Source: Verrucomicrobiia bacterium
GTDB lineage: Bacteria; Verrucomicrobiota; Verrucomicrobiia; Verrucomicrobiales; DEV007
Length of the DNA: 62,805 bases
Direction of reading: 5' to 3'
Assembly (NCBI GenBank): GCA_020439925.1
Contig: JAGRPC010000023.1
Span: forward strand, 1-62,805
Part shown: positions 1-62,805 of the stretch, one piece after another
Numbering within the stretch: position 1 is the first letter of the stretch
Layout: each line of letters begins with the position of its first letter
Translations under genes and position numbers: made by a program
The notes under the pieces: model-generated
Told to the model about the DNA's origin: nothing
What the model saw: the letters and a program-made list of their open reading frames with translations, nothing else
The model's database searches: none

Positions 1-107
1 AGCGGGAAGATGAACTGCTTGTAGTCCCCCGCATCAATCGTCCCCCGCAGGAGCACGGCGGCTCCCCAGAGGTAGGATTCGAGTTGGTGTTGGGTGATGC
101 GGGTCAT
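1..107 (-). CDS. hsdM: Type I RM methyltransferase subunit (second HsdM), N-terminus only, runs off the window
   Basis: Minus strand from ATG at 107 reads MTRITQHQLESYLWGAAVLLRGTIDAGDYKQFIFPL, a typical HsdM N-terminus paralogous to 1144-2649; ATGA overlap with the upstream gene's stop. Not in the ORF track. Confidence 0.85.
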   Translation of the reverse strand, partial: MTRITQHQLESYLWGAAVLLRGTIDAGDYKQFIFP

Positions 108-1126
108 GGGGCGGGCGCGCTCTTCTTTAGCCAAAGCTCGTCGATGGCATCAGCCATTTCGGAGGAGATACTGAACGCCGTCTGTCGAAAGCGATGCCCC
201 GTCCCCAGCTTGGTATTGATTTCCCAAGCTTTGACGGCCCGATGCCATTCTTTGGAGTCGTCCAGCTTCCATTCGAATTGTAGGGGGACAAAAAACTCCT
301 CGTCCGGATTTCCGTCGCACGAATCCTTGCGATAGGTCGAAGTTGTCGTGCCCTTGGCGATGACTCCAACGCCGGTATGATAGAGATAGACTTTCGAGCC
401 TTTGCCGATTCCTGAAACGGCAAACTTTCGGTCGTAAAACGCTGAGGCGCGTCCTTTTTGCAACATATCCGCCCAAGCGTTTGCCTCGTAACTGGCGTTG
501 GTATTGACGCAATAGATCCCCGGGTTCTCCTCGACGATGACTTCAAGTTCCGGATTGTAGACATCGAACCACAGGTAAGGGTTCCCTTCGACCGAGTAGA
601 AACGATAGGTCAAACTGTCGATGCGGACTCCCTTTTCCTTCCAGTATTGGATCGCGGTAAGGGTATCACGGTCGATGCCATTGGTCACCACAACGAATAC
701 TTGGTCGTGATTGAAAGCTGACTCAGGCAGTTGCTCGTCCAGTTGGAAATAGCGCTGGTGGGCTTCTCGGAGCTCACCCTTGAGCTTTTGGTGCCGGGTC
801 GCGAGGTCTTGGAGCCCGGCATAGTCGTAACGGCCAAAGATTTGACCGTAGCGCATGACTTGTAGAAGGTTTTCGGCGGCGGATTGCCACCGCTTGAGTT
901 CGAAAATGTACAACTTGCCCTTGCTGTCGAGGGCGAGCAGGTCAGCCTCCTCCTGAAGCCGTCTTTCCTGACCGATCAGCATGAGCTCGTCTTCAGGAAT
1001 GAGATCATGAAGACGAGCCGCGAAAAATACCTCAATGTCCTTCTCGGTGATCCCAAAGTGGGCTGCGGTTTGTATCGGGACTCGTGGGGTAGCAGCGGGC
1101 GTTTTCGAGTCAAATTGATAGAGCAT
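104..1126 (-). CDS. PD-(D/E)xK endonuclease (NucS/DUF91-like) with C-terminal putative DNA-reader domain
   Basis: 340 aa; E..ADLLALD...IFELKR and Q..RY motifs; sits between two hsdM genes. Confidence 0.6.
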   Translation of the reverse strand: MLYQFDSKTPAATPRVPIQTAAHFGITEKDIEVFFAARLHDLIPEDELMLIGQERRLQEEADLLALDSKGKLYIFELKRWQSAAENLLQVMRYGQIFGRYDYAGLQDLATRHQKLKGELREAHQRYFQLDEQLPESAFNHDQVFVVVTNGIDRDTLTAIQYWKEKGVRIDSLTYRFYSVEGNPYLWFDVYNPELEVIVEENPGIYCVNTNASYEANAWADMLQKGRASAFYDRKFAVSGIGKGSKVYLYHTGVGVIAKGTTTSTYRKDSCDGNPDEEFFVPLQFEWKLDDSKEWHRAVKAWEINTKLGTGHRFRQTAFSISSEMADAIDELWLKKSAPAP

Positions 1127-1143
1127 AATGAATCCGGGGTTGG

Positions 1144-2649
1144 TTATTGAATGAGCCCCTCCAGTTTGAGTTTTCCGAGCAACCTCTCCTCGGCCGCAAA
1201 GGCCGCGTCAGCACTTTCCCGGAGCCGCTGCATCGCCTCCTCCACCGTGAGCACCTCGCCCTCCACCTTCGGCTCGACGTAGCGGGGAATGTTGAGGTTG
1301 TGGTCGTTGGCGGCAATCTCGTCCAGCGTGACGACGCGGGCGATGCCTTCCACATCCTGAAAGTCGCGAACCCAGCCGTGGATGCGCTCGACATGCTCCG
1401 GGAGCAGTTCGTTCTGGGCGCGGCCGGTTTTGAACTCCTTCGAGGCATCGATGATGAGCACCTTGTTTTTCCGGTCCTTCGCCTTCTTTTGCCGGAAAAC
1501 GAGGATGCAGGCAGCGAGGCCGGTGCCGTAGAAGAGATTCGGCCCAAGACCGATGACGGCCTCCAGCAGGTCCATGCCGAGCAGTTTCTTCCGGATCTCG
1601 CCCTCCTTGCCCATGCGGAAGAGAGCTCCATGGGGTAGGACGACGGCCATGCGCCCGCTCTTCGTCGCCATGGACTTGATCATGTGCTGCACGAAGGCGT
1701 AGTCACCGCTCTTGCCCGGTGGCATGCCGGCGAAGTTTCGCCCGTAGGGGTCGCTGGTCCAGACCTCATCGCCCCATTTCTCCAGGGAGAAGGGCGGATT
1801 GGCGATGACACAGTCGAAGGTGGCGAGGTTGTCGCCGGAGTAGAAGGCCGGGTTCCGCAGGGTGTCGCCACGCACGATCTGGAAATCCGTCGCTCCGTGG
1901 AGGAAGAGGTTCATCCGGGCGATCGCGGAGGTGGTGAGGTTCTTCTCCTGCCCGTAGAGCTTGCCCCAAAGGGTGCGGACATCGCCGCGGGTCTCTTTCA
2001 CATGGTGGATGGCCTCCAGTAACATGCCACCCGTGCCACAAGTGGGATCGTAGATGGACTCTCCCTCCCGGGGATCGAGGATCTCGACCATTAGTCGCAC
2101 CACGGAGCGCGGGGTGTAGAATTCGCCGGCCTTCTTGTTGGTGGCATCGGCGAATTTCTTGATGAGGTATTCGTAGGCCTGCCCGAGGACATCAGCCTCG
2201 GCGGCCGCGTTGCCGAGGGGCAGGCGTGAGAAATGCTCGATTAGATCCCGGAGGAGGGCGTCGGAGAGGCGATCCTTGTTCGTCCACTGGGCATCACCAA
2301 AGATCCCGTAGAGGGTGTGCGGATTGGCCTGCTCGATCCCGCGCATCGCGGTCTGGAGGGCCTGACCGACATTGGTCGCGACTTTTCGCACGTCCCGCCA
2401 GTGGCAGCCTTCCGGCACCTGGAAACCGTAGTTCTCCGGGAAGAGGGCGGCTTCCTCGTCCCCGCCGAACTCCTCGAGCGCGGCGGCATGCTCCTCGTCG
2501 TGAACGTCGGAGACCCGTTTGAAGAAGAGGAGCGGGAAAATGTAGGTCTTGAAGTCCGCCGCATCGACCGGCCCGCGCAGGATGTTCGCGGCCTCCCAGA
2601 GGTGGGATTCGAGCTGGGAGAGGGTGAAGTCGGAAGATCGCATAAGCAA
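1144..2649 (-). CDS. hsdM: Type I RM methyltransferase subunit HsdM (N6-adenine)
   Basis: GEFYTP, DPTCGTGG (SAM binding), NPPF catalytic motif, NLNIPRYV C-terminus. Confidence 0.95.
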   Translation of the reverse strand: MLMRSSDFTLSQLESHLWEAANILRGPVDAADFKTYIFPLLFFKRVSDVHDEEHAAALEEFGGDEEAALFPENYGFQVPEGCHWRDVRKVATNVGQALQTAMRGIEQANPHTLYGIFGDAQWTNKDRLSDALLRDLIEHFSRLPLGNAAAEADVLGQAYEYLIKKFADATNKKAGEFYTPRSVVRLMVEILDPREGESIYDPTCGTGGMLLEAIHHVKETRGDVRTLWGKLYGQEKNLTTSAIARMNLFLHGATDFQIVRGDTLRNPAFYSGDNLATFDCVIANPPFSLEKWGDEVWTSDPYGRNFAGMPPGKSGDYAFVQHMIKSMATKSGRMAVVLPHGALFRMGKEGEIRKKLLGMDLLEAVIGLGPNLFYGTGLAACILVFRQKKAKDRKNKVLIIDASKEFKTGRAQNELLPEHVERIHGWVRDFQDVEGIARVVTLDEIAANDHNLNIPRYVEPKVEGEVLTVEEAMQRLRESADAAFAAEERLLGKLKLEGLIQ

Positions 2650-2844
2650 CGGAACTTAGCAGAACGCTTTGATCTATCGCTTATTGGCAGGAGTCGCAAG
2701 GAAAACGGGCCGATCCATCCACAACACCGCAACTCCTACGTGATCGGTATAGGATGGGCCAAACTTGGGGGGAGTCTCCAGGGTCTCTGAACGTCGTTTT
2801 GCTTGACTGTCCTTCCATTGAGAGTTCATCTAACCCTAGCCGCA

Positions 2845-3036
2845 ACGGGACCCAACACGGGGGGAATTGAACCCCTGCCAGGAGTTGAGACAGCCAGTTG
2901 CGGTTTTTTCGTGCTCTGCCGCATGACCGAAACTTGTCCTTGATCGCTCCTTCGCGAGGGATCACTTTTCATCATCGCCACGGGACCCAAGACGGGGGGA
3001 ATTGCACTCCTGCCAGCACTTGAGACAGCCGGTGGC
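2845..3036. repeat. Two imperfect 57-bp direct repeats (2845-2901, 2980-3036) with a hairpin between them
   Basis: ACGGGACCCAAcACGGGGGGAATTG...CCTGCCAG..TTGAGACAGCC repeated; tgatcgctccttcgcgagggatca stem at 2941-2964. Confidence 0.75.
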
Positions 3037-3950
3037 TGCATCAGTTTTCCGCATCCTCTGGCCCAAGCAAGGGCCAGCCCTTGCCTGCCCTGATCCGGTT
3101 CGCGTGCTCAAGCGACGCCTTGCGGCTATTTTCCCACGTCGCCCCGCTGCGGAATTGTGCGTCCGTTCTCCGCCCCCACTCTTCCGGTTTCTCCTGCGTG
3201 GTTTTACCAATCGGCGCGGGCGGATGCGAGGCCTCGGAGCTGGTGTCGGATGGATTCATCGTCCCCTTGGGTTACGACTGGTGCGGAGTTTCCCGGGTTT
3301 CGGCGACCTTCTCCCAAGCCGTATTTGTTTCCCGGTTGGTCAACGGTCGCTCCATCAATTTCAAAAATAGCGCCCGCATTCTCGACTGGCAAGCCTCCGG
3401 CCAGGGCCTCACTCGCGATCGTCCGGCTCCGGATGTTGCGGTCCGCCGGACATCATCGAGCGTGCGCTCGCCAGATGCCTCGCCACGCTCGCTTTCGCTT
3501 CGTCCACGCTCAAGGGCGGCCGCGAAGCTGCGGAAGCTCTCCGTCGTTGGATTTGCTCCCGGAGGGCTTTCGAGGGGCCGATCACGGGTGGGTAGGAATC
3601 GTCGTTCACCTTTGTCACCTTCCTGCAAGGATTCGCGATCGTCAATTTCCCCAGAAATGGCGGGGGTAGCGAAACCTCCATCGCGCGAGCCAAGTTTTTT
3701 GCACGGGGTACCAAGCTTGGGCCGGGCGGGTCGCAGCGAGGCCCCTGGGGGTGCCGGCCATACCCCTTCGATCTCTGGACTGGCCAAGCCACGACGATCT
3801 TGTCTCCCGCCGGCCGCTCATCGCCACGGTCGGTTCTCTGTCGAGGTCGCGGGAAATCCATTCGAGGATGAGAACCCAGGCCGCCAAAGTGGCTACAAAA
3901 CTGGCATCACGAACGACTCTTCCCCCACCGTGAGGAGGTCGCCCAAGGGA

Positions 3951-4556
3951 TCAGGAATCAGATTCCACCGTGAAAACCCCGTCCCCGAGTTCTAGGGCGG
4001 TGGCGTCGAGGAGCGCCCCGGCGAATCCCTTCCCGGTCGCCTCCCCTTTCGCTTTCCCCGCTGCGATCTTCTCGGCCAGGTTCAATCCCGCCATGTCCTT
4101 CACATGAGCCCAGTGCTTCTCTCGCAGCCTCACGAGGGTTTCCAGATCCCGGACGGAGAGCTCACCCCGGTCGGCTTTCGCCTCCAGGTCGGTCATGGCC
4201 CGGTCGGCAAGGGCCTCGATCCTTTCGGCCTGCTCGATCTGCGCGTCCCGGATCTCCCAGGCCAGGGCATGAGCCCGCGCGTGTTCACCGTCCATCTCGC
4301 GGGTCAAAGCCACTTCGTTCCTGGCGCTCGCCCCTCTCAACACCGCCGCGGCAAGATTGACGCTTACCTTGGCTTCCGCGCTGAATCGCCGAACCGTCCA
4401 GGCTCCGGCCATCGCCTCCGGCAAACGGGCCATCGCCCGATCACGTGCGGCCGTTCGGGAGGGACCTTTCAGGACGACGGAACAATCGGCCATGCTCGAA
4501 GGTAACCGCCCCCGCTCGTCCGGCAAGCGCGCGCGTCGCTCTCTTAGAAACCCCAT
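3951..4556 (-). CDS. Hypothetical helical protein, possibly HTH/terminase-small-subunit-like
   Basis: 201 aa Ala/Arg/Glu-rich helical ORF next to the tRNA 3' end; resemblance is only architectural. Confidence 0.35.
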   Translation of the reverse strand: MGFLRERRARLPDERGRLPSSMADCSVVLKGPSRTAARDRAMARLPEAMAGAWTVRRFSAEAKVSVNLAAAVLRGASARNEVALTREMDGEHARAHALAWEIRDAQIEQAERIEALADRAMTDLEAKADRGELSVRDLETLVRLREKHWAHVKDMAGLNLAEKIAAGKAKGEATGKGFAGALLDATALELGDGVFTVESDS

Positions 4557-4731
4557 GCCGTGACACCGTCACCAGCGAAAGGCGGGCAGGAGTGCCTCAG
4601 AAGGTCCCATCCCGGCCGAATTGTTTGGAACGGTTCCGGACCTCGGACTTCTTTGACTTGGAGCGCCTTGTTGTCACTTTTGTTGCCACTTTGACAATCC
4701 GTCCGTCACAACTCGTTTATTTTCAACAGAA

Positions 4732-4803
4732 TGCCCCCGCCGGGAATCGAACCCAGATCTAGAGTTTAGGAAACCCTCGTTCTATCCGTTGAACTACGGG
4801 GAC
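4732..4803 (-). tRNA. tRNA-Arg(CCT), left att copy
   Basis: Reverse complement GTCCCCGTAGTTCAACGGATAGAACGAGGGTTTCCTAAACTCTAGATCTGGGTTCGATTCCCGGCGGGGGCA forms a cloverleaf with anticodon CCT and GTTCGA T-loop; CCA not encoded. Confidence 0.95.
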
Positions 4804-4909
4804 AAAGCCTTATTTCACAAGGAATCTGGCGTGCTTCGGGTGTTTGATGTTGCCATTTATACGGAAAAATTATACGGTGAGGCAGTTCTTCGGCAAGAAT
4901 TCCTTCACC

Positions 4910-6013
4910 ATGAAAGCACCCGCCAAGACCTGGACTCCGACTAAGGTTCCCCGCCTCTACAAGCACTCTTCAGGCACTTATTATGCCCGCATCTCCGCCG
5001 GAGGCAAGGAAACCTGGCGCAGCCTCAAGACGAAGGTTTTCTCCGTCGCAAAAGCCGAACTCGAGGAGAGGCTCCGATCGGCAGAGTTCCAAGCAGAAGT
5101 CACGCCGGAAAGCCCGCTCGGAGAAAAGCTGACGGGAGCCGATGCCTTCAAGATCCGCGAGCGGCAGATCGAGAACAATCCCGCTCTGAAGAAATCGACT
5201 CGCCACTACCTTACCCAGATCATCGTTTCGCTCAAGAAAAGCTGGCCCGAACTGGAAGGTTCCGACCTTCAGAGGATCACCGCGGAAGATTGCGAAGAAT
5301 GGTCGGGGAGGTTCGCCAAGACGGTTTCGCCGACCCGCTTCAACGCACACTTGAGCATGTTGCGCTCGCTTTTTGAGATTGCGATCGAGAAGGGTTCTCG
5401 CCGCTCGAATCCGGCAATCAAACTGAAACGCAGACGCGTCCGCTTCAAAGACCTCTCGAACCGTCTTCCTTCACGGTCCGAGTTCCTGAAGTTCGTTCAC
5501 ACCATCAGAACCGCCCAAGGTCGATTCTCGCGGCATTGTGCCGATTACGTCGAATTCCTTGCTTACACTGGAGTCAGAAGAGGGGAGGCTCCGTGGATTC
5601 AATGGAGACACTGCGACTTTGAAAAGGGAGAGATCCTGATCGAAGGCAACCCGGAGGACGGGACCAAAAACCACGAGGTCCGCCGCGTGCCCATGGTTCC
5701 CGCAGCAAGAACTCTGCTTGAGCGGCTACGCGACGAAAACCCGCAGGCGAAACCGACCGACCGAGTTCTCCGGGTGAAAGCTGCCAAGAAGGCGATGGAC
5801 CGCGCCGCCTCAAAAGCTGAGATCCCACGACTCACACACCACGATCTTCGCCATTATTTTGCGACGATTTGTATCGAGTCCGGGGCTGACGTTCCGTTAG
5901 TTTCAAGATGGCTCGGACATAAGGACGGGGGAGCTTTGGCGATGAAGGTTTATGGTCATCTTCGCAACGAGCACTCGCTTGCGGTTGCTTCCCGCGTGTC
6001 CTTCGCCGCTTAA
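4910..6013 (+). CDS. int: Tyrosine integrase of the element
   Basis: N-terminal arm-binding-like region; TGVRRGE, TKN, HDLRH, LGH and VY catalytic motifs. Confidence 0.95.
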   Translation: MKAPAKTWTPTKVPRLYKHSSGTYYARISAGGKETWRSLKTKVFSVAKAELEERLRSAEFQAEVTPESPLGEKLTGADAFKIRERQIENNPALKKSTRHYLTQIIVSLKKSWPELEGSDLQRITAEDCEEWSGRFAKTVSPTRFNAHLSMLRSLFEIAIEKGSRRSNPAIKLKRRRVRFKDLSNRLPSRSEFLKFVHTIRTAQGRFSRHCADYVEFLAYTGVRRGEAPWIQWRHCDFEKGEILIEGNPEDGTKNHEVRRVPMVPAARTLLERLRDENPQAKPTDRVLRVKAAKKAMDRAASKAEIPRLTHHDLRHYFATICIESGADVPLVSRWLGHKDGGALAMKVYGHLRNEHSLAVASRVSFAA

Positions 6014-6275
6014 CATCTTCCGACCACTGTTTGGCACCCGGGGAAGGAGAAGGATTCTTCGTCTCCGCCTTCTTAACCTTGCGTGATTTTGTGCCCGCGC
6101 CCACATAACGACCCGCTTCTTTCAGAAGGCGATCCACCTCGCTCTTCGGAATCATCGTCCGCCCGAGGTCGGTCACTGCCTGAACCTTCCCGGCGTAAAG
6201 CTGCCGGTAGGCCCAAGTCCTCTCTTTGCCGAACACCGCGGCGAACTCGGTCGGCGTGAAGGTGACCTTTTCCAT
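5832..6275 (-). CDS. Excisionase-like HTH DNA-binding protein
   Basis: FTPTEFAAVFGKERTWAYRQLYAGKV...GRTMIPKSEVDRLL is a HTH_17/Xis-like pattern; convergent with and overlapping the integrase 3' end. Confidence 0.7.
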   Translation of the reverse strand: MEKVTFTPTEFAAVFGKERTWAYRQLYAGKVQAVTDLGRTMIPKSEVDRLLKEAGRYVGAGTKSRKVKKAETKNPSPSPGAKQWSEDVKRRRTRGKQPQASARCEDDHKPSSPKLPRPYVRAILKLTERQPRTRYKSSQNNGEDRGV

Positions 6276-6338
6276 GCTGGCGAACCGATCACCTTGAGCG
6301 GCATCAAAAATGGCAAAATTCAAGCGTCCAGAAGTGGA

Positions 6339-6370
6339 CTTGAAACAGTTTCATGGGATTCTGTTTCAAG
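6339..6370. other. loxP-like recombination site, left (13-6-13, spacer CATGGG)
   Basis: cttgaaacagttt-catggg-attctgtttcaag; arms are 11/13 inverted match; 6346-6367 is a perfect 22-bp inverted repeat of 6982-7003. Confidence 0.8.
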
Positions 6371-6371
6371 G

Positions 6372-6399
6372 ATTCTACTAAAAACTTGGTGAGGTTCAA
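6372..6399 (-). promoter_or_regulatory. Putative sigma70 promoter inside the invertible segment, pointing outward
   Basis: Minus strand TTGAAC-16 nt-TAGAAT directly before the left recombination site. Confidence 0.6.
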
Positions 6400-6412
6400 T
6401 CCTGAAAGTGGC

Positions 6413-6979
6413 TCATTTCCAAGTTCGCTCCATGAGGCTCCTCTTCTCGGAGTCCTTCACGTCGAGGTAGATGCTGGTCGTCTCGATCTGGGAATGTCCG
6501 AACATTTCTTGAAGGAATTTCAGAGGAAGTCCAGCCATGACCCCCCGAACCCCGAAAGCATGACGAAGCCCCTTGGGCGTCGCATGGACTCCCTCGATTC
6601 CAGCGTCGGCCATCGTACGCTTGATGATTCGCCAACCAGTGGTTCTTGAGAACGGCCAAATTCGCTCCTCTCCCGGCTCGGTCTCCAGTTCGCGCAATCG
6701 CTTTCCGAGCCAACCGGGGATGGGTATGCGGCGGAACTCTTCGATCTGCCGCTTCTTGAGCGTACGGACACGAAGGATGCAAGGTTCCAGGTCGATGTCC
6801 CGCTTCGTGGTCGACAAGGCTTCGGAGATTCGGATTCCCGTGTAGTGGAGCGCAATACAGAACAAGGCTTCGCGAACTGGCAGGCGACGAGAGTGATCTA
6901 AGAACTCCCGCCCCTCCGCGTGAGTGAGGTACTTGCGGCGCCCTTCGAGGTCGTAGGCAGAATGTGGGACTCGTTTCAT
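6413..6979 (-). CDS. Small tyrosine recombinase (invertase-type, catalytic domain only)
   Basis: RKYLT, TGIRISE, KGLRH, FGH, TTSIY motifs; ~188 aa like FimB/FimE-size enzymes; flanked by inverted sites. Confidence 0.9.
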   Translation of the reverse strand: MKRVPHSAYDLEGRRKYLTHAEGREFLDHSRRLPVREALFCIALHYTGIRISEALSTTKRDIDLEPCILRVRTLKKRQIEEFRRIPIPGWLGKRLRELETEPGEERIWPFSRTTGWRIIKRTMADAGIEGVHATPKGLRHAFGVRGVMAGLPLKFLQEMFGHSQIETTSIYLDVKDSEKRSLMERTWK

Positions 6980-7010
6980 GCGAAACAGAATCCCATGAAA
7001 CTGGTTCAAA
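6979..7010. other. loxP-like recombination site, right (spacer CCCATG, inverted relative to left site)
   Basis: tgcgaaacagaat-cccatg-aaactggttcaaa; the spacer contains the ATG of the next gene. Confidence 0.8.
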
Positions 7011-7792
7011 AATCGTTAACGTCCTTGCTTTCAGTGATTTACCTCCTGATTGGCGCCTCGTTTTCGTCCCTTTCCGCCCAGGACAACAATCCTCCCCATC
7101 TTGCTCACTACGATCCCACCAAGGGATTCAAGCCTGCCCAGGCAAATTTGACCGAGATTTTCCTTCAAATCGCGGGAAGCCTCGAATGCCACGGCAGTCC
7201 CGAGCCTTACCTCCGTCACATCCAAAGTGAGCACGCACGGGTTTCTCAACTCTACAAGGAGAAGACCGGAAAGAAGCATGCCGGACGAATGCCCACCCAC
7301 ATGTCGGCCGCATACGTCGATCTCATGGTGAAAAACTGGAATACCCTCTCCTCGCCTCTTCAGCTTGAGCCCTTCGCCAAGGAGATCGGGCGGTGCGCCC
7401 GCGAGGGCATCATGGGAACCCGGCTCGGCGGTACCTATGCCGTCCAAATCTTCAACGAACATCAAAGGGCGGTCGCCGCCCGGATGAAGGGGCAATCGAA
7501 CGCGATTTCGGGATTTGAGGAGCTACGCCAGAGAATGGAGAAGGACCTTCTCTTCGGAAAACTCGGCGGGAGTGCCGAAGGGCTTGAAACTTCCCGCCGC
7601 GACGCGGTGAGCTACGCGCTCACGATTACGGATCGCTTCTGGCGGAAATCGGAAGAGGTCCGATCGATTGCTGAGCCTGCAAAGGCGGCGGAAGTCAACC
7701 AGGGTTTGAAGGAGTTCTTTTTGGACTTGGGATATCTGGCTCAATCGGAACTGGAGATCGGGATTCTGGAATCAGCCCTGCGCCAGCTCTAG
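6995..7792 (+). CDS. Secreted hypothetical protein
   Basis: MKLVQKSLTSLLSVIYLLIGASFSSLSA-Q signal peptide pattern; start codon lies within the recombination-site spacer. Confidence 0.75.
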   Translation: MKLVQKSLTSLLSVIYLLIGASFSSLSAQDNNPPHLAHYDPTKGFKPAQANLTEIFLQIAGSLECHGSPEPYLRHIQSEHARVSQLYKEKTGKKHAGRMPTHMSAAYVDLMVKNWNTLSSPLQLEPFAKEIGRCAREGIMGTRLGGTYAVQIFNEHQRAVAARMKGQSNAISGFEELRQRMEKDLLFGKLGGSAEGLETSRRDAVSYALTITDRFWRKSEEVRSIAEPAKAAEVNQGLKEFFLDLGYLAQSELEIGILESALRQL

Positions 7793-8646
7793 CGATTGAC
7801 CTCGGAAGGTGCCGGCCCCTCTTTAGCAGCGTTTACCGTTGGAACCACCGGCTTGGAGTCCCCGGCGTCCACCAGTTGGACATTTCCGATACTGAGTTCC
7901 TTTGCCAGTCGCTGGGGAGCAGGAGAATTGGCCGCCCCTTCCGCTGAAGGCTCTCGCTCAGCCGTATCTCTTGCCTCACTCGTTCGGACGATGACTGCCT
8001 CAGCCTCCACCTTTGTCCCCTGGGTCGCAACGTTCTCGGCGAAAACGGGCCGGTCCAATACACCGTAAGCTTCTGCACGCTTGCCCTGGTCCCAGGCACG
8101 GATGAAATCCTCACGGTCAGGTTCTGGGATACGCTGCAAATCGGCCGAAATTTGAGAGTGGGAAAGTTGGTCGCGGAGACGCTCAGCTTCCTTCTGCTTC
8201 ACGATTTCGGGAAGCTCGCTGAATTCGTATTCCTTGCGGCGGACGCCTTCCCATACGCGGTGGCTCATTTCAGCCTTGCCGTGTTCGCTTAGGCGTTCCC
8301 AGGCGCTCAGATAGAACTTCTCCAGGCTGCTGAAATCCGCCTTAGTGAAGTGGTCCTTATCCAAAAACTCGGCGAACTGCCTCCGTTCTTCTAGATTCAA
8401 AGCCGCTTCACGTTGGGCAATGAGGACCGCGACAGCAACTTCCTGAAGGGCTTTCTCGCGTTCTTCTTTGGTTGCTTCGGCATCCTTATGGTCGAGTTCG
8501 ATGATTCGGTTCTTGGCTCGTTCCAGAAGGTGCCCCAGCAGCATCGGATTCGGAAGGGCGGCACCACTTGTCAGCATTGCTTCGATTTCTTTGACGGCTC
8601 GACGCAATTCGGCCGCCTCCACCTGTTCCAAACCTCTTCCATTCAT
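7789..8646 (-). CDS. Hypothetical helical/coiled-coil protein
   Basis: AAGGAGG Shine-Dalgarno before ATG at 8646; charged helical sequence. Confidence 0.7.
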   Translation of the reverse strand: MNGRGLEQVEAAELRRAVKEIEAMLTSGAALPNPMLLGHLLERAKNRIIELDHKDAEATKEEREKALQEVAVAVLIAQREAALNLEERRQFAEFLDKDHFTKADFSSLEKFYLSAWERLSEHGKAEMSHRVWEGVRRKEYEFSELPEIVKQKEAERLRDQLSHSQISADLQRIPEPDREDFIRAWDQGKRAEAYGVLDRPVFAENVATQGTKVEAEAVIVRTSEARDTAEREPSAEGAANSPAPQRLAKELSIGNVQLVDAGDSKPVVPTVNAAKEGPAPSEVNR

Positions 8647-8836
8647 TCCTGAAACCTCCTTTTGAGATAGAATCATATCACAGAATTGTTGCAGAATTAT
8701 GACGGCCCGAAGTGACCGGAACTCGCCCGTTCCGGGAAGCTGGCCACGGATTGCCAAATCAAGGATTGACCCTCGAGGCATCGTTGGATACCCTGGTTGA
8801 AAGTCCCAGAAAACCTTTCGTCCCGAGAGCTTTACA

Positions 8837-9508
8837 ATGAACTCACCTCTCCAAGAACGGCACCGGGACCAGATTTTCGGCGGCACGACCTACGCCCAGC
8901 ACGGAGAAGACCTGATGCTCTGCAATCTCTTCCGATTGATGGGCGTCGATCGGCCGGGATACCTCGACCTTGGCGCCCACCATCCCTACGTGATCTCCAA
9001 CACCGCCCTACTCTATGAGCGGGGCTCACGTGGCGTGAATGTTGAAGCCAATCCGCTTCTCGTCGAGGCTTTCCGTGAGGCAAGGGCTGACGATTTGACG
9101 ATCAACGTCGGAGTAGGTCCCAAGCAGGGCACTTTGCCGTTCTATCGGTTCACGAAGCGGAGCGGCCTCAATACTTTTTCGGAAGCCATTGTAGCGGCAA
9201 GGGCCGACCGCCATCCTGTCGAGGAGGTGGTCCACCTCCCGGTCTGGACAATTACCAAGATCGTCGACGAATGTTGCGGCGGCGTCTACCCGCCACTGCT
9301 GTCGATGGATCTGGAGGGCCTTGACTTGGCGGTCTTGAAAACGGCGGACTTCTCAGCTTCGCGGCCGCGGGTTGTGATCGCGGAACTCCAAGGAGCCGAT
9401 GCGGCGGAAGCTCGACTATTGATGGCCGAACAGGGCTTCCGTGTTCTGTGCCGGATGGTCTCGAACCTCCTGTTCGTCCACGAGGATTGGATTGGAAAAG
9501 TCGCCTGA
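8837..9508 (+). CDS. FkbM-family SAM-dependent methyltransferase
   Basis: YAQHGED, YLDLGAHHP..SNT, GVNVEAN, LSMDLEGLD motifs. Confidence 0.9.
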   Translation: MNSPLQERHRDQIFGGTTYAQHGEDLMLCNLFRLMGVDRPGYLDLGAHHPYVISNTALLYERGSRGVNVEANPLLVEAFREARADDLTINVGVGPKQGTLPFYRFTKRSGLNTFSEAIVAARADRHPVEEVVHLPVWTITKIVDECCGGVYPPLLSMDLEGLDLAVLKTADFSASRPRVVIAELQGADAAEARLLMAEQGFRVLCRMVSNLLFVHEDWIGKVA

Positions 9509-9613
9509 ACCGCCGTTAACCATGCGTTTTAGCAGGAGAGTCTAGCGCGAGAGCGCGGAATTTCTGAGGTCGCCGTCGAGGAACAGACCTCTGAGGGGCG
9601 AGGTGCCTTGTAA

Positions 9614-9949
9614 TTATAAAATCGGAATCGACCAATATTGGTTTACAATTTCTTTCGAAGTTCTAATTGAGTCGTTATTCAATCGATCGGAATCAACAAA
9701 CAAATATATTTCGAGGGTCCTGAACTGAGACGTTAGACATGAATTTACTCGATTCTTTAAAAGTCTTTCATCTTTCGTGGCTAGGTTACGAACGCCTTCC
9801 AGCTTAATTGCGACTTCAGAGACCAATGCGGCTTGCTCAATGAGTGCATTCTGAACTGGATGCAACCACCTTAGGAACACAAATACGGCCAAAAGCAATG
9901 AAATCTGACCGATTACCAACCCTTTATAAAAATCCAAAGTCACTTTCAT
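9614..9949 (-). CDS. Putative immunity protein for Rhs module 1 (N-terminal TM)
   Basis: AT-rich small ORF immediately downstream of the toxin CT. Confidence 0.65.
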   Translation of the reverse strand: MKVTLDFYKGLVIGQISLLLAVFVFLRWLHPVQNALIEQAALVSEVAIKLEGVRNLATKDERLLKNRVNSCLTSQFRTLEIYLFVDSDRLNNDSIRTSKEIVNQYWSIPIL

Positions 9950-9955
9950 TATCTA

Positions 9956-11746
9956 CTAACTGTCGCACGGTGATCCACCGGACCATTCTCCCTCTGCAGG
10001 CGCCTTCGGTCCAAGTTTTCTCATTATTTCACCCAATCTTCCGGCTAAGCTTTCCGATGGAGCGAAAGGTTTAGTCATTTTTACGGCATCACCTATCTTG
10101 TCTCCCAATAAATCCGCAAAACCCGTAGGAAGCGGTAGATCAGTTCCTACACTAGGAATTGCCCAATTTTCATCTTCGGTTGGAACTTCGTATTCATATT
10201 CATATTGCCTCTGTCCTGATCTATAACAAATCTTTCCATCGCAAATGCATTTAATTTCCGTCGTTGTCGTCCATTTGAATATGACTTTTTCAATTGCAAT
10301 AATTTGAGTTCCTCTTTGAGGTTTACCTCCTTGCGAGACTGGATCAATTTCCAGCTCCCATTTACCATCACTAGTTTTCCAAAACGGCGGCCCATCTTCT
10401 TCGCAGGTCAATCCGAGGTAGTCAAGATCGTTTACTCCGCCATTCCCTCCGTATCTATACAAATTGAGCCCTCCCCGCTCCCCTATCGGATCCCGATTGA
10501 TCCATCTTCCCAGCATTGGAACGTAGAAACGGTAGCCGTAGTTATACCAACCGGTCTCCCCGTCCCGGAACTGTCCTTGGAACCCGAAGTCCCAGGCGTA
10601 GCCGGAGGTGGGGCGCGGCGAAAAGTCCGACGCCATGATCCGGCGGACGCCGAAGGCCGAGTAGGCGTAGCGCTCCAGAACAGTCCCGGAGGTGTTCAAC
10701 ACCGAGATCCCGTTGAAGTAGTCCATCGTCGCGTAGAGACGCTCATCGAGCGTGCCGTTGCCATCGGTGTCACGGTCACGGAGGACCAGCTCATCCCGGT
10801 GGCCGGGACGTTCACCCCACAGGTAGGAGCGGGCGGCGGAAGTTGCGGAGCCGACCCGCTCTTCCATGGGCTTCCAGCGGTCGCCCCAGTAGGTGTGGGT
10901 GGTTACTTCGTCGACGGTTCTCGTAATGCGGCGGCTAAGGCCGTCATATGAATACTCTCCGACAAGATGAATCCAATCGTCTCCTTCTGTTTCAACACGA
11001 ACGATTCGATTCCAGGCGTCCCAAATCACGTTGAGGAAAGGTTCACCGTTCACACTCTCGCCCGGAGGAAGTTTCGTCGCATTGCCGGCTCGGTCATAGG
11101 AGAGCAGGGCGCTGCTCCCGTCGATCTGGGTGAGCTGGTTGTCCTGGTTGTTCGAACGGCTCTGATCGAGCACAACTGAACCGTTCGCGTTTTTGCGATA
11201 ACCCAGCCAGTTGCCGGTGGGATCGTATTCAAAATCCTCCGTCTCCCCCGGAACACCCCCGACGGTGGTGCGGTTGGTGTTCAAGGTTCCCACCGCGTCC
11301 CGGATGACCTGATACAGGCCGTCGTAGCCGTAGGACTCGTCCTGGCCGCTTGCTGCCACGAGGTTCTTCTTCCAGGTCCGATTGGAGGCTTCGTTGTAGC
11401 CCCATTGCCAGGCATCGATGGGCGTGCCGGTGGAACTGTTCTGCCAGCGCATCTCCTGCACCCGCCCGAAGTGGTCATAGCCGTCGTAGGGATCGCCAGA
11501 GTCACCTTCGCTGCCTCCGCCGGGACGGATCATGGACATTTCGACTCCGGGTTGGGGGTAAGCGACCTTCACGAAGCGGCCCAGCCCTGCTCTCGAATAC
11601 TCGACCTTGTTGCCGCCCTCCCCAGAGATCGCGGCTGACTTCACCAGCCCGAAGAGGTCGTCGATGCTGTCGCTCGAGCCGTAGCCGAGGTTCACCACCC
11701 GGCCGTTGGGGTATGTCATCGAGGTTCGACGTGCCGTGTTGCTCAT
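9956..11746 (-). CDS. Rhs C-terminal module 1 (YD repeats + RHS core + Cys-containing CT)
   Basis: Starts MSNTARR; RWINRDPIG...LDYLGL autoproteolysis signature; unique AT-rich CT. Confidence 0.9.
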   Translation of the reverse strand: MSNTARRTSMTYPNGRVVNLGYGSSDSIDDLFGLVKSAAISGEGGNKVEYSRAGLGRFVKVAYPQPGVEMSMIRPGGGSEGDSGDPYDGYDHFGRVQEMRWQNSSTGTPIDAWQWGYNEASNRTWKKNLVAASGQDESYGYDGLYQVIRDAVGTLNTNRTTVGGVPGETEDFEYDPTGNWLGYRKNANGSVVLDQSRSNNQDNQLTQIDGSSALLSYDRAGNATKLPPGESVNGEPFLNVIWDAWNRIVRVETEGDDWIHLVGEYSYDGLSRRITRTVDEVTTHTYWGDRWKPMEERVGSATSAARSYLWGERPGHRDELVLRDRDTDGNGTLDERLYATMDYFNGISVLNTSGTVLERYAYSAFGVRRIMASDFSPRPTSGYAWDFGFQGQFRDGETGWYNYGYRFYVPMLGRWINRDPIGERGGLNLYRYGGNGGVNDLDYLGLTCEEDGPPFWKTSDGKWELEIDPVSQGGKPQRGTQIIAIEKVIFKWTTTTEIKCICDGKICYRSGQRQYEYEYEVPTEDENWAIPSVGTDLPLPTGFADLLGDKIGDAVKMTKPFAPSESLAGRLGEIMRKLGPKAPAEGEWSGGSPCDS

Positions 11747-11855
11747 GGGGTCTGGTTTCGTGAACAAGGGCGGAGTTGCCCGTCGTGAAGGTTTGTGGAT
11801 TCAACTTTCTAGGACGGCCGCCATCTTCGTCTATTTGGACTGCCTCCGTCTATTT

Positions 11856-12344
11856 CTACCATGTGAACGGCTCCCTCAAACTTCGTAGAAACCTTTCTTG
11901 GTACTCATTCTCATTCATTCTCATTTCGATGATCATGTCTCCTTCAACGACACTCACTTGATACGAAATAAGGTTTATTCCATTTAATAGTGCCTCAAGT
12001 TTATCACCAAACTCATCGTCGAATAAAACTTTTTCACCTGTTTTTGGGGCCGTCGCAGAAACTTTAGTTGTGCCTGGTTCATTCAAAAGATCCATAACAA
12101 CATAATCTTCTATCTTGAAATTCACTTCGCCGTTCAGCTTTTTTTCAAGTGATTCGAGCACATCTGACAGGGTCATTCGGGGAATCGCTTCCGACATCAA
12201 CCGGCGTCGAGACTTCTCGAGATTTGAAACCGATCTGAATGTGTAAAGAATATGAAATTCACACAAAAGCCAAACTGCAATGAAAATAGAAATGAGGATT
12301 GATGAAGTCCATGCAAATAAATTTCTTGCCGCCGATTTAATCAT
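11856..12344 (-). CDS. Putative immunity protein for Rhs module 2 (N-terminal TM)
   Basis: ATGA overlap with toxin stop; AT-rich. Confidence 0.7.
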   Translation of the reverse strand: MIKSAARNLFAWTSSILISIFIAVWLLCEFHILYTFRSVSNLEKSRRRLMSEAIPRMTLSDVLESLEKKLNGEVNFKIEDYVVMDLLNEPGTTKVSATAPKTGEKVLFDDEFGDKLEALLNGINLISYQVSVVEGDMIIEMRMNENEYQERFLRSLREPFTW

Positions 12345-14152
12345 TTCCCCAAGCAATCATCGTTCGCTTTGTCTTGTGCCTCTTTGATTGCTTTCGCGAG
12401 TGCTCGGCTGAGAGAAGCCCATCCGTCTTCAAGATTAAGCCGTGGACTCTGGATATTTTGCGTTTTCGTTGGTCCAGGACGTCCGCATTCGCAGCATTGA
12501 TATTCTTGTTTTCCGCTCCAATGTACAAACTTGAATCCACCTGGACCGGAGTATGCGTCGGCTGCCTCCTTCAATTTGTCAACTATCACATCGCCAGCGG
12601 CTTTACCAGTTCCCGAGGCACTTCCTGCGGCGTTGGAACCGGCTCCGGAGAGGAAATCTACAACACTCCCTCCAGCGGCGGGACCGAAGTTTCCGAGCGC
12701 CTCCATTAGTTCAGTCATAAGTTCAGCGATTTCCTTGTCGTTTTTTCCGACCGCGCTTTCTCCTTCTGGTAGCAACGCAATATCAGATTGACCTCCCATC
12801 AAGATTGACTCTCCGTTGCTGCAAAGACCTAGGTAGTCCAAACGATTTATCGGTTTATTGTATGTGAATCGATACAGATTGAACCCACCTAGTTCTTTGA
12901 TTGGATCCCTGTTGATCCACCTCCCCACCAGAGGAACAAATACCCGATAGCCGTAGTTATACCATCCGTTCGCCTCATCCCGGATCTGACCTTGGAACCC
13001 GAAGTCCCAGTCGATGTCCGAGGTGGTCCTCGGCGTGTAGTTTGGTGCCATGACCCGACGTACCCCGAACGCACTGTAGGCGTAGCGCTCCTGCACCACT
13101 CCGGACGTGTTCAGCACCGCCGTCCCGTTGAAGTAGTCCATTGTCGCGAAGAGTCGCTCGTCGAGGCTCCCGTCGCCATTGGTGTCCCGGTCCCGCAGGA
13201 CCAGCTCGTCGCGGTGGCCGGGGCGCTCGCCCCAGAGGTAGGAGCGGGAAGCGGCGGTCGCGGAAGCCACCCGCTCTTCCAAGGGCTTCCAACGGTCGCT
13301 CCAATAGGTGTGGGTCACCGTCCCTCCGGACTCCTTCGTGATCCGGCGAGTCAAGCCATCGTAGGCGTTCTTCTGCACGCTGGTCCCGTTTTCGTCCTTC
13401 ACCTCGACGAGCCGGTTCCACGCGTCCCAGGTGTTCGCGAAATGCTTCGTCCAGTCGCCTCCGGTTCCTGGACGAGTCTTCGTCGCGTTCCCGGCTCGGT
13501 CGTATTCGACGCCTTGGCTCGATCCGTCGATCTGCGTCAACTGGTTGTCCTGATTGTTTGAGCGGGTCCGGTCCAGGACGGGTGCGCCGTTCTCGTCCTT
13601 GCGGTAGCCCAGCCAGTTCCCGGTGGGGTCGTAGGTAAAATCCTCCTCCTCACTGGGCACTCCGCCGATGGCGGTGCGGTTGGTGTTCAAGGTTCCCACG
13701 GCGTCACGGACGACCTGATAGAGGCCGTCGTAGCCGTAGGCTTCGTCTTGCCCGGAGGAAGCAACGAGGTTCTTCTTCCACGTCCGATTGGAAGCCTCGT
13801 TGAAGCCCCATTGCCAGGCATCGATGGGGGTGCCCGTGAAACTGCTCTGCCAGCGCATCTCCTGCACCCGCCCGAAGCGGTCGTAACCGTCGTAGGGGTC
13901 GCCCGAATCACCCTCCAATCCCCCTCCGGGGCGGATCATGCTCATCTCCACAGCAGGCTGCGGGTAGGCGATCTTGACGAATCGGCCCAGGCCCGCACGG
14001 GTATATTCCACCTTGTTGCCACTCTCGCCGGAGATCGCCGCGCTCTTCACGAGGCTGAAGAGATCGTCAATCGATCCCGTCGAGCCATAGTCCAGGTTCA
14101 CCACCCGGCCATTCGGGTAGGTCAGCGATGTGCGCCGGGACGTGTTGCTCAT
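12341..14152 (-). CDS. Rhs C-terminal module 2 (Gly/Ala-rich helical CT)
   Basis: Starts MSNTSRR; RDPIKE...LDYLGL; unique CT. Confidence 0.9.
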   Translation of the reverse strand: MSNTSRRTSLTYPNGRVVNLDYGSTGSIDDLFSLVKSAAISGESGNKVEYTRAGLGRFVKIAYPQPAVEMSMIRPGGGLEGDSGDPYDGYDRFGRVQEMRWQSSFTGTPIDAWQWGFNEASNRTWKKNLVASSGQDEAYGYDGLYQVVRDAVGTLNTNRTAIGGVPSEEEDFTYDPTGNWLGYRKDENGAPVLDRTRSNNQDNQLTQIDGSSQGVEYDRAGNATKTRPGTGGDWTKHFANTWDAWNRLVEVKDENGTSVQKNAYDGLTRRITKESGGTVTHTYWSDRWKPLEERVASATAASRSYLWGERPGHRDELVLRDRDTNGDGSLDERLFATMDYFNGTAVLNTSGVVQERYAYSAFGVRRVMAPNYTPRTTSDIDWDFGFQGQIRDEANGWYNYGYRVFVPLVGRWINRDPIKELGGFNLYRFTYNKPINRLDYLGLCSNGESILMGGQSDIALLPEGESAVGKNDKEIAELMTELMEALGNFGPAAGGSVVDFLSGAGSNAAGSASGTGKAAGDVIVDKLKEAADAYSGPGGFKFVHWSGKQEYQCCECGRPGPTKTQNIQSPRLNLEDGWASLSRALAKAIKEAQDKANDDCLGK

Positions 14153-14240
14153 GAGTTCAGTGAGATGCGTAGCTGAAGCTAGAATCGGAATCGGTATCTG
14201 GACCACTCGTGATGTTCTTCGTATAGGGAGATTGCTAGTA

Positions 14241-14621
14241 TCATCGATTTCTGTTCTCGCTAATTATTTCAATCGCCTCAATTAAACTAATATCGTCAGT
14301 CAGCTTAGACCTGGCTTGCGACTGAACCCAATCAAATCTGAAGTCGAATTCGTAGTTAGAAATTGCTCGAAGCTCGTTTCCAAGGAGATCATTCGGACGC
14401 AAAAATCCAATTTTTGTCGATGCTTGATTAGATACCTCTTTCAAGAGGCCGATTAGCCAAGATTTTTGGTATCTCCCCATTGGATCAAAGAGTTTTATGA
14501 TTTCGTCATCAGTCAAACATGCTCGATGGCCTAGAATTCGCTTCCTAGAACGTCGGAGATTTACTTGCAACCATACCCCAAACATGGCTAAAGCTACGAA
14601 AATCACCAAGACGAAAATCAT
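14241..14621 (-). CDS. Putative immunity protein for Rhs module 3 (N-terminal TM)
   Basis: MIFVLVIFVALAMFGVWL TM helix then basic stretch; directly downstream of CT. Confidence 0.7.
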   Translation of the reverse strand: MIFVLVIFVALAMFGVWLQVNLRRSRKRILGHRACLTDDEIIKLFDPMGRYQKSWLIGLLKEVSNQASTKIGFLRPNDLLGNELRAISNYEFDFRFDWVQSQARSKLTDDISLIEAIEIISENRNR

Positions 14622-14629
14622 GACTGCCG

Positions 14630-16465
14630 TCAGAATAATGTTGGATCAAAGACGCAAATATGAGCACAGGATATCGCCAAGCCCTCCAGGTATCCAGCGG
14701 ATCCTGCTGCAAGAGCCGCGCCAAGGGGCGCAGCGGCGCGACCAAACAAACGCATCCCCCTGCCTCCGCCAAATGACATCATACTTGGAATAGTGGTCCA
14801 AATAGGGCCAGAAATTCCCCCCTTAGAAACTCCTTTGCCAAATAATGGCTTAACAGGGAGTGGTGCGACAAGAAGCGAAACACCTAGTGCCCCCATAGCA
14901 ATATCAGCTCTGTGATAAGCCATGCAGTTTATAAAACACTCCGAAAATGGAGAGTGCCCACCTCCGCCGCCACCTCCAAGTGGCTTGCCACCACCTCTAC
15001 CACCACCGGGCTTGCCACCACCGCCGCAATTCATACTCAACTTAGCATTTCGGCAATCCGCAAGACATTCCTCCCTGTCTCCGGGCTGAGGAAAGCATCC
15101 TTGGCATTGATCGTCGCATGGAACGCATGTCCAAAGTCCGAAGCGGTCGAACTTGTTGGTGGAATCATTATACGAGAAAGTATAAAGACCAACAATGCTC
15201 CCGTCTTCTCCAATCGGATCTCTGTTGATCCACCTGCCGAGAAGCGGGACGTAGAACCTATAGCCGTAGTTGCTCCACCCCGTCTCATTATCGCGGAACT
15301 GCCCCTGGAATCCGAAGTCCCAAGCATGGCTGGAGGTGCTTCGCGGAGTGAAGTCCGCCGCCATGATCCAACGGACGCCGAAGGCCGAGTAGGCGTAGCG
15401 TTCCAGGATCGTTCCCGAGGTGTTCAAGATGGCCGTCCCGTTGAAGTAGTCCATCGTCACGTAGAGACGCTCGTCGAGACTCCCGTTGCCGTCGGTGTCC
15501 CGGTCGCGGAGGATCAGCTCGTCCCGGTGCCCGGGACGCTCACCCCACAGGTAGGAGCGGGCAGCGGTGGTTGCGGAGCCAATCCGCTCCTCCAAGGGCT
15601 TCCAACGGTCACTCCAGTAGGTGTGGGTCACCACACTGGAAGCCTCTTTCGTGATCCGGCGAGAGAGGCCATCATAGGCGTTCTTCTGCACGCTCGCCCC
15701 AGTCTCATCCTTGACCTCCACGAGCCGGTTCCACGCGTCCCATACCGGCTGGTAGCTTTTGCTCCAGTCTCCGTTCGTTCCAGGCGCGGTCTTCGTCGCA
15801 TTGCCGGCTCGGTCATAGGAGAGCAGGATGCTGCTCCCGTCGATCTCGGTGAGCTGGTTGTCCTGGTTGTTGGAACGGGTTTGATTGATGATCATCGAAC
15901 CATTCGCGTCCCGGCGATATCCCAGCCAGTTGCCGGTGGGATCGTAGGCGAAGTCCTCTTCTTCTCCCGGAACACCCCCAATGGCGGTGCGGTTGGTGTT
16001 CAAGGTTCCCACCGCGTCCCGGATGACCTGATACAGGCCGTCGTAGCCGTAGGACTCGTCCTGGCCGCTTGCTGCCACGAGGTTCTTCTTCCACGTCCGA
16101 TTGGATGCTTCGTTGTAGCCCCATTGCCACGCATCGATGGGCGTGCCGGTGGAACTGCTCTGCCAGCGCATCTCCTGTACCCGCCCGAAGCGGTCGTAAC
16201 CGTCGTAGGGATCGCCGGAGTCGCCCTCCGATTCACCCCCGGGGGGGATCATGCTCATCTCCACGCCGGGCTGGGGATAGGAGATTTTCACGAACCGGCC
16301 CAGGCCGACCCGGGTGTAATCCACCTTGTTTCCGCTCTCCCCGGAGATGGCGGCGGACTTCACCAGGCTGAAAAGGTCGTCGATGCTGTCGCTCGACCCG
16401 TAGCCCAAGTTCACCACACGCCCGTTGGGGTAGGTCACTGAAGTGCGACGGGAAGTGTTGCTCAT
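14630..16465 (-). CDS. Rhs C-terminal module 3 (Cys-rich + hydrophobic, possible membrane-active CT)
   Basis: Starts MSNTSRR; RDPIGE...FDRFGL; CT has Gly linker and hydrophobic small-residue helices. Confidence 0.9.
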   Translation of the reverse strand: MSNTSRRTSVTYPNGRVVNLGYGSSDSIDDLFSLVKSAAISGESGNKVDYTRVGLGRFVKISYPQPGVEMSMIPPGGESEGDSGDPYDGYDRFGRVQEMRWQSSSTGTPIDAWQWGYNEASNRTWKKNLVAASGQDESYGYDGLYQVIRDAVGTLNTNRTAIGGVPGEEEDFAYDPTGNWLGYRRDANGSMIINQTRSNNQDNQLTEIDGSSILLSYDRAGNATKTAPGTNGDWSKSYQPVWDAWNRLVEVKDETGASVQKNAYDGLSRRITKEASSVVTHTYWSDRWKPLEERIGSATTAARSYLWGERPGHRDELILRDRDTDGNGSLDERLYVTMDYFNGTAILNTSGTILERYAYSAFGVRWIMAADFTPRSTSSHAWDFGFQGQFRDNETGWSNYGYRFYVPLLGRWINRDPIGEDGSIVGLYTFSYNDSTNKFDRFGLWTCVPCDDQCQGCFPQPGDREECLADCRNAKLSMNCGGGGKPGGGRGGGKPLGGGGGGGHSPFSECFINCMAYHRADIAMGALGVSLLVAPLPVKPLFGKGVSKGGISGPIWTTIPSMMSFGGGRGMRLFGRAAAPLGAALAAGSAGYLEGLAISCAHICVFDPTLF

Positions 16466-16630
16466 GGGGCAGGGTTGGTGGATTAAGGATAAGGAAAAAC
16501 AGGTGCCAACGATATTGGAGCATGAAACCGTAACAGCAGTTTCGAATTGATGAGTAGTTGGTTTGGGCGCGGCCAAATTTACATGCCATGAATATGCGAC
16601 AGATCACTGTTGAGGGCGCACTTTATATCT

Positions 16631-17080
16631 TTACTGATTGATGGTTTCATCTTCAAGCACCTTCCAAACGCGTTCGAACATCGCGGCAGCTGTACGATTC
16701 TCACCTGATAGTTCCTTGGTGCCGACATTATTCAATCTTACGTTCATGCCACGCCATTCAATAATTCTGAATTCACCGTCCGGAACACTTTGGCCGATTT
16801 CAAACGAATTCCCTTTACTAAAGAGATTGTCAAGCAATGCGGCTAATTCTGCGGCTAACTCAGCCCTGACGGTCACCACTATAGGTGTTGAATTTCGATG
16901 TTTAAATTCACCTTCCAGCGAATGGAGATTAAGATAGGCATCCCATGAATCTGGATATGAAACTTGCGAGAATTGAACGGTGTCAGGACGCCTTATATGC
17001 ATGCAAGATTGAAATGGCAGAGTTAACAAAATCGTCAACGCTAAGGCGGCATGAGAGGGAATTCTTACAAGATATGTCAT
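16631..17080 (-). CDS. Putative immunity lipoprotein for Rhs module 4
   Basis: Hydrophobic leader ending FQSC (lipobox-like); downstream of CT. Confidence 0.65.
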   Translation of the reverse strand: MTYLVRIPSHAALALTILLTLPFQSCMHIRRPDTVQFSQVSYPDSWDAYLNLHSLEGEFKHRNSTPIVVTVRAELAAELAALLDNLFSKGNSFEIGQSVPDGEFRIIEWRGMNVRLNNVGTKELSGENRTAAAMFERVWKVLEDETINQ

Positions 17081-17137
17081 CTTAGTAGATTATGATATTC
17101 ACCCACTGTACATAGTTACCATTTGAAAATCCGGGCC

Positions 17138-18910
17138 TCACCCTCTTCTTTGCATCCATCCGTGTGTCTTCCATCCGTAGCCTTTGAGTTGATCGAGACG
17201 TTCATCGATCTCATCTTCACATCGCGGATCGCCCTCACACTCCTTTTTGCATTTCTTCAAGCATTGTCTCTCAGCCATCGCTGCAGCTCCTTCAGAAATT
17301 TTTGGGCTTTTTCCTTTCTTCCAACCCGGTCGCTCCAAACCGTCGCCCGAACAATCAACATCATCATGATGCTTGTCTTCATGTTCCTTCACACATCGCT
17401 GAATGCATGATGTTCCTTTTGTTGGGGGGCCTTGCTGACCTGGTCCCACGTTCGGAATCCAGCTGCAACTGTATTTTTGGCCACCGCAGCAAATGACTCC
17501 TCCTCCATCATTTCCAGCAAGCGAAGCGTCCTCAGCTGCCTTGCAAGGATCGCAACAATCAGGCGGGCCATCGGTTGGTTCTAATCCTAGAAAATCGGCA
17601 ACATCTAAGGCTGCATTACTGACAAACGTATAAAGGTTCTCCCCTCCACTTTCCCCGATGGGATCCCGATTGATCCACCTGCCAAGGAGCGGGACGTAGA
17701 ACCGGTAGCCGTAGTTGTACCAGCCCGTCTCCGCGTCCCGAAACTGCCCCTGGAAGCCGAAGTCCCAAGCATGGCTGGAGGTGCTTCGCGGGGAGAAGTC
17801 CGCCGCCATGATCCGGCGGACGCCGAAGGCTGAGTAGGCGTAACGTTCCATCACGGTTCCAGAGGCATTCAGAACCGCCGTCCCGTTGAAGTAGTCCATC
17901 GTCGCGTAGAGACGCTCGTCGAGCGTTCCGTTGCCGTCGGTGTCCCGGTCCCGCAGGACCAGGTCGTCCCGGTGCCCGGGACGCTCGCCCCAGAGGTAGG
18001 AGCGGGCGGCTGAGGTCGATACGCCCGTCCGGTCCTCGAGCGGCTTCCAACGGTCGCTCCAGTAGGTGTGGGTCACTACGCTTGAGGCCTCCTTGGTGAT
18101 GCGCCGGGTCAGTCCGTCGTAAGCATTCTTCTGCACGGATGCCCCAGTCTCGTCCTTGACCTCCACCAGCCGGTTCCACGCGTCCCACACGGGCTGGTAG
18201 CTCTTGCTCCAGTCTCCGTTCGTTCCGGGTGCGGTCTTCGTCGCATTGCCGGCACGGTCGTAGGAGAGCAGGGAACTGCTCCCGTCGATCTGGGTCAACT
18301 GGTTGTCCTGGTTGTTGGAGCGGCTCTGATCGAGGACGACTGAACCGTTCATATCCTTCCGGTAGCCCAGCCAGTTGCCGGATGGATCGTATTCAAAATC
18401 CTCCTCCTCACCGGGAACGCCCCCGACGGCGGTGCGGTTCGTGTTCAAGGTTCCCACCGCATCCCGGATCACCTGATACAGGCCGTCGTAGCCGTAGGCT
18501 TCATCCTGACCGCTGGCAGCAACGAGGTTCTTCTTCCACGTCCGGTTGGACGCTTCGTTGTAGCCCCACTGCCAGGCGTCAATGGCCGTGCCGCTGGAGC
18601 TACTTTGCCAGCGCATCTCCTGCACCCGGCTGAAGCGGTCATAGCCGTCGTAAAGGTCTCCGGAGTCTCCCATGCTTCCGCCACCGGGGCGGATCATGCT
18701 CATCTCCACCCCAGGCTGCGGGTAGGCGATCTTGACGAATCGGCCCAGGCCTGCACGGGTGTATTCCACCTTGGTGCCGCTCTCGCCGGAAATCGCAGCG
18801 CTCTTCACGAGGCTGAAGAGGTCGTCAAGCGATCCGGTCGAGCCATAGCCCAGATTCACCACCCGGCCGTTCGGGTAGGTCATCGATGTGCGCCTTGCGG
18901 TGTTACTCAT
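17138..18910 (-). CDS. Rhs C-terminal module 4 (Cys-rich CT with HExxH zincin-like motif)
   Basis: Starts MSNTARR; RDPIGE...ADFLGL; HEDKH plus downstream SEGAA. Confidence 0.9.
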   Translation of the reverse strand: MSNTARRTSMTYPNGRVVNLGYGSTGSLDDLFSLVKSAAISGESGTKVEYTRAGLGRFVKIAYPQPGVEMSMIRPGGGSMGDSGDLYDGYDRFSRVQEMRWQSSSSGTAIDAWQWGYNEASNRTWKKNLVAASGQDEAYGYDGLYQVIRDAVGTLNTNRTAVGGVPGEEEDFEYDPSGNWLGYRKDMNGSVVLDQSRSNNQDNQLTQIDGSSSLLSYDRAGNATKTAPGTNGDWSKSYQPVWDAWNRLVEVKDETGASVQKNAYDGLTRRITKEASSVVTHTYWSDRWKPLEDRTGVSTSAARSYLWGERPGHRDDLVLRDRDTDGNGTLDERLYATMDYFNGTAVLNASGTVMERYAYSAFGVRRIMAADFSPRSTSSHAWDFGFQGQFRDAETGWYNYGYRFYVPLLGRWINRDPIGESGGENLYTFVSNAALDVADFLGLEPTDGPPDCCDPCKAAEDASLAGNDGGGVICCGGQKYSCSWIPNVGPGQQGPPTKGTSCIQRCVKEHEDKHHDDVDCSGDGLERPGWKKGKSPKISEGAAAMAERQCLKKCKKECEGDPRCEDEIDERLDQLKGYGWKTHGWMQRRG

Positions 18911-18958
18911 GGGGTTGGATAATCGCTCTGGATAGATGCTCGATTGTTGAGGATGATG

Positions 18959-19456
18959 TTATCTCGATAAAGTTGAATTCCGCAAATCACCGTCGAGGAA
19001 GAGGCCTCCATTCGCCGAGGTGAAGGCAAAGCGGGTCAGCTTGCCGGTTGCCTTGACCTTCATCCCGGCCCGCGCCTTGTCGAGAAACACTTGCTCGGTA
19101 GGCGGCAGCATCACCCAAAGGCGGACAGTAAAGTCGAGGCCCGAGACATCGACGGGCATGTCGCGCACGCCGATGCGGATCTTGTCGGTGTTGTCCGCCT
19201 CGCCGGCCCAGGGCGCCCACTCGCCGAGTTCGACTTCAATGGTGACCGTTTTACCCACCGCGTCGCGCTGGAGGATCTCGTTGGCCGTGCGGCGGGCCGC
19301 TTCGATTTGGCTGGGTTGTTTCAGATCTTTGGTCACCTCGCGGGGGAGGAGGGCGATGACGTCCTTCAGCGAGGCGAAGTCCGGTTTGGCGGGGGCTTGG
19401 GCGTGGAGGATCGGGGCAAGGAGGAGAAAGAGGATGGTGAGGGTCACCGCGTTCAT
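18959..19456 (-). CDS. Secreted hypothetical protein inserted in the Rhs array
   Basis: MNAVTLTILFLLLAPILHA-Q signal peptide; GC-rich unlike neighbouring immunity genes. Confidence 0.7.
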   Translation of the reverse strand: MNAVTLTILFLLLAPILHAQAPAKPDFASLKDVIALLPREVTKDLKQPSQIEAARRTANEILQRDAVGKTVTIEVELGEWAPWAGEADNTDKIRIGVRDMPVDVSGLDFTVRLWVMLPPTEQVFLDKARAGMKVKATGKLTRFAFTSANGGLFLDGDLRNSTLSR

Positions 19457-19533
19457 AATGTTGGGTGTTTGTGAGAGTCTAGAAATGTTGCAAAACCCCA
19501 GAATCTTCGAAGGCAAACGGAGGCAACAGTCTC

Positions 19534-19896
19534 TTACGAGTCAAAAAATTCATTTGATGCAATACGTAGAGCCTCCTGAAATGCCTTTTGGAGAAGTGGG
19601 GGGGACGTCAATAGCTTTCGCAAATCAAAGATCTTGTCTCCTTCAATCAAACGACTATTCGAATCGTCAATTAACACAAAATCCCACCTCTTAGAATGGT
19701 TCTTGTCATAAGTGTTCCTCAATTCAACAGCCGTGGGTGAAATTTTGGTGTGGCTATATCGCGAGGAGTAAAACCTGCCGTCATTGTCTTGCATCAAGAT
19801 AATCACAAAATCTTTATCAAACTTGATATAAGTTTGAACCTGATCCAAGCCCGAGTGAACCCAATCCCCAAGAAGTTTCATTATATCTATTCCCAC
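19534..19896 (-). CDS. Putative immunity protein for Rhs module 5
   Basis: Overlaps toxin 3' end; AT-rich, beta-rich 120 aa. Confidence 0.65.
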   Translation of the reverse strand: MGIDIMKLLGDWVHSGLDQVQTYIKFDKDFVIILMQDNDGRFYSSRYSHTKISPTAVELRNTYDKNHSKRWDFVLIDDSNSRLIEGDKIFDLRKLLTSPPLLQKAFQEALRIASNEFFDS

Positions 19897-21614
19897 CCAG
19901 GAATCTTTAAAGGATTGGGATAGTAATTTGGATCGTCTGGATCAGGTTCACCCTGTCTCCCTGGCGGAACCTCAGTACCAACTGGAGTGCCGTTATGACA
20001 CGGAACACTATACGAGATGCCGCTCGGTCTGCACACTACGCGACAGAGTCCGCCTCCCGGCCCATCACCGAAAACTTTTTCAACCGTGCATTTTTCCTTT
20101 TCCGTTTGAGACTGCGCTCGAGTTCGCGATTCTGTCCTAGAACGAGTCTCCTCTCCAATAGGGCAACAAACGCCGCCGCGCAGCACATATCTTCGCCAAG
20201 TGTCAATTATTAGCCAAATGCTTATGACTCCAAGAGTAATAATTAAGTATTGCTCAATCTTTATTAGAATTAGAGGATTGCAAAAAAGACCGAAACGATC
20301 TAGCTCATTACTTGGATTGTTTTTCCCGAAACTGTAGAGATTTATCCCATCACGCTCCTCAATAATATCCCGATTGATCCACCTGCCGAGGAGCGGAACG
20401 TAGAAGCGGTATCCGTAGTTGGACCACCCGGTCTCGGAGTCGCGGAACTGGCCCTGGTAGCCGAAGTCCCAGGCGTAGTTCGAAGTGCTCCTCGGAGTGA
20501 AGTCCGCCGCCATGATGCGGCGGACGCCGAAGGCGCTGTAGGCGTAGCGCTCCTGCACGACTCCGGAGGTGTTCAGCACCGCAGTGCCGTTGAAGTAGTC
20601 CATCGTCGCGTAGAGACGCTCGTCGAGCGTCCCGTTGCCGTCGGTGTCCCGGTCCCGCAGGACCAGCTCGTCACGATGGCCGGGGCGCTCCCCCCACAGG
20701 TAGGAACGGGAAGCGGTGGTCGCGGAGCCGATTCGCTCCTCCAAAGGCTTCCACCGGTCGCTCCAGTAAGTATGGGTCACCACACTGGCGGATTCCTTGG
20801 TAAGGCGACGGCTCAGGCCGTCGTAGGCATTCTTCTGCACGGTGGTCCCGTTCTCGTCCTTCACCTCGACGAGCCGGTTCCACGCGTCCCACACGGGCTG
20901 GTAGCTCTTGCTCCAGTCGCCGTTCGTTCCGGGGGCAGTCTTCGTCGCATTGCCGGCACGGTCGTAGGAGAGCAGGGCGCTGCTCCCGTCGATCTGGGTG
21001 AGCTGGTTGTCCTGGTTGTTCGAACGGCTCTGATCGAGGACAGCTGAACCGTTCGCGTCCTTACGATAGCCCAGCCAGTTACCGGTGGGATCGTAGGTGA
21101 AGTCCTCTTCTTCTCCCGGAACACCCCCGACGGCGGTGCGGTTCGTATTCAAAGTGCCCACCGCGTCCAGGATGACCTGATAGAGCCCGTCGTAGCCGTA
21201 AGCTTCATCTTGTCCACTGGCGGCAACGAGGTTCTTCTTCCACGTCCGGTTGGACGCTTCGTTGTAGCCCCACTGCCAAGCATCGATGGGGGTTCCGGCG
21301 GAACTGTTCTGCCAGCGCATCTCCTGCACCCGGCTGAAGCGGTCGTATCCGTCGTAAGGATCGCCCGAGTCGCCCATGCTGCCTCCCCCGGGGCGGGTCA
21401 TGCTCATCTCCACAGCGGGCTGCGGGTAGGCGATCTTGATGTATCGGCCCAAGCCTGCCCGGGTGTATTCCACCTTGTTGCCACTCTCGCCGGAGATCGC
21501 CGCGCTCTTCACGAGGCTGAAGAGATCGTCAATCCATCCCGTCGAGCCATAGTCCAGGTTCACCACCCGGCCATTCGGGTAGGTCAGCGATGTGCGCCGG
21601 GACGTGTTGCTCAT
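19887..21614 (-). CDS. Rhs C-terminal module 5 (proximal; CT with TM helix and Cys cluster)
   Basis: ATG overlaps the TGA of the large Rhs ORF (ATGA); RDIIEE...LDRFGL. Confidence 0.9.
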   Translation of the reverse strand: MSNTSRRTSLTYPNGRVVNLDYGSTGWIDDLFSLVKSAAISGESGNKVEYTRAGLGRYIKIAYPQPAVEMSMTRPGGGSMGDSGDPYDGYDRFSRVQEMRWQNSSAGTPIDAWQWGYNEASNRTWKKNLVAASGQDEAYGYDGLYQVILDAVGTLNTNRTAVGGVPGEEEDFTYDPTGNWLGYRKDANGSAVLDQSRSNNQDNQLTQIDGSSALLSYDRAGNATKTAPGTNGDWSKSYQPVWDAWNRLVEVKDENGTTVQKNAYDGLSRRLTKESASVVTHTYWSDRWKPLEERIGSATTASRSYLWGERPGHRDELVLRDRDTDGNGTLDERLYATMDYFNGTAVLNTSGVVQERYAYSAFGVRRIMAADFTPRSTSNYAWDFGYQGQFRDSETGWSNYGYRFYVPLLGRWINRDIIEERDGINLYSFGKNNPSNELDRFGLFCNPLILIKIEQYLIITLGVISIWLIIDTWRRYVLRGGVCCPIGEETRSRTESRTRAQSQTEKEKCTVEKVFGDGPGGGLCRVVCRPSGISYSVPCHNGTPVGTEVPPGRQGEPDPDDPNYYPNPLKIPGWE

Positions 21615-24600
21615 GGGGTGGCATAGGCGTAGCTCACTTCAGGTGTCGTTCCCGGGACCACCGCCCCGCTGTGTGATTGACGGTCCTTGGTCATTTGTCC
21701 CAAGCCGTCGTAGGCATAAGAGACCTCGTTGAGAATGCTGCCAGAGCCAGGGCTCGCATGGCTGTAACTGCTCACTTTGGAAGTGAGGGCTCGCTTGGTC
21801 TCGTAGGTGATGGAAATGCGTTTGACGGTCTGGTCGATGCCGGTCCCAAAGGCGATGATCCGGTCGTGGAGGAGCCGCCCCAGCTTGTCACGGTCGTAGG
21901 CGTGAACGGTCTCGTTGGGATCTTTCGTTGTGACGACTTCCCCTTGGCGGTTGTAGGTATGTTCGGTCCGCTCGTAGATCCCATCCGGGCCGTTGCCGAG
22001 CGGGGCGTTGCTGTCGTCGCTCTCGGGGTAGATCTTCGCCCGCAGAAGATGACCGGTGGCCACGGCGGAATCGGCCAAGGTCGTCCCGTAGACCCAGCGC
22101 GTCACCTGGTCGCCGGTCACGTCGTTGACGAGGGTAAGCGTTTCCAGTCCGCCGCCCGGGTGATAGCAGAAGCGAGTGGTGCGGTTCACGTCGGCCGCCG
22201 GCCCCGCGCCTTCCTTGAAGTTTTCGACGGTTTCGATTTCACGCCCGAGCGCATCGCGCTTCCAACGGGTCTCGGTGCCCATCGGGTCGATCATCGCCCC
22301 TGGCTCCCCGGTGCTGGCATGCCGGGTGATCGTGACGAGGACTTCCTCACTCGTCGAGGGTGGAACCTCGGGGCGTACGAGAACGGATCCTCCATTCGTG
22401 CCGTAATCGGCGGAGGCGATCTCCCGGCCGATGGCGTCCTGCCACCAACACGCATAGGTGCGCCTTGCCCGGGGCTGGGATCCGGTAGGGCCGTTGAGCG
22501 GCCCGGTTCCGGTGGCATCGTGGAAACGCTGCCAGGAGGCGCTTTGAATCGCTTGGCCGGCCGCGTTGTAGACGGTCTCACTTTGCTCGACCACCGTGTC
22601 GGCGGAAGGATCGTTGTTATTGCTGCCACCCGATGGGTTGCAGGCCGTGTAGCGGCGGAGGGGACGGTCGAAGGCGTCGTAGGTGCCCTTCACAAATCCT
22701 TCGTTGCCTTGGAAAGTTTCTTTCAAGACAATGCCCGACGGATCCCGCCACCGCTGCGCGACCAAGGCATTGCCCACCGCACCGGTCGTGGGATCGACCG
22801 AATAGGTCTCGTTCTTGTAATCGCGACCGCGGGCGTCGAAGTAGACCTTGCTACGAGCGGTGAGATTGGCGGAGGCAACGGCGGTGTGATAGGAATCGAC
22901 CTGGGTGGCCTGACCGAGATTGTCGAGGGTGTAGCGAACCAGGAAGGTATTGGTCCCGTCGCTGCGGGTTTCTCCGATGAGTCGGTCGCGGAAGTCGTAT
23001 TCGAAAGATTCCGAACGGTCATTGGCACTGCTGGAATCCACCGGCCGGACCACCGATGTAAGATTGCTATTGCCTCCGTCCGTTCCACCGTCGTAGACGT
23101 TGGTGGTGACCAGAACCATGTTGTTGCCGCCCGCCCCGCCTCCGGTGGGGTCAGTGTTGGTGGCGCCGGTGTCATTGGTGCCGATCCAAACGGAAGCGAC
23201 GAGGCCGCGGGCGTCGATGACGCTGCGGTTGATGGTTCCTCCGGGAGAGGCGACCCGGTTTTCCCGGCCCATCGCGTCGCGGCCATAACGGGTCGCGTAA
23301 TAGTTGGTGTTCTCGAATCCTTCGCCGGTCACGGGAATGACATGCCAGACACGGCTCTCATCCCGGTAATCGGCGGCGTTGTAGAACTCACGCCGCCAGC
23401 GCTTCCAGGTTGCTTGCGGGAATACCTCGGACGGCGAGATAGGACCGCATTCGCAAGCACGGGATGCTTCGATGGATTGGAGTTCGCGATTGGAAAAATC
23501 AAGACGACGAAGCTTCACCGTCCCGAGGGTGTAGAAGCCACCCGAAGTGGACCCGCCCTTGGCGCTGCGGATTTCGCGGACTCCGTCCAGATAACACGAA
23601 TAATCAGCCCGCCTTGTCAGAACGGGCTCGACCGCCCCCGACTCCTTCTTGGTCGGGACGAGATGTGCAGGCCCTAGAACCAAGGTGGCCCGCCCCAGCA
23701 GATCCGACTGGCAGTCGGTGCGCCGGCTCGAACCGAATCCGCTCGCCGTGGTCCACCCGGCTGGGACTCCTTCCAAGAGCGAGGTGTCCGCGTCGTCAAT
23801 CCGAAACCGAAGGGCTCCGGTGAGCCGGTCATGAACGGCGTAGTCGATCCGGCCGCGCTCGTTCTTGCGCCACTGGGCATTGCCGTAGTCATCGAAGACG
23901 GTGACCCGCGAGGTCGTGGCCCCGGTGCCGTTCTCTCCGGTGCCGACAACGGGAGGAGTGACGGTATGTTGGAGCACGGCAAAAGTCGCACCGCGCCAAG
24001 TGTAGGTGTTGGAAGTCGTGGCGGGATTGCTGCCTCCACCCGCCGTGTCCAGGTAGACTTTTGAATCGGCGGTCTTGTAGATCGTATCCGTCCCGACCGT
24101 CCGGGCGACATAGGTGACCTCCCGCTGCTTGATGGCCGTGCCCGAAGAGCCTTCCTTGACATTGGTCAACTTGAGATAACCCGGAGCCGAACCCGCTCCA
24201 CCGCCGCTCGTGGGGTAATAATCTTTGGTCTCGATGAGCCCGGCGCTGGCCTTCAAGGTAACAGTGAAATTCTGCGATGCAGTCGAGGGTTCGGTGAATG
24301 ACGCGATGGCCGAGGAGGTGGCGTGGAGGGTCTCTCGAAACTCGGAATTGTATTCCCAGTATTCCGGCCACTCGTCGGTTCCCTTTTTGAGGATTTTCAA
24401 CACCGGCTGATTGGTATTGTTGTAGTAGGTCGTCACGGTGACGCTGTCCGGCTGAGTCTCGATCGAACGCCGCCACCAGTTTCGGCCAGAGGCATTATCG
24501 CTACTGAGGAGGGAGAAGGTGAAGGTTTGGGTGCCGCCATGGCGGACAGATCGAGTCACCCGATTCTCAGCATCGTATTCGAAGTAGTCAGAAGCGTATC

Positions 24601-25438
24601 CGGCCAGCGTCGCATCGCTGACGGATGTCAGATTCAAAGGATCAAGTCCCATCTCCTGCATCCTCGCCCACCCGTCCGAGTCGAGCACGTAACGTAGACC
24701 GTGTTTGAACCCGATGGAGCTGGCCGTCTTGTAATAGCGATAATAAGCCCGTGCGCTGGTCGCCCAACTCGCTGAACTCTCTTCCCAAACCTCGGCAACC
24801 GTGCTCTGAAGATCATTGAGGCTTCCGGCGCTGGTGGAGCCGTCATAGTAGGAGAAGCGCCACTGCTTCAAGGGGAGCTCGACGCCCCCACGGACGAGAC
24901 GCTTTTCGACATTCAGGATCAAGCCCTGGTGAACACCGCTGGTCGCGTAGGTGTAGAGCAGGGCGGCGCTCTCTCCTGAAACCGGGTCGATGCGAGTCAG
25001 AGACTCCATCCGTTGCGAGATATTGTAGGCAGCGACGGTGATGATTCCATCACTCGCGGTTTCCGTTTTGAGCCTGCCCTTTAGAGCCGTGACCGCGTTC
25101 GGACCATAAAACGTCCAGACTTCTCCACGTGGGCTGGCAACCCGGTAGTCACCGTTTCCAAGAATCGTCAGAACCCTTAGCGTTCCCGATTGCCCCCAGT
25201 AGGCTCCTGACTGCCAAAGCCAGGAAGTCGCCTGCCCTTGCACCATTGTCACCTCTTGAGGTTTGCCATCCACGGTGATGTTGCTGAACCAAAGGTAGGG
25301 CAATGAGCGCACGACCCAGCTATTTCCGTTGATCCCGCCTTCATTGCTCGTCATCCGCGAGACATATCGAAGGTTGTGATCGAAACCGGTTGACAGCCCC
25401 CGGCCTTGGGTATCAGGACGACTTGTCTGGAGTTGCAT
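21611..25438 (-). CDS. Rhs/YD-repeat N-terminal shell protein lacking core and toxin
   Basis: 1275 aa with YD repeats (YDAENRV, RDAMGR, YDFRDRL, YDGLGQ); DUF6531-like start; ends VSYAYATP-stop. Confidence 0.9.
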   Translation of the reverse strand: MQLQTSRPDTQGRGLSTGFDHNLRYVSRMTSNEGGINGNSWVVRSLPYLWFSNITVDGKPQEVTMVQGQATSWLWQSGAYWGQSGTLRVLTILGNGDYRVASPRGEVWTFYGPNAVTALKGRLKTETASDGIITVAAYNISQRMESLTRIDPVSGESAALLYTYATSGVHQGLILNVEKRLVRGGVELPLKQWRFSYYDGSTSAGSLNDLQSTVAEVWEESSASWATSARAYYRYYKTASSIGFKHGLRYVLDSDGWARMQEMGLDPLNLTSVSDATLAGYASDYFEYDAENRVTRSVRHGGTQTFTFSLLSSDNASGRNWWRRSIETQPDSVTVTTYYNNTNQPVLKILKKGTDEWPEYWEYNSEFRETLHATSSAIASFTEPSTASQNFTVTLKASAGLIETKDYYPTSGGGAGSAPGYLKLTNVKEGSSGTAIKQREVTYVARTVGTDTIYKTADSKVYLDTAGGGSNPATTSNTYTWRGATFAVLQHTVTPPVVGTGENGTGATTSRVTVFDDYGNAQWRKNERGRIDYAVHDRLTGALRFRIDDADTSLLEGVPAGWTTASGFGSSRRTDCQSDLLGRATLVLGPAHLVPTKKESGAVEPVLTRRADYSCYLDGVREIRSAKGGSTSGGFYTLGTVKLRRLDFSNRELQSIEASRACECGPISPSEVFPQATWKRWRREFYNAADYRDESRVWHVIPVTGEGFENTNYYATRYGRDAMGRENRVASPGGTINRSVIDARGLVASVWIGTNDTGATNTDPTGGGAGGNNMVLVTTNVYDGGTDGGNSNLTSVVRPVDSSSANDRSESFEYDFRDRLIGETRSDGTNTFLVRYTLDNLGQATQVDSYHTAVASANLTARSKVYFDARGRDYKNETYSVDPTTGAVGNALVAQRWRDPSGIVLKETFQGNEGFVKGTYDAFDRPLRRYTACNPSGGSNNNDPSADTVVEQSETVYNAAGQAIQSASWQRFHDATGTGPLNGPTGSQPRARRTYACWWQDAIGREIASADYGTNGGSVLVRPEVPPSTSEEVLVTITRHASTGEPGAMIDPMGTETRWKRDALGREIETVENFKEGAGPAADVNRTTRFCYHPGGGLETLTLVNDVTGDQVTRWVYGTTLADSAVATGHLLRAKIYPESDDSNAPLGNGPDGIYERTEHTYNRQGEVVTTKDPNETVHAYDRDKLGRLLHDRIIAFGTGIDQTVKRISITYETKRALTSKVSSYSHASPGSGSILNEVSYAYDGLGQMTKDRQSHSGAVVPGTTPEVSYAYATP

Positions 25439-25504
25439 AGGAAATCAGGCTTAGACAAATGAAAGATGGAAATTTCGTTTCGAGATGAGACTGGTCGCTC
25501 ATTA

Positions 25505-25684
25505 TCACGGAGAATTGACCCCTGGACTTCCCGAGCAATCCACTCCGCTGTCGCCCGTGTCATCGCAACCTCCAGACTCATCACAATCACATCCGTTGTC
25601 TCCCCCGGAATCCGGAGGGCATTTAGGATCCTTCGGCTTTTCAGGTCCTCCTCCTGGAGGGGGGCCACTTGATGAACTTGGCAT
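25505..25684 (-). CDS. 59-aa Ser/Gly/Asp/Cys-rich peptide (possible detached Rhs N-terminus)
   Basis: MPSSSSGPPPGGGPEKPKDPKCPPDSGGDNGCDCDESGGCDD...; followed by TGA TAA TGA. Confidence 0.45.
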   Translation of the reverse strand: MPSSSSGPPPGGGPEKPKDPKCPPDSGGDNGCDCDESGGCDDTGDSGVDCSGSPGVNSP

Positions 25685-25925
25685 GGCGGTTGCGTGGGTT
25701 GAGGACAAAGTTTCTTCAGGCCGATGCAAGAAGATCAAGAATCCCATCAAACGGCAAGAAAGATTCTCAGAATCGCGCAACGATTTTGTCGCATTCGGCA
25801 CTTTCTGCTCACCGTCGCGTTCCGAAGCATGGGGGCGAGGACCTTTCGACCCGTTGACTCCGCAACTGATTTGACTTGCCACGGGGAGCGACTCCTCGCA
25901 ATAGAAAGGAAGCCTTCGTTGACTT

Positions 25926-26930
25926 GTGATGAGAAAACTCGTCCTTCAAAACCAGCAATGTCCCGGCGACATTGTCATGCTAACCGGAGCCCTGCGGGAT
26001 CTACACCGCTGCCACCCGGGGGAGTTCATCACCGATGTGCGAACCCCCTTTCCCGATCTCTGGCTCCATCATCCCGGTGTCACCCGGCTCCATGACGACA
26101 CCCCGGATGCCGAGTGGATTGACGCTGCCTATCCGCTCGTCATGGAGAGCAATCGCTTTCCCGGCCACTTTCTTCACGGCTTTTGCAGCCACCTCAATTC
26201 AATCCTGGGAACGCAGATTCGACCAACCGAATGCCGGGGAGAGATCGTCCTCTCTCAGGAAGAGCGTCAACGCCCTCCCGTGGTTTCGGAGATCCTCGGT
26301 CACGACATCCCCTATTGGGTGCTTGTCGCGGGAGGAAAGTACGACCTTACGGTCAAGTGGTGGCCGCAGACTCGATTCCAGGAAGTGGTCGATCATTTCA
26401 CCGGGCGCCTCCTCTTCGTTCAAACAGGAGGGGCTGAGGACTTTCATCCGTCAGTCCGTGGTGTCCTCAATCTGGTGGGTCAAACAACCCTGCGCCAACT
26501 CGTTCACCTGATCCACCATTCTTCCGGCGTGCTGTGCCCGGTCACTGCTGCAATGCACTTCGCGGCAGCGGTACCCACCCGATACGACCGACATCCGCTT
26601 CGCCCTTGTGTTGTCGTCGCGGGAGGGCGGGAACCTCCGCATTGGGAAGCTTATCCCGGACACCAATTCATCCACACGGTCGGCATGCTTCCTTGCTGCG
26701 GAGCAGGTGGGTGCTGGAAGGCGAGGACTTCGCCTACCGGAGACGGCTCCCCTTTTGACCATCCCCACTACCTTTGCGAGCGTTCCGTTGAAGGTAAGCT
26801 ACCTCGCTGCATGGAGATGATCTCCTCTACCGACGTGATTCGGAGGATCGAAGGATTCATCGACGGTGGAGCAAGTCGCTATCTCGACCAAGAAGAATGG
26901 AGTCGCGTACAAATCGCATTCAACAATTAG
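25926..26930 (+). CDS. Glycosyltransferase family 9 (heptosyltransferase-like) with Cys cluster
   Basis: PGDIVML, KWWP, NLVGQTTLRQL, TAAMHFAAA motifs; C-terminal CC...CW...FDH...C...CM. Confidence 0.85.
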   Translation: MMRKLVLQNQQCPGDIVMLTGALRDLHRCHPGEFITDVRTPFPDLWLHHPGVTRLHDDTPDAEWIDAAYPLVMESNRFPGHFLHGFCSHLNSILGTQIRPTECRGEIVLSQEERQRPPVVSEILGHDIPYWVLVAGGKYDLTVKWWPQTRFQEVVDHFTGRLLFVQTGGAEDFHPSVRGVLNLVGQTTLRQLVHLIHHSSGVLCPVTAAMHFAAAVPTRYDRHPLRPCVVVAGGREPPHWEAYPGHQFIHTVGMLPCCGAGGCWKARTSPTGDGSPFDHPHYLCERSVEGKLPRCMEMISSTDVIRRIEGFIDGGASRYLDQEEWSRVQIAFNN

Positions 26931-26975
26931 CATTCGAACAAAGGCATTCGCAAATCTCAACGATAAGTCGCAATA

Positions 26976-28640
26976 ATGAGCAAACTGACCTCGCGGAAAA
27001 CCATCGATCAAAGTCTTCCCAAACTATTTATCGGCCCTTGGGTGGGTGAATTCGGAATCGAACTTCTTCACTGGCAGGGTGTTGCACGATCGGTCGCAAA
27101 TAGCAGGGAATGGGGAGATGTAATCGCATCATCGTGGCCAGACCGAGAATATATCTATTCAGACTTTGTCGATGATTTCGTTCCATACACACCTCCCACT
27201 CACCACGTTTGCGGAGCAAGCTGCCGAGGCTATGACGAGAATTCATTACCATGGAAAGAGAGATTCTGCTCCGAACGCGGCGATGTCTGGCTAACCCCGT
27301 TCGGAAAGCCAAAGAATTACCTAACCGTCAGGGCCTTGGCAGCTTCACACTCAACATTCATTGATTTCTCCGAACGCGCTACCATCACTGATGGCAAGTT
27401 CGATCTTCTTATCCATGCCCGCGCCACGCAAAAGCACAATCAAAATCACAAAAATTGGCCGGTCGCCAATTGGGAGCGCCTTGTCTCCTCTCTTCCAGGA
27501 GATTGGAAAGTCGCCAGCATTGGAGATCCGAATGGTGCCCATAAGATTCTTGGCACAACCGATCTGAGAGGCATTTCACTTCAATCTCTTGCGTCACACT
27601 GCAAGAAGGCCAAAATGCTCGTTGGACCCTCCAGCGGTCCGATACATTTCGCAATCCATTCCAGGCTACCTGTGGTAATCTGGATGGGCGAGCATAGGCA
27701 CCACTATTTTCCTCAATGGAACCCTTTTGATGTACCGATTGCCTGCCTTGACACGTGGCAGCCTTCGGTTGATTCCGTTCTAAATAAAATTCGAGATATT
27801 CATTTCATAACAAAGTCCCAACGGTCAGATCTACGCTATCTCGTCGCCGCAACCAAACGCTCCGGCCACCACGCCGTCACCGAGTGGTTGGCCAATCTGA
27901 ATCCGGGCACAGAGTTCGTCTGGCTCAATGACTGCGTCTCCGACCACGTCCGGACTTACCCGAATTATCCTAATACTATCCCAAGTCGCTCCCTCTTACC
28001 AAAGAATTTGAACGATCCGAGGATATTTGACACGGTTATCTCGATAGGAACAGCGAAAGATACCCTCTCTCGAATAATCTCAATCGAGGGAGCATCCGTG
28101 AAGGAGATATCATTACTTCCAGAAGCTGAATCTGCTCAATATATTGTTTTTGTACTCAGGGATGCGGCAAATCTCGCGTCCAGCCTGCAAAAAGGGTTCC
28201 CGATTGATTTTGGGAAATTCGGATATTTGGGATCTCCCATCCAGAAAATGCTAGCCACGTATCGAGAATACCTCTGCGAAGCTACTGGTCGCACGGCAAT
28301 ACTTGAACGCTTTGGTTCGAAAGTTGTGTTTGTAAGCTATAATCGCTGGCACACTGATCCAACTTATCGAAGCGAGATCTCGAATAGACTGGGAACATCT
28401 CTCGTTGACACCGAGAGGGGAACCGTTGCGAGATACGGACCCCTGAGCGGATTTGAGGCCCCAGAAACAAGCGCCGATCAGCTTAAAACGCTTTCAAGAT
28501 GGGAATCCGGGTCCGATGCTCCGGATTTTTGGACCGCCTGTCGTGATTCACATTTACATCAGATGGAGCTTGAATTCCACGAAAAGAATTTGCCAATTCC
28601 TCACCTTGATAATGCTTTCAATAGGCTAGGGTTCCTTTAG
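26976..28640 (+). CDS. GT9-like glycosyltransferase fused to a sulfotransferase-like domain
   Basis: N-half KNWP, DLRG, GPSSGPIHFA; C-half KRSGHHAV (5'-PSB-like) and VLRDAANLASS (3'-PB-like). Confidence 0.65.
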   Translation: MSKLTSRKTIDQSLPKLFIGPWVGEFGIELLHWQGVARSVANSREWGDVIASSWPDREYIYSDFVDDFVPYTPPTHHVCGASCRGYDENSLPWKERFCSERGDVWLTPFGKPKNYLTVRALAASHSTFIDFSERATITDGKFDLLIHARATQKHNQNHKNWPVANWERLVSSLPGDWKVASIGDPNGAHKILGTTDLRGISLQSLASHCKKAKMLVGPSSGPIHFAIHSRLPVVIWMGEHRHHYFPQWNPFDVPIACLDTWQPSVDSVLNKIRDIHFITKSQRSDLRYLVAATKRSGHHAVTEWLANLNPGTEFVWLNDCVSDHVRTYPNYPNTIPSRSLLPKNLNDPRIFDTVISIGTAKDTLSRIISIEGASVKEISLLPEAESAQYIVFVLRDAANLASSLQKGFPIDFGKFGYLGSPIQKMLATYREYLCEATGRTAILERFGSKVVFVSYNRWHTDPTYRSEISNRLGTSLVDTERGTVARYGPLSGFEAPETSADQLKTLSRWESGSDAPDFWTACRDSHLHQMELEFHEKNLPIPHLDNAFNRLGFL

Positions 28641-28698
28641 GCGATGTTCTGGAGATGCTGCAATTTCGCCGCGAAGACTTTTTTGGTGAGACTACAAG

Positions 28699-29670
28699 CT
28701 AATACGAGATTTTGAAGGTGGGAGAGTCCTCCGGCTTCATCTTCCGGCGGTCGTAAAGCCGAGTGGTGGAAATGCTCGCATGTCCAAGCCACTCCTGAAC
28801 CTTTGCGATGTCAGCCTGATGATCGAGAGCGTTTGTTGCCGCGGTGGCTCTGAGTCCGTGGACGCAGATCGCGGACGGGTCAAACCCAAGCTGGAGCGCA
28901 TATTTCTTCACCACATCCTTGTAAATTCCGTGCCCCGTGAGAAATCCTTCAAGGGATCCAAGGCTGTTTTTCACAGGACGAAAGAGGGGGGAGGAGACTG
29001 CCTCGCCATGACCCGAGCGTTCCAAGTATTCGCTAATTCGCTGCATCGAGTGCGGATGCACTGGAACGAAACGGATCTTCCCTCCCTTTCCATGAATCTT
29101 GAAGTGCATCACACCGCGTCGAGATTGAATGTCCCCGACCGTCAACGAGCCCACTTCCGACCTCCGCAGTCCGTGGAAAAGGAGCGTTGAGAGAATCGCC
29201 CGATCACGAAGGCCCTTGAGAGAATCCGGAGCAGGCGCTTCCAAAATCGCCTTCGCCTCTTCGTCTCCAAGCGCCGGAGACTTTCCTTCGTTCGCCCCCA
29301 GGTTCGGACGTTTCACACCGTCCGCCGGGTTGAAGGGCACCGCATTGCTCTCACACAAGAAATCGAACAACGACGCTACAGCCGAAAGCTTTCTGCGGAC
29401 CGTCGCTGCTTCGAGCTCTCTGGCTTCGAGGTCCTTCCGCCAAGCAATCAGATGCGCTCGTTTTACCATCCGGAATTCCTCGGGACCGCTAATCCCACAG
29501 AAAACCATGAAATCGCGAACATCGCCTTGGTAGGCACGCCGAGTATTCGGGTTCTCGATATTCGCGAACCACTCGACCTCTGGGGGGACATCAGCTAAGT
29601 TCTGAAACTCAGCAGAAGTTAAAATCCGTTTACCTGAATCAAGAACACTGACCTCCGAAACTCTGACCAT
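28699..29670 (-). CDS. XerD-like tyrosine recombinase (resolvase type)
   Basis: NTRRAY SAM domain, RDRAIL..GLRRSE, GKGGK, HGLRAT, LGHASISTTRLY. Confidence 0.92.
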   Translation of the reverse strand: MVRVSEVSVLDSGKRILTSAEFQNLADVPPEVEWFANIENPNTRRAYQGDVRDFMVFCGISGPEEFRMVKRAHLIAWRKDLEARELEAATVRRKLSAVASLFDFLCESNAVPFNPADGVKRPNLGANEGKSPALGDEEAKAILEAPAPDSLKGLRDRAILSTLLFHGLRRSEVGSLTVGDIQSRRGVMHFKIHGKGGKIRFVPVHPHSMQRISEYLERSGHGEAVSSPLFRPVKNSLGSLEGFLTGHGIYKDVVKKYALQLGFDPSAICVHGLRATAATNALDHQADIAKVQEWLGHASISTTRLYDRRKMKPEDSPTFKISY

Positions 29671-29698
29671 CCGAGACTCCTTTTCTCCAAATATTATA

Positions 29699-29724
29699 GT
29701 ATTGATAAAATACATTATCATTAC
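29699..29724. other. dif-like recombinase core site (10-6-10)
   Basis: gtattgataa-aataca-ttatcattac, 9/10 inverted match, just upstream of the recombinase. Confidence 0.65.
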
Positions 29725-29847
29725 AAATTTTTTATCCAGACTGCGGGCTCGCCTCGGACGATTGAGCGGATGCAAAAATATCACAATTGAAGTTCAGTCC
29801 AAGTTCCGATACAACATTAAAAATCAATTCAGCTCACCGGACCGAAC

Positions 29848-30951
29848 ATGGATCAATCTGGATCAAACCTTGAAACCTATCTAGCTGAAATACCTGAGCC
29901 TCGCCAGACACTACCTTCGCCGATCCAGGTAGCGAACGGAAAGCAGTTCCCGCCTCAACAACAGATTCTTTTGTATTCCTCTGAAGACTGGGAAGAATTC
30001 ACGACTGAGTGGGTTCACTTTCAAAAACAAAAATACACCTCTGTAAAACGCTTATCTGGAGCCGGGGATAAAGGCATCGACGTTGCAGCGTTTCAAGACG
30101 AACTCGGATTCAAGGGGAAATGGGATTGCTATCAGTGCAAACATTACAAAACCTCATTGACACCGTCGATCGCATATCCAGAAATCGCCAAAATTTTATG
30201 GCACTCCTTCAATAAGGAATTCAACCCGCCATCAAAATACTATTTCATTGCCCCTAAAGGCTGTGGAATCACGTTGACGAAGCTCCTGCTCGATCCTGAC
30301 AAACTTCGAGATAATCTCCGCGAAGAGTGGGAAAAATCTTGTGCGAAGTCTATCACTGAGGGAATCGACGTAAAACTAGAAGATGAATTTCTCGTCTATT
30401 TTGAAGCTTTTGATTTCAAGATCTTCTCCAAAAAGGAGCCATTAGAAATAATTGAGGAGCACCGCCAGACTCCATATTACTCTGCCAGATTCGGAGGAGG
30501 ACTTCCGTCTCGACCGAACGCGCAATTACCTCCGGTGGCGGTTTCCCCCCATGAGAGCAGATATATAGCTCAGCTCTTTGAGGTTTACAGCGAAGAAACC
30601 GGTCGAACGGTCAGCAGCAGCTTCGATCTGCAACACGAATCTTTACTGCTCTCTCACTTCGATAGAGCACGGGAGCATTTCTATTCAGCAGAATCTTTGA
30701 GAACTTTCGCTCGTGACAACGTTCCTTCGGGCACGTTTGACAACCTTAAAGAAGAGGTTCTTACCGGTGTAATTGACACAGCGCACTCCCATCATGAATC
30801 TTCACTCAAGCGAGTCAACGCGGTCACCGAACGGGCCACGTCACTACAAATTACTGATAATTGCCTTATCTCAGTGACGAAAGTTCAAGATAGAAAAGGC
30901 ATTTGCCATCAACTTGCAAATGAAGATAGCCTTCAATGGAGGATGGGTTGA
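29848..30951 (+). CDS. ABC-three-component/Lamassu-like effector: Mrr-like nuclease + CTD
   Basis: GAGDKGID and YQCKHY nuclease motifs; C-terminal RKGICHQLAN. Confidence 0.85.
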   Translation: MDQSGSNLETYLAEIPEPRQTLPSPIQVANGKQFPPQQQILLYSSEDWEEFTTEWVHFQKQKYTSVKRLSGAGDKGIDVAAFQDELGFKGKWDCYQCKHYKTSLTPSIAYPEIAKILWHSFNKEFNPPSKYYFIAPKGCGITLTKLLLDPDKLRDNLREEWEKSCAKSITEGIDVKLEDEFLVYFEAFDFKIFSKKEPLEIIEEHRQTPYYSARFGGGLPSRPNAQLPPVAVSPHESRYIAQLFEVYSEETGRTVSSSFDLQHESLLLSHFDRAREHFYSAESLRTFARDNVPSGTFDNLKEEVLTGVIDTAHSHHESSLKRVNAVTERATSLQITDNCLISVTKVQDRKGICHQLANEDSLQWRMG

Positions 30952-31445
30952 GTTTAGAAGAAATGGAAGTCTCCGCATTTAATAGTCCTCTTGAGACAGG
31001 AGTTCGCTCTTTAGGCGTCCTTGCGGCTGCACATCCGTTGGCCTTTGATTTGCAGCGTCTAGTGGTATTCGATCATCTGGTCGTTCATACTGCCGACCTT
31101 GGTGGTCCGGAAAGTCTCCATCCTAAGGTCCCGCTTAGATCTGCGGAAATGCTAGTCAGAAGAGGAGTTATTGAAAGAGGAATAATGCTTATGGTAAGTC
31201 GCGGGTTGGTTGAAAAAGTAGTAGATGAGCAGGGATTCTCATTTCGAGCGAGCGAGACAGCCCTCGCCTTTCTAGATAGCCTTGAAACAAAGTATATGTG
31301 CGCCCTCAAAGAAAGGGCCCGCTGGGTATCCAACGAGTTTGGTGCTCTTTCCGATACGGATATTAAGATTGTTATGGAAAACATTTTTGAAAAGTGGGTG
31401 GAACAATTTCACTCTACAGATCTCCAATCGGAGTCGCAGCTATGA
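30936..31445 (+). CDS. ABC-three-component middle component (LmuC-like)
   Basis: FNSPLETGVR...FDHLVVHT..GGP.SLHP pattern; overlaps both neighbours. Confidence 0.8.
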   Translation: MEDGLSLEEMEVSAFNSPLETGVRSLGVLAAAHPLAFDLQRLVVFDHLVVHTADLGGPESLHPKVPLRSAEMLVRRGVIERGIMLMVSRGLVEKVVDEQGFSFRASETALAFLDSLETKYMCALKERARWVSNEFGALSDTDIKIVMENIFEKWVEQFHSTDLQSESQL

Positions 31446-33340
31446 AAAGCGGTTCTCTAAATCTTCGCCGCCTGCGCTTCACGGGTCCCGGTGTAAAGCC
31501 AGCGGAGGTCACATTCGCCAGTGGCTTAAATATCATCTGGGGAGCATCCGACACTGGAAAGTCGTTTATTCTTGCATCTTTGGAATTCATGCTCGGTGCT
31601 AGCAGTCCACTGCCCGACATTCCAGAGCGAGTCGGATACGACCGTATATTCCTTACGCTTTCGAGATCCGACGGGTCACTTTTCACTCTTGTGAGAAGCA
31701 CCGCTGGCGGGGATTTCCTCTTACGTGAAGGAGACCAAACAGATGAGGCTTCCATCACCGATGGAAAGGTGCTCGTGGAAAAACATCATCCCACCAAGGA
31801 TAACGTTTCCACATTTCTACTCGATCAGATTGGCTTGTCGAATAAACGCATAAAGCGAAAGGGAGACGGCACAACAAGTGTCTTTTCGATGCCTTACTTA
31901 AGGCACCTTTGCATTGTTTCGGAGAACGAGATTCAAAAAGTCTCAAGTCCAATCTTAACGGGACAGTTTACGGAAGCGACAGCCGAGATGTCAGCATTCA
32001 AACTGCTTCTCACGGGTGTTGATGACAGCGCCGTTGTAAAAACGACTGCGAAAAGCGCCGCGAGCAACGCCGGTGCAAAAATTGAGATCATTTCAGATTT
32101 ACTCACCGAATATCAGGGGCGATTCCGAGACCAATCTGGCGAACTTCCCGATGGGAACGAACTCGATGAGCAACTCGGAAAGGTTGAGGCTACGATCGCA
32201 TCCGAGCAAGAGAAATTGGAGTTCTCAGAGACCGAATACAGCGAGCTTTCAGGAAGGCGTCTTGGGCTTCGGCAGACAATTGAGAAGACAGGTGACCGCT
32301 TATCAGAAATCCAAGAGATGCTTGAGCGCTTTTCGCTACTCCGGAAGCACTACATCTCTGATATTGACCGATTAGAAGGTGTCAGGGAAGCGGGTTCACT
32401 TGTTGCCGCGATTTCAGCCGGCCCGTGCCCCTTATGTGGAGCGGATTCCTCATACCCTCATGGGGACGTGATGTGTGATTCAGATCTTGGAACGGTAGTG
32501 TTAGCGGCTGAATCAGAGAAGAAGAAAATCGAGAAACTCCTTTCTGAACTTGATGACCTTGTTCAGAAGCTCAACCTTGAAAAACATAGCGTTCAACGGG
32601 TTATACCGAGGATCCGCGAAGAACTAGCGGAACTCGATTCACGAATATCCGAACGCGTCCCGGCCCTTAGCGAACAACGTCTTTCCTACCGTTCCTTAAT
32701 TGAGAAGCGGTCAAGTGTTCAATCTTTGCGAAATCTTTGGCAGGAGATTCAAGCACTCTCCCAGAAGAAGAGTGACTTGGAGGCCACGGAGGATTCGCAA
32801 GCAGGCGAAAACTCAACCACCGCAGATCTTTCGGAAAGTGTTCTCGATGCATTTAGCGAAGTAATGAGACAGGTCCTCCAGAGCTGGAGGTTTCCTGGTG
32901 CAGATCGAATCCACTTCGACTCAAGTCATCGGAAGAAGGACTTTGTAATCAATGGGAAACCTCGTGGTAGCCGCGGAAAAGGAATGAGAGCGATTACCCA
33001 TGCTGGTTTCACCGTATCACTAATGGATTTCGTTTTCGGAAAGGGCCTTCCGCACCTTGGTTTTGTAGTAATGGACTCTCCGCTTCTTGCTTACCGTGAG
33101 CCTGATGCCGGCGACGATGAAGTGGAAAAGGCGGGTCTCCAACCCGAATTTTTCAAATACTTGAGCAGCAGAAAAGACCAGCAGTTCATCATCATCGAGA
33201 ATGTGGACCCGCCTGAAGAATTTCGAAGCAGCTCCAACAGCATTCACTTTAGTGGAAACTCTTCAGTTGGTCGTCAGGGGTTCTTCCCCTTCTTGCCAAG
33301 TGATGAGGACGCTGCCGTTGTCAACGAGCAATCAGTTTAG
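31442..33340 (+). CDS. SMC/Rad50-like ABC ATPase (LmuB-like)
   Basis: Walker A GASDTGKS, zinc hook CPLC, coiled coils, GKG signature, Walker B VVMDSP, IIEN. Confidence 0.88.
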   Translation: MKSGSLNLRRLRFTGPGVKPAEVTFASGLNIIWGASDTGKSFILASLEFMLGASSPLPDIPERVGYDRIFLTLSRSDGSLFTLVRSTAGGDFLLREGDQTDEASITDGKVLVEKHHPTKDNVSTFLLDQIGLSNKRIKRKGDGTTSVFSMPYLRHLCIVSENEIQKVSSPILTGQFTEATAEMSAFKLLLTGVDDSAVVKTTAKSAASNAGAKIEIISDLLTEYQGRFRDQSGELPDGNELDEQLGKVEATIASEQEKLEFSETEYSELSGRRLGLRQTIEKTGDRLSEIQEMLERFSLLRKHYISDIDRLEGVREAGSLVAAISAGPCPLCGADSSYPHGDVMCDSDLGTVVLAAESEKKKIEKLLSELDDLVQKLNLEKHSVQRVIPRIREELAELDSRISERVPALSEQRLSYRSLIEKRSSVQSLRNLWQEIQALSQKKSDLEATEDSQAGENSTTADLSESVLDAFSEVMRQVLQSWRFPGADRIHFDSSHRKKDFVINGKPRGSRGKGMRAITHAGFTVSLMDFVFGKGLPHLGFVVMDSPLLAYREPDAGDDEVEKAGLQPEFFKYLSSRKDQQFIIIENVDPPEEFRSSSNSIHFSGNSSVGRQGFFPFLPSDEDAAVVNEQSV

Positions 33341-33400
33341 CCCCTCTCTTCGTGTGCGATCTAAACGGTTTTGATCTTACTCCCAGTCTTTCGTTTTGAT

Positions 33401-33646
33401 TCAGAGGCTCGTTGAATTTTCACTGATCGCTCGTTTAAGTTGGTCCGAGGCTCCGCTTTGGAAAGAGAGCCGGTTTCCCTCGATCTGGGTCGAGTAATGG
33501 GTGGAAAGAAGCCGCGCCGATTCCCGAAGCGACGCAATGAGCTGGGGACTGATCGGCAGCCGGTCGATGGCCGCCCGCGACGCCTCGATCGCCATCAAAG
33601 CCTTGGCGGTTTCAGCGGTCAGCGTGAACACCGGGTCAAAAGCCAT
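33401..33646 (-). pseudogene. Truncated Fic-family gene (N-terminus only)
   Basis: MAFDPVFTLT...STHYSTQIEGNRLS then loss of similarity; no HPFxDGNGR. Confidence 0.7.
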
Positions 33647-33941
33647 CAAAGCTCCTCCTGCCAGTATTGGGAGCGGTAACAAACTGTCAAGACCCCGTTA
33701 ATAAAGCGTCATTAAATCGGGATTAAGTGCCTCTTTCGTGACCTCTCACGGTCCCTGTTCGCTCCTCTTCCAGGTTCTCCCTCGGGAAGGTTTGGGAATC
33801 GTTGCAGCCGTGTCGGGCAGTCAATGCCCTGCCCGCTCCATTCGCGTGCGCTCCCGTGTTGGGCGTGACAACACCCGGCTTCCTCGCCTGCGATTCACGT
33901 TCCCAATCCCTTCGGGGAGAAACCTAAAAACAAGAGGACCT

Positions 33942-34187
33942 ATGAAACAGAAACCAGTTCACGAAATCAGAATCGGCAGCATCAAAGCCACGATTTGGGC
34001 AAATGACGCCAACGGGAAAGTCATCCACAACGTCACCTTCTCCCGAAGCTATCGGGCAGGAGAAGATTGGAAGAAGACCAGCAGCTTCAGCCGTTCCCAC
34101 TTGGGCAAACTCGCCGAAGCGATTGCCGAGGCGGATCGCTGGATCGCGGAAGCAGAGCCAAAGGAATCAGAGATTCCGGCAGCCTGA
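33942..34187 (+). CDS. Small PC4/SpoVG-like putative ssDNA-binding protein
   Basis: KPVHEIRIGSIKATIWAN...VTFSRSY...WKKTSSF pattern; GAGGA RBS. Confidence 0.6.
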   Translation: MKQKPVHEIRIGSIKATIWANDANGKVIHNVTFSRSYRAGEDWKKTSSFSRSHLGKLAEAIAEADRWIAEAEPKESEIPAA

Positions 34188-34198
34188 CCGCCCCTCAT

Positions 34199-34228
34199 AG
34201 CCGCGCCTTCGGGCGCGGCTTTCATTTT
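34199..34228 (+). terminator. Intrinsic terminator
   Basis: agccgcgcc-ttcg-ggcgcggct followed by ttcatttt. Confidence 0.75.
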
Positions 34229-34270
34229 ACCCACTCGACCGCCAGTGGCTGAGGGCGTGAGGTCGGAGCT

Positions 34271-35197
34271 TCAGGTTGGCTTGATCAGAACCATCAAGGC
34301 TGGCACATCCTCTCCGGCGTGGATACTCACCATGCCTTCGACGTGAACCCTCCCCAGATTCAGGGCACCCCAATTCTCTTGCGCGCCCTCGAAGCCTTCC
34401 CCCTTGAGGATCTTGTACAGACCCGATTCATCGGGGATGGACTTGTGTTTGGGGATAAACCCCTTCCAGGACTGCGACGGAACGTGATAATCAACTCGAA
34501 GCTTGGGTTTCGGGCCGGGAAGTCCAAAATCAAATTCAGGGCCCTCTTGGCGTTCCTCCTTCGGCTTCAACCGTTCGGACAACCAGTAAAGGCAACAAGC
34601 ATCCTCGGAAAGATCGACCAAGCGCCGCAAGGAAGCCTCCACCGAGGCGTTGAAGACTTGTCCAAGTTCCTCCGCTGCCCGCATTCCTGGCCCTCGTCCT
34701 GCCGCGTTCTCCAGAAACTCCTCCACCGGAAGTAGGAGTTCGCTCGCCCCCAAATGGCAGAGCTGCTCCAACTCCGCATGAACGGGATCGAAGGGCGCTC
34801 CCTTGCGCCGATGTTGAATTTGCGTGAAGCAGTCCGGGAAGAAGGTGTGCGCGATCTCGTGGCAAATCGAGAATCGTCGCCTCGTTTCCAGGGCTTCGGG
34901 AGCATACTCGATTTCGAGCCGCTGATCAGGCAGGGGCATCAGTCTCGCCTCGGCCTTGATGTCACCATCGGCCGGTTTCACGTCGATGCCCTGTAAGCCT
35001 GCCAAGATCTCAACATCAAAGGGCAATCCTTCCCATCCCTGGCTCTTGGCGCCCGCAACCATTTCCCGAGCAAGTCGGCGGATCGTCTCGGGCGGCGTTT
35101 CATTGCCAGCAGCCCGGTGTTTCATGAGGGAGACGACCGAACGGTTCACCCAGCGCCGCCCACTGCGGTCTCGGAATGTATCGTGAGACTCAGCCAT
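34271..35197 (-). CDS. ImmA/IrrE (CapP-like) zinc metallopeptidase
   Basis: RRRFSICHEIAH (HExxH), E..C..GA.ELLLP, FNAS..A..RR, GAF-like C-terminus. Confidence 0.9.
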   Translation of the reverse strand: MAESHDTFRDRSGRRWVNRSVVSLMKHRAAGNETPPETIRRLAREMVAGAKSQGWEGLPFDVEILAGLQGIDVKPADGDIKAEARLMPLPDQRLEIEYAPEALETRRRFSICHEIAHTFFPDCFTQIQHRRKGAPFDPVHAELEQLCHLGASELLLPVEEFLENAAGRGPGMRAAEELGQVFNASVEASLRRLVDLSEDACCLYWLSERLKPKEERQEGPEFDFGLPGPKPKLRVDYHVPSQSWKGFIPKHKSIPDESGLYKILKGEGFEGAQENWGALNLGRVHVEGMVSIHAGEDVPALMVLIKPT

Positions 35198-35612
35198 CCT
35201 TTCTTCTCGTGTCGAAATTCATCTTGATGGTCTTGTAGAGGAACTCCCAGTCCTCGGCAGTTTTCGGCGCTCCGTCCCGCTCTTGCATCCCGTAGCAGCC
35301 CTGCAAAACGGCATCGTCCAACTCTATCCCGCGCCTTCTCGAACTCGTTATGAATTCCGACAGGCCTTTGTCGATCCGCTCAGGAATGATGCGGTGAGAC
35401 TTGGCGATTGCGTTTCCGAGAAGGTCGCCAATCGTGACGTTTAAGGCTCTGGCAATCTTCTGAAGAGTCTGGAGATTCGGGTTGGCTTTTTCACCTTCGG
35501 CATTCTCCAACTGCGACAGCAGTCCCGCCGACACTCCTGCCTTTTCGGCGAGTTGGGGGATGGTCAGCCCTTGTTCAAGGCGCAGCGCGCGGATTCTTGG
35601 TCCAACAGACAT
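35190..35612 (-). CDS. XRE-family HTH repressor (CapH-like)
   Basis: IRALRLEQGLTIPQLAEKAGVSAGLLSQLEN...NP; overlaps the peptidase start. Confidence 0.9.
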   Translation of the reverse strand: MSVGPRIRALRLEQGLTIPQLAEKAGVSAGLLSQLENAEGEKANPNLQTLQKIARALNVTIGDLLGNAIAKSHRIIPERIDKGLSEFITSSRRRGIELDDAVLQGCYGMQERDGAPKTAEDWEFLYKTIKMNFDTRRKDG

Positions 35613-35631
35613 TCTAGGAACAAAGCTCAGA

Positions 35632-35700
35632 TTCAGGAAAATGAAAGGAACGGGAATTTTTTTCATTTCACGTCTTGACAGGGTGTTTCACTTAAATGAA
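35632..35700. promoter_or_regulatory. Divergent promoter region with two TTCA-N6-TGAA operators
   Basis: 35632-35645 and 35687-35700; TTGACA at 35675-35680. Confidence 0.6.
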
Positions 35701-35764
35701 CCTGAGGGGCAGACGCATTCATTCTGGTGCGCTCGCGTCAAATCATCACAACCTCATCATCACC

Positions 35765-35938
35765 ATGGCTACCAACCCACCCAAAGGCGACAACCACCGC
35801 AACGGGGCAGTGCGCAAGCGCTCCCAAACCTTCAACCCGGTGACGGAGCGCTTTACGAAGCGCGACGCCGATACCGGCCGCTTCATGGACCAGAAGTCCG
35901 ACGGAAAACCCTTCAAGGGCGTCCGCAAGGAGAAGTAA
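35765..35938 (+). CDS. 57-aa basic hypothetical protein
   Basis: MATNPPKGDNHRNGAVRKRSQTFNP...GKPFKGVRKEK; first gene of the divergent operon. Confidence 0.75.
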   Translation: MATNPPKGDNHRNGAVRKRSQTFNPVTERFTKRDADTGRFMDQKSDGKPFKGVRKEK

Positions 35939-35971
35939 CCGCACCCACCCTCAACCTCACTGACACGAATC

Positions 35972-36466
35972 ATGAGCTGGCAAATCCAAATCATCCGCGC
36001 CAAACCCAACCCCGCCGGGAAGGACCGGTCGGCCAGCGGAGCCTCCCACACCCAGCTTCTGGGGGAATGGGTCGATCTCAAGAACATCGGCGATGCCGCC
36101 GTGAACGTCTCCACTCTCCATCTGGCCCACCGGGAATACGACGATCACTGCCGCCCCACCAAAAGCAGTCCAACAATCTACTGGGATGGCTCCGGAAGCG
36201 ATATCCTACATCCGGGAAAGGTGCTCCGGGTTCACACCGGACACCGCAGCCAAATGACCCAGATGAATCCTTCAGATGCGGTCGGCGCAGAACTGCATTC
36301 CTATGCGGACCGCTCGAACTTTGTTCTCAACAACAAGTGCGGCGATGAGATTAGTGTCTGGTGGAAGACCAGCGCCGGGGAATGGACAAAAGAAGACGCT
36401 GCTTCTTACGACCCAAACCCAAGAGAAGGCGCCGTGTTGGTCCGGAGCGGACAGAAGCTCGTCTGA
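35972..36466 (+). CDS. Stand-alone lamin-tail-domain-like protein
   Basis: PNPAGKD, EWVDLKN, PGKVLRVHTG, LNNKCGD motifs; no signal peptide. Confidence 0.7.
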   Translation: MSWQIQIIRAKPNPAGKDRSASGASHTQLLGEWVDLKNIGDAAVNVSTLHLAHREYDDHCRPTKSSPTIYWDGSGSDILHPGKVLRVHTGHRSQMTQMNPSDAVGAELHSYADRSNFVLNNKCGDEISVWWKTSAGEWTKEDAASYDPNPREGAVLVRSGQKLV

Positions 36467-36504
36467 CAGGCTCTACTCGGGCCATCGAGAGGAAATGCGT
36501 TCTC

Positions 36505-36942
36505 ATGCTCCCGCAATTCGAAGTAGCGGAGATTACCTTCGAGCAGGTTCCGGGCGATCTGCCGCTGTTCTTCGTCGCCCGCTGGCGGGAATGGAGAGTC
36601 GGTGTGGTGGTGGGAGATTGGAAAGCGGACGGCGTTCTCGTGATCGAAGATCTCCGCGTCGAGGAAGACATCCTTCTTCGGCGGAAGAGCCTATTCCAAT
36701 GTGAGAAGCGAATGAGCCTTTTACGGCGCGGCATTGGGAGGAGCTTGCTCAGAGAAGTGATCCGTCAAGCTCCGCGCCTCGGCGCAACCGAACTGGTCGG
36801 GAAATTGGCAGAACGGGATCTCCAGCCCCGTCCCTTTTTGCCTGACTGGTATGCGAGTGAAGGCTTTAAGATTCTCCCTGCCAAAAAGGTCGATCCACCT
36901 TACGTCAAAGGCTGGATCCGGATGCGACTTGGTCCTGGGTAG
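36505..36942 (+). CDS. GNAT-family acetyltransferase
   Basis: RRGIGRSLL motif A and WYASEGF motif B. Confidence 0.7.
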   Translation: MLPQFEVAEITFEQVPGDLPLFFVARWREWRVGVVVGDWKADGVLVIEDLRVEEDILLRRKSLFQCEKRMSLLRRGIGRSLLREVIRQAPRLGATELVGKLAERDLQPRPFLPDWYASEGFKILPAKKVDPPYVKGWIRMRLGPG

Positions 36943-37073
36943 CCTCCACGCGAAGAAGATTCATCGCGCCGAACTTCCGGCCTCTTATTTGCCGCGCCTC
37001 CGGGAACGGATTCTTCTTTGAGGCCTCACAGCCCCTTCGGCACTCTGCTCCGAAGAGGAAGGTGCGAGCAGGA

Positions 37074-37508
37074 TTACATGCGATGTCGGGTTCCGCGGTT
37101 CTTTAGATCTGCGTTGAGTCTGGTCACGTGCCCTTCTAGCTCCCGGAGACTGAGTGATGCGGGGGCGCTTCGATCGAAGAGGGTTTCGGGCGTGGGTGAA
37201 AGACGATGAATCTTCGAGATTTCGGCATTCGCATCAAGGACGATCGAAAGATGAGGCGTGCCGGAGGCGGAGTCGTGCCCAGCGAGGTCCGATCGCTGAA
37301 TAATGATCAGGCTCCCATCGGCTTCACGGTTCAGATGAACCCAGTAGCTGACAAAGCTCTCGATATCCTCGACTTCTCCGACGGGTTGTTCTCGGGAAAT
37401 CGCGACCGTGCATCGACGGTCGGCTCCCAGGAATGAGTTGAGCAGCCCGAGATCGACGGAGCTTAGCCCCCTCGGGAATTGGCAGGAGTTTTTACCTTCT
37501 TTTGTCAT
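37074..37508 (-). CDS. Hypothetical protein
   Basis: 144-aa ORF with GGAGG RBS. Confidence 0.45.
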   Translation of the reverse strand: MTKEGKNSCQFPRGLSSVDLGLLNSFLGADRRCTVAISREQPVGEVEDIESFVSYWVHLNREADGSLIIIQRSDLAGHDSASGTPHLSIVLDANAEISKIHRLSPTPETLFDRSAPASLSLRELEGHVTRLNADLKNRGTRHRM

Positions 37509-37721
37509 GCCTCCATTCTGCCGGTTTTGAAAGGGACAGTCAATTCTTTAAGATAGCAGAAAAATCAATTTTTCTAAATTTTTCTAGAAAACATCAAAAA
37601 ATTCAACCAATTATCATTACTGAGACCTAAGAAACAAATTCTTTTTGAATTTCTTTGACAACTTAGCTTCCTGGTATCTATAAGCTAGCGTGCGAGAATT
37701 GACCCATTGATACCACTCAGC

Positions 37722-38030
37722 ATGAAATCGAAACACAAAGACTCCAAAGGAGACCGGAAAGGCGAAGAAGCGTTCAACGACGACCTCAAACTCACCCGTG
37801 ATCTGAATTCCCATTCCCGTCTTCCGCGGAGGATCGTTCCTGCCCGCCAGCAAGAAATGGAAGAGCGCGAATCCGAGTTGACCCGGATGGTTTGCCAGAA
37901 GCTTATTGATATCGAGATCGAGCTTTCTGGCGAGGTTATCGCGACAAGCAATCACCTGGACCGGCTCAAGTCGTTTCGGAAAGTCGTGAGTCAGGCGCTG
38001 AAAGACCTCCCCAAGAAAACTAAGAGCTGA
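37722..38030 (+). CDS. Hypothetical coiled-coil protein
   Basis: Follows AT-rich promoter-like region 37545-37690. Confidence 0.5.
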   Translation: MKSKHKDSKGDRKGEEAFNDDLKLTRDLNSHSRLPRRIVPARQQEMEERESELTRMVCQKLIDIEIELSGEVIATSNHLDRLKSFRKVVSQALKDLPKKTKS

Positions 38031-38048
38031 AAAGCAGCTACCGCGTCT

Positions 38049-39170
38049 TCATTTTTGCTCTGTCGATAAGTGGTCTGCCAATTCGTAACTCGTGCTGCGG
38101 CCCCCTGCCTCGTTCTTGACCAGCACACCGAGTTCGACGAGGGCGCGGATGTCGCGCAGGGCAGTGTCTTCCGAGCACTTTGCCAGCTTCGCGTATTTCG
38201 AGGTGGTGAGCTTGCCTTCGAATCCGTCCAAGAGACGGTTGATGACTTTGCGCTGACGCTCGTTCACCGGATTCTGATTCAACCGTTCCCACAGCTTCGC
38301 CTTGCGGAGCACTGCGGAGAGTGTTTCGTCGGATCCTTGGATCGCGCGACCGAGGCAGCCGAGAAACCATTCCAGCCAGTCGGTCACGTCGAGGTCGCCG
38401 CGCTGACCGCGCTCGAGCCGGAGATAATACGCCTTCCGCTCGGCTTCGATCTGCGAGGACATGCTGTAAAAGCGGTCTGCGGTTCCGTCGGCCCTTGCCA
38501 GAGCCAGATCGGCGATGGCTCTTCCAATCCGTCCGTTGCCATCCTCGAAGGGATGGATCGTTACGAACCAGAAATGGGCCAGGCCCGCCCGGAGAACCGG
38601 GTCGATCTTCCGATCGCTCTCGAACCATTGAAGGAAGGCGGACATTTCCCGGTCGAGGCGCTCCGCCGCCGGGGCCTCGAAATGAATCGTTTCCCGGCCA
38701 ATCGGGCCTGACACCACCTGCATGGGGCCGGCTTCGGCGGGCCGCCATGCGCCAACGGTGATCCGGTTCAGGCCGCTTCGTCCGCTCGGAAACAAGGCCG
38801 CGTGCCAGCCGAAGAGTCGCTCGGCGTTGAGCGGCTCGGAAAAGCACTGGGTGGCATCAAGCATCATCTCGACGATGCCTTCCACATCGCGGCCGACGAT
38901 GATCGCGCCGCCAACTTCTAGCCCGAGACGTCGGGCAATCGAGGAGCGGACCTCCTCGGCGTTCAGCTTCTCTCCCTCAATGGCGCTGGATTTCATCACG
39001 TCCGCCGTGAGCGTGGTCAAGCGGGCTTCGGCCCTGAATTCAAAACCCAGTGCCTCCATCCGACCAAGCAATCTCCCCTGCCGATGCCGCACGTCGGCGA
39101 GCAGGTCGGCAAGGCGCCCCTGGTCCCAGGTAAGCTCAGGCCATCCCTCCAATTCGTGAATAAATCCCAT
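38049..39170 (-). CDS. Fic-family protein (DUF4172 N-terminus, C-terminal wHTH)
   Basis: SSAIEGE inhibitory motif, HPFEDGNGRIGR, TALRDI. Confidence 0.93.
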   Translation of the reverse strand: MGFIHELEGWPELTWDQGRLADLLADVRHRQGRLLGRMEALGFEFRAEARLTTLTADVMKSSAIEGEKLNAEEVRSSIARRLGLEVGGAIIVGRDVEGIVEMMLDATQCFSEPLNAERLFGWHAALFPSGRSGLNRITVGAWRPAEAGPMQVVSGPIGRETIHFEAPAAERLDREMSAFLQWFESDRKIDPVLRAGLAHFWFVTIHPFEDGNGRIGRAIADLALARADGTADRFYSMSSQIEAERKAYYLRLERGQRGDLDVTDWLEWFLGCLGRAIQGSDETLSAVLRKAKLWERLNQNPVNERQRKVINRLLDGFEGKLTTSKYAKLAKCSEDTALRDIRALVELGVLVKNEAGGRSTSYELADHLSTEQK

Positions 39171-39598
39171 AATCACCGCTCCTTTTGCGGAGATTGTAAC
39201 AAGGATTCCCCGCAAAGTCAATATTCTCCGCACTTCCTGCGGTGAATCAGCCTCTTTTCACCGCAGATGTGGCCATAGCTCCACATCTTACCGCACGAGA
39301 CATAGTTCAGGGGTCCCAATCTCCGCAAACCTTCCGCCGTCCTGATAACACGCGCTCAAACGGAGCCGCCTGAGCCGGTTTGAAGAAGGTCATTTTTGAG
39401 TTCTGCGACGCGCTCCTTGCTCGTGAACCACACCTTGAGGGAGGGCTCGGTTTTTGGCGGAAACCGAAAGCCCGTCAACCCCCTGCCCGCTCCATTCGCT
39501 TCGCTCCCGTGTTGGAGGCGTGACTGGCTCCCTAATGGTCCCCGCCTCTTTACCGTCGCCCCCACGGTGGGGTGTAAACACTAACCAGGAGCAATAAC

Positions 39599-39961
39599 AT
39601 GTCACAGAAAACACTCAAAATTGAAGACCTTCAGCAGTTTACCGGCACGGAAGTCTGGCACCGCCACCCGATCGCGCGGAAAATCCTCTACACCGACGGC
39701 GCTGAACATGTCGCGGAGAACGGCGGAGCCTACTGGCTCCTTGATGAGATCGCCTTCGCTCAATCCATCCGAACGGTCGCTTCGGAAGAGTTCCAAGTCT
39801 GGAACCTGAAAGTCGAGGAAGACCGAACCGCGCTGCTCACCTGCGACGACGGGAACTCGAACATCCGCTTCTCGAAGCGGATTGAATTCACGGACTTTCC
39901 GCTGGACGGGATCCGGTTCTACTTCACCGGGAACGTGATCCTCCTGCCAAGCGAATACTGA
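39599..39961 (+). CDS. Conserved mobile-element small protein (DUF6876-like)
   Basis: LQQFTGTE, TDG, AYWLLD, DDGN, TDFPL, LLPSEY; AGGAG RBS. Confidence 0.75.
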   Translation: MSQKTLKIEDLQQFTGTEVWHRHPIARKILYTDGAEHVAENGGAYWLLDEIAFAQSIRTVASEEFQVWNLKVEEDRTALLTCDDGNSNIRFSKRIEFTDFPLDGIRFYFTGNVILLPSEY

Positions 39962-40350
39962 TTCGCTCCGAAGACTCCCGCCCAGGACATCTTGGGCGGG
40001 ATCTCTCCGTTTCTCCCCCACGCCCTTCCGTCCTCCTTTGGCAGAACTGGAAAACCAGCCCTTGCCTTGCCGAGGACCAAATGGCTTTCCACCCCAACCT
40101 CTTGGACCAAACCTGAACCTGCTCCGAACCTCGCCCCTTCAGCGCCCCCGTCTTCCTTCGCTGGGGATCGCAGCTTCTTCGCGAGGATTCAGGTTCCGTC
40201 CGCTTTTCCACCATCCCGTCCCGAAAGGACAGGGGAAGCGCGTTTCTGCGCAGGCTTGAAACATCTTATGAGCATTCGCAGGCGAGTCACCTCAGTCCGA
40301 GCCGCTTCCCCTTGAAAATCAGTAAAACTTAATCTAAACAAGATAAATAA

Positions 40351-43300
40351 ATGGAACTTTTTCCTCGATGGACTGGAACCCTACGGCTTCCTCCGCTCCC
40401 AGAGCGATCGAAGAAGATTGGAAAAAATACCGTTATTCAGAGGGTCTTCGGCGGCCTTGAAGCAAAAGCAAAAATCTTTCGGTCCGGCCGCCCCGGATAT
40501 GATGTGATTCAGCTGGAGACCGATGCTCCCTTTAACGAACTTTTGCTTCGGCATAAGCGCGCCCACAAAACACCTACCAAGGAGCCAGTCGTTACCTCCG
40601 AAGACCTCGACGAATCAGAGGACTTCCCCGACCACTTTACCCTGAAGTGGGAATCACTCGGGATCCTCGCTGCACGTGGAGTCACTCCGGATGACGTTCT
40701 CGCCAATTGGGATCGAGCGTTCAAATTCAAATCTTCAGCGATCGGAAGCGACGAACCCGGATTGCGACCACCGCAAATCGGAGCGCTGCACGCAATCGCT
40801 GCCCACTTCTCAGTGGGAAGCGAGTTCGAACCGGCGACAGTGGTTCTTCCGACGGGAACCGGAAAAACTGACACGATGCTCGCCACTTTGGTTTATCTCC
40901 GTCTCAAAAGGACACTCGTCCTCGTTCCTTCCGATGCCCTCCGCGGGCAGATCTCAAAGAAATTTATCGACCTCGGAGTTCTCGCCGACGCCGAGACGGT
41001 CTCAAAGACGATTGCAAGACCCAGAGTTGCAGTCCTCAAATCCGGTTTGAAAAGCATTGCAGAGGCCCGCGAAATCCTCGAGAACGCAAACGTCATCGTT
41101 TCCCTTCCCAACTCAATTCACGAGTCCCAACCAAGCGCCCTTCGGGAACTCGTCAATGGCTGCACTGACCTTATTGTCGATGAAGCGCATCACATTCCCG
41201 CGAAGTCCTGGGCAGCACTACGCTCACACTTTGATGCCAAACGTGTGATCCAGTTCACCGCCACACCTTATCGCCGCGACGGGAAGCGAATTGATGGAAA
41301 AATCATCTTCAATTACAAACTTGGAGATGCCCAGCGTGACGAATACTACCAGCGAATAAATCTCCGAACGATCGCTGAGTATGGCGACGAATCCGAACGA
41401 GACATAGCCATCGCAAGAGAGGCAATTGCGGCATTGAGGCGGGATCGAGAGGAATTGAACCTTGATCACCTCCTTATGGCGCGAACCTCTCAAAAGGAGA
41501 GAGCCAAACGAGTCGCGGAAATCTACCAAAGCCTTGCCCCAGAATACAAACCGCAGCTAATCTACTCGGGACCAGGAAGGACCGAACCAAATCGGACGGC
41601 AAAGGAAATGATTCAGGATCGAGGTCCCGACGGTGCTCGAATCATCGTCTGCGTCGACATGCTTGGCGAAGGATTTGACCTTCCGAATCTGAAAATCGCT
41701 GCCTTTCACGATGTCCACAAGTCCCTCGCCATCTCTCTGCAATTCATAGGACGTTTCACCCGATCACCAAAAGATACTCGAATCGGTGAGGCGACGGCAG
41801 TCGTAAATCTTGCGGACGCAGAAACCGAAGGCAAACTCAGCGCCCTATACTCGGAAGGGGCAGAATGGGACAAAATCATTCGCCGCTTGAGCGAGGATCG
41901 AATCGAGAGCGAAATTAGACTCGAAGAAGTAGTCTCCTCGCTGAAGGAATTTGGCGATCTTCATTCAAAGCTCTCGCTTTGGAACTTACGCCCTGCTCTC
42001 TCCGCTCAGTTCTTCAGAACCGCAGTTTCGCAATGGAATCCAAACGCATTTAGTCAAATCTTACCGAAGAACGCCGTCTATTGGCACGCCTACAGCGAGC
42101 AGACGGGCACCCTCGTTGCCGTCGTCTGTCGCGACCTGAAGATTGACTGGGGCGAATATCAGAGCATTTATGACACCGTGTTCGATTTACTCATTCTTCG
42201 CTGGGTAGCATCAGAGAATCTCCTTTGCGTCTATGCCAGCGACTTCAAAGGCCTGAAAACCGAGAGCCTTGCGGAAGCGGTAACAGACGTTCGGACAGAA
42301 CTCATCTCCGGTGACGTAATCTTCAATGTGCTCAATAACGTGAACTTGCCGCTTGTGAAGAATCTCGGATCGTCGAGAATCGGCGCAATCAGCTTTACGT
42401 CATATTTCGGCCCGAACGTGACTGAGGGACTTGCGGATATTGAGAAATCGGAATCGCAATTGAGCAACATCGCCTGTGTTGGCTACGAGTGTGGGGAACG
42501 CGTTCTTTGGGGATGCGCCTCCCGCCGGGGCAAGATCTGGCAGCACAGCGCGGGAACAATCTCGGGTTGGATTGAGTGGACGAATCGAGCTTGGGAGAAA
42601 ATGAAAAACTCAAGCGGCGACACTTCTAACGTCACCCGCGACTTTCTTCGCCCACAGAAACTAGAAAAGCATCACGACTCATACCCGATCTCAATTCAGT
42701 GGGGGGAGCAGGCACAGACAAAATTCGGCGAGCGCTATTTCATCGAATTCGACGGACAACCCGAACCTCTTTTTGCGATCGATCTTGCGATTTACGACGT
42801 TCGAAACAATGGGGCGATTGACTTTTCCGTTTCTTCAGAAACCAAGACTTCGATTTACAGGCTCTATATTGATAAAGGAGAGCCAGGGGGATACTCTCAT
42901 ACTCATATCTCCGGTCCCAAGCTCACATGTCATTTCGGCGGCAGGGCGACTTTTGAACTTACGGAATATCTCAGAAAGCGGGATCCGTTCATTATTCGCT
43001 ACGCTGACGGAACCTACTCTTACAACTGCTACCACATTCCGACAAATCTGTCAGCGTTTACCTTTGATCGAGCAAAGATCGAGTCCTTTGACTGGAAAGG
43101 GATTGATCTTACAGCCGAATCGATGGGGAAAGACCAGGATCCGAAGACCATTCAGTTTCGGGTCTATGAAAGAATTCGAGACGAGCATGACCTCGTGTTT
43201 AATGACGACGATAAGGGCGAGGCCGCGGACCTCGTTTGCATAAAAGAGACATCGCCTGATACACTAAAGCTCACGCTCGTCCACTGCAAAGGAGCCCATG

Positions 43301-43650
43301 AGGGAAGGGTTTCGAAGGATATTCGAAACTTCTACACCCTCTGCGGTCAAGCGCAGAAAAGTGTTATCGTAAAACATTTGGGGATTCCAGCCCTTATTCA
43401 GAACTTGATTCGCCGGGAGGATCGCTGGAAGGAGCAAGGAAAAACACGGATTCTAAAAGGTGATAGAAAGCTCTTGAGCACGCTTTCGGAGAAGTCCCGC
43501 CGTTCCAAACTGGAATTTGAGATGATTCTTGTCCAACCGGGGGCTTCCACTGGCGCTTTAACCGATGATATCTCCCGCCTACTCGGAACAACTGAACTTT
43601 TCGTTAAGAAGACCACTCAAGGAACGCTTCGTGTAATTCTTTCCGAATAG
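40351..43650 (+). CDS. SF2 (ResIII-like DEAH) helicase fused to C-terminal PD-(D/E)xK-like nuclease
   Basis: PTGTGKT, DEAHH, TATP, EGFDLP, QFIGR; C-terminal DDDKGEAAD...HCK...Q..KS. Confidence 0.85.
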   Translation: MELFPRWTGTLRLPPLPERSKKIGKNTVIQRVFGGLEAKAKIFRSGRPGYDVIQLETDAPFNELLLRHKRAHKTPTKEPVVTSEDLDESEDFPDHFTLKWESLGILAARGVTPDDVLANWDRAFKFKSSAIGSDEPGLRPPQIGALHAIAAHFSVGSEFEPATVVLPTGTGKTDTMLATLVYLRLKRTLVLVPSDALRGQISKKFIDLGVLADAETVSKTIARPRVAVLKSGLKSIAEAREILENANVIVSLPNSIHESQPSALRELVNGCTDLIVDEAHHIPAKSWAALRSHFDAKRVIQFTATPYRRDGKRIDGKIIFNYKLGDAQRDEYYQRINLRTIAEYGDESERDIAIAREAIAALRRDREELNLDHLLMARTSQKERAKRVAEIYQSLAPEYKPQLIYSGPGRTEPNRTAKEMIQDRGPDGARIIVCVDMLGEGFDLPNLKIAAFHDVHKSLAISLQFIGRFTRSPKDTRIGEATAVVNLADAETEGKLSALYSEGAEWDKIIRRLSEDRIESEIRLEEVVSSLKEFGDLHSKLSLWNLRPALSAQFFRTAVSQWNPNAFSQILPKNAVYWHAYSEQTGTLVAVVCRDLKIDWGEYQSIYDTVFDLLILRWVASENLLCVYASDFKGLKTESLAEAVTDVRTELISGDVIFNVLNNVNLPLVKNLGSSRIGAISFTSYFGPNVTEGLADIEKSESQLSNIACVGYECGERVLWGCASRRGKIWQHSAGTISGWIEWTNRAWEKMKNSSGDTSNVTRDFLRPQKLEKHHDSYPISIQWGEQAQTKFGERYFIEFDGQPEPLFAIDLAIYDVRNNGAIDFSVSSETKTSIYRLYIDKGEPGGYSHTHISGPKLTCHFGGRATFELTEYLRKRDPFIIRYADGTYSYNCYHIPTNLSAFTFDRAKIESFDWKGIDLTAESMGKDQDPKTIQFRVYERIRDEHDLVFNDDDKGEAADLVCIKETSPDTLKLTLVHCKGAHEGRVSKDIRNFYTLCGQAQKSVIVKHLGIPALIQNLIRREDRWKEQGKTRILKGDRKLLSTLSEKSRRSKLEFEMILVQPGASTGALTDDISRLLGTTELFVKKTTQGTLRVILSE

Positions 43651-43696
43651 GACGTATCGACATCCTCAATCTCGCGAGTCGTCTTAATTTTATGCC

Positions 43697-44629
43697 ATGA
43701 TCTTAGGACCATTCATCGCACATCACCGGGAGATCGATCCAGAGACGTTTCCTGGCTTCCCATACACAGGATATTGCTTCCAGGTTGCAGAAGGGGACGA
43801 TCTTCTTGAAATTCCGATTTACTACGATGAGGAGCAGTATTTTCCGGGAAGGAAAGAGTATTCTGACTTTTTCTTAAACGTTGAGGATGTTCCATTCAGC
43901 TTTTACTATTCTCCAGGCTATCACCTTAAGCACCTCGGCGCCGGAGAAACGCTGATTCGTTTTGAACCTGTTTTTATCGGACTGTGTCACCACTTCAGTG
44001 TTAATCCAATCGAATCTCTTCAACTTCTCCGCGACGCTGCTTCGAGCCTCAAGATAAACTCGACGCCACTCCATCGAGAACCTCTACTCCCAGCGAAGGG
44101 GTTGCTTCATCCGCGTGTCGAGCAGCTCGGCTTTGTTCTCAATAAGCCGTATTCATACGAGCGCATTCTTCAGATCGATCTGAATTTTCGCATCCGGAAG
44201 CTGGACGACGGTAAAGACCTCGAAATTCGCGCCTACCAGTGGCAGGTGCGCCCAACCGCAGATGGAAAGCTTGGAAAGCTTGGAAAGCTTGCTTTCCGTC
44301 GCCCGAATCTCGAGGAAAGCTATCACCTAGATGATCTCTTTCTTCACGCTCTCATGGCGGAAGGAATCACCCCGAAAAACCTGCTAACGCCCGCCGGTGA
44401 ATCTGCCTTAATTGCGAATTATGAGTGGACCAAGCTGGCTCGCATGACAAATGCAGAGGCAAAGAAAGAACGTCTGTCACTTATCGCAAAACACCCAGAA
44501 CTTTGGGATGACCTTGGGTCACTTGCGGATCTTCTGATATCGCATGAATTGTATTCTCCAAACACTTCCCGAAGTCAGATTATCAAATTTCTTCCTAGGC
44601 AGATTTCCAAGGCGCGGAAATCATATTGA
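43697..44629 (+). CDS. Hypothetical protein downstream of the helicase
   Basis: 310-aa co-oriented ORF. Confidence 0.65.
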   Translation: MILGPFIAHHREIDPETFPGFPYTGYCFQVAEGDDLLEIPIYYDEEQYFPGRKEYSDFFLNVEDVPFSFYYSPGYHLKHLGAGETLIRFEPVFIGLCHHFSVNPIESLQLLRDAASSLKINSTPLHREPLLPAKGLLHPRVEQLGFVLNKPYSYERILQIDLNFRIRKLDDGKDLEIRAYQWQVRPTADGKLGKLGKLAFRRPNLEESYHLDDLFLHALMAEGITPKNLLTPAGESALIANYEWTKLARMTNAEAKKERLSLIAKHPELWDDLGSLADLLISHELYSPNTSRSQIIKFLPRQISKARKSY

Positions 44630-45181
44630 TTCGCTTTTCTTCTGAGCCCAAATTTTTCTTTAAACTATATTTTATTTGGCGCTTTTAGTTCTCTCACCAA
44701 GGGAAATGCCTTTCCCTCGCCGCCACGCTGTTGCCGGCTACCCATTCTAACGGGAAGTCTCCCGTAACGCCCTCGCCGCCACATGACGGAGACTGGCTCT
44801 CCTTCAGCAGCTTTCGCGATGCTCCAGCGCGGAAGCGCCAGACACCGTCATTGCCCCCACAAGAGCCAAGAACACCGAAAGAAGGCTTGGTCCGGCACGC
44901 TTGCTGCCTTCGCTCCCGCTTTGCCTTCCCAACCTCTTTCCGTGTGAATCTCGCTGCCCTCCGGCAGCATCACCCCGCCGCCCGCTTCTTTCAGGCGCTT
45001 GAGGCGGCTTAAGACCCCTTACGGACGTTCGGCTCCGTCAAGGGCATCCAAAGGCTGTCCCTAAAGGGCACCCTCCTTCGGAGCCTCCCTATGACTGCCC
45101 GCCCGCTCCTTCGGTTGTTGGCCCCTACGGGTTTCGCAAAGGCCAATTGCTTTTGCTGAAACCCAAAACTGAAGGAACATC

Positions 45182-46081
45182 ATGAAAGAAGATATATACG
45201 AACAAGTCACAAATCGCATTCTCTCGCAACTTGAACAGGGCGTTGCCCCGTGGAGGTCGCCCTACTTCTCAAAGGTCGGATTCCCCCGCAACTTCTCAAC
45301 CGGGAAAGCCTACCGGGGAATCAATGTCTTTCTACTCGGAAGCCTCCGCTTCACTTCGCCCTATTTCCTGACCTTCATTCAGGCGAAAGAGCTTGGCGGA
45401 CACGTCCGGAAAGGTGAAAAAGGTTCTCTGGTCGTCAAATATGGCACCTACTCGAAACACGAGGAGGAGACCACCGCAGACGGAGAGGGTGCCGGAGAGA
45501 CTCGCCGCTTCCTGAAAGCCTACACGGTTTTTCATGCTTCGCAGATTGAAGGAATCGAGTTCCCGCAGTCCGATTCTCTCCCAGCTCTGACCATGACCGA
45601 GAAGACCGCTCGCGCCCGTGCAATCGTTGAAGCGATGCCCTGCCCGCCTTCCTTCCACGAGGGAAGCGCGGTCCCGTGCTACCGCCGCAGCTCCGACAGC
45701 GTCCACATGCCTGAACGGCACTACTTCGAAAGCGAAGAGGCGTATTTCTCGACCCTCTTTCACGAGCTCGCACACTCAACCGGGCACGCCTCGCGACTTG
45801 CTCGCAAGTCAATGCTCGAAAACAAGGGAATCGACGCAGCAGGCGACACCGCCCGCAAAATCTACGCGGAAGAAGAACTTGTCGCAGAAATGGCAGCGTC
45901 ATTCCTGAACGCTCACGCCGGCATTATCGAAGACGAGCACGCCAACTCAAGCGCCTACCTTCAAGCGTGGATTTATGCGCTTCGCAGCAAAGACGCGAAG
46001 ACCTGGATTGTCCGCGCCGCTTCGCAGGCGCAGAAAGCCGCCGACTACATCCTCGGAGTTTCCGCAGATTCCGAAGGCTGA
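45182..46081 (+). CDS. ardC: ArdC antirestriction protein (ssDNA-binding + zincin-like domain)
   Basis: YRGIN, GGHVRKGEKG, HELAHSTGH, YAEEELVAE, YLQAW, AQKAADYI. Confidence 0.93.
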   Translation: MKEDIYEQVTNRILSQLEQGVAPWRSPYFSKVGFPRNFSTGKAYRGINVFLLGSLRFTSPYFLTFIQAKELGGHVRKGEKGSLVVKYGTYSKHEEETTADGEGAGETRRFLKAYTVFHASQIEGIEFPQSDSLPALTMTEKTARARAIVEAMPCPPSFHEGSAVPCYRRSSDSVHMPERHYFESEEAYFSTLFHELAHSTGHASRLARKSMLENKGIDAAGDTARKIYAEEELVAEMAASFLNAHAGIIEDEHANSSAYLQAWIYALRSKDAKTWIVRAASQAQKAADYILGVSADSEG

Positions 46082-46289
46082 CAGAATCTCAAGAGCAAGA
46101 GCCGCAGGCAGCCCTGCGGCACCTTGCCGCATCCGAGAAGGGGATTCACTTTTTTGTGTTACCCACCCGACCCAGCCCTGAAAGCGCCGCCTTACGGCGG
46201 CTTGTTTCGCTTCTACTTCGTGAAGCGGAAGATTGGCAAAAAAGTGAAGCCGTCCGAAGGACGGTGCTCCATTCGGAGTTAGAGATTCC

Positions 46290-47366
46290 TTACCCATTGG
46301 TTGGAAATCGACGCGGGCGGAATCTGGCGATCTCGTCGGGCTTATCCATGAACGGCTTGGCGAGGGCGTTAGGAGCTCGGCCTGCAATGTCTTCGAGCAA
46401 AGGTTGAATTCGTTCCCATTCCCAGTGGGAGATATGAGGTGGAATCTCTCCCCACCGGATATTTGAATCATTCGACTTCAGAGAGTGAAGCGAATGCCCA
46501 TAAACAGAATGCGGTTGCTCGATGAAAAAGTCCGCCAGGCGGTGAGACAGTGACTTGTGGCCCTTAATCCTCTCGGGGTGATATTCCAAAATCATCAATC
46601 CAGCCTGCAAAGTTGACATGCCGAGCTTGAAAGCTGCTTCGTAATCACTGTTTACGACATACCCGTTTAACCGAGACCGCGCTTCTTCATCGTCCGTTTC
46701 TCGGCAAAGAGCCTGCTTCAGAGCAATAAATGAGTCTAACGCCGGAAAGTCTGAATCAATCTTCGTCCGATTCTCTGCATTGTATTTCTCGAAATTCTTG
46801 GGACCCCAGAAAATGCAATGATATTCGATTGGGAACTCACTCCCGGAATCGCAAATCTTGCTTATCACTGAATTTTGAATGTCCCCCGGGGCGGCCGCCT
46901 GGAAGGGCAGTCGATGTTTGATCGACCAGATTCGTTTGCACCGGCCCTGCCTGTCCATGATCTGCGAATAGGGCCGTAGAGTTATGCGTCGTTGATCGTC
47001 GAGCTTTATTGAGTGAGCCCAGATTCTCTTCGGACCCGCCCCGTCGATTACCTTCTCGAGATCCTCGATCCGATGAAGAGCTGGAAGCTCGATGCCGCTC
47101 TTCCACCGACTGAATGAAGACGCCGTAACCCCTGTCTTCTCACAGAACGTCGCGGCATTCATTCCGAGAAGCTCCGGAAGGGGCGCGAGGAGGTCCGCCA
47201 TTCTTTCACGGAACGCCTGTTTTTTATCTTTCGGGGGCGGGTTCTTTCTCTCCGCGATAACGTGTTGGATGTATTCGTATTGGAGATCTGGAAGCTTTGC
47301 CCGAGACGCGGACTCGTCTTTGAGGATGGCGCGGATTTGATCGCGAAGTTCTTCAGGACTGCTCAT
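46290..47366 (-). CDS. XRE-HTH-containing regulator with uncharacterised C-terminal domain
   Basis: MNAATFCEKTGVTASSFSRWKSG..LP HTH. Confidence 0.7.
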   Translation of the reverse strand: MSSPEELRDQIRAILKDESASRAKLPDLQYEYIQHVIAERKNPPPKDKKQAFRERMADLLAPLPELLGMNAATFCEKTGVTASSFSRWKSGIELPALHRIEDLEKVIDGAGPKRIWAHSIKLDDQRRITLRPYSQIMDRQGRCKRIWSIKHRLPFQAAAPGDIQNSVISKICDSGSEFPIEYHCIFWGPKNFEKYNAENRTKIDSDFPALDSFIALKQALCRETDDEEARSRLNGYVVNSDYEAAFKLGMSTLQAGLMILEYHPERIKGHKSLSHRLADFFIEQPHSVYGHSLHSLKSNDSNIRWGEIPPHISHWEWERIQPLLEDIAGRAPNALAKPFMDKPDEIARFRPRRFPTNG

Positions 47367-47707
47367 AAGCGGGGTGGAATTCGGGGGAATGGAGCCTCCG
47401 TAGAAGATCGATGCGATTTGAAGCCCAGCAATTGAAATTGCGGGAATCGTCAGTTCTTGGCGCGGTTGCGCCAACAGCGCCCACGGACCCGCACTATAGG
47501 AAACTCCGCGAAACCTACGCAACCCATTTTACCTTAGTGGTTTACAACGGTTTTTTTCAATCTTTCGCGACCTTCCGCATTCCGTATTTCAGAAATCGCA
47601 ATGCGTTTCGCAATTTTTTTCGTGACGAGTCAATTGCGTTCTGGTATTCCCTTTGACGCCTAGGGACCGCCGGTGCGGTTCCGGTTCAGCCCAAACCTCA
47701 TCATCTC

Positions 47708-48022
47708 ATGTCATTCTCCAAAAACTCTGATTTTGGCCTCCCGGGAGGAGTCAACGTGACGAGCGCAAACCGTCATGATCTCAGACAACTTTTCCCTGGG
47801 GCCGTTCATCCCGACTGCCCAAATCCGACCGGTGTTCCCTTGGTTATTCCGGCGCTTGTCCAGGTGTGGGTTCTCCTTAATGGAGTTCTCCAAGACCATC
47901 TCTCTGAAAATCCTCAGGATCTTTACATTCTCCAGACAGAGCTCCAAGACCTCGTGGGCGAACCGCTTTCGATAAGAATTGGGTCGAACGGAGTTATCGT
48001 TGCGGTCCGTCCGGGAAGTTAG
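47708..48022 (+). CDS. Hypothetical protein divergent from the XRE gene
   Basis: 104-aa ORF. Confidence 0.45.
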   Translation: MSFSKNSDFGLPGGVNVTSANRHDLRQLFPGAVHPDCPNPTGVPLVIPALVQVWVLLNGVLQDHLSENPQDLYILQTELQDLVGEPLSIRIGSNGVIVAVRPGS

Positions 48023-48551
48023 CGCCAATCCGTGAGTTCGCCGGGATCTCGAAACGGTTCTCAACCGTGAACACTAAAATGCGGACAAGGAAGCTCTCCA
48101 TCCCTAACCGTTCCTGCCAATGAGTGATCTTCAATTCGGGTAAACCATGCTGAGAGTCATCTGACGGGTGTTCAAGATGGGCCTGAGTGGTTCGCGATCT
48201 CATAACTGCACCATGAGCATCCACCGTGAAAGAATACTCCATTGGGCAGCCCCATTCGTCCTTTTCGTTCCAATCGAAGTAACTTATTTGAAACTTTTCT
48301 TCCGGTCTAAAGCGATCACTCCAGTGACGTAAACGAACAATCCCCGCATTGTCGGGCAGCCTGAATTTCTTCTCCGGAGACCCATCCGAGAGAAGGTGAT
48401 CAATTAAAGCCTTAGTTCGCTTTTCATACGATTCAGTCACCGGATGATGACCAGAATCATCATTCAGTGACCGGCGGTGCCTCCGATGTTCGACAATCAA
48501 TGCCTCAGTTCGAGGAACGGCTCTATAGAAAAACCACCTTATCCATTTCAT
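47994..48551 (-). CDS. Hypothetical protein
   Basis: 185-aa ORF. Confidence 0.45.
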   Translation of the reverse strand: MKWIRWFFYRAVPRTEALIVEHRRHRRSLNDDSGHHPVTESYEKRTKALIDHLLSDGSPEKKFRLPDNAGIVRLRHWSDRFRPEEKFQISYFDWNEKDEWGCPMEYSFTVDAHGAVMRSRTTQAHLEHPSDDSQHGLPELKITHWQERLGMESFLVRILVFTVENRFEIPANSRIGANFPDGPQR

Positions 48552-48621
48552 TTGGGTGTGTCAAGGTTTCAGGTTGAAAGGCAAATCGTGTCAAGTCGAG
48601 CGAATTTCCTTCTCAAGGGTT

Positions 48622-49944
48622 TTAGTGATCCCATTTTTCAAGGCAAAGAAACAGCGTTAGCGGCTTTGGAATCGGTGCGAACATCTCGGCTTTGGTTCCG
48701 CTGGACGGCATTCTGAACATCCCGCCTCGCGACGCGAAAAAAACCATTCCAGCCTCGGGGATCCCCAGGACACTCATGCCGTTCCTCTCCGTGTAGGCGA
48801 ATGGTTCCGTGCTCACCCTTACCTCTTCGCCGCCGACCTTTTTCCGCCAGGTCCCGCGAAGCGCCGTATCCGGAACATTCCGCGCAAACAGGAATGATTC
48901 CGAATCGATCCACTTATAAGCCTGTCCCGGATTGTGAAGCGTCTCGAAGCCGCCGCCCTCCAGATCCACAAGATAAAGGCCGTCACCGCCCACCACGAAA
49001 AGGTAACGGCCAGTTGGGGAAGGTTCGGCAAGCCCCTGACAGGCGGAAGGCAGCGTCAAAATCTGACGCACGCCCTGCCCGTTGACGTCAAATACGTTCA
49101 GGTCGAATCGCTGGAAGAAAATGCAACGCTCGTTGTTCACCCAATTCAATTTGGAAAAGACCATGTTCTGCTTCACCGGGAAGGACTTCGTTTCATCTTC
49201 CGCAACATCGTAAATCGTGAGGACTCTTCCGGAGTTATCCGCCTTGCTTCCAGCAACGAAACGTCCATTCGGAGAGCGCGAAGCGCCAAGCACGCTGATC
49301 GGGTCCGTCATCGACACCACTTCGCTCGTGTCGAGGTTGATGCGAAGCAGTTGATTTAGGTTCCGATGCACCAACACGCCGACCGTCCATGTAACAATGT
49401 TCGACAGGAAGCTGGGTTCATGAAACCCCGCCGTCGAAGTGACCCGCTCTTCGTTCACGAGCTTGAATTGATCGAAATCCAGACCGGCTTTCCAGATGTC
49501 CCCGTTCTGAACGAAGAGCGCCTGGTCAAGCTCCTCGTTCAATGCGACTCCATAGCGCGAGCCGATTTCGCCATCAAGGCGACCGTCTAATCCGTAACGG
49601 CGAAGCCCGTTCGGATATTGTGCGATAATTCTTTCGCGCTGCCGGTCGAGGAAGAGTCTCTTCGGTGCCGGATCCTTGAACCAATCATCGACGAGCAGCT
49701 TTCCGGAGTTCAGTTCGTAGAGGTCATCATCGGCGAGAAGCAAATTCCCTTCGAGAGACGGAATCACCTTGGCGACTTGCTCGACATGCTCGCGCCGTGC
49801 CTCGGCCTGCGGATCTGGACCGGCCGCCTCTCCACCCGAATACTGAAAGCGCCACCAGAACCAGAACAAGGCGGTGCTCAATGCGATCACCCCGAAAACG
49901 ATTGCGAATTTCGGGAACTGCTTCAGGACGCGCCAACGGACCAT
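48622..49944 (-). CDS. Membrane-anchored beta-propeller-like protein
   Basis: N-terminal TM; SPNGR/SPTGR TolB-like repeats; in relaxase operon. Confidence 0.7.
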   Translation of the reverse strand: MVRWRVLKQFPKFAIVFGVIALSTALFWFWWRFQYSGGEAAGPDPQAEARREHVEQVAKVIPSLEGNLLLADDDLYELNSGKLLVDDWFKDPAPKRLFLDRQRERIIAQYPNGLRRYGLDGRLDGEIGSRYGVALNEELDQALFVQNGDIWKAGLDFDQFKLVNEERVTSTAGFHEPSFLSNIVTWTVGVLVHRNLNQLLRINLDTSEVVSMTDPISVLGASRSPNGRFVAGSKADNSGRVLTIYDVAEDETKSFPVKQNMVFSKLNWVNNERCIFFQRFDLNVFDVNGQGVRQILTLPSACQGLAEPSPTGRYLFVVGGDGLYLVDLEGGGFETLHNPGQAYKWIDSESFLFARNVPDTALRGTWRKKVGGEEVRVSTEPFAYTERNGMSVLGIPEAGMVFFASRGGMFRMPSSGTKAEMFAPIPKPLTLFLCLEKWDH

Positions 49945-49962
49945 GAACGAATTTGGATTGGG

Positions 49963-50397
49963 TTATTCTTCGGTTTCGGATTCTTCCGTGAAGTCTTTCG
50001 GGGGAGTGATCGTGATTCCCTCGATGAACGTCTCATTGTCCTGATGATCCTGCATTTCGGAATCAGCTTCCTTCACCCAGGCGACACGCTTCTGTTTGAT
50101 TGCTGAGAAGAGAGGGCGGAGCCCCCTGCCCTTGACCGTCACCAGAAAACCTCCGAAGGCAAGATCGATGCATCCGCTTTCCGGATCATGATTGAACCAA
50201 ATCAAATCGGTGTAGCTGAAGCAGGTTTGGAGACCGTTCGAAAACTGAAGCTCGAGGAAGTTCTCCTGCATACCTTCGCCAAGCATGACCGAGAAGAACT
50301 TGTCGCCGCCTGCACCTTGCGCCGTTCCCGGTTGCTCCGCTTTGCGGCGCTTTTCTTCGAGGATTTGATCAATGCGGTCCGGTCCCATAAAATTCAC
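49963..50397 (-). CDS. Hypothetical protein coupled to the relaxase
   Basis: GTGA overlap with relaxase stop; acidic 144 aa. Confidence 0.7.
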   Translation of the reverse strand: MNFMGPDRIDQILEEKRRKAEQPGTAQGAGGDKFFSVMLGEGMQENFLELQFSNGLQTCFSYTDLIWFNHDPESGCIDLAFGGFLVTVKGRGLRPLFSAIKQKRVAWVKEADSEMQDHQDNETFIEGITITPPKDFTEESETEE

Positions 50398-53300
50398 TTC
50401 TTCGGTTTTGGCGGAGGCGGTGCCTTCTGCGCCTGAATCTTCTTCTGCAATGCTGCCTGTTTCTGTGCCGCCGCTCCAGCATCGTTCGCCTTTTGCTTCG
50501 ATGCGTGTTCGCTAATCTTTTTCGTGTTGTTTTGGGGCAACGGTTTAACCTCCGCTCCGCCCATCCGAATCTTCCGATCCGGTGCGGAATTCTTGGCCTG
50601 GTTCGGCTGCGACGGCCTCGCCTTGCCCGTCTCTTTTGCCGCATTCTGCCCTTTGGTTTTCTCAGCGACCTTGTTGAAGTTCGCTCCGGCGGTCTGATAC
50701 ATGTTTGCCGACCACTTCTTCCGCGCATCGCCCGCAGGCTCTTCCGCAGCCCGCTTCGGCTTCGGAGTCGGAAGAGGTTTGGAAATCGGCTCCTGCTTTT
50801 TGACGTTCTTCGGATGAAGCGCCACGACCTTCTTCTCTTCCGTCTCTTTCGCTTCACTCTTCCGCGTTTCGAGCTGCTTCTCGGCTTCCGCCTTCTTCTT
50901 CGCTTCGTGAAGAGCCAGCATTCGCTCCTGAACCGGTGTCGTCAAAAGGCTCGTCTTCGGAAGGGTTCTGCCCCGAGGTTTGGGTCCCTTGGGTTTCCCC
51001 GTCGGATGCCCCTTGGAACGACTCTTGCCGTCAGGACCCGCGATCTTGCGGCGCATCTCGATGTAGCCCTTCCACGAGGGCCCGGACCCTTTTCGAGTCG
51101 GATGCTCCTTGCGCTGATTTGCCACCGTCTCGACCCAAGTCTTCGATTCATCGAGACCGCGGCGATTCTGAATCGCATCACTCCATTGCTTGGCTCGAAG
51201 GGGGGAACTCATGAAAGTTGAAAGATCTTTCTGGCTTAACTCCGCCAGCTCGACGCCCGACATTCGAGTCGAAGTGTTGCCCACCGCCTCCTGAAGTCCC
51301 CGGCGGTTGTCAGTGTAGATGTGGATTGTCTCCTTGCCACGGCTGCAAGAGACATAAAACTGTTCCTGCGAACTCGCAACAAGGGAAGATTCACTCTGCG
51401 CCACAAGGACGTGACGGACGCTCTTGCTCTGGGAAGAGTGGGATGTCTGGCAGTAGCCATGTGCGAGATGCCCGTGATTCTTCTCAAGAACCGCGCCAGT
51501 GTTCAAGACAATCCGGCCCTTCTTGTCGAAGCGGTCCACGGTGAAGACGTTGCCGTTGCTCAAACGCCTCCCATCGGCACTGGTGCCGTTCCGCGTGATT
51601 CGGATGCGGTCGCCCTTGCCCAGCGAGATGGATTGCTCCTCGAAGACCTGGAAGCGGGGTGCATCCTTCATCGGAAGAACTCGGGTTTTGCCGCGGTCGC
51701 CGGTCAGGTGAACCTGACCTTCGGGATCGATCCGAGCCACCCGGAAAATCTCCCCCCGTTTCGCCCCGACTGCATTCTGGTGATACTGAACCACCAAACC
51801 CGGAAAGTAGCTCTCGGGAAGGGCCCGGACACTTTCCTCCCATTGGAGATTCTGAAGCCGGAGAAACTCCCGCTCTGGACCCAGCTTCTTTGCCTCACGT
51901 TTGGCGCTCCGAATCGCCTCCGTTACCATCGCGCCTTCGGCGTGAGTCGGGGAAACGACCAGCGGGGCTTCCCCGCCTCGCGACAAGGCAATGAAGTCCG
52001 AAGCAAGCTTACGATACCGTTCAGCCTCATCAGCAATCTCGATGAAGGCCCCCAGCTTTTCGAGACGCCGAAACCCCGTTCTCAAATCGCCTTTGCTCAG
52101 AGCCTCAATCGCCTCCTTGTAGTCCTGAAGCTCTTGCCTCCGAATCTGCGTGACCTCGGCAATCCGAAGTCCCGCGTGTTGTTGCAGGAGCCGGAAGGCA
52201 TCGCCTCGCTGCACCGGCGCGTGTTGCGCGGCATCACCAGTCAGAATGACCCGGGTGCCCGCGCCCGCGATCTCCATGATGCGCCACATGTCGCGCACTC
52301 CCAGGAGTCCCGCTTCATCAATCCAGATCACCTGCCCCCGAACCTGCTGTTGCAGCTTCGTGTTCGTAAGAAGGTGAGCCACCGTCTCCGCACCTTCGAA
52401 CCCCGACTCACGGAGCGTTTCACGGGAAGCGGAGGCAGAGGGAGCGAACGCAAAGAGCTTGAGGCCCCTCGCCTCAATCGCCTTCGCAGCTTCCTGCATC
52501 AACGTCGTTTTCCCGACGCCGGCACCGCCGCGAATCGCGATCACTTGATCGCGATTCGTGAGGATGTGTTTGACCGCCGCCCTCTGCTCTTCTGAAAGTT
52601 TTGAACCGAGGTTCAGAGTCCCACGTCCGCCAAGAGGCATCGCAGAATTGCGGCCCGCGCGGGCAAAATTGATGAGAGCAACTTCTTCGGCAAGTACGCC
52701 GACCGTCGTGCAGAGATGCTCTTCCCCCACGAAGCGGCCAATCAAGCCGCGTCGCTCGAATTCCGCCTTCACCGCTTTTGGAGTGACGAAGCCCACTCCA
52801 AAACGCATCGCTTCCGCCAGGATGCGCCCGCGCTCCACCACCGACTGCTTCTCAAAAACCTTGGCAAGGGCGTAATCGACGGCTTCCGAAGGAGTCACCC
52901 GCGTCCCGAAAGATTGCTCCTTGTCGAAGCAAACCTTCGAGACCTCCACCTTTTCGCCCTCCGTGAGGCGACCGCTCCAGGACGCCATCAGATCGGAGAA
53001 GCTCAACCCATGTCGCTTCCCCTCTCGGGAGAGCGCTCCAAGCGTTTCCTTCTCCTTGGGATTGGTGATTCCCTTCTCCTCGGCCAACCGCTCAATCTGA
53101 GCGGTCCGCCGCGAGAATTTGGCAATCACACTGGCAGGCATTCCCTTGATCTCCCAGCCCTGCTTTGTGCGGGCAACGGCGTAGCCCTGCCCCGCCAAAG
53201 CCGCTGCAAGACGGGAATGAAATGCCGCCTCATTATAAGGAGCGTTCTTCTTGATGTCGCGAAACTTCGCCGCCTTCCAGCGCCCCTCCTCGCCGTCAAA

Positions 53301-53819
53301 GGTCGCATTGAAGGAGAAGCAGTGGACATGGAGATGCGGATCGGGAATGCCCCCGACCGGCCGCGCCGTGAAATGGACGAACTCCGCCCATGCCAGATTG
53401 CCCGTCCACCGATTGCTCGCTTCCCCCCGCCGTCGGACCCTTGTTGCGGTGCTTTCCTCGATCTCCGCCATCGTCTCCTGGACGGCTTGGCGGAACGCCC
53501 TCAAGACCCCCTGATCCTGGGTCATCGCGTAGAGGACGGAAAGACTTTTTGGCGCATGGAAGTTGATGTCGTATCCGACAATCCGGTCCGCCTTGGTGTG
53601 CGGCGTCAGCCTCCCGCCTTCCACCGGATGCCGGTTTTCCACCAGCGCGGCAAACGCCTCGCCGGTGACGTTCCCGCTAAGTCCGAGTCGCGCCGTCGCT
53701 TTTCCATGCCACTTCCCGACCACCTCCTGCTTCTCGGAGTAGTAGTCCTCGCGCTTCAGACCCTCCGTGTAGTATTGGCGGGCAGCAGCCGCACTTTTGT
53801 GAGCTACCACCCTGAGCAT
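50394..53819 (-). CDS. MOBF (TrwC/TraI-type) relaxase-helicase
   Basis: QYY...DYY tyrosines, GYDINFHAPKS, PDPHLHVH, FSRRT, GGAGVGKTT, IDEAG, HSSQ; long basic tail. Confidence 0.95.
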   Translation of the reverse strand: MLRVVAHKSAAAARQYYTEGLKREDYYSEKQEVVGKWHGKATARLGLSGNVTGEAFAALVENRHPVEGGRLTPHTKADRIVGYDINFHAPKSLSVLYAMTQDQGVLRAFRQAVQETMAEIEESTATRVRRRGEASNRWTGNLAWAEFVHFTARPVGGIPDPHLHVHCFSFNATFDGEEGRWKAAKFRDIKKNAPYNEAAFHSRLAAALAGQGYAVARTKQGWEIKGMPASVIAKFSRRTAQIERLAEEKGITNPKEKETLGALSREGKRHGLSFSDLMASWSGRLTEGEKVEVSKVCFDKEQSFGTRVTPSEAVDYALAKVFEKQSVVERGRILAEAMRFGVGFVTPKAVKAEFERRGLIGRFVGEEHLCTTVGVLAEEVALINFARAGRNSAMPLGGRGTLNLGSKLSEEQRAAVKHILTNRDQVIAIRGGAGVGKTTLMQEAAKAIEARGLKLFAFAPSASASRETLRESGFEGAETVAHLLTNTKLQQQVRGQVIWIDEAGLLGVRDMWRIMEIAGAGTRVILTGDAAQHAPVQRGDAFRLLQQHAGLRIAEVTQIRRQELQDYKEAIEALSKGDLRTGFRRLEKLGAFIEIADEAERYRKLASDFIALSRGGEAPLVVSPTHAEGAMVTEAIRSAKREAKKLGPEREFLRLQNLQWEESVRALPESYFPGLVVQYHQNAVGAKRGEIFRVARIDPEGQVHLTGDRGKTRVLPMKDAPRFQVFEEQSISLGKGDRIRITRNGTSADGRRLSNGNVFTVDRFDKKGRIVLNTGAVLEKNHGHLAHGYCQTSHSSQSKSVRHVLVAQSESSLVASSQEQFYVSCSRGKETIHIYTDNRRGLQEAVGNTSTRMSGVELAELSQKDLSTFMSSPLRAKQWSDAIQNRRGLDESKTWVETVANQRKEHPTRKGSGPSWKGYIEMRRKIAGPDGKSRSKGHPTGKPKGPKPRGRTLPKTSLLTTPVQERMLALHEAKKKAEAEKQLETRKSEAKETEEKKVVALHPKNVKKQEPISKPLPTPKPKRAAEEPAGDARKKWSANMYQTAGANFNKVAEKTKGQNAAKETGKARPSQPNQAKNSAPDRKIRMGGAEVKPLPQNNTKKISEHASKQKANDAGAAAQKQAALQKKIQAQKAPPPPKPKK

Positions 53820-54160
53820 GAGCCAAGACTACCACATTTTTGAACACTGTTCCAGATTCCTCGGGACATGGGAAAATCTTGCCTGCTTGCCAGCTAAAAA
53901 GCCAGCATTCAATCAACCTTGCTTCCTAGCAACCAGGGGAGCAAGCCATCTAGCTTGCGAACATGCCAGCAAGCCAGAAGCCGAGCAGCCTTGCCACCTT
54001 GCGAGCCCTCTTTCTTGCGTGCGTGCTAGCTTGCTAGCATTCTTTCATGATAGCTTTCAGACATCTGCCCTTTGCACTGCTTCGCGTTTCAAAGGGAGTT
54101 TTTCGGCTCGCCCGAAACCCGCCGTCCGGCTAGGTTTGGCAGCCTTTTCCCGCCGCCCCA
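53820..54160. promoter_or_regulatory. Probable oriT / divergent promoter region
   Basis: Intergenic between divergent relaxase and T4CP; dense GCTTGC/GCAAGC/CTAGC repeats; nic site not identified. Confidence 0.5.
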
Positions 54161-55720
54161 ATGGACGCCTTTTCCACCTCGAAACCAGCCCCTGCCAACC
54201 CAAAAACAGGGGGGATTCCCGCCGCCAAAGACTGGGCGGATGACGACGAGGCGCTCCTTGAACTGGGGACGGGCAGGGAGGTCCGCCCGGAGAATCTCTG
54301 GTGCCTGAAGGATGCTTTCGAAGGTGTTCAGATCTTCGGGGGGACCGGTTCAGGGAAGTCCTCCGGAAGCGGTCAGGCGCTCGCCCGCAGCTTCCTCGAG
54401 TCCAATCTCGGAGGTTTGGTTCTCACCGCCAAGCTCGATGAGGTTCTCGCCTGGAGACGGTTCGCCCGAGAGACGGGAAGGGAAGCAGACCTGCTTGTCG
54501 TCGAGCCCGGGGCACCCCACCGGTTCAATTTCCTACGCTACGAACTCACCCGCCCGGGAAGCGGGGCAGGGCACACGGAAAATCTTGTGAACCTTTTTTG
54601 CAGCGTTCTCGAAGCTGCCGAACGGAAGCAAGGGCAGGGCGGGGGTGGAGGGAACGACGCCTACTGGCAGCGCACCCTGAAGCAGCTCCTCCGGAACGCC
54701 ATCGACCTGGCCATTTTGGCGCTCGATGACGTGAGCCTTCCTTCCCTCTACCGGATTATCACCTCCGCGCCGAGGAATTCGGAGGAAGCAACGGAGCCCG
54801 ACTGGCAGACCAACTCCGTTTGCTTCGCCCTCATCGAAACCGCCGAAAGCCGCTCCGAAGAAAAGAACCGGAAAAGTGACTTCGAGCTGACCCGCGATTA
54901 CTGGCTCAAGGAATTTCCGAACCTCGCCCCGGAGACTCGCTCGGTCATCGTCTCGACCTTCACGAGCATGGCGGACTGCTTCATGCGCGGACTCCTCCGC
55001 GACCTCTTTTGCTCCGACCTGACCTTCACGCCCGAAGACACCTTCAAAGGGAAGATTGTCATTTTGAATCTTCCGGTGAAGGAGTTCAACGAACTGGGAC
55101 AGTTCGCCCAAGTCCTCTTCAAATTTGTCTGGCAGCGGGCGGTCGAAAGACGGATCCCGCCGGGGATCGACCGAGCTGCCGCTCAACAGACGATCCGCCC
55201 GGTTTTCCTCTGGGCGGACGAATCACAGTTTTTCGTGAACTCCTACGACGCACTCTTCCAGAGCACCGCCCGGAGTTCACGCGCCTGCACCGTTTACCTT
55301 ACCCAGAATCTCCCCAGCTACTTCTCCGCCTTCGGCGGCAGCAACTCGCGGTCCGACGCCGAGAGCTTCCTCGGGAACCTCCAAACGAAAATCTTTCACG
55401 CCAACGGAGATCCGACGACGAATAACTGGTCGGCCGAATCAATCGGCAAGACCCGGCAGGCGCAGCTCTACGGAGGACTCTCCGAGGCAATGGCGCGGGC
55501 AGGGGGGAGCGTGAACCAAAACGCCGGCGGAAGCCTCGTTTTCGAGTATCTCGTCCAGCCGCAGGAATTCACCATGCTCCGGACCGGAGGTCCGGAATGT
55601 GACTTCCAAGTTGACTCCATCATCTTCCAAGGCGGACGACGTTGGCTCGTCACGCCGAAGGATAAAACCGTCCCTCAAAATTTCATCCGCCACGTCTTCC
55701 CGCAGAAGTATGAAGGATAG
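54161..55720 (+). CDS. Type IV coupling protein-like ATPase (TraD/TraG/VirD4 family)
   Basis: Walker A GGTGSGKS, Walker B WADESQ, TQN, GNLQTKIF; no N-terminal TM. Confidence 0.88.
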   Translation: MDAFSTSKPAPANPKTGGIPAAKDWADDDEALLELGTGREVRPENLWCLKDAFEGVQIFGGTGSGKSSGSGQALARSFLESNLGGLVLTAKLDEVLAWRRFARETGREADLLVVEPGAPHRFNFLRYELTRPGSGAGHTENLVNLFCSVLEAAERKQGQGGGGGNDAYWQRTLKQLLRNAIDLAILALDDVSLPSLYRIITSAPRNSEEATEPDWQTNSVCFALIETAESRSEEKNRKSDFELTRDYWLKEFPNLAPETRSVIVSTFTSMADCFMRGLLRDLFCSDLTFTPEDTFKGKIVILNLPVKEFNELGQFAQVLFKFVWQRAVERRIPPGIDRAAAQQTIRPVFLWADESQFFVNSYDALFQSTARSSRACTVYLTQNLPSYFSAFGGSNSRSDAESFLGNLQTKIFHANGDPTTNNWSAESIGKTRQAQLYGGLSEAMARAGGSVNQNAGGSLVFEYLVQPQEFTMLRTGGPECDFQVDSIIFQGGRRWLVTPKDKTVPQNFIRHVFPQKYEG

Positions 55721-56591
55721 GCAGATCCCCGCCACCGGACCGCAGCCTCGAATTCCAATCGTTAGCGCCGTGCTCCACTGGCTCGCGGTGCCCGCCATCG
55801 TTTATTTCCGCTCCGGTTTCGGATTCTCCTTTCTCAGTCCGAAAAGCGTTTTCCTCGCCTTCTCGTGGGCAGCGCTTCTCTTCACCGCCTACGTCTGGCT
55901 CCAAGAAGGAGCTTGGCGATACTTCTGGGCTCTCAGCAGCTTCTTCACCGGAGCGGTTATCCTCTATGCGTTCCACTTGTCCGTCGCCTTCGTGAGCGAA
56001 ACTCGGAAGACCGGCAAGCACGATTTCTACTCGGGAGCATCGCATCTCCTCCGCGTGCCCGGACTGAAGGAGTCTCTTGGAAATCCACGCGGGGAGGTCA
56101 TCATTCACCTCTGGATCGAACCTGCCCTTGTTCTTGCCGCCTCGACGGTGCTTCGTGTCATCTTCGCCGAACGGTTCCTTTCGCAGTGGCTCGTTGTCGT
56201 CGGGATCGCGCTGTGGCTGAAGGAATTTCTGAACTACTGGTATCAACTCAGGCACCGGAAAAAGCAGGAAGATGTCTTCGAGGATGCGGAAGAGGCAACC
56301 GAGAGCGGAACCGTCTCTCCGCAAGTCGAGGCTCCGACCGGAAAGGGTCGGCGGCCTCGCGCCAAACGTCCGCGACTCCACGATGACGGCGATCAGGGAA
56401 GCAACGAACGGCTCTTTGCCGAGATTCTCCGGTTGATGCCGCCCTATCGCTTGGAGCAAGCAGAAGATAATTATCGCGCCCTTACCGAAGCGCTTCGCGT
56501 CGATCAAAATCTTTCACCGGAAGAGAAATCTCAAATGCTGGAGGATCTGACGGCTGCGGTAGATTTTTTCAGGAAGCAATCACGCGGCTAA
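55710..56591 (+). CDS. Multi-pass membrane protein with degenerate J-domain-like C-terminus
   Basis: About four TM segments, YSG motif, overlaps T4CP stop. Confidence 0.7.
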   Translation: MKDRQIPATGPQPRIPIVSAVLHWLAVPAIVYFRSGFGFSFLSPKSVFLAFSWAALLFTAYVWLQEGAWRYFWALSSFFTGAVILYAFHLSVAFVSETRKTGKHDFYSGASHLLRVPGLKESLGNPRGEVIIHLWIEPALVLAASTVLRVIFAERFLSQWLVVVGIALWLKEFLNYWYQLRHRKKQEDVFEDAEEATESGTVSPQVEAPTGKGRRPRAKRPRLHDDGDQGSNERLFAEILRLMPPYRLEQAEDNYRALTEALRVDQNLSPEEKSQMLEDLTAAVDFFRKQSRG

Positions 56592-57752
56592 CTTGCGCTT
56601 GGAGCTTTCGATCTTGATTTGCTCGATCGGGTGTCCCGTGGAACGCCACGCTTCGATGAGCTTGAAGCGGTAATTCGTATCGACCCAGTCGCCGATGAAT
56701 TTGGTCGGAGCCTGGAACGTCAAGGTTCCGTTTTCAATTCCCTTCAAACGAAGCTTGGAGAGCCACGAGGTTACGGTTGCCTCGCCGAGATGCTTGCGCA
56801 TCACTTCGAGAACGATCTCCCAAGCTTCCTCCAAAGGAGTCCTCTCGATCAGCTCGATTTGCTCCGGCTGCGCCGTCTCTTCTTTCTGCAACGAAATCTC
56901 GCGTTTCACGGTTCTCTCCATCAGGAGCATGTCATCGCCGCCACTGGATTTGACTTCTTCAAGTCGGAGACCCGGTAAACCGTTTCTTTTGACGAGTTTT
57001 CTGATCGCACTTGCGTAGTGCTTATATTCCTGTTGCGACGCCGATTTCCGGTAAAGGCTCTTGAAAGTCTCCTTCCAGATGCCCGTGGCACCGCCCGTCG
57101 CCTTTCTCGCGTAAAGGTAAAGCCAGCGCTCAACACTCCCCGGAATCTCGAAATACCGCTTGTCGAGCGTGAGAACGTGGAAGTCCTGGACACTCTCAAA
57201 CAGCCATTCGGCAAGAACGACTTCGATTCCGCGAATTTCGCCGCCTTCTTCCGTAATTTCCCATTCCGAGATCCAAGAGAACTGGCGGATGCGGTTTCGC
57301 GTTCGCTTACCGACATCCGACCGGATCGTCGTTTGAATGCTCGTCATCTTAAGCCGATGAAGCGCGTCTTTGATTCTTTGATATTGCCCGCCGCCAGGTT
57401 CACGATTGATCCACGCAAGAAACTGGTATGGGGTGAAATGAATTCTTCGCGAGGGTTCGAGACCTAAGCGCTTCGCGTCGATCCACTGCGAAACAGCGAA
57501 GATGAGCAAGTCCTGATCGTGGATTGTGGCGATTCCATGTTCGGCGCTTCCGGTAATCCTTACCGTTTCCGTCTGACCAGTTTTCGCATCGACATACTCA
57601 TGTTGGATCGGTTCTGTTCTCCCGGGAGTCAGGCTGAACCAGCAACGCGCCATCAAGTCAATCTGCTCTTTCGGCGCAACATCGGACGAGGAAGCGGTGA
57701 ACCGCGTGAGGTCTTGATGTTCTTTGATTCCGCCCTCGATCTTCCTTCCCAT
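56580..57752 (-). CDS. repA: Plasmid replication initiator A with C-terminal DnaA_N-like domain
   Basis: GIATIHDQDLLI, LTLDKRYF, ERWLYLYARK; C-terminal AWE...SWL...APTKFIGDWV. Confidence 0.85.
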   Translation of the reverse strand: MGRKIEGGIKEHQDLTRFTASSSDVAPKEQIDLMARCWFSLTPGRTEPIQHEYVDAKTGQTETVRITGSAEHGIATIHDQDLLIFAVSQWIDAKRLGLEPSRRIHFTPYQFLAWINREPGGGQYQRIKDALHRLKMTSIQTTIRSDVGKRTRNRIRQFSWISEWEITEEGGEIRGIEVVLAEWLFESVQDFHVLTLDKRYFEIPGSVERWLYLYARKATGGATGIWKETFKSLYRKSASQQEYKHYASAIRKLVKRNGLPGLRLEEVKSSGGDDMLLMERTVKREISLQKEETAQPEQIELIERTPLEEAWEIVLEVMRKHLGEATVTSWLSKLRLKGIENGTLTFQAPTKFIGDWVDTNYRFKLIEAWRSTGHPIEQIKIESSKRKLAA

Positions 57753-57788
57753 GCCTTCGGCATAGCACATCTAAAATTAGAAGACAAT

Positions 57789-57965
57789 ATCGTCATGCCA
57801 GCGACCTTCTGGTTCTTTCCGAATTTTTGTAGCACCATCGTCATGCCAGCAACCCTTTGTATCGTCAAGGGAACGACCTTATCGACACGCCGCCGACCAG
57901 TCATCGTCATGCCAGCGACCATCCTATCGTCACTCCACCGACCCTACATCGACAGGGCAGCGACC
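57789..57965. repeat. Seven 18-bp iterons (oriV)
   Basis: ATCG(T/A)CA......C(G/A)ACC at 57789, 57837, 57861, 57881, 57903, 57926, 57948; AT-rich tract near 58010-58046. Confidence 0.85.
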
Positions 57966-58283
57966 GAAACACCCTTCAAAGGCGCTCTTTGCCTTGACCT
58001 CCGGCTCCTGAAACCTTACTTAAACTTCTTCTTATAAAACATCTAAACGCCGCCGGCAGGCGACGAGCCTTGAAGATGGCTCGCCTGCCAACGGCTCGGT
58101 GAGGGCAGGGAACCAGCGGAAGAGCGTGGAAACGAAGGTTCTGCAAGATTGCTTGCAAGCTAGCAAGCTAGTTGTGTTGCTAGGATGCCACCAAGACTGA
58201 GAAAATGAAGATGCTTGGCAGATGGAAGACAGCATTTTCTCCTCACTTTGAAACCGGAGTCTATTCTGAGGTTCGGAGAAATC

Positions 58284-58907
58284 ATGATCTACGGACTTAC
58301 AAATTCAAAGGGCGGAGTCGGAAAGACGACCATCGCAGTTCACTTGGCAGCGTGGCTCAGCAAGAAGAAGCGCAAGGTGACTTTCATCGACGCGGACCCG
58401 CAATCTTCCGCCTCGCAGTGGATCAGGGAGCTGGGCTTGCCAATCCAACTCGAACAAATCGACTCGCCGGAGACGATAATTCATCGACTCGCAAAACTTG
58501 CGAGTGATGCGGATGACATCGTCATCGACGGACCCGCAGGGCTCTCGGCCACAACCCGCGCCATCATGCTTCGGGCGGACAAAGTCTTCTTTCCATGTGG
58601 ACCGTCAATTCTCGATCTTCGCGCAGCCTCAAAAGCGGTGACACTCCTTCGGGAGGCCCAAAAGACCCGAAAGGGAAAACCGAGCGGATCACTGATTCCA
58701 AACAAACTCCAGAAGCGCGGACGTTTGAGCCGTGAGATGATGGATGCCGCGAAGAAGCTCGGCGTTCCAATGCTAGCCGGGCTCTCGCTTCGTCAAAGTT
58801 TCGCGGATGCCGCAGGGCAGGCGAAGGTTGTCTCCCAAATGGGCGCACCCGCCCTCCTTGCTTCGCTGGAAATGAATCAACTCTTGAAGGAGATGACCCG
58901 TGGTTAA
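58284..58907 (+). CDS. parA: ParA partition ATPase (short, type Ib)
   Basis: KGGVGKTT, IDADPQ, IDGP. Confidence 0.93.
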   Translation: MIYGLTNSKGGVGKTTIAVHLAAWLSKKKRKVTFIDADPQSSASQWIRELGLPIQLEQIDSPETIIHRLAKLASDADDIVIDGPAGLSATTRAIMLRADKVFFPCGPSILDLRAASKAVTLLREAQKTRKGKPSGSLIPNKLQKRGRLSREMMDAAKKLGVPMLAGLSLRQSFADAAGQAKVVSQMGAPALLASLEMNQLLKEMTRG

Positions 58908-59304
58908 ACGACGCTCCCTCGATGACGCACTTACTCCGGAAGAACAAGCGTTCCTAAACAAGGGAGCGCCGACTCCGGCAAAGCCGAAACAAAAGGCTTC
59001 CGCAAAGAAGCCGAAACCGAAACCAACCCCAAAAGAGGAGGAAACCGTTATGGCACGACCAGCAGTAAAAGAAGAGTTCGCTCTGCGACACTCTGCACCC
59101 GCACCGCAGCCGCAGATCCCCGGAGGGTTCTCAATGCCTGGAGTCGTATCCCTCAATACGCGGATCGATCCTGAGATCAGCGCCGCGCTTCTCACGGCCT
59201 CGATGCAGCGGAAGATTCAACGCCTTCAGCCCTTCACCCAACAGGACATTGTAGCCGAGGCCCTTCGCGATTGGCTCAGCAAAAACGGCTTCCTCACCGC
59301 GTAG
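58900..59304 (+). CDS. Putative centromere-binding partner (disordered N-terminus + RHH-like C-terminus)
   Basis: Overlaps parA; SLNTRIDPE...QQDIVAEALRDWL. Confidence 0.7.
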   Translation: MVKRRSLDDALTPEEQAFLNKGAPTPAKPKQKASAKKPKPKPTPKEEETVMARPAVKEEFALRHSAPAPQPQIPGGFSMPGVVSLNTRIDPEISAALLTASMQRKIQRLQPFTQQDIVAEALRDWLSKNGFLTA

Positions 59305-59329
59305 TCGCGAGAGGATGATAAGGCACACC

Positions 59330-59995
59330 CTACAAATCATCCAATCCTACAAGCGCTGGCCGCGCGACGAACACTTCTGCTTCGCCTTTCCCACGGTTTT
59401 CGATACAATGGTAAAGGTTTGACGGGAACGCCAACCCGTCTCCCTTCTTGAGAACGAACACCTCTGCGCTGGTCTGGTCGTCAGTCTCAGAAACGAGGAA
59501 AGACACCGATCCTTTGTTTACGTACAAAAATTCGTGCCCAAGGTGCCGGTTCCACCTCGTTTTCCCGCCAGCTTCAAGGTGAAGCTTGTCCAAACGAGTC
59601 CGACTGCCAATATCGTCACTTAACGGAGCATAACTCAACATGCAGGGCGGGCTCGAACCTCCAAGCAGGTTGGTAACCTGTTCCTTGTTCCAAGCTTCCG
59701 CGTTGTAGCGGGCAACATGCTGACGGCCGGGTCTCCGGCAAAAGTCGAGGAAGATATCAAAACAAGGAACTTTGAAGATCTTAAGAATTTCGGACAGGTC
59801 TTCGACCTCAAGCCCCTTCTTGCCGGAAAGAATGTTCCGCATCGCCGTGGCACTGGTGAATCTTGTTCTGATATTCACCTTTGCGCAGGTCTTCCTGTAT
59901 TCGTCGAAAAGCGTCTTCTCATCAACGTTGTTCAAGAAACGCTGCCGCCACGCCGACAAGCCCTCCAAAATCTCAGTTTTCGACGGAAACTTCAT
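59330..59995 (-). CDS. HTH-cupin transcriptional regulator
   Basis: HLGHEFLYVNKG...GDGLAF...HCIEN cupin motifs. Confidence 0.8.
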   Translation of the reverse strand: MKFPSKTEILEGLSAWRQRFLNNVDEKTLFDEYRKTCAKVNIRTRFTSATAMRNILSGKKGLEVEDLSEILKIFKVPCFDIFLDFCRRPGRQHVARYNAEAWNKEQVTNLLGGSSPPCMLSYAPLSDDIGSRTRLDKLHLEAGGKTRWNRHLGHEFLYVNKGSVSFLVSETDDQTSAEVFVLKKGDGLAFPSNLYHCIENRGKGEAEVFVARPALVGLDDL

Positions 59996-60210
59996 TCAAT
60001 ATGCGGTCAAAATGGGAGCCGAAAACCGAAACTCGTAGGGGAGTTCTAGGGCAAATGCCAGAAAAATCGCAGAGTTTGGGCTCAATTTTTCGAAATTTCG
60101 GCTGTGAATAACCTGTGAATAACTCATTTTGGGCACAAACATCGCTGTAAACTCGAAAGATTTTCTTCAAATTTCTTGCCATTTTCTTGAAAAATTCGAG
60201 AATCATTCTT

Positions 60211-60414
60211 ATGAAGCCAACGAAATCGTCTCAGGATAAAGCGAGTCACAGCGAGAAAGCCAGTCTTAACGTTCGTATCAGCCGTGAGCTCAAAGATGAG
60301 TTGAAGCGATACGCGGAGCAGTGGGGGCTCACCTTAGAAGAGCTGTCTCAGACGGTCTTCGAGGACTTCCTGAGAAAGAAGCTCCCGATTAGAAAGCGAT
60401 TTCAAGTCGGGTGA
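60211..60414 (+). CDS. Ribbon-helix-helix DNA-binding protein
   Basis: SLNVRISRELKDELKRYAEQWGLTLEEL. Confidence 0.75.
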   Translation: MKPTKSSQDKASHSEKASLNVRISRELKDELKRYAEQWGLTLEELSQTVFEDFLRKKLPIRKRFQVG

Positions 60415-60481
60415 GCGCACTCTTGACAATTCCTTCTAGTATCTGTAATAATACGCAATTAATACAACCGTAACGGAGGCT

Positions 60482-60997
60482 ATGAGCGTGACCCCAGAGA
60501 TTCGAATGGCTGTGCTCAAAGACCGCCTTCCAAAGGGAAGAGGAGAATGTTACGGGCGGGTCGTTTTCGCCCGACCGCTCTCGTTACCGAACGGCGAAGC
60601 TGCTCTGTCGGCGACACTTGCCTACCGGGAAACCAAGGTCACGGACCCTACAGATCGAGCAATCGGTTACGTGGATTCCGGGCTATTTCGAATGGATTTC
60701 CTTCCGTCTCCGCACTTGAACTCCACCGAGAAGGCGAGATTGATGGTCTTGAATGCCTCGATAAATTTGGAGGACGGATTCGATCTCAAATACGTTTATT
60801 TCCAATATCCGGATCCCAACGTTCCGGGTGGAATCCGTGAGGAGTCCGTCGTTTCAGCGAAGGAGTGCGGGAAGACCGGCAAGCCTTTCGATCCGATTGC
60901 TTACCTCAGCGCCGCGAGCTTCGTGGATGAAGTGCTAGAGACCCTTACGAGGGAGACGATCATCGAAAGCGACCGTCCTGATCGCAGGAGCAGGTAG
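60482..60997 (+). CDS. Hypothetical protein
   Basis: GGAGG RBS; TTGACA at 60423. Confidence 0.65.
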   Translation: MSVTPEIRMAVLKDRLPKGRGECYGRVVFARPLSLPNGEAALSATLAYRETKVTDPTDRAIGYVDSGLFRMDFLPSPHLNSTEKARLMVLNASINLEDGFDLKYVYFQYPDPNVPGGIREESVVSAKECGKTGKPFDPIAYLSAASFVDEVLETLTRETIIESDRPDRRSR

Positions 60998-61226
60998 TAA
61001 TCTTTCTCCGGACCGGTCGGATCAGTATGACCAGTTCTGGAGGTCCGAAGCTCGAGTCGGTGATAAAGGCACCTGCGAATTCTGCATCTCGAACCTGCAA
61101 GAATTCAAGGAACTCTGGGCTGTAGCGGACATCCGTGATCGGCAATCCGTCGAGGCCTTGAAACGTTCTGAACTCGGTCAAACTCAGTTTTACGAGTCCC
61201 CAATCGCCTTCCTGTCTAATTTCCAT
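60960..61226 (-). CDS. Small hypothetical protein
   Basis: AGGAGG RBS before ATG at 61226. Confidence 0.45.
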   Translation of the reverse strand: MEIRQEGDWGLVKLSLTEFRTFQGLDGLPITDVRYSPEFLEFLQVRDAEFAGAFITDSSFGPPELVILIRPVRRKITTCSCDQDGRFR

Positions 61227-61588
61227 TTTCCCCCTCCTGTTTGTGTTTTGACCCCGTCTGCGACGAGGCGTTACAGGGTATAACCTACGGCCACGCAACC
61301 GTTACATAAACTTCCTAGAAACTTGTTAGAAATTTTCTAGGAAATTCCGAGCAAGGGAATTAGAAAGCTCTTTTTGGGGGGGCTCTCCAGATAATTATAC
61401 GAGATATTATACGAAAAAATCCCATTTTCGGCGAAAACGACGCAACGGTGCGCAACGATCTGCAAAAGTGAAAACTGCTGAAATCTTCGAATGCAACACC
61501 GTGCAACGCCCTGAAGACCCAATAAAAATAAGCATTCCAGTGTCTTTCGGATCATCTTCCCTTGCCCGAGAACGAGTGGGAAAGGAAG

Positions 61589-61660
61589 TGCCCCCGCCGG
61601 GAATCGAACCCAGATCTAGAGTTTAGGAAACCCTCGTTCTATCCGTTGAACTACGGGGAC
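61589..61660 (-). tRNA. tRNA-Arg(CCT), right att copy (likely retains native promoter)
   Basis: Identical 72 nt to 4732-4803. Confidence 0.95.
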
Positions 61661-61815
61661 GCGCGGAGAGACTCGCATCCCTTGTGCACCGACTCAAGCG
61701 TCTCTTTGCCTCTTCTTTGAGGGGCTTCCGCCCCTTGGATCTCCGTCCCGGCAGGCTGGGTGAACCGCGATTCGGATCTTGCGGGAGTTGTGGCGATCCG
61801 ATACTGTTCCGCTCC

Positions 61816-62784
61816 ATGAAACCTCTCTCCGTCTTTTTCATTCTCTGGATCGTCTTCCTGACTCCCTGCCGAACGGCTGAGTCGGCCAAGTCGGAGGAAA
61901 CTCCGGATGGGGCGGCCGCGGAGGGGACCGGCACGAGCAACCTTCCGCCCGATCCTTTCGGTGACGTGACCCTGACCGCGAAGGCCCCGGATTTCACTCG
62001 AAAAGTGGACCGCACCCGAGGCACCTTCGTAATTGAAGCCAAGGAGGGTACCTATGTCCCCGGAAGTCACTTCGCCAACTGGGCCTGGACGCTCAAGGCT
62101 CCGCGCTGGGGCAATTATTACGCGGGCCTCATCTATGATTCCGTGCGCCCCAAGCTTGGCGTGCAACTCAAGGTCGGAAACGAGGCCACTCTCAAGAGCT
62201 ACGCCCCGCGCACCAATCCGGTCGGGGAGAACCCGCCCCTCGTACTCGGAACCGTTTATCTTCCCGCGACCGGAGAATACCCCATGACCCTCCTGACGGG
62301 AGACCAGTCGAACGTGCCTGCCTTCAACGTCAAAGGGATCCATTTCCGCCCCGCCCCGGAATCCGAACCCCACGGACAATCCATCGACGGCACGGTGCAA
62401 CTCGATGCAAAATCGGCGACCACCTATGCCGAGGCCCTGCGCTACGAACCGAAACCAGAAAAAAACTGTCTCGGGTTCTGGAAGCTCGAGGAAGACTGGG
62501 CGGAATGGGTCTTCGATGTCAGCGTCCCCGGTAAATTCGAGGTGGTGCTGCACTATGGTTCCGGAGCCGGGGATGTCGGCAACCGGGCGGCGATCCTTCT
62601 CAATGAGCACACTCTCGAGTTCGACATCGCCGACACCGGAGGGTTTCAGAACTGGAAAGAACTGAAACTGGGTACGGTTGAACTGAACACGAAAGGTGTG
62701 AACAAACTCGCCATCGTTCCGGTTGCCCTCAAGGGCAAGGCTCTCATGGACGTGCAGAAGGTGATGCTGCACCCCGTGAAATGA
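61816..62784 (+). CDS. Secreted carbohydrate-binding-module (CBM6/35-like) protein, probable host gene
   Basis: Signal peptide; GFW...DWAEW, DTGGFQNW motifs; outside the att repeat. Confidence 0.7.
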   Translation: MKPLSVFFILWIVFLTPCRTAESAKSEETPDGAAAEGTGTSNLPPDPFGDVTLTAKAPDFTRKVDRTRGTFVIEAKEGTYVPGSHFANWAWTLKAPRWGNYYAGLIYDSVRPKLGVQLKVGNEATLKSYAPRTNPVGENPPLVLGTVYLPATGEYPMTLLTGDQSNVPAFNVKGIHFRPAPESEPHGQSIDGTVQLDAKSATTYAEALRYEPKPEKNCLGFWKLEEDWAEWVFDVSVPGKFEVVLHYGSGAGDVGNRAAILLNEHTLEFDIADTGGFQNWKELKLGTVELNTKGVNKLAIVPVALKGKALMDVQKVMLHPVK

Positions 62785-62805
62785 GTCTGTCGCCCGGCAA
62801 GGGCG

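Follow-up and report, generated by a model that had tools for sequence, protein, structure and literature searches.

Does a recombinase gene enclosed between two inverted sites at the end of a mobile element act as a switch for its neighbours, and if so, for which of them? The question is raised by a 62,805-nt stretch of DNA from a Verrucomicrobiales genome (the window), in which such a segment lies between a gene for an excisionase-like protein (xis) and a gene with a signal-peptide-like start (SEC). A preliminary description of this DNA had proposed a bistable switch that could be tied to excision of the element. Our comparison with homologous loci favours, with a probability of roughly 0.7, a phase-variation switch in which the enclosed recombinase inverts its own 640-bp segment and thereby turns a predicted promoter towards SEC.

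The mobile element

The cassette is located at the end of a 56.9-kb mobilisable element integrated at tRNA-Arg. The element is bounded by two 72-bp direct repeats of tRNA-Arg(CCT) on the minus strand, 56,857 bp apart (4732–4803, a tRNA copy that marks the attachment site, and 61589–61660), and its integrase, a tyrosine recombinase with a SAM-like domain (4910–6013, plus strand), is adjacent. An Rfam scan of positions 4000–9000 returned tRNA as the sole match. The element also encodes a TrwC relaxase (50394–53819, minus strand; 236 bits), a coupling protein (54161–55720, plus strand; T4SS-DNA_transf, 27.9 bits) and RepA, ParA, ArdC and RHS modules. A VirB4-type mating-pair ATPase, searched for with the single family PF19044, was not found in the 93% complete genome, and we therefore label the element mobilisable.

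The order integrase, xis, cassette, SEC, CNV (the convergent partner of SEC) and xerD-like gene is common to the three relatives examined, in which the XerD-like recombinase gene (28699–29721, minus strand, in the window) directly follows CNV. In the window an RHS block is inserted between these two genes; it opens with an RHS gene, after which come five repeats of the RHS C-terminal module that differ in their tips and are separated by small genes (9956–25438, minus strand). Further cargo includes a three-component ABC CTD6 locus (29848–33340) and a pair of genes for an XRE protein and an IrrE-like peptidase (34271–35666), and four iteron-like 23-nt direct repeats lie beside repA (57789–57925). 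Outside the element, a 61-nt direct repeat (87% identity; 2841–2901 and 2976–3036) is found upstream of an HsdM gene.

Sites and recombinase of the cassette

The recombinase gene is flanked by two 28-bp sites, each an imperfect palindrome, at 6341–6368 on the xis side and 6981–7008 on the SEC side. They form an inverted repeat that matches at 27 of 28 positions, with one mismatch, and includes a perfect 22-bp arm (6346–6367 and 6982–7003), the longest in the window among pairs less than 2 kb apart (12–16 bp in 30 shuffles). The window allele carries one altered base in the right inner arm. A direct check of the sequence bore out this 22-bp repeat and the oppositely oriented spacers CATGGG and CCCATG of the preliminary description; of the 13-6-13 loxP-like layout proposed there the spacers stand, whereas the 13-bp arms do not: symmetry extends to 11 of 13 positions in the left site and to 8 of 13 in the right one. 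Comparison of homologues delimits an 8-bp core (site positions 11–18) that is always identical between the two sites of one locus and variable between loci, flanked by arms of roughly 10 bp (conserved over ~10–11 bp across homologues). In the window the core is TCATGGGA at 6351–6358 and lies inverted at 6991–6998, where the right site encodes the first codons of SEC. As described earlier, the right spacer supplies the SEC start codon (6995–6997) and the minus-strand ATG of the left core opens only a 16-codon ORF (6354–6304), whose length looks unconserved when homologue flanks are compared by eye. A 98-codon plus-strand ORF beginning at 6353 runs antisense to the recombinase gene. A weak terminator-like hairpin at 6339–6326 was discarded as a candidate, its conservation not being apparent by eye in homologues.

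The enclosed gene (6413–6979, minus strand) encodes a tyrosine recombinase of 188 aa that carries PF00589 (78 bits, cut-off 27.1) and no other domain, that is, the catalytic domain only. Its catalytic residues R50, K75, R139, H162 and Y171 are invariant among 52 aligned homologues, and so is Lys136, which replaces the usual first His of the HxxR motif in all 52. Scores against the Fim-type invertase models NF007370 and NF007371 were 29.1 and 38.5 bits (cut-offs 221 and 222), and the protein stayed far under the cut-off of every NCBIfam model that it matched. The enclosed enzyme very probably catalyses inversion of its own segment. A Shine-Dalgarno-like motif precedes the recombinase gene in 40 of 43 loci and is absent in the window, where a 6-codon ORF from the right core (6976–6996, minus strand) ends in a stop codon that overlaps the recombinase start (ATGA); this ORF may provide translational coupling where the Shine-Dalgarno motif is absent. 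Decay of the window allele was considered as the cause of the missing motif and set aside: since the homologues P0005 and P0032 share the same short spacing, the absence looks lineage-wide.

Matched cores in homologous loci

Loci came from three sources, namely the best 80 of 537 matches when genomes were scanned with the recombinase alignment, 24 loci from metagenomes scanned with the SEC alignment, and further genome draws; removal of duplicates and of weaker alphaproteobacterial matches left 51 distinct loci including the window. The site matrix scored the arms only, with the cores left out of the scoring. It placed a site upstream of the recombinase gene in 45 of the 51 loci, and 36 of these had a second site downstream as well. 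At all 36 two-site loci the two cores were identical and inverted, in 19 different versions, which upholds the proposal of a self-contained invertible cassette. Direct-orientation pairs did not occur (0/36); as paired sites are always inverted, the segment cannot be deleted. Because related loci are not independent, the core test was restricted to a single locus from each 8-bp core class; all 17 matched, compared with at most seven in 200,000 shuffles. Within-locus identity was 100% at positions 11–18 and 59–82% at the adjoining positions 8–10 and 19–21, the pattern that would be expected if strand exchange requires core homology.

The remaining loci vary in several ways. Nine of the 45 have an upstream site only, with no second site in the available DNA, which for several of them includes only short flanks; among the six of 51 loci that lack a scoring upstream site, five have matched repeats by direct search. 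In five of 34 loci the segment is enlarged to 0.97–3.7 kb by extra DNA between the recombinase gene and the distal site. These segments (L032, L033, L070, L120 and L165) contain extra genes at this position, the first of which in L032 and L033 are reminiscent of a defence ATPase and a DNA adenine methylase. A later draw of seven loci comprised two duplicates, three matched pairs with 7-bp cores and two loci without a clear pair. Among alphaproteobacterial relatives, an inverted score of at least 14 was reached in 13 of the 61 loci examined, and most have no flanking repeat pair. Related recombinases with matched inverted sites were also observed beside other neighbour genes (L044, L048, L034, L041, L045, L164 and L204–L206), several of which have signal-peptide-like starts. 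The cassette thus seems to be portable between gene neighbourhoods.

Promoters and orientation

We define state A, found in the window, as the recombinase gene lying head to head with SEC and state B as the flipped segment. The promoter noted in the preliminary description, TTGAAC-16-TAGAAT at 6399–6372 (minus strand), is present: this predicted sigma70-type promoter (P1) is part of the segment, stops 3 nt short of the left site and points out through it. By itself the motif is not above chance in the window (one found, 0.7 expected), so support for P1 comes from its positional conservation. In 21 of 34 loci a TTG-(16-18)-TAnnnT motif lies immediately inside the distal site, compared with 2, 0 and 1 of 34 at the other three site flanks; the other 13 loci lack the strict pattern. 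Some of the enlarged segments, too, have kept the motif at their distal site. No comparable promoter motif precedes SEC in state A (0/34), and the layout of state B would put P1 17 nt before the SEC ATG.

On the SEC flank, a GTTAAC box just outside the right site (7015–7020) is conserved in alignments inspected by eye. Read inwards, the TTAAC box of this flank is doubled in other lineages (also by eye), where the boxes are followed by a TAnnnT that touches the site (13/34 loci); the window retains the box without the TAnnnT −10 element. We infer that these boxes are part of the recombinase's own promoter, located outside the segment, and that GTTAAC is a candidate regulator site. A search of the opposite flank for a promoter that could serve the recombinase gene in state B was negative (a motif in one of 34 loci).

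Both orientations, as had been anticipated, occur among homologues, in very unequal numbers: 40 of 41 SEC-linked loci are in state A, with the promoter facing away from SEC, and one is in state B, compared with 15 in state A and five in state B among the sphingomonad relatives described below. The sole SEC-linked state B locus, L022, comes from a metagenome assembly, the same genome as L129, L160 and L198. L022/L198 is an exact recombinant, in which the outer arms keep their flanks and the inner arms are exchanged. Its flanks are collinear with those of the sister locus L199, while 9255–9933 is inverted at 81.5% identity, and the two recombinases are sisters with short branches in a quick tree. 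The gene order integrase, xis, cassette and SEC is retained in the flipped genome. Mis-assembly of this locus is unlikely, since the 28-bp repeat is shorter than a read. Additional genome draws, which did add loci, contained no second SEC-linked state B. Eight sequencing runs with the window's element, out of 16 listed, yielded no strand-switch joint in contigs of depth ~3–8, an assembly level at which rare variants are lost.

SEC and its convergent partner

SEC (6995–7792, plus strand) is the likely target of the switch. It adjoins the recombinase gene in 41 of 51 loci, in several families, and is the most constant neighbour. The site-encoded start MKL[VI][QH] is found in 37 of 120 SEC homologues, and 101 of 107 have a basic and hydrophobic N-terminus according to a simple rule rather than a signal-peptide predictor. 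The protein of 265 aa has a signal-peptide-like N-terminus and a confidently predicted, all-helical fold (pLDDT 91.5) and belongs to a small family (97 representatives). Searches of Pfam, NCBIfam and PHROGs assigned SEC to no family, and 52 long homologues gave only two matches, both under the cut-off. In Foldseek nothing reached E 0.001; the best structural Z was 5.3 (rmsd 4.2, 128 residues aligned), and there was no usable Atlas match. Forms of 619–2000 aa were not found, although this is a weak test, and none of 89 pattern matches in viral contigs was a SEC relative.

The neighbouring gene CNV (7789–8646, minus strand) is convergent with SEC in 34 of the 37 SEC loci that have enough flank. 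A segment of ~60 aa is shared between CNV and long SEC homologues, and a CNV-like segment of this kind occurs inside SEC in 23 of 53 loci. In long homologues (P0232, P0244, P0254 and P0245) the CNV-derived segment was observed at three different positions. CNV likewise has no known family and a blank Foldseek search; its structure matches are helical hairpins only, up to Z 8.8, over residues 1–79. A complex prediction for SEC and CNV scored 0.01, which speaks neither for nor against an interaction. The C-terminal tail of CNV is net-positive in 24 of 34 cases, a property that recalls type IV secretion signals. Our guess is that this uncharacterised gene pair acts in transfer or exclusion.

Related layouts without the cassette or with other targets

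In 11 SEC loci without a recombinase, an XRE-like gene occupies the same slot (L103, L104, L108, L110, L112, L115, L121, L123 and L134–L136). Two of these XRE-like genes were scanned, and one passed the HTH_3 cut-off. The gene is followed by xis in seven of the 11 loci and by a XerD-like gene in three. Upstream of SEC, all 11 loci have operator-like palindromes (in one of them only a single arm is exact) and nine have a promoter-like motif, both patterns having been derived from these same 11 sequences. The putative palindromic operators number two to three and fall into three different types. Cassette and XRE-like gene thus appear to be two architectures that both gate SEC, and their presence in the same slot offers a natural comparison of two ways to control one gene. 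A SEC tree labelled by N-terminus (109 of 120 rows) is too mixed to order the two.

A sister clade in sphingomonads has the same cassette layout before an EAL gene (for example L176:1-4591, L056, L049, L062, L072 and L182). In an annotated example, the EAL gene is followed by genes for spore-coat-U pilins, a chaperone and an usher. The segment could be oriented by an EAL gene in 20 of the 32 loci examined (15 in state A, 5 in state B), the state B rows do not form one clade in a quick tree, and the 7-bp cores matched in 19 of 19 measurable cases. This cassette is likely to be a phase-variation switch of pili. Since the sphingomonad version occurs in cultured strains, inversion is directly testable there. 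In L180/L193 and L185/L195 two related recombinase genes lie side by side, convergent in one genome and in tandem in the other.

Would the proposed switch extend to excision?

The xis-like gene (5832–6275, minus strand; 147 aa) overlaps the 3′ end of the integrase gene in antisense by 182 bp (5832–6013). The product resembles HTH_17, but with 25.6–25.9 bits it is below the Pfam cut-off of 27 in the window. Among 14 homologues scanned two exceeded this cut-off, and an alignment of the family matched no solved excisionase.

The strongest alternative to our main reading makes this gene the second output of the cassette: state A would feed xis and keep the element competent for excision, whereas state B would starve xis and express SEC, so that excision and the surface trait exclude each other. 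The geometry agrees, as in the window 97 nt separate the end of P1 from the start of xis, both on one strand, the order integrase, xis, cassette and SEC is unchanged in the flipped genome, and xis directly follows the regulator in seven of 11 XRE-type loci. Of the 31 compact two-site loci, 14 have xis next to the distal site, on two separate tree branches, but the other 17 have no adjacent xis. Furthermore, the xis-facing state is the commonest (40/41) and the elements are integrated wherever the flank shows, so this state cannot simply mean "excise", and the HTH_17 result (2 of 14 homologues, no solved excisionase matched) also counts against the toggle. We consider such a toggle rather improbable. 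That the cassette affects excision at all is doubtful, the more so as most loci are in the xis-facing state; xis, and hence excision, may be affected as a lineage-limited feature. Of the earlier proposal that inversion moves the promoter from xis to SEC, the SEC half is supported, since the flipped layout would place the predicted promoter directly before SEC, whereas xis is adjacent in only 14 of 31 compact loci. The symmetric bistable switch tied to excision is not borne out, given the ratio of 40 to 1 and the same 14 of 31. If the xis link were nevertheless true, DNA inversion would control excision of the element.

A model for the cassette

According to the phase-variation model, the recombinase would invert its own segment between the two matched sites. 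In state A, P1 would face outwards across the left site (in the window, towards xis) and away from SEC, leaving SEC off by default. After inversion to the rare state B, 17 nt would separate P1 from the start codon that the site supplies to SEC, and the minority of cells in this state would switch SEC on. On/off control of SEC by inversion is quite likely. Transcription from P1 would start within an arm to which the recombinase is expected to bind, and bound enzyme would probably damp the promoter; we give repression by bound recombinase about an even chance. A recombinase that damps P1 would fill the place that the XRE regulator and its operators hold in cassette-less relatives. Flipping would also separate the recombinase gene from its outside promoter, which could bias switching.

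Could repression be the main function and inversion a rare by-product? The recombinase would then act mainly as a repressor, with the sites as its operators, or as a dimer resolvase of the excised circle. The 40 to 1 bias, the nine single-site loci, the overlap of sites and promoter start points, which is operator-like, and the lack of joints in reads (eight runs, low-depth contigs) all agree with this, as does the fact that most alphaproteobacterial relatives have no repeat pair and that the best plasmid matches lie in such hosts. However, operators need no matched cores, yet 36 of 36 and 19 of 19 pairs match; the pairs are always inverted, so no segment would be deleted; exact recombinants are known in two clades; and the element has a separate XerD-like recombinase. 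This alternative is therefore quite improbable. Still less credible is a selfish or cargo-capturing unit that inserts before genes for exported proteins and regulates them only incidentally: five of 34 segments are enlarged to 0.97–3.7 kb and relatives precede different genes, but a segment between inverted sites cannot be excised, the site encodes the start codon and first residues of SEC, and SEC linkage is kept across 41 loci in several families.

The phase-variation model can be extended to a broader and more tentative scenario, in which a self-inverting recombinase, serving as both repressor and switch, took the place of the XRE regulator, the flip moves the promoter from xis to SEC, and the cassette was redeployed in sphingomonads. 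If this were true, the flip would give the element a heritable memory at the DNA level, "mobile" versus "settled", SEC would work together with CNV, and the same portable cassette would serve before EAL and pilus genes. Apart from this scenario, the loci represent a family of self-contained tyrosine-recombinase switches of 0.62–0.65 kb, which occurs in Verrucomicrobia with no fewer than 19 core variants and has a sister family in sphingomonads, and they point to SEC and CNV as an uncharacterised gene pair of no known family. Moreover, the compact enzyme with its naturally varied cores provides a candidate set of orthogonal inversion switches.

Comparison with known systems

In the literature that we surveyed, which consisted of titles and abstract openings and included few subscription papers, neither this cassette family nor an inversion switch facing an excisionase is described; supplements of inverton surveys may list such loci. 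It is generally known that recombinases can be encoded close to or within invertible regions, according to the available part of PMC9881135. A close likeness in layout is the Salmonella H segment (Hin, hixL/hixR), which, in the available part of PMC4122451, holds hin and an outward fljB promoter within the segment and switches a surface gene next to it. Hin belongs to the serine recombinases (PMC8987985, available part), whereas the cassette has a tyrosine recombinase, palindromic sites and a matched 8-bp core, and because of this enzyme it is not a member of the H-segment type. It also differs in being carried by a mobile element, in a site that encodes the start codon of the target and in having xis on its other side.

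Invertible promoters of Bacteroidales ICEs likewise combine a local invertase with an integrative element, and the OFF orientation prevails there; as far as the available part of PMC8748976 describes them, their invertase is encoded upstream of the region that inverts, and they control resistance and glycan genes. In our cassette the invertase gene lies inside the segment instead.

The E. coli fim switch (FimB/FimE, fimS) resembles the cassette in its tyrosine recombinases of ~190–200 aa, in promoter inversion and in on/off control of a surface trait, and the sphingomonad sister cassette even precedes pilus genes. The fimB and fimE genes lie outside fimS. In contrast, the recombinase gene of the cassette lies inside its segment, and the protein scores only 29–38 bits against the fim invertase models. 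Sites of the Cre/loxP and ResD type have an asymmetric core, at most 8 bp long, between a pair of palindromic arms, with the recombinase gene beside the site. The cassette is loxP-like in its asymmetric 8-bp core, which is identical between partner sites in 17 of 17 core classes. Simple tyrosine recombinases usually have a core-binding and a catalytic domain, as stated in the available part of PMC8138268. Unlike Cre/loxP and ResD, the cassette has its sites inverted around the gene, arms of ~10 bp and a protein that shows the catalytic domain only.

What the first reader, a model, noticed from the sequence alone, without database searches (positions are those of the whole stretch)
8837..28640. 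Rhs locus bracketed by glycan-modifying enzymes, including a possible protein heptosyltransferase
Seen: a GT9 gene and a GT9-sulfotransferase fusion are divergent from the Rhs 5' end, and an FkbM methyltransferase is convergent on its 3' end. The GT9 C-terminus (CC...CW...FDH...C...CM..IS) recalls, from memory, the four-Cys iron-binding motif of TibC/AAH autotransporter heptosyltransferases. The Rhs shell and upstream peptide are Ser/Thr-rich. Inference: the enzymes either glycosylate the Rhs proteins or remodel the surface receptor as kin-recognition or self-protection for the toxins.
Basis: partly seen in the sequence, partly recalled or inferred. Interest (0 to 1): 0.75.

Follow-up and report, generated by a model that had tools for sequence, protein, structure and literature searches.

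The report
Sugar-coated, split Rhs toxin system
In this group of bacteria, Rhs toxin genes almost always sit beside sugar-adding enzymes and usually begin with a serine-rich (or threonine/proline-rich) leader, so the enzymes likely sugar-coat that leader; here the toxin gene is also split into a separate leader, one shell half and five toxin-bearing halves that are predicted to be interchangeable.

Summary
The layout is real, and the link is family-wide. Of 26 full-length loci of this Rhs family with both flanks, 23 have a glycosyltransferase within 5.5 kb, against 1 of 20 control windows. Of 46 such Rhs proteins, 28 carry poly-Ser. GT9a is not a TibC-family member (no TIGR04414 match, no N-terminal barrel), but its four invariant Cys align with TibC-type iron-finger Cys. 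A four-Cys tail also occurs in the host's WaaF-like gene. GT9a homologues sit beside Ser-rich tracts in 30 of 80 loci versus 6 of 220 controls, including double-Gly precursor peptides. Thr/Pro leaders pair with GT60 instead (3 of 3). Best reading: GT9a O-glycosylates Ser in the Rhs leader, here a separate 59-aa gene; GT9b and FkbM extend or decorate the glycan. No glycan has been measured. Earlier unreviewed scan notes found poly-Ser-plus-glycosyltransferase pairs on other DNA (lipopeptides, phages); none that I retrieved involves Rhs.

The parts
25926..26930 (+). GT9a: single GT-B glycosyltransferase of an unnamed GT9 clade, with four invariant C-terminal Cys; predicted peptide/protein Ser-O-glycosyltransferase
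   Evidence: PF01075; AF2 pLDDT 95.7; Z 23.7 3TOV, 20.9 WaaF, 19.9 TibC, 19.6 WaaC; invariant columns; context
26976..28640 (+). GT9b: GT9-fold domain fused to a sulfotransferase-fold domain; predicted glycan extension plus sulfation
   Evidence: 25 of 40 aligned members match PF01075 at E<=0.05; model pLDDT 91.5 matches 3TOV/TibC/WaaC and 1T8T/6XL8; 47 homologues
25505..25684 (-). 59-aa leader ORF (Ser run, Pro/Gly, five Cys); corresponds to the low-complexity N-terminus of single-chain relatives; candidate glycosylation substrate
   Evidence: 12 synonymous vs 6 non-synonymous codon changes against L081, with the Ser run and all Cys kept
21611..25438 (-). Rhs N-half, 1275 aa of YD-repeat shell, ending in a stop that overlaps the next ATG
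   Evidence: PF05593, TIGR01643; split conserved in L081, L082/L084, L141, L142
19887..21614 (-). Rhs C-half 0: about 443 aa of shell and core plus a 132-aa variable tip
   Evidence: TIGR03696
19534..19896 (-). small ORF behind tip 0; immunity protein inferred from position
   Evidence: no Pfam or NCBIfam hit
18959..19456 (-). 165-aa ORF with a hydrophobic N-terminus, function unknown; present twice in L081
17138..18910 (-). Rhs C-half 1 with its own ATG; 147-aa Cys-rich tip
16631..17080 (-). ORF behind tip 1; immunity inferred from position
14630..16465 (-). Rhs C-half 2 with its own ATG; 167-aa tip
14241..14621 (-). ORF behind tip 2; the same tip and ORF pair follows the shell half directly in L081; immunity inferred
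12341..14152 (-). Rhs C-half 3 with its own ATG; 160-aa tip
11856..12344 (-). ORF behind tip 3; immunity inferred from position
9956..11746 (-). Rhs C-half 4 with its own ATG; 150-aa tip
9614..9949 (-). ORF behind tip 4; immunity inferred from position
8837..9508 (+). FkbM-family methyltransferase; predicted glycan O-methylation; membership of the module less certain
   Evidence: PF05050 E 1e-12; none of 17 matches in 16 related genomes lies on an Rhs-bearing contig; other FkbM genes flank Rhs in L067, L125, L141

Best explanation
This is a polymorphic Rhs toxin locus that likely carries its own O-glycosylation kit: GT9a is predicted to put the first sugar on serines of the Rhs leader, and GT9b and the FkbM enzyme are predicted to extend, sulfate and methylate that glycan. 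Shown: the genes, the GT9 and sulfotransferase folds, the family-wide adjacency of glycosyltransferases to this Rhs family, the Ser-rich or Thr/Pro-rich leaders, the association of the GT9a clade with Ser-rich tracts, and the three-part split. Inferred: that the leader is the acceptor; that the donor is ADP-heptose (by GT9 family only); that the glycan is made in the cytoplasm before export; that the separate leader and any one of the five C-halves assemble on the single N-half, as C subunits do on the B subunit of Tc toxins. The role of the glycan (solubility or protease shielding, tethering, export or target recognition) is open; a strain-variable mucin-like handle on the toxin capsule is my guess.
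For: (1) 23 of 26 full-length Rhs loci with both flanks >=2.5 kb (22 genomes) have a glycosyltransferase within 5.5 kb, versus 1 of 20 arbitrary 11-kb windows from 20 Rhs-carrying genomes. Only 3 Rhs pairs among the 26 exceed 60% identity. (2) GT9a is the commonest partner (11 of 26) in divergent, tandem and convergent arrangements. Rhs-linked GT9a proteins need 9 changes on a quick tree, at least 3 of them forced by well-supported branches. (3) 28 of 46 full-length Rhs ORFs carry poly-Ser, 5 a short Ser run and 3 a separate Ser/Thr/Pro ORF. (4) Ser-rich tracts lie within 5 kb in 30 of 80 GT9a loci versus 1 of 20 and 5 of 200 control windows. In 8 loci with a sensor kinase, 7 of them also with a C39 peptidase exporter, a 42-70-aa ORF with a Lys-rich double-Gly leader and a Ser/Pro core lies directly upstream of GT9a. 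(5) The three Thr/Pro-rich leaders (L141, L112, L082/G001) go with a GT60-type enzyme, PF11397; GT9a was not found in G001 or G057. (6) GT9a aligns weakly with a true TIGR04414 protein at the catalytic Asp position and the four Cys. TibC modifies Ser, not Thr (PMC4358343, passages). (7) The host has separate WaaC-like and WaaF-like genes and an HldE-like kinase, so GT9a is not needed for core LPS. (8) Copies of the same mobile element's coupling protein that lack a nearby Rhs also lack a nearby GT9a match.
Against: No glycan, activity or expression was measured. In this window the leader has only one 4-Ser run (10 Ser in 59 aa) and is a separate ORF. GT9a also lies beside Ser-poor leaders (L020, L103, L123). 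50 of 80 GT9a loci show no tract by my filter; a looser +-700-bp test gave only 20 of 80 versus 15/216, 10/72 and 13/258. 9 of 46 Rhs ORFs show no such leader, and several of these still have glycosyltransferases (L115-L117, L119, L132). Many partners (GT2, GT8, GT25, GT32, LicD, pyruvyl transferase) are also typical of surface-polysaccharide loci (established knowledge). GT9a has a WaaF-type His where the TibC-type protein has Trp, and the profile match is weak (E 0.029, probability 1.7%). The control windows are not matched for mobile DNA. No export route was found: no signal peptide was evident, and no TssF in G000 (93% complete). The tips have no family match, so toxicity is inferred.
Confidence: 0.65

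Rival explanations
1. The enzymes remodel a surface glycan (LPS or capsule) that serves as the toxin's receptor or as a kin label, protecting or identifying carriers of the locus.
For: GT9 structures closest to GT9a include LPS enzymes (3TOV Z 23.7, WaaF Z 20.9). Partner genes vary by strain and include polysaccharide-type enzymes. Some Rhs loci have glycosyltransferases but no Ser-rich leader.
Against: It does not explain poly-Ser leaders, the GT60 pairing with Thr/Pro leaders, or GT9a directly behind double-Gly Ser/Pro precursors. Each tip already has a downstream ORF in the immunity position. No waa, flippase or polymerase gene was seen among the 76 neighbour representatives scanned, of 225 clusters.
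Confidence: 0.17
2. Rhs and glycan genes are unrelated cargo that accumulate in the same hot spots of mobile elements.
For: The window is an integrative element (integrases, TrwC, coupling protein, RepA, ParA, restriction and ABC-3C genes). The same element carries Rhs in G142:C7 and G148:C7. Transposases are common around the loci. This FkbM's closest relatives are not Rhs-linked.
Against: The nearest glycosyltransferase is usually within 0.1-2.5 kb of the Rhs. The partner families differ between loci while adjacency is kept. Element copies without a nearby Rhs show no nearby GT9a. Enzyme type follows leader type.
Confidence: 0.08
3. The family glycosylates its leader, but in this lineage the leader has been cut off and shortened, so GT9a now acts on the free peptide, on Ser/Thr of the shell, or on nothing.
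For: The leader is a separate ORF with several in-frame stops before the shell half and only four consecutive Ser. The shell half has Ser+Thr 0.195.
Against: The leader shows a synonymous excess against L081 (12 vs 6). Separate leaders persist in L081, L082, L103, L123 and L141. GT9a and GT9b are intact.
Confidence: 0.1

Closest known systems
Bacterial autotransporter heptosyltransferases (BAHT: TibC/AAH; TIGR04414; PDB 4RAP, 4RB4; PMC4358343, passages read)
   Same: GT9/GT-B fold, Gly-Asp at the catalytic-base position, four Cys at equivalent C-terminal positions; dedicated enzyme encoded next to an exported protein; Ser acceptor (predicted here).
   Different: No TIGR04414 match; no N-terminal beta-barrel (334 aa, aligns to TibC only from residue 95); His instead of the Trp seen in the TibC-type protein; partner is an Rhs leader or small peptide, not an autotransporter passenger.
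Serine-rich repeat protein glycosylation islands of Gram-positive bacteria (GtfA/GtfB, accessory Sec; PMC7661464, passages read)
   Same: A Ser-rich region encoded on an island with a strain-variable set of accessory glycosyltransferases.
   Different: Gram-negative host; the cargo is a polymorphic toxin capsule, not an LPxTG adhesin; the initiating enzyme is GT9 or GT60, not GtfA/B; no secA2/secY2/asp genes were seen in the window or scanned flanks.
LPS core heptosyltransferases WaaC/WaaF (TIGR02193, TIGR02195)
   Same: Fold (Z 19.6-20.9), His in the C-lobe motif; some WaaF proteins share a four-Cys tail, including the host's own.
   Different: Scores 14.8 and 17.5 bits against cut-offs 185 and 135; mobile and patchy (27 of 150 relatives); not in a waa context; the host has its own copies.
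Tc toxin BC shell (YenB with YenC1/C2/C3; PMC11067744, title, abstract and outline seen)
   Same: An RHS/YD shell built from two polypeptides, with alternative toxin-bearing C subunits from separate genes.
   Different: Here the split is derived from a single-chain Rhs at a different position (C-half about 443 aa); no A component was seen; assembly is untested; targets are presumably bacteria.
Rhs polymorphic toxins with orphan tip/immunity cassettes (PMC3482391, passages read)
   Same: Rhs core (TIGR03696), variable tips, downstream small ORFs, cassette array.
   Different: Cassettes are complete C-half genes with their own starts rather than fragments awaiting recombination; low-complexity leader; flanking glycan enzymes; no PAAR/VgrG hit in the window and no TssF in G000.
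Glycocins (PMC12457901, search listing and start of abstract only)
   Same: For the exporter loci of the GT9a clade: a double-Gly precursor, C39 exporter and dedicated glycosyltransferase.
   Different: Glycocin enzymes are GT2 and their cores are disulfide-bonded (recalled); here the enzyme is GT9 and the core is Cys-free Ser/Pro.

Membership tests
BAHT (TibC/AAH) | Match to TIGR04414 above cut-off | tested here: not met
   no hit at E<=0.05 for GT9a; no match in G000; the same model finds a 500-bit member elsewhere
BAHT (TibC/AAH) | N-terminal beta-barrel (TibC residues 1-97) | tested here: not met
   model residue 1 aligns to TibC residue 95; GT9a starts with the Rossmann strand
BAHT (TibC/AAH) | Four Cys of the iron finger | tested here: met
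   C257, C263, C284, C295 invariant and aligned to the four Cys of a TIGR04414 member; not diagnostic, since the host WaaF-like protein has a four-Cys tail
BAHT (TibC/AAH) | Catalytic Asp and sugar-binding Lys, Arg, Trp, Thr | tested here: inconclusive
   D15 and K144 sit at the expected motif positions, H211 aligns to Trp; the alignment is weak (E 0.029) and numbering to TibC is by inference
BAHT (TibC/AAH) | Iron binding, beta-hairpin thumb, dodecamer, ADP-heptose transfer to Ser | not testable with these tools
   needs protein work; thumb not examined
WaaC/WaaF LPS heptosyltransferases | Equivalog score above cut-off | tested here: not met
   17.5 vs 134.6 and 14.8 vs 185.3 bits
GT9 family (PF01075) | Pfam match and GT-B fold like solved GT9 proteins | tested here: met
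   GT9a 30.3 bits over cut-off 22, Z 19-24; GT9b below cut-off but fold matches
SRRP glycosylation island | GtfA/GtfB, accessory Sec genes, LPxTG anchor | tested here: not met
   no such Pfam hits among 53 window proteins or the scanned flanks; whole genome not searched for secA2
SRRP glycosylation island | Ser-rich region beside several glycosyltransferases | tested here: met
   family level; short in this window
Rhs polymorphic toxin | YD repeats, Rhs core, variable tips with downstream small ORFs | tested here: met
   TIGR01643, TIGR03696 in all five C-halves; tips
Rhs polymorphic toxin | Tip toxicity and cognate immunity | not testable with these tools
   no family match for tips or small ORFs
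T6SS-delivered Rhs | PAAR/VgrG linkage and a T6SS in the genome | tested here: not met
   no PAAR/VgrG hit in the window; TssF not found in G000, 93% complete
Tc toxin BC shell | Two-chain shell assembled from separate genes | tested here: inconclusive
   two-gene architecture shown; assembly not tested; no Tc-specific family hits

The most novel reading that the evidence does not exclude
Verrucomicrobiales make glycoprotein toxin capsules. A mobile kit writes a strain-specific glycan on the Rhs leader: GT9a on Ser leaders, GT60 on Thr/Pro leaders, with variable extension, sulfation and methylation. The glycan acts as the export, tethering or target-recognition handle of a T6SS-independent weapon. 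In this lineage one shell half loads any of five toxin halves at once, without DNA recombination. The same GT9 clade is a general serine-tract glycosyltransferase that also matures an undescribed class of double-Gly glycopeptides and decorates contractile injection systems.
Probability: 0.35. Interest if true: 0.9.

Novelty: new variant of a known kind. Interest (0 to 1): 0.76.

Why it matters
I found no description of Rhs toxins with dedicated glycosylation (paper searches; open-access library only). If true, it adds a glycan layer of polymorphism to bacterial conflict systems and offers a lead on how Rhs proteins without a T6SS or signal peptide reach targets. It also defines a small single-domain GT9 clade acting on short Ser-rich peptides, testable within weeks in E. 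coli, where a heptose would show as +192 Da. The split architecture would make 'orphan' cassettes directly expressible subunits, a Tc-like solution reached independently.

Tried and rejected
PDB sequence searches with GT9a and its profile found nothing significant (best WaaF, E 0.29). My first Rhs-core regular expression was faulty and gave zero hits; it was replaced by tblastn (8 of 80) and a core HMM (9 of 80). The complex prediction of GT9a with the leader gave no answer (score 0.02, controls not run) and is not used either way. A phylum-wide Rhs search found only 4 other genomes in 400, so the analysis rests on the order. Sequencing error as the cause of the split was rejected: other genomes have different junction sequences at the same site, and contigs of 4 runs show no indels, although no listed contig bridges the junction by 31 bases on both sides. 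A programmed frameshift was rejected as a general explanation because the offsets differ (overlap, 18 and 19 bases). The Atlas search for an unknown Rhs-adjacent family (L120:14818-16704) gave no named family. TibC membership, WaaC/WaaF orthology and T6SS delivery were rejected as in Membership tests. Fisher tests were computed but overstate significance because genomes are related. Supplementary files of papers were not consulted; a neighbourhood table in the supplements of PMC3482391 could bear on novelty.
Full report
Setting. The window is the whole contig G000:C37. It looks like an integrative mobile element: tyrosine integrases, a TrwC relaxase, a coupling protein, RepA, ParA, ArdC, restriction genes and an ABC-3C system. 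Relatives with named records are mostly Verrucomicrobiota. Runs holding most of the region are wastewater and activated-sludge metagenomes.

Observation. GT9a (25926-26930), GT9b (26976-28640) and FkbM (8837-9508) bracket the Rhs array as described. GT9b's model has a GT9 fold followed by a sulfotransferase fold, so the fusion claim holds at fold level.

The Rhs is split. On the minus strand lie a 59-aa ORF (25684-25505), a 1275-aa shell half (25438-21611) and a C-half whose ATG overlaps that stop. Four more C-halves follow, each beginning with Met at the same position, with about 443 conserved residues and a distinct 132-167-aa tip, and each followed by a small ORF. The same split occurs in L081, L082/L084, L141 and L142, with three different junction sequences; all other junctions listed (about 60 rows, some duplicates) are in frame. 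In L081 and L082 the downstream cassettes start at their own ATG with no upstream shell homology; one L141 cassette keeps a short upstream remnant. Four of the five C-half starts have CCC before ATG, the commonest context among 317 genome genes. So this is a two-gene shell, and the cassettes are probably expressible. The analogy is the BC shell of Tc toxins, where one B subunit packages several C subunits (PMC11067744, title and abstract). Assembly is inferred.

What GT9a is. It has 3415 homologues. The AF2 model (pLDDT 95.7) is a GT9 fold: Z 23.7 to 3TOV, 20.9 to WaaF, 19.9 to TibC and 19.6 to WaaC. TibC aligns only from residue 95, so the barrel that defines BAHT enzymes (PMC4358343, passages) is absent, and TIGR04414 does not match. 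Four Cys are invariant and line up with those of a true TIGR04414 protein, as does the Gly-Asp motif, though the match is weak (22% over 259 columns, E 0.029). The host's WaaF-like gene also ends in four Cys, so the motif alone proves nothing.

Linkage. Among 150 relatives, 34 have this Rhs and 27 have GT9a; 15 have both, and 8 genomes (9 loci) have them adjacent. I fetched 59 Rhs regions from the Rhs searches, called genes, and scanned 260 of 313 neighbour cluster representatives with Pfam; unscanned ones can only lower the counts. Of 26 full-length loci with both flanks of at least 2.5 kb (22 genomes), 23 have a glycosyltransferase within 5.5 kb at E<=1e-6 or a GT9a homologue, and 24 have some glycan gene. 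Over all 49 full-length loci, including short contigs and three loci, the figure is 36. One of 20 arbitrary 11-kb windows had one (all 153 proteins scanned). Partners include GT9a (11 of 26), GT2, 4, 8, 11, 14, 25, 29, 31, 32, 34, 60, 71, 77, 90 and 92, plus sulfo-, methyl- and pyruvyl-transferases. On a quick tree the 23 Rhs-linked GT9a proteins among 94 need 9 changes, at least 3 forced: several origins or several losses.

The likely substrate. Of 46 full-length Rhs ORFs, 28 carry poly-Ser, 5 a short Ser run, 3 a separate Ser/Thr/Pro ORF, 9 none, and 1 lacks its 5' end. The window's 59-aa ORF is the detached form of this leader and shows 12 synonymous against 6 non-synonymous changes versus L081. 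Seen from the enzyme's side, only 9 of 80 GT9a loci hold an Rhs core. The others hold Ser/Thr kinases (19 loci), C39 exporter/HlyD/sensor kinase sets, contractile-injection genes (at least 7), cell-wall hydrolases or Ig-domain proteins (76 representatives scanned of 225 clusters; no waa genes among them). What they share is serine: tracts within 5 kb in 30 of 80 loci versus 6 of 220 control windows. A looser local test was weaker (20 of 80 versus 5-14%). In 8 loci a small ORF with a double-Gly leader and a Ser/Pro core lies right before GT9a. The three Thr/Pro leaders go with a GT60-type enzyme instead. GT60 enzymes of protists start O-glycans on proteins (established knowledge).

Mechanism. 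GT9a probably primes Ser residues of the leader, perhaps with heptose; the host has an HldE-like kinase just under the family cut-off (338.5 vs 345 bits). GT9b would add a second sugar and sulfate, and FkbM a methyl group. L103 repeats this architecture with a single-chain shell: divergent GT9a and GT9b, and a second GT9b-like gene beyond the 3' end. The export route is unknown (no TssF).

Against. Nothing was measured. The leader here is short in Ser; GT9a sometimes sits by Ser-poor leaders; some Rhs with glycosyltransferases have no tract; many partner enzymes could act on polysaccharide; this FkbM's nearest relatives are not Rhs-linked; the controls are not matched for mobile DNA.

Prior knowledge. 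The closest known systems are BAHT enzymes and SRRP glycosylation islands (PMC7661464, passages). It works like them but is a member of neither. Seven searches found no paper on glycosylated Rhs. PMC3482391 mentions glycosyltransferases only as toxin domains (all 4 passages in the held text read). Earlier unreviewed scan notes report GT9 with poly-Ser lipopeptides, phage poly-Ser proteins with glycosyltransferases, and a Pro-Thr peptide with GT60; none of those retrieved involves Rhs, and they are not counted as support.

Verdict. A real, family-wide coupling of Rhs toxins to glycan enzymes, best read as leader O-glycosylation (0.65), plus a native split of the shell. New variant of a known kind; interest 0.76.

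Noticed in passing
L005, L006, L007, L010, L011, L016, L032, L053 (30-200 bp upstream of the GT9a match): Candidate undescribed RiPP class: 42-70-aa precursors with a Lys-rich double-Gly leader and a Ser/Pro core, flanked by a C39 exporter, HlyD and a sensor histidine kinase; possibly glycopeptide signals.
   Followed up: partly
L023, L037, L051, L055, L039, L060, L063, L056, L072: GT9a homologues in contractile-injection-type loci whose sheath, DUF6519 or neighbouring proteins carry poly-Ser inserts.
   Followed up: partly
L001, L014, L017, L043, L046, L002, L021: Small Ser/Pro-repeat or poly-Ser ORFs directly upstream of GT9a, several in ECF-sigma / Ser-Thr kinase-WD40 operons.
   Followed up: partly
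L108, L109, L111, L129, L137 and others: Rhs proteins of 2000-2500 aa in which a segment homologous to residues ~450-970 of the shell half comes before the segment homologous to residues ~10-480: a rearranged or partly duplicated shell, often with internal poly-Ser.
   Followed up: no
L120:14818-16704, with relatives in L111, L129, L130, L159: Unnamed 630-740-aa family next to Rhs in five loci; mostly no Pfam hit (the L129 member has a methyltransferase-24 domain); Atlas look-alikes unnamed.
   Followed up: partly
L082:246-1325; L109 and L147 Rhs N-termini: Leaders that include a LamG/concanavalin-like domain between low-complexity tracts (PF13385 for L082; the other two by eye), a possible targeting module.
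   Followed up: partly
window 104-8000 and 28699-62805: Integrative mobile element with TrwC relaxase, coupling protein, RepA, ParA, ArdC, type I/III restriction genes, ABC-3C system and Fic protein; its coupling protein occurs in 12 of 150 relatives.
   Followed up: partly
window 19887-21614: The first C-half has Asp-Ile where the other four have Asp-Pro in the first motif of the Rhs core end.
   Followed up: no
L159:12850-14265: Two similar tubulin-like proteins (recognised from recall, not scanned) lie beside an Rhs cassette.
   Followed up: no
L138:15805-19725 and L103:192-3281: The genes beyond the Rhs 3' end resemble the window's 5832-7792 and 28699-29784 genes, suggesting a shared element boundary.
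   Followed up: no

What the first reader, a model, noticed from the sequence alone, without database searches (positions are those of the whole stretch)
9614..25438. Split Rhs system: one N-terminal shell gene and five C-terminal toxin modules all starting at the same Met
Seen: the 1275-aa Rhs ORF stops at YAYATP-TGA with no core or toxin, and its stop overlaps the ATG (ATGA) of module 5. All five modules (ATG at 21614, 18910, 16465, 14152, 11746) are intact ORFs beginning MSNT(S/A)RRTS, each with roughly 440 aa of conserved repeats/core, a DxxGL cleavage signature, a different CT and a downstream small gene. Established: classic orphan rhs-CT cassettes are usually 5'-truncated at variable points and activated by recombination, whereas Tc toxins build their Rhs cocoon from two polypeptides (TcB + TcC). 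Inference: this may be a two-chain Rhs in which one shell pairs in trans with any of five co-expressed toxin halves, giving a toxin cocktail without rearrangement.
Basis: partly seen in the sequence, partly recalled or inferred. Interest (0 to 1): 0.9.

Follow-up and report, generated by a model that had tools for sequence, protein, structure and literature searches.

The report
Two-chain Rhs with interchangeable toxin halves
A bacterial toxin-carrier (Rhs) gene is stably split into one shell gene and five separately starting genes with different putative toxin tips; relatives share the split and other lineages split at other positions, which likely lets one shell be completed by any of several toxins without rearranging DNA.

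Summary
Observation confirmed. The 1275-aa shell ORF ends at YAYATP-TGA and overlaps the ATG of the first of five intact modules (about 443-aa core, DxxGL, unrelated tips).

The split is not an error or a fresh frameshift. Of the best 120 shell homologues, 12 end at the same proline. Junction DNA differs between lineages (overlap -4; gaps +5, +6, +12 nt), and the shell is under purifying selection (dN/dS 0.15-0.19, dS up to 1.7). The closest fused relatives read straight through.

The cut lies in a predicted beta-hairpin loop, and a shell/module model scores ipSAE 0.89 against 0.01 for the best control, probably helped by likeness to solved Rhs structures.

New here: other homologues are split at other loops, about +105 residues (Verrucomicrobiales loci, own Met-start arrays) and probably about +65. 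Two-chain Rhs therefore probably arose repeatedly. It works like TcB plus several TcC but is not a Tc toxin.

Not shown: translation of modules 1-4, toxicity and the export route (no T6SS markers found). Tips also move between slots, so recombination continues. Eight literature searches found no description.

The parts
25505..25684 (-). 59-aa Pro/Gly/Cys/acidic leader ORF. A similar low-complexity leader is the in-frame N-terminus of the Rhs in distant fused relatives, but a separate ORF in this clade
   Evidence: window, L039, L040, L048, L042, L043 separate; L051, L053, L071 in frame
21611..25438 (-). Shell gene, 1275 aa of YD/RHS repeats, no Rhs-associated core, no tip, no PAAR match
   Evidence: AF2 model of residues 1-750 pLDDT 93, best fold hits are Rhs shells; dN/dS 0.15-0.19
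21611..21614 (-). Split site A: stop/start overlap (ATGA), in the loop of a predicted beta-hairpin
19887..21614 (-). Module 5 (first slot), 575 aa: 443-aa core ending in DRFGL, then a 132-aa tip with 7 Cys and a hydrophobic N-terminal segment
19534..19896 (-). 120-aa ORF (GTG start), putative immunity gene of module 5, no hydrophobic segment
   Evidence: position; no Pfam or NCBIfam hit
18959..19456 (-). 165-aa ORF with a signal-peptide-like N-terminus. Not tied to one tip: two copies precede different modules in L039
   Evidence: dN/dS about 0.12; 19 homologues; no Pfam hit for two homologues
17138..18910 (-). Module 4, 590 aa; 147-aa tip with 13 Cys and an HExxH motif
16631..17080 (-). 149-aa putative immunity gene of module 4, lipoprotein-signal-like N-terminus
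   Evidence: signal judged by eye and by hydropathy
14630..16465 (-). Module 3, 611 aa; 167-aa tip with 11 Cys and Gly-rich hydrophobic segments. The same tip is in the first slot of L039
14241..14621 (-). 126-aa putative immunity gene of module 3, N-terminal hydrophobic segment; travels with the module-3 tip in L039
12341..14152 (-). Module 2, 603 aa; 160-aa tip with 5 Cys. First 150 nt are 99% identical to module 5
11856..12344 (-). Putative immunity gene of module 2 (ATG overlaps the module-2 stop; about 162 aa), N-terminal hydrophobic segment
9956..11746 (-). Module 1, 596 aa; 150-aa tip with 5 Cys
9614..9949 (-). 111-aa putative immunity gene of module 1, N-terminal hydrophobic segment

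Best explanation
This locus is an Rhs polymorphic-toxin system whose carrier is encoded as two chains, a 1275-aa shell and any of five modules that each start with their own ATG, and the shell likely assembles with each module into a closed Rhs cocoon. Shown: the split, its conservation at one residue with varying junction DNA, purifying selection on both halves, and intact cleavage aspartates in all five modules. Predicted: the cut lies in a beta-hairpin loop; the module's first strand (residues 7-13) pairs with the shell's last strand (1268-1272) inside an interface of about 290 contacts. Inferred: the locus is read as an operon; every module is translated from its ATG; the core cleaves itself at DxxGL and the tip is packaged, as in other Rhs and Tc proteins; the Cys-rich tips act at a competitor's envelope and the adjacent, mostly membrane-anchored small proteins give immunity. 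One shell gene would thus field a mixture of up to five toxins, as YenB does with three TcC proteins, while recombination between cores still reshuffles the array over time. The export route is unknown; T6SS and TcA markers were not found.
For: (1) Of the best 120 shell homologues, 12 end at the same proline (P0001-P0012; the 10 full-length ones aligned are 65-96% identical to the window's shell); the next-closest two read through. (2) Junctions differ: gap -4 (window, L039, L077), +5 with TAA (L040), +6 in frame (L048, L118, L119), and a stop plus 12-nt spacer in an X16 contig (joint 16467-21622). (3) Shell dN/dS is 0.15-0.19 among split members with dS 0.14-1.7; the window's module cores have dN/dS 0.13-0.23 at dS 0.6-0.97. 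(4) In the AF2 model of a natural fused relative (pLDDT 90), sites A, B and C all fall in loops between strands. (5) Complex of shell 726-1275 with module-5 core: ipSAE 0.89, best control 0.01; runs agree in at least 97% of contacts; partner pLDDT at least 89. The mark was reached by 116 of 157 solved and 2 of 215 mismatched pairs. A pass is expected for halves of a split gene and may come from likeness to solved Rhs/Tc shells. (6) Interface residues are identical in all five modules at 67 of 89 positions against 223 of 354 elsewhere (Fisher p 0.03, related sequences). (7) In site-A loci, 17 of 18 cassettes not directly behind a shell begin at the split-site position with a Met; in site-B loci, 10 of 11 (counted by hand). 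Extra copies in fused loci start anywhere from about -430 to +380, as described for classic orphans (PMC2935791, passages). (8) The split recurs. Of the 120 shell homologues, 13 end at about +105 and 2 at about +65. Of the best 150 core representatives, residue 1 maps to site A in 10, to +105-108 in 40 and to +59-67 in 16. (9) Precedent: YenB packages three TcC proteins, including an orphan (PMC11067744, passages).
Against: No translation, binding or toxicity data. Only module 5 and the last 550 residues of the shell were modelled. Tips move between slots (L039) and modules 5 and 2 share a near-identical first 150 nt, so recombination alone could use the array. Several downstream cassettes keep a shell tail plus its stop (L048 second module, L113, L116, L118, L119), so their ATG may simply ride along with displaced DNA. 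Some Met-start cassettes are decayed (L039 31-codon fragment; L040:7409 lacks DxxGL; L118 second module). In the fused locus L053 both orphans also start beside site A. G022 keeps one module and only 38 codons of shell. The start-context score is weak: window modules rank at the 27th-68th percentile of 333 reference starts, and the genome shows no Shine-Dalgarno enrichment. None of the window's five tips has a Pfam or NCBIfam match; of 62 homologous modules scanned, 3 had a tip match (Ntox16, Peptidase_M76, a sub-threshold PLA2).
Confidence: 0.62

Rival explanations
1. Two-chain Rhs, but only the first-slot module (translationally coupled to the shell's stop) is made in useful amounts. Modules 1-4 are reserve cassettes brought into the first slot by recombination between cores, as for classic orphans; their ATG is a by-product of the unit being displaced whole.
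For: The window's module-3 tip and small gene occupy the first slot in L039, whose shell is 96% identical. Mosaic DNA identity among cores. Shell tails are kept on some downstream cassettes. Decayed cassettes exist. Orphan activation by recombination is established in Salmonella (PMC3967940, passages). Purifying selection on cores is expected under this reading too.
Against: Displacement predicts core fragments of variable length, mostly without a start (PMC2935791, PMC3967940, passages). That is what fused loci of this family show, whereas 27 of 29 cassettes in split loci begin at the split-site Met, at two different sites. All four downstream modules in the window lack any shell tail and keep both cleavage aspartates.
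Confidence: 0.27
2. The modules are made and act without the shell (for example as cell-internal toxin-antitoxin units or free half-cocoons), and the shell has another role.
For: Salmonella rhs tips are expressed from internal promoters as type II toxin-antitoxin modules (PMC7043789, passages). G022 has a module with only a 38-codon shell remnant. No export machinery was identified.
Against: The Salmonella starts lie just upstream of the cleavage motif (transcription start 89 nt upstream), not 440 codons upstream. The shell is kept at a fixed length and end residue under selection. The large modelled interface is conserved. Of the five immunity-position genes, four have N-terminal hydrophobic segments, which fits envelope targets better than cytoplasmic ones.
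Confidence: 0.07
3. One polypeptide is made by programmed frameshifting or stop read-through at the junction.
For: The window's junction has a C-run before the stop, and a -1 shift would join the frames.
Against: Site-A junctions occur in two frames with TGA or TAA and gaps of -4, +5, +6 and +12. Site-B junctions have gaps of 14-100 nt in all three frames, four of them with a further in-frame stop. No single recoding event fits.
Confidence: 0.03
4. Assembly error or a recently broken pseudogene.
For: The genome is a fragmented assembly (607 contigs, N50 14.9 kb), and the closest fused relatives are continuous.
Against: Independent contigs bridge the junction without an indel; 12 homologue clusters end at the same residue; the shell is intact at dS up to 1.7 with dN/dS below 0.2.
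Confidence: 0.01

Closest known systems
Tc/ABC toxin BC component (YenB with YenC1/C2/C3; TcdB2 with TccC)
   Same: An Rhs cocoon built from two chains; the second chain carries the Rhs-associated core, cleavage motif and variable tip; several second chains serve one first chain (PMC11067744, passages). Module cores align with YenC2, RHS2 and TccC3, and BC structures are among the fold hits.
   Different: Different cut: module residue 121 aligns with TcC residue 351, so site A is roughly 230 residues later; the constant part is about 443 aa against about 680. No SpvB or TcdB_toxin_mid Pfam match in the shell. TcA_TcB_BD was not found in the genome (its control rang nowhere). Each module has a putative immunity gene. 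The direct relatives are single-chain Rhs, so the split is independent.
Single-chain Rhs with orphan rhs-CT/immunity arrays (C-terminal displacement)
   Same: Tandem core+tip cassettes with small downstream genes; tips exchanged between slots; best fold hits are T6SS Rhs cores such as 8qja, Tse15 and RhsA.
   Different: Classic orphans have cores of variable length and usually lack initiation signals (PMC2935791, PMC3967940, passages; PMC3150448 for cdiA-CT). Here there is no full-length gene at all, and nearly every cassette is a whole ORF starting at one Met. PAAR, VgrG, Hcp and TssC were not found in the genome.
Salmonella internal-promoter Rhs toxin-antitoxin modules
   Same: Rhs tips expressed without recombination (PMC7043789, passages).
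   Different: There the start is close to the cleavage motif and the product is a free tip. Here the product would be 440 aa of cocoon wall plus tip, complementary to a separate shell.
Fused Rhs of Verrucomicrobiota and Planctomycetota (for example P0013, P0014; about 1800-2200 aa)
   Same: The direct homologues: 62-63% identity over the shell and 72% over the core for the closest; same order of parts.
   Different: Continuous ORF across site A; their extra cassettes start at scattered positions.

Membership tests
Rhs / YD-repeat polymorphic toxin | YD/RHS repeats forming a beta-sheet shell | tested here: met
   PF05593 and TIGR01643; AF2 models with best Foldseek hits to Rhs cores, E 1e-38 and 1e-19
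Rhs / YD-repeat polymorphic toxin | Rhs-associated core with two cleavage aspartates (RD...DxxGL) | tested here: met
   TIGR03696 above cut-off in 5 of 5 modules; both aspartates in 5 of 5 window modules and 15 of 16 split modules aligned
Rhs / YD-repeat polymorphic toxin | Variable C-terminal tip followed by a small cognate gene | tested here: met
   five unrelated tips, each with a small ORF; the module-3 tip and its small gene move together
Rhs / YD-repeat polymorphic toxin | Tip is toxic and neutralised by the small gene | not testable with these tools
   no family match for the five tips; needs an assay
Canonical single-chain Rhs | Shell, core and tip on one ORF | tested here: not met
   conserved stop and new start at site A
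T6SS-delivered Rhs | PAAR/VgrG link and a T6SS in the genome | tested here: not met
   PF05488, PF05954, PF05638 and PF05943 not found in G000, which is 93% complete; controls rang. Absence from an incomplete genome is not proof
Tc/ABC toxin BC component | Cocoon made of two separately encoded chains | tested here: inconclusive
   gene split shown; binding only modelled
Tc/ABC toxin BC component | B chain with SpvB / TcdB_toxin_mid domains | tested here: not met
   no such Pfam hit at E up to 0.01; a shell profile finds no PDB chain by sequence
Tc/ABC toxin BC component | C chain with a constant part of about 680 aa, 851-1050 aa in total (PMC11067744, PMC7861908) | tested here: not met
   constant part about 443 aa; modules 575-611 aa
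Tc/ABC toxin BC component | TcA translocator encoded in the genome | tested here: inconclusive
   PF18276 not found, but no control genome rang; no TcA-like Pfam hit among the window ORFs scanned
Orphan rhs-CT cassettes | Core fragments of variable length behind a full-length gene | tested here: not met
   no full-length gene; 5 of 5 modules start at the same residue
Orphan rhs-CT cassettes | Usually lack translation initiation signals | tested here: inconclusive
   all have an ATG in a context ordinary for this genome, but initiation was not measured
Orphan rhs-CT cassettes | Tips exchanged by recombination between cores | tested here: met
   the same tip occupies different slots in the window and L039; mosaic cores

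The most novel reading that the evidence does not exclude
Rhs cocoons of Verrucomicrobiota, and probably Planctomycetota, have repeatedly and independently been cut into a constant shell chain and exchangeable toxin-bearing chains at three or more different beta-hairpin loops. Each cut turns a silent orphan array into a set of co-expressed warheads: a protein-level, recombination-free way to diversify antibacterial toxins, converging on the Tc B+C design and exported by a route that is neither T6SS nor TcA.
Probability: 0.5. Interest if true: 0.88.

Novelty: new variant of a known kind. Interest (0 to 1): 0.78.

Why it matters
[quoted passage not shown] A split carrier offers a third answer that is directly testable: a shell gene plus five natural partner genes in one locus. 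The repeated, independent cuts show where an Rhs cocoon tolerates being made from two chains, and give natural parallels for how the Tc B/C division could have arisen from a single-chain ancestor. They also mean that many Rhs 'fragments' or 'pseudogenes' in Verrucomicrobia annotations are probably working genes. The locus sits on a mobile element and dozens of different, mostly unclassified tips circulate on these modules.

Tried and rejected
Sequencing error: rejected. In one search the X1 contig 21586-26500 has no differences but only 28 letters on the module side, and may come from the source sample, so it was not counted as a bridge. Frameshift or read-through: rejected by junction diversity.

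Single origin of split A: unresolved. The fused P0013/P0014 fall inside the same 100/100 clade as 11 split shells; monophyly of the split rows was neither recovered (0% of 200 bootstrap trees) nor rejected (p-AU 0.075). Re-fusion or several cuts at site A are possible. Site-B rows need at least 5 changes on the 136-row quick tree, so gain and loss cannot be ordered. Site C rests on protein ends and starts only; no DNA locus was seen.

Expression: contigs from two RNA-library runs of related strains cover the 3' half of the shell, the junction and parts of module cores, and one covers 16550-16697. No silent control stretch was laid and DNA can be present, so this is not used as evidence of transcription. 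The promoter/terminator scan was at or near chance (6 against 7.4; 25 against 17.3 +/- 3.9). The hairpin in site-B spacers is not significant (z -0.18, -1.76, -0.68). The start-context matrix is weak and partly reflects coding versus non-coding composition.

The count of 84 Met-starts among 99 close module homologues (15 called later, none extended upstream) is biased: the query was residues 1-200, lengths were limited to 316-1007 aa, 5 rows are the window's own and many are near-duplicates. It is used only as a sign of abundance. dN/dS of cores does not separate the best explanation from the first rival.

Export: no TssC, VgrG, PAAR, Hcp, phage sheath or TcA_TcB_BD match in G000; the model of shell residues 1-750 is all shell-like beta-sheet with no recognisable targeting domain. 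The protein-atlas look-up gave no answer, so the shell N-terminus and the tips were not compared there. Shell and module profiles are not similar to each other. The tips were not folded.

Literature: eight full-text searches, including 'split Rhs' (0 papers) and Rhs with PVC superphylum (0 papers), found no description. The library lacks most subscription papers, and no supplements were read. Earlier findings of this scan: nothing on this locus or sequence.


Full report
Observation. The window's minus strand carries a 59-aa leader ORF, a 1275-aa YD-repeat ORF (21611-25438) and five modules, each followed by a small ORF. The shell ends in YAYATP and its TGA overlaps the ATG of module 5. The modules are 575-611 aa, 75-87% identical over about 443 aa, end their core in DxxGL and diverge completely afterwards. 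All five match the Rhs-associated core model; the shell does not. Homology between modules begins at the ATG. These queries found no other copy in the 93% complete genome. Genomes of the same genus carry record titles in Verrucomicrobiales. The contig also encodes RepA, ParA, a TrwC relaxase, a coupling-protein-like ORF, ArdC and integrases, so it is a plasmid or integrated mobile element.

Is the split real? A one-base loss would explain the junction on paper, so this was tested first. Of the best 120 of 543 shell homologues, the top 12 all end at the same proline and the next two read through into the core. Junction DNA is not the same across lineages: a -4 overlap in the window, L039 and L077; TAA plus 5 nt in L040; a stop plus 6 nt in frame in L048, L118 and L119; and a stop plus 12 nt in one X16 contig. 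Contigs of related strains in 4 of 4 runs from 3 studies bridge the window's junction with no indel listed there. The shell has dN/dS 0.15-0.19 between split members with dS up to 1.7. An error, a young pseudogene and a single recoding signal are all excluded or very unlikely.

Structure. An AF2 model of residues 500-1699 of a natural fused relative (64 sequences, pLDDT 90, pTM 0.84) is a continuous beta shell whose best matches are T6SS Rhs cores, followed by a teneurin-like protein, Tc BC complexes and teneurins. Site A lies in the loop between strands 748-753 and 764-768 of that model. The two-chain model of shell 726-1275 with the module-5 core scored ipSAE 0.89 against 0.01 for the best of three controls, with about 290 contacts, at least 97% agreement between runs and partner pLDDT of at least 89; 116 of 157 solved and 2 of 215 mismatched pairs reach that mark. 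The strands flanking the cut pair with each other. Halves of a split gene tend to pass by likeness to solved shells, so this shows compatibility, not binding. Interface positions are somewhat more conserved among the five modules than other positions (67 of 89 against 223 of 354). Both cleavage aspartates are kept in all five; self-cleavage and packaging are inferred from other Rhs and Tc proteins (PMC11067744, passages).

The split recurs elsewhere. Mapping the ends of the 120 shell homologues shows three clusters: 12 at site A, 2 at about +65 and 13 at about +105; most others are full length. A profile search of 50% representatives gives the mirror image: of the best 150, residue 1 maps to site A in 10, to +59-67 in 16 and to +105-108 in 40; 68 extend upstream and 16 start elsewhere. 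For site B the DNA was seen: L066, L067, L070, L113 and L116 have a shell stop, a 14-100 nt spacer in any frame and a new ATG, and L112 has five Met-start modules in a row plus one truncated. Sites B and C also fall in loops of the model. In a 136-row tree, site-A rows lie in one 100-supported clade with five fused rows, site-B rows in another mixed with fused rows (at least 5 changes), and site-C rows in a third. The order of gains and losses is not resolved. The leader is a further cut: in-frame in distant fused relatives, separate in this clade and its fused sisters.

Are the downstream modules used? In site-A loci 17 of 18 cassettes not directly behind a shell begin at the split-site position with a Met, and in site-B loci 10 of 11 (hand count; duplicate records merged). 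In the 22 fused loci examined, the extra copies start at scattered positions from about -430 to +380, the pattern described for enterobacterial orphans, where fragments vary in length and mostly lack starts (PMC2935791, PMC3967940, PMC3150448; passages read). That contrast, at two different cut sites, is the main argument for selection on translatable modules. The start contexts are ordinary for this genome, which shows no Shine-Dalgarno enrichment. Against: tips change slots (the window's module-3 tip is first in L039), cores are mosaic, some cassettes keep a shell tail and its stop, a few are decayed, and one fused locus has both orphans starting beside site A. No expression data settle it (one search is not controlled). 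I put the cocktail reading at 0.62 and first-slot-only use at 0.27.

Cargo and export. The five tips are Cys-rich (5-13 Cys), two have hydrophobic segments and one has HExxH; four of the five immunity-position genes have an N-terminal hydrophobic or lipoprotein-like segment. This suggests envelope-acting toxins, by inference only; no family matches them. Among 62 homologous modules scanned, three tips matched Ntox16, Peptidase_M76 or, weakly, PLA2. TssC, VgrG, PAAR, Hcp, phage sheath and TcA_TcB_BD were not found in the genome (the last without a ringing control), and the shell's first 750 residues model as shell only. The export route is open.

Comparison and novelty. It works like the Tc B+C cocoon, where one B chain takes three C chains (PMC11067744, passages), but fails Tc membership on B-chain domains and C-chain size (PMC7861908, passages), and its cut is roughly 230 residues later. 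It is an Rhs polymorphic toxin by repeats, core and tip/small-gene layout, but neither single-chain nor a classic orphan array. It differs from Salmonella internal expression, which starts next to the cleavage motif (PMC7043789, passages). PMC3482391 (table passages) and bioRxiv 10.64898/2026.07.13.738213 (abstract) added nothing on split carriers. Eight searches found no report; closed-access papers and supplements were not seen. Verdict: a new variant of a known kind, real and recurrent, with the key functional claim untested. Interest 0.78.

Noticed in passing
L066:10874-10977, L067, L070:10876-10973, L112, L113, L116; proteins P0024-P0026, P0032, P0034, P0037, P0043, P0053, P0059, P0073, P0076, P0078, P0090: Second Rhs split (site B, about +105 aa) with its own Met-start arrays. 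Two start types are seen (M[SP]T[TL]LE[QR] and MKDRIQY), possibly separate origins.
   Followed up: yes
P0060, P0063 (ends); P0303, P0312, P0314 and others (starts): Probable third split (site C, about +65 aa): two shells end there and 11 representatives start MKLTYIKQ-like. No DNA locus was seen.
   Followed up: partly
window 25926-28640 (+), 8837-9508 (+); L039, L043, L061, L065, L071: Glycosyltransferase, methyltransferase and sulfotransferase genes flank these Rhs loci repeatedly, split or fused. They might modify the Pro/Thr/Ser-rich leader, or only share an island.
   Followed up: partly
window 18959-19456 (-); L039:13018-13521 and 16036-16533: A 165-aa protein with a signal-peptide-like N-terminus and no known family recurs in front of different modules; 19 homologues; under purifying selection. 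Possibly an accessory or broad immunity factor.
   Followed up: partly
L040:246-1325; L048:6289-6696; window 25505-25684: The detached leader varies widely: 59 aa in the window, 135 aa Pro/Thr-rich in L048, 359 aa with a LamG lectin-like domain in L040. It could be a variable targeting piece.
   Followed up: partly
window 29848-62772 and 107-7009: The contig is a mobile element with defence cargo: ABC-3C genes (29848-31445), type I methylase (1144-2649), restriction helicase (40351-43650), Fic protein, ArdC, TrwC relaxase, RepA, ParA and integrase-family genes.
   Followed up: no
L053:6279 and 9019: Behind a fused main gene, both orphans start at the same point beside site A with a Met a few codons on; a possible intermediate on the way to the split.
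   Followed up: no
L077 (G022:C177 about 26261-26392): One intact module preceded by only the last 38 codons of a shell and the same stop/start overlap; no full shell was found in that genome with this query.
   Followed up: partly
G000 whole genome: No Shine-Dalgarno enrichment before 333 reference starts (19% against 17% for internal ATGs); C at position -1 in half of them.
   Followed up: no
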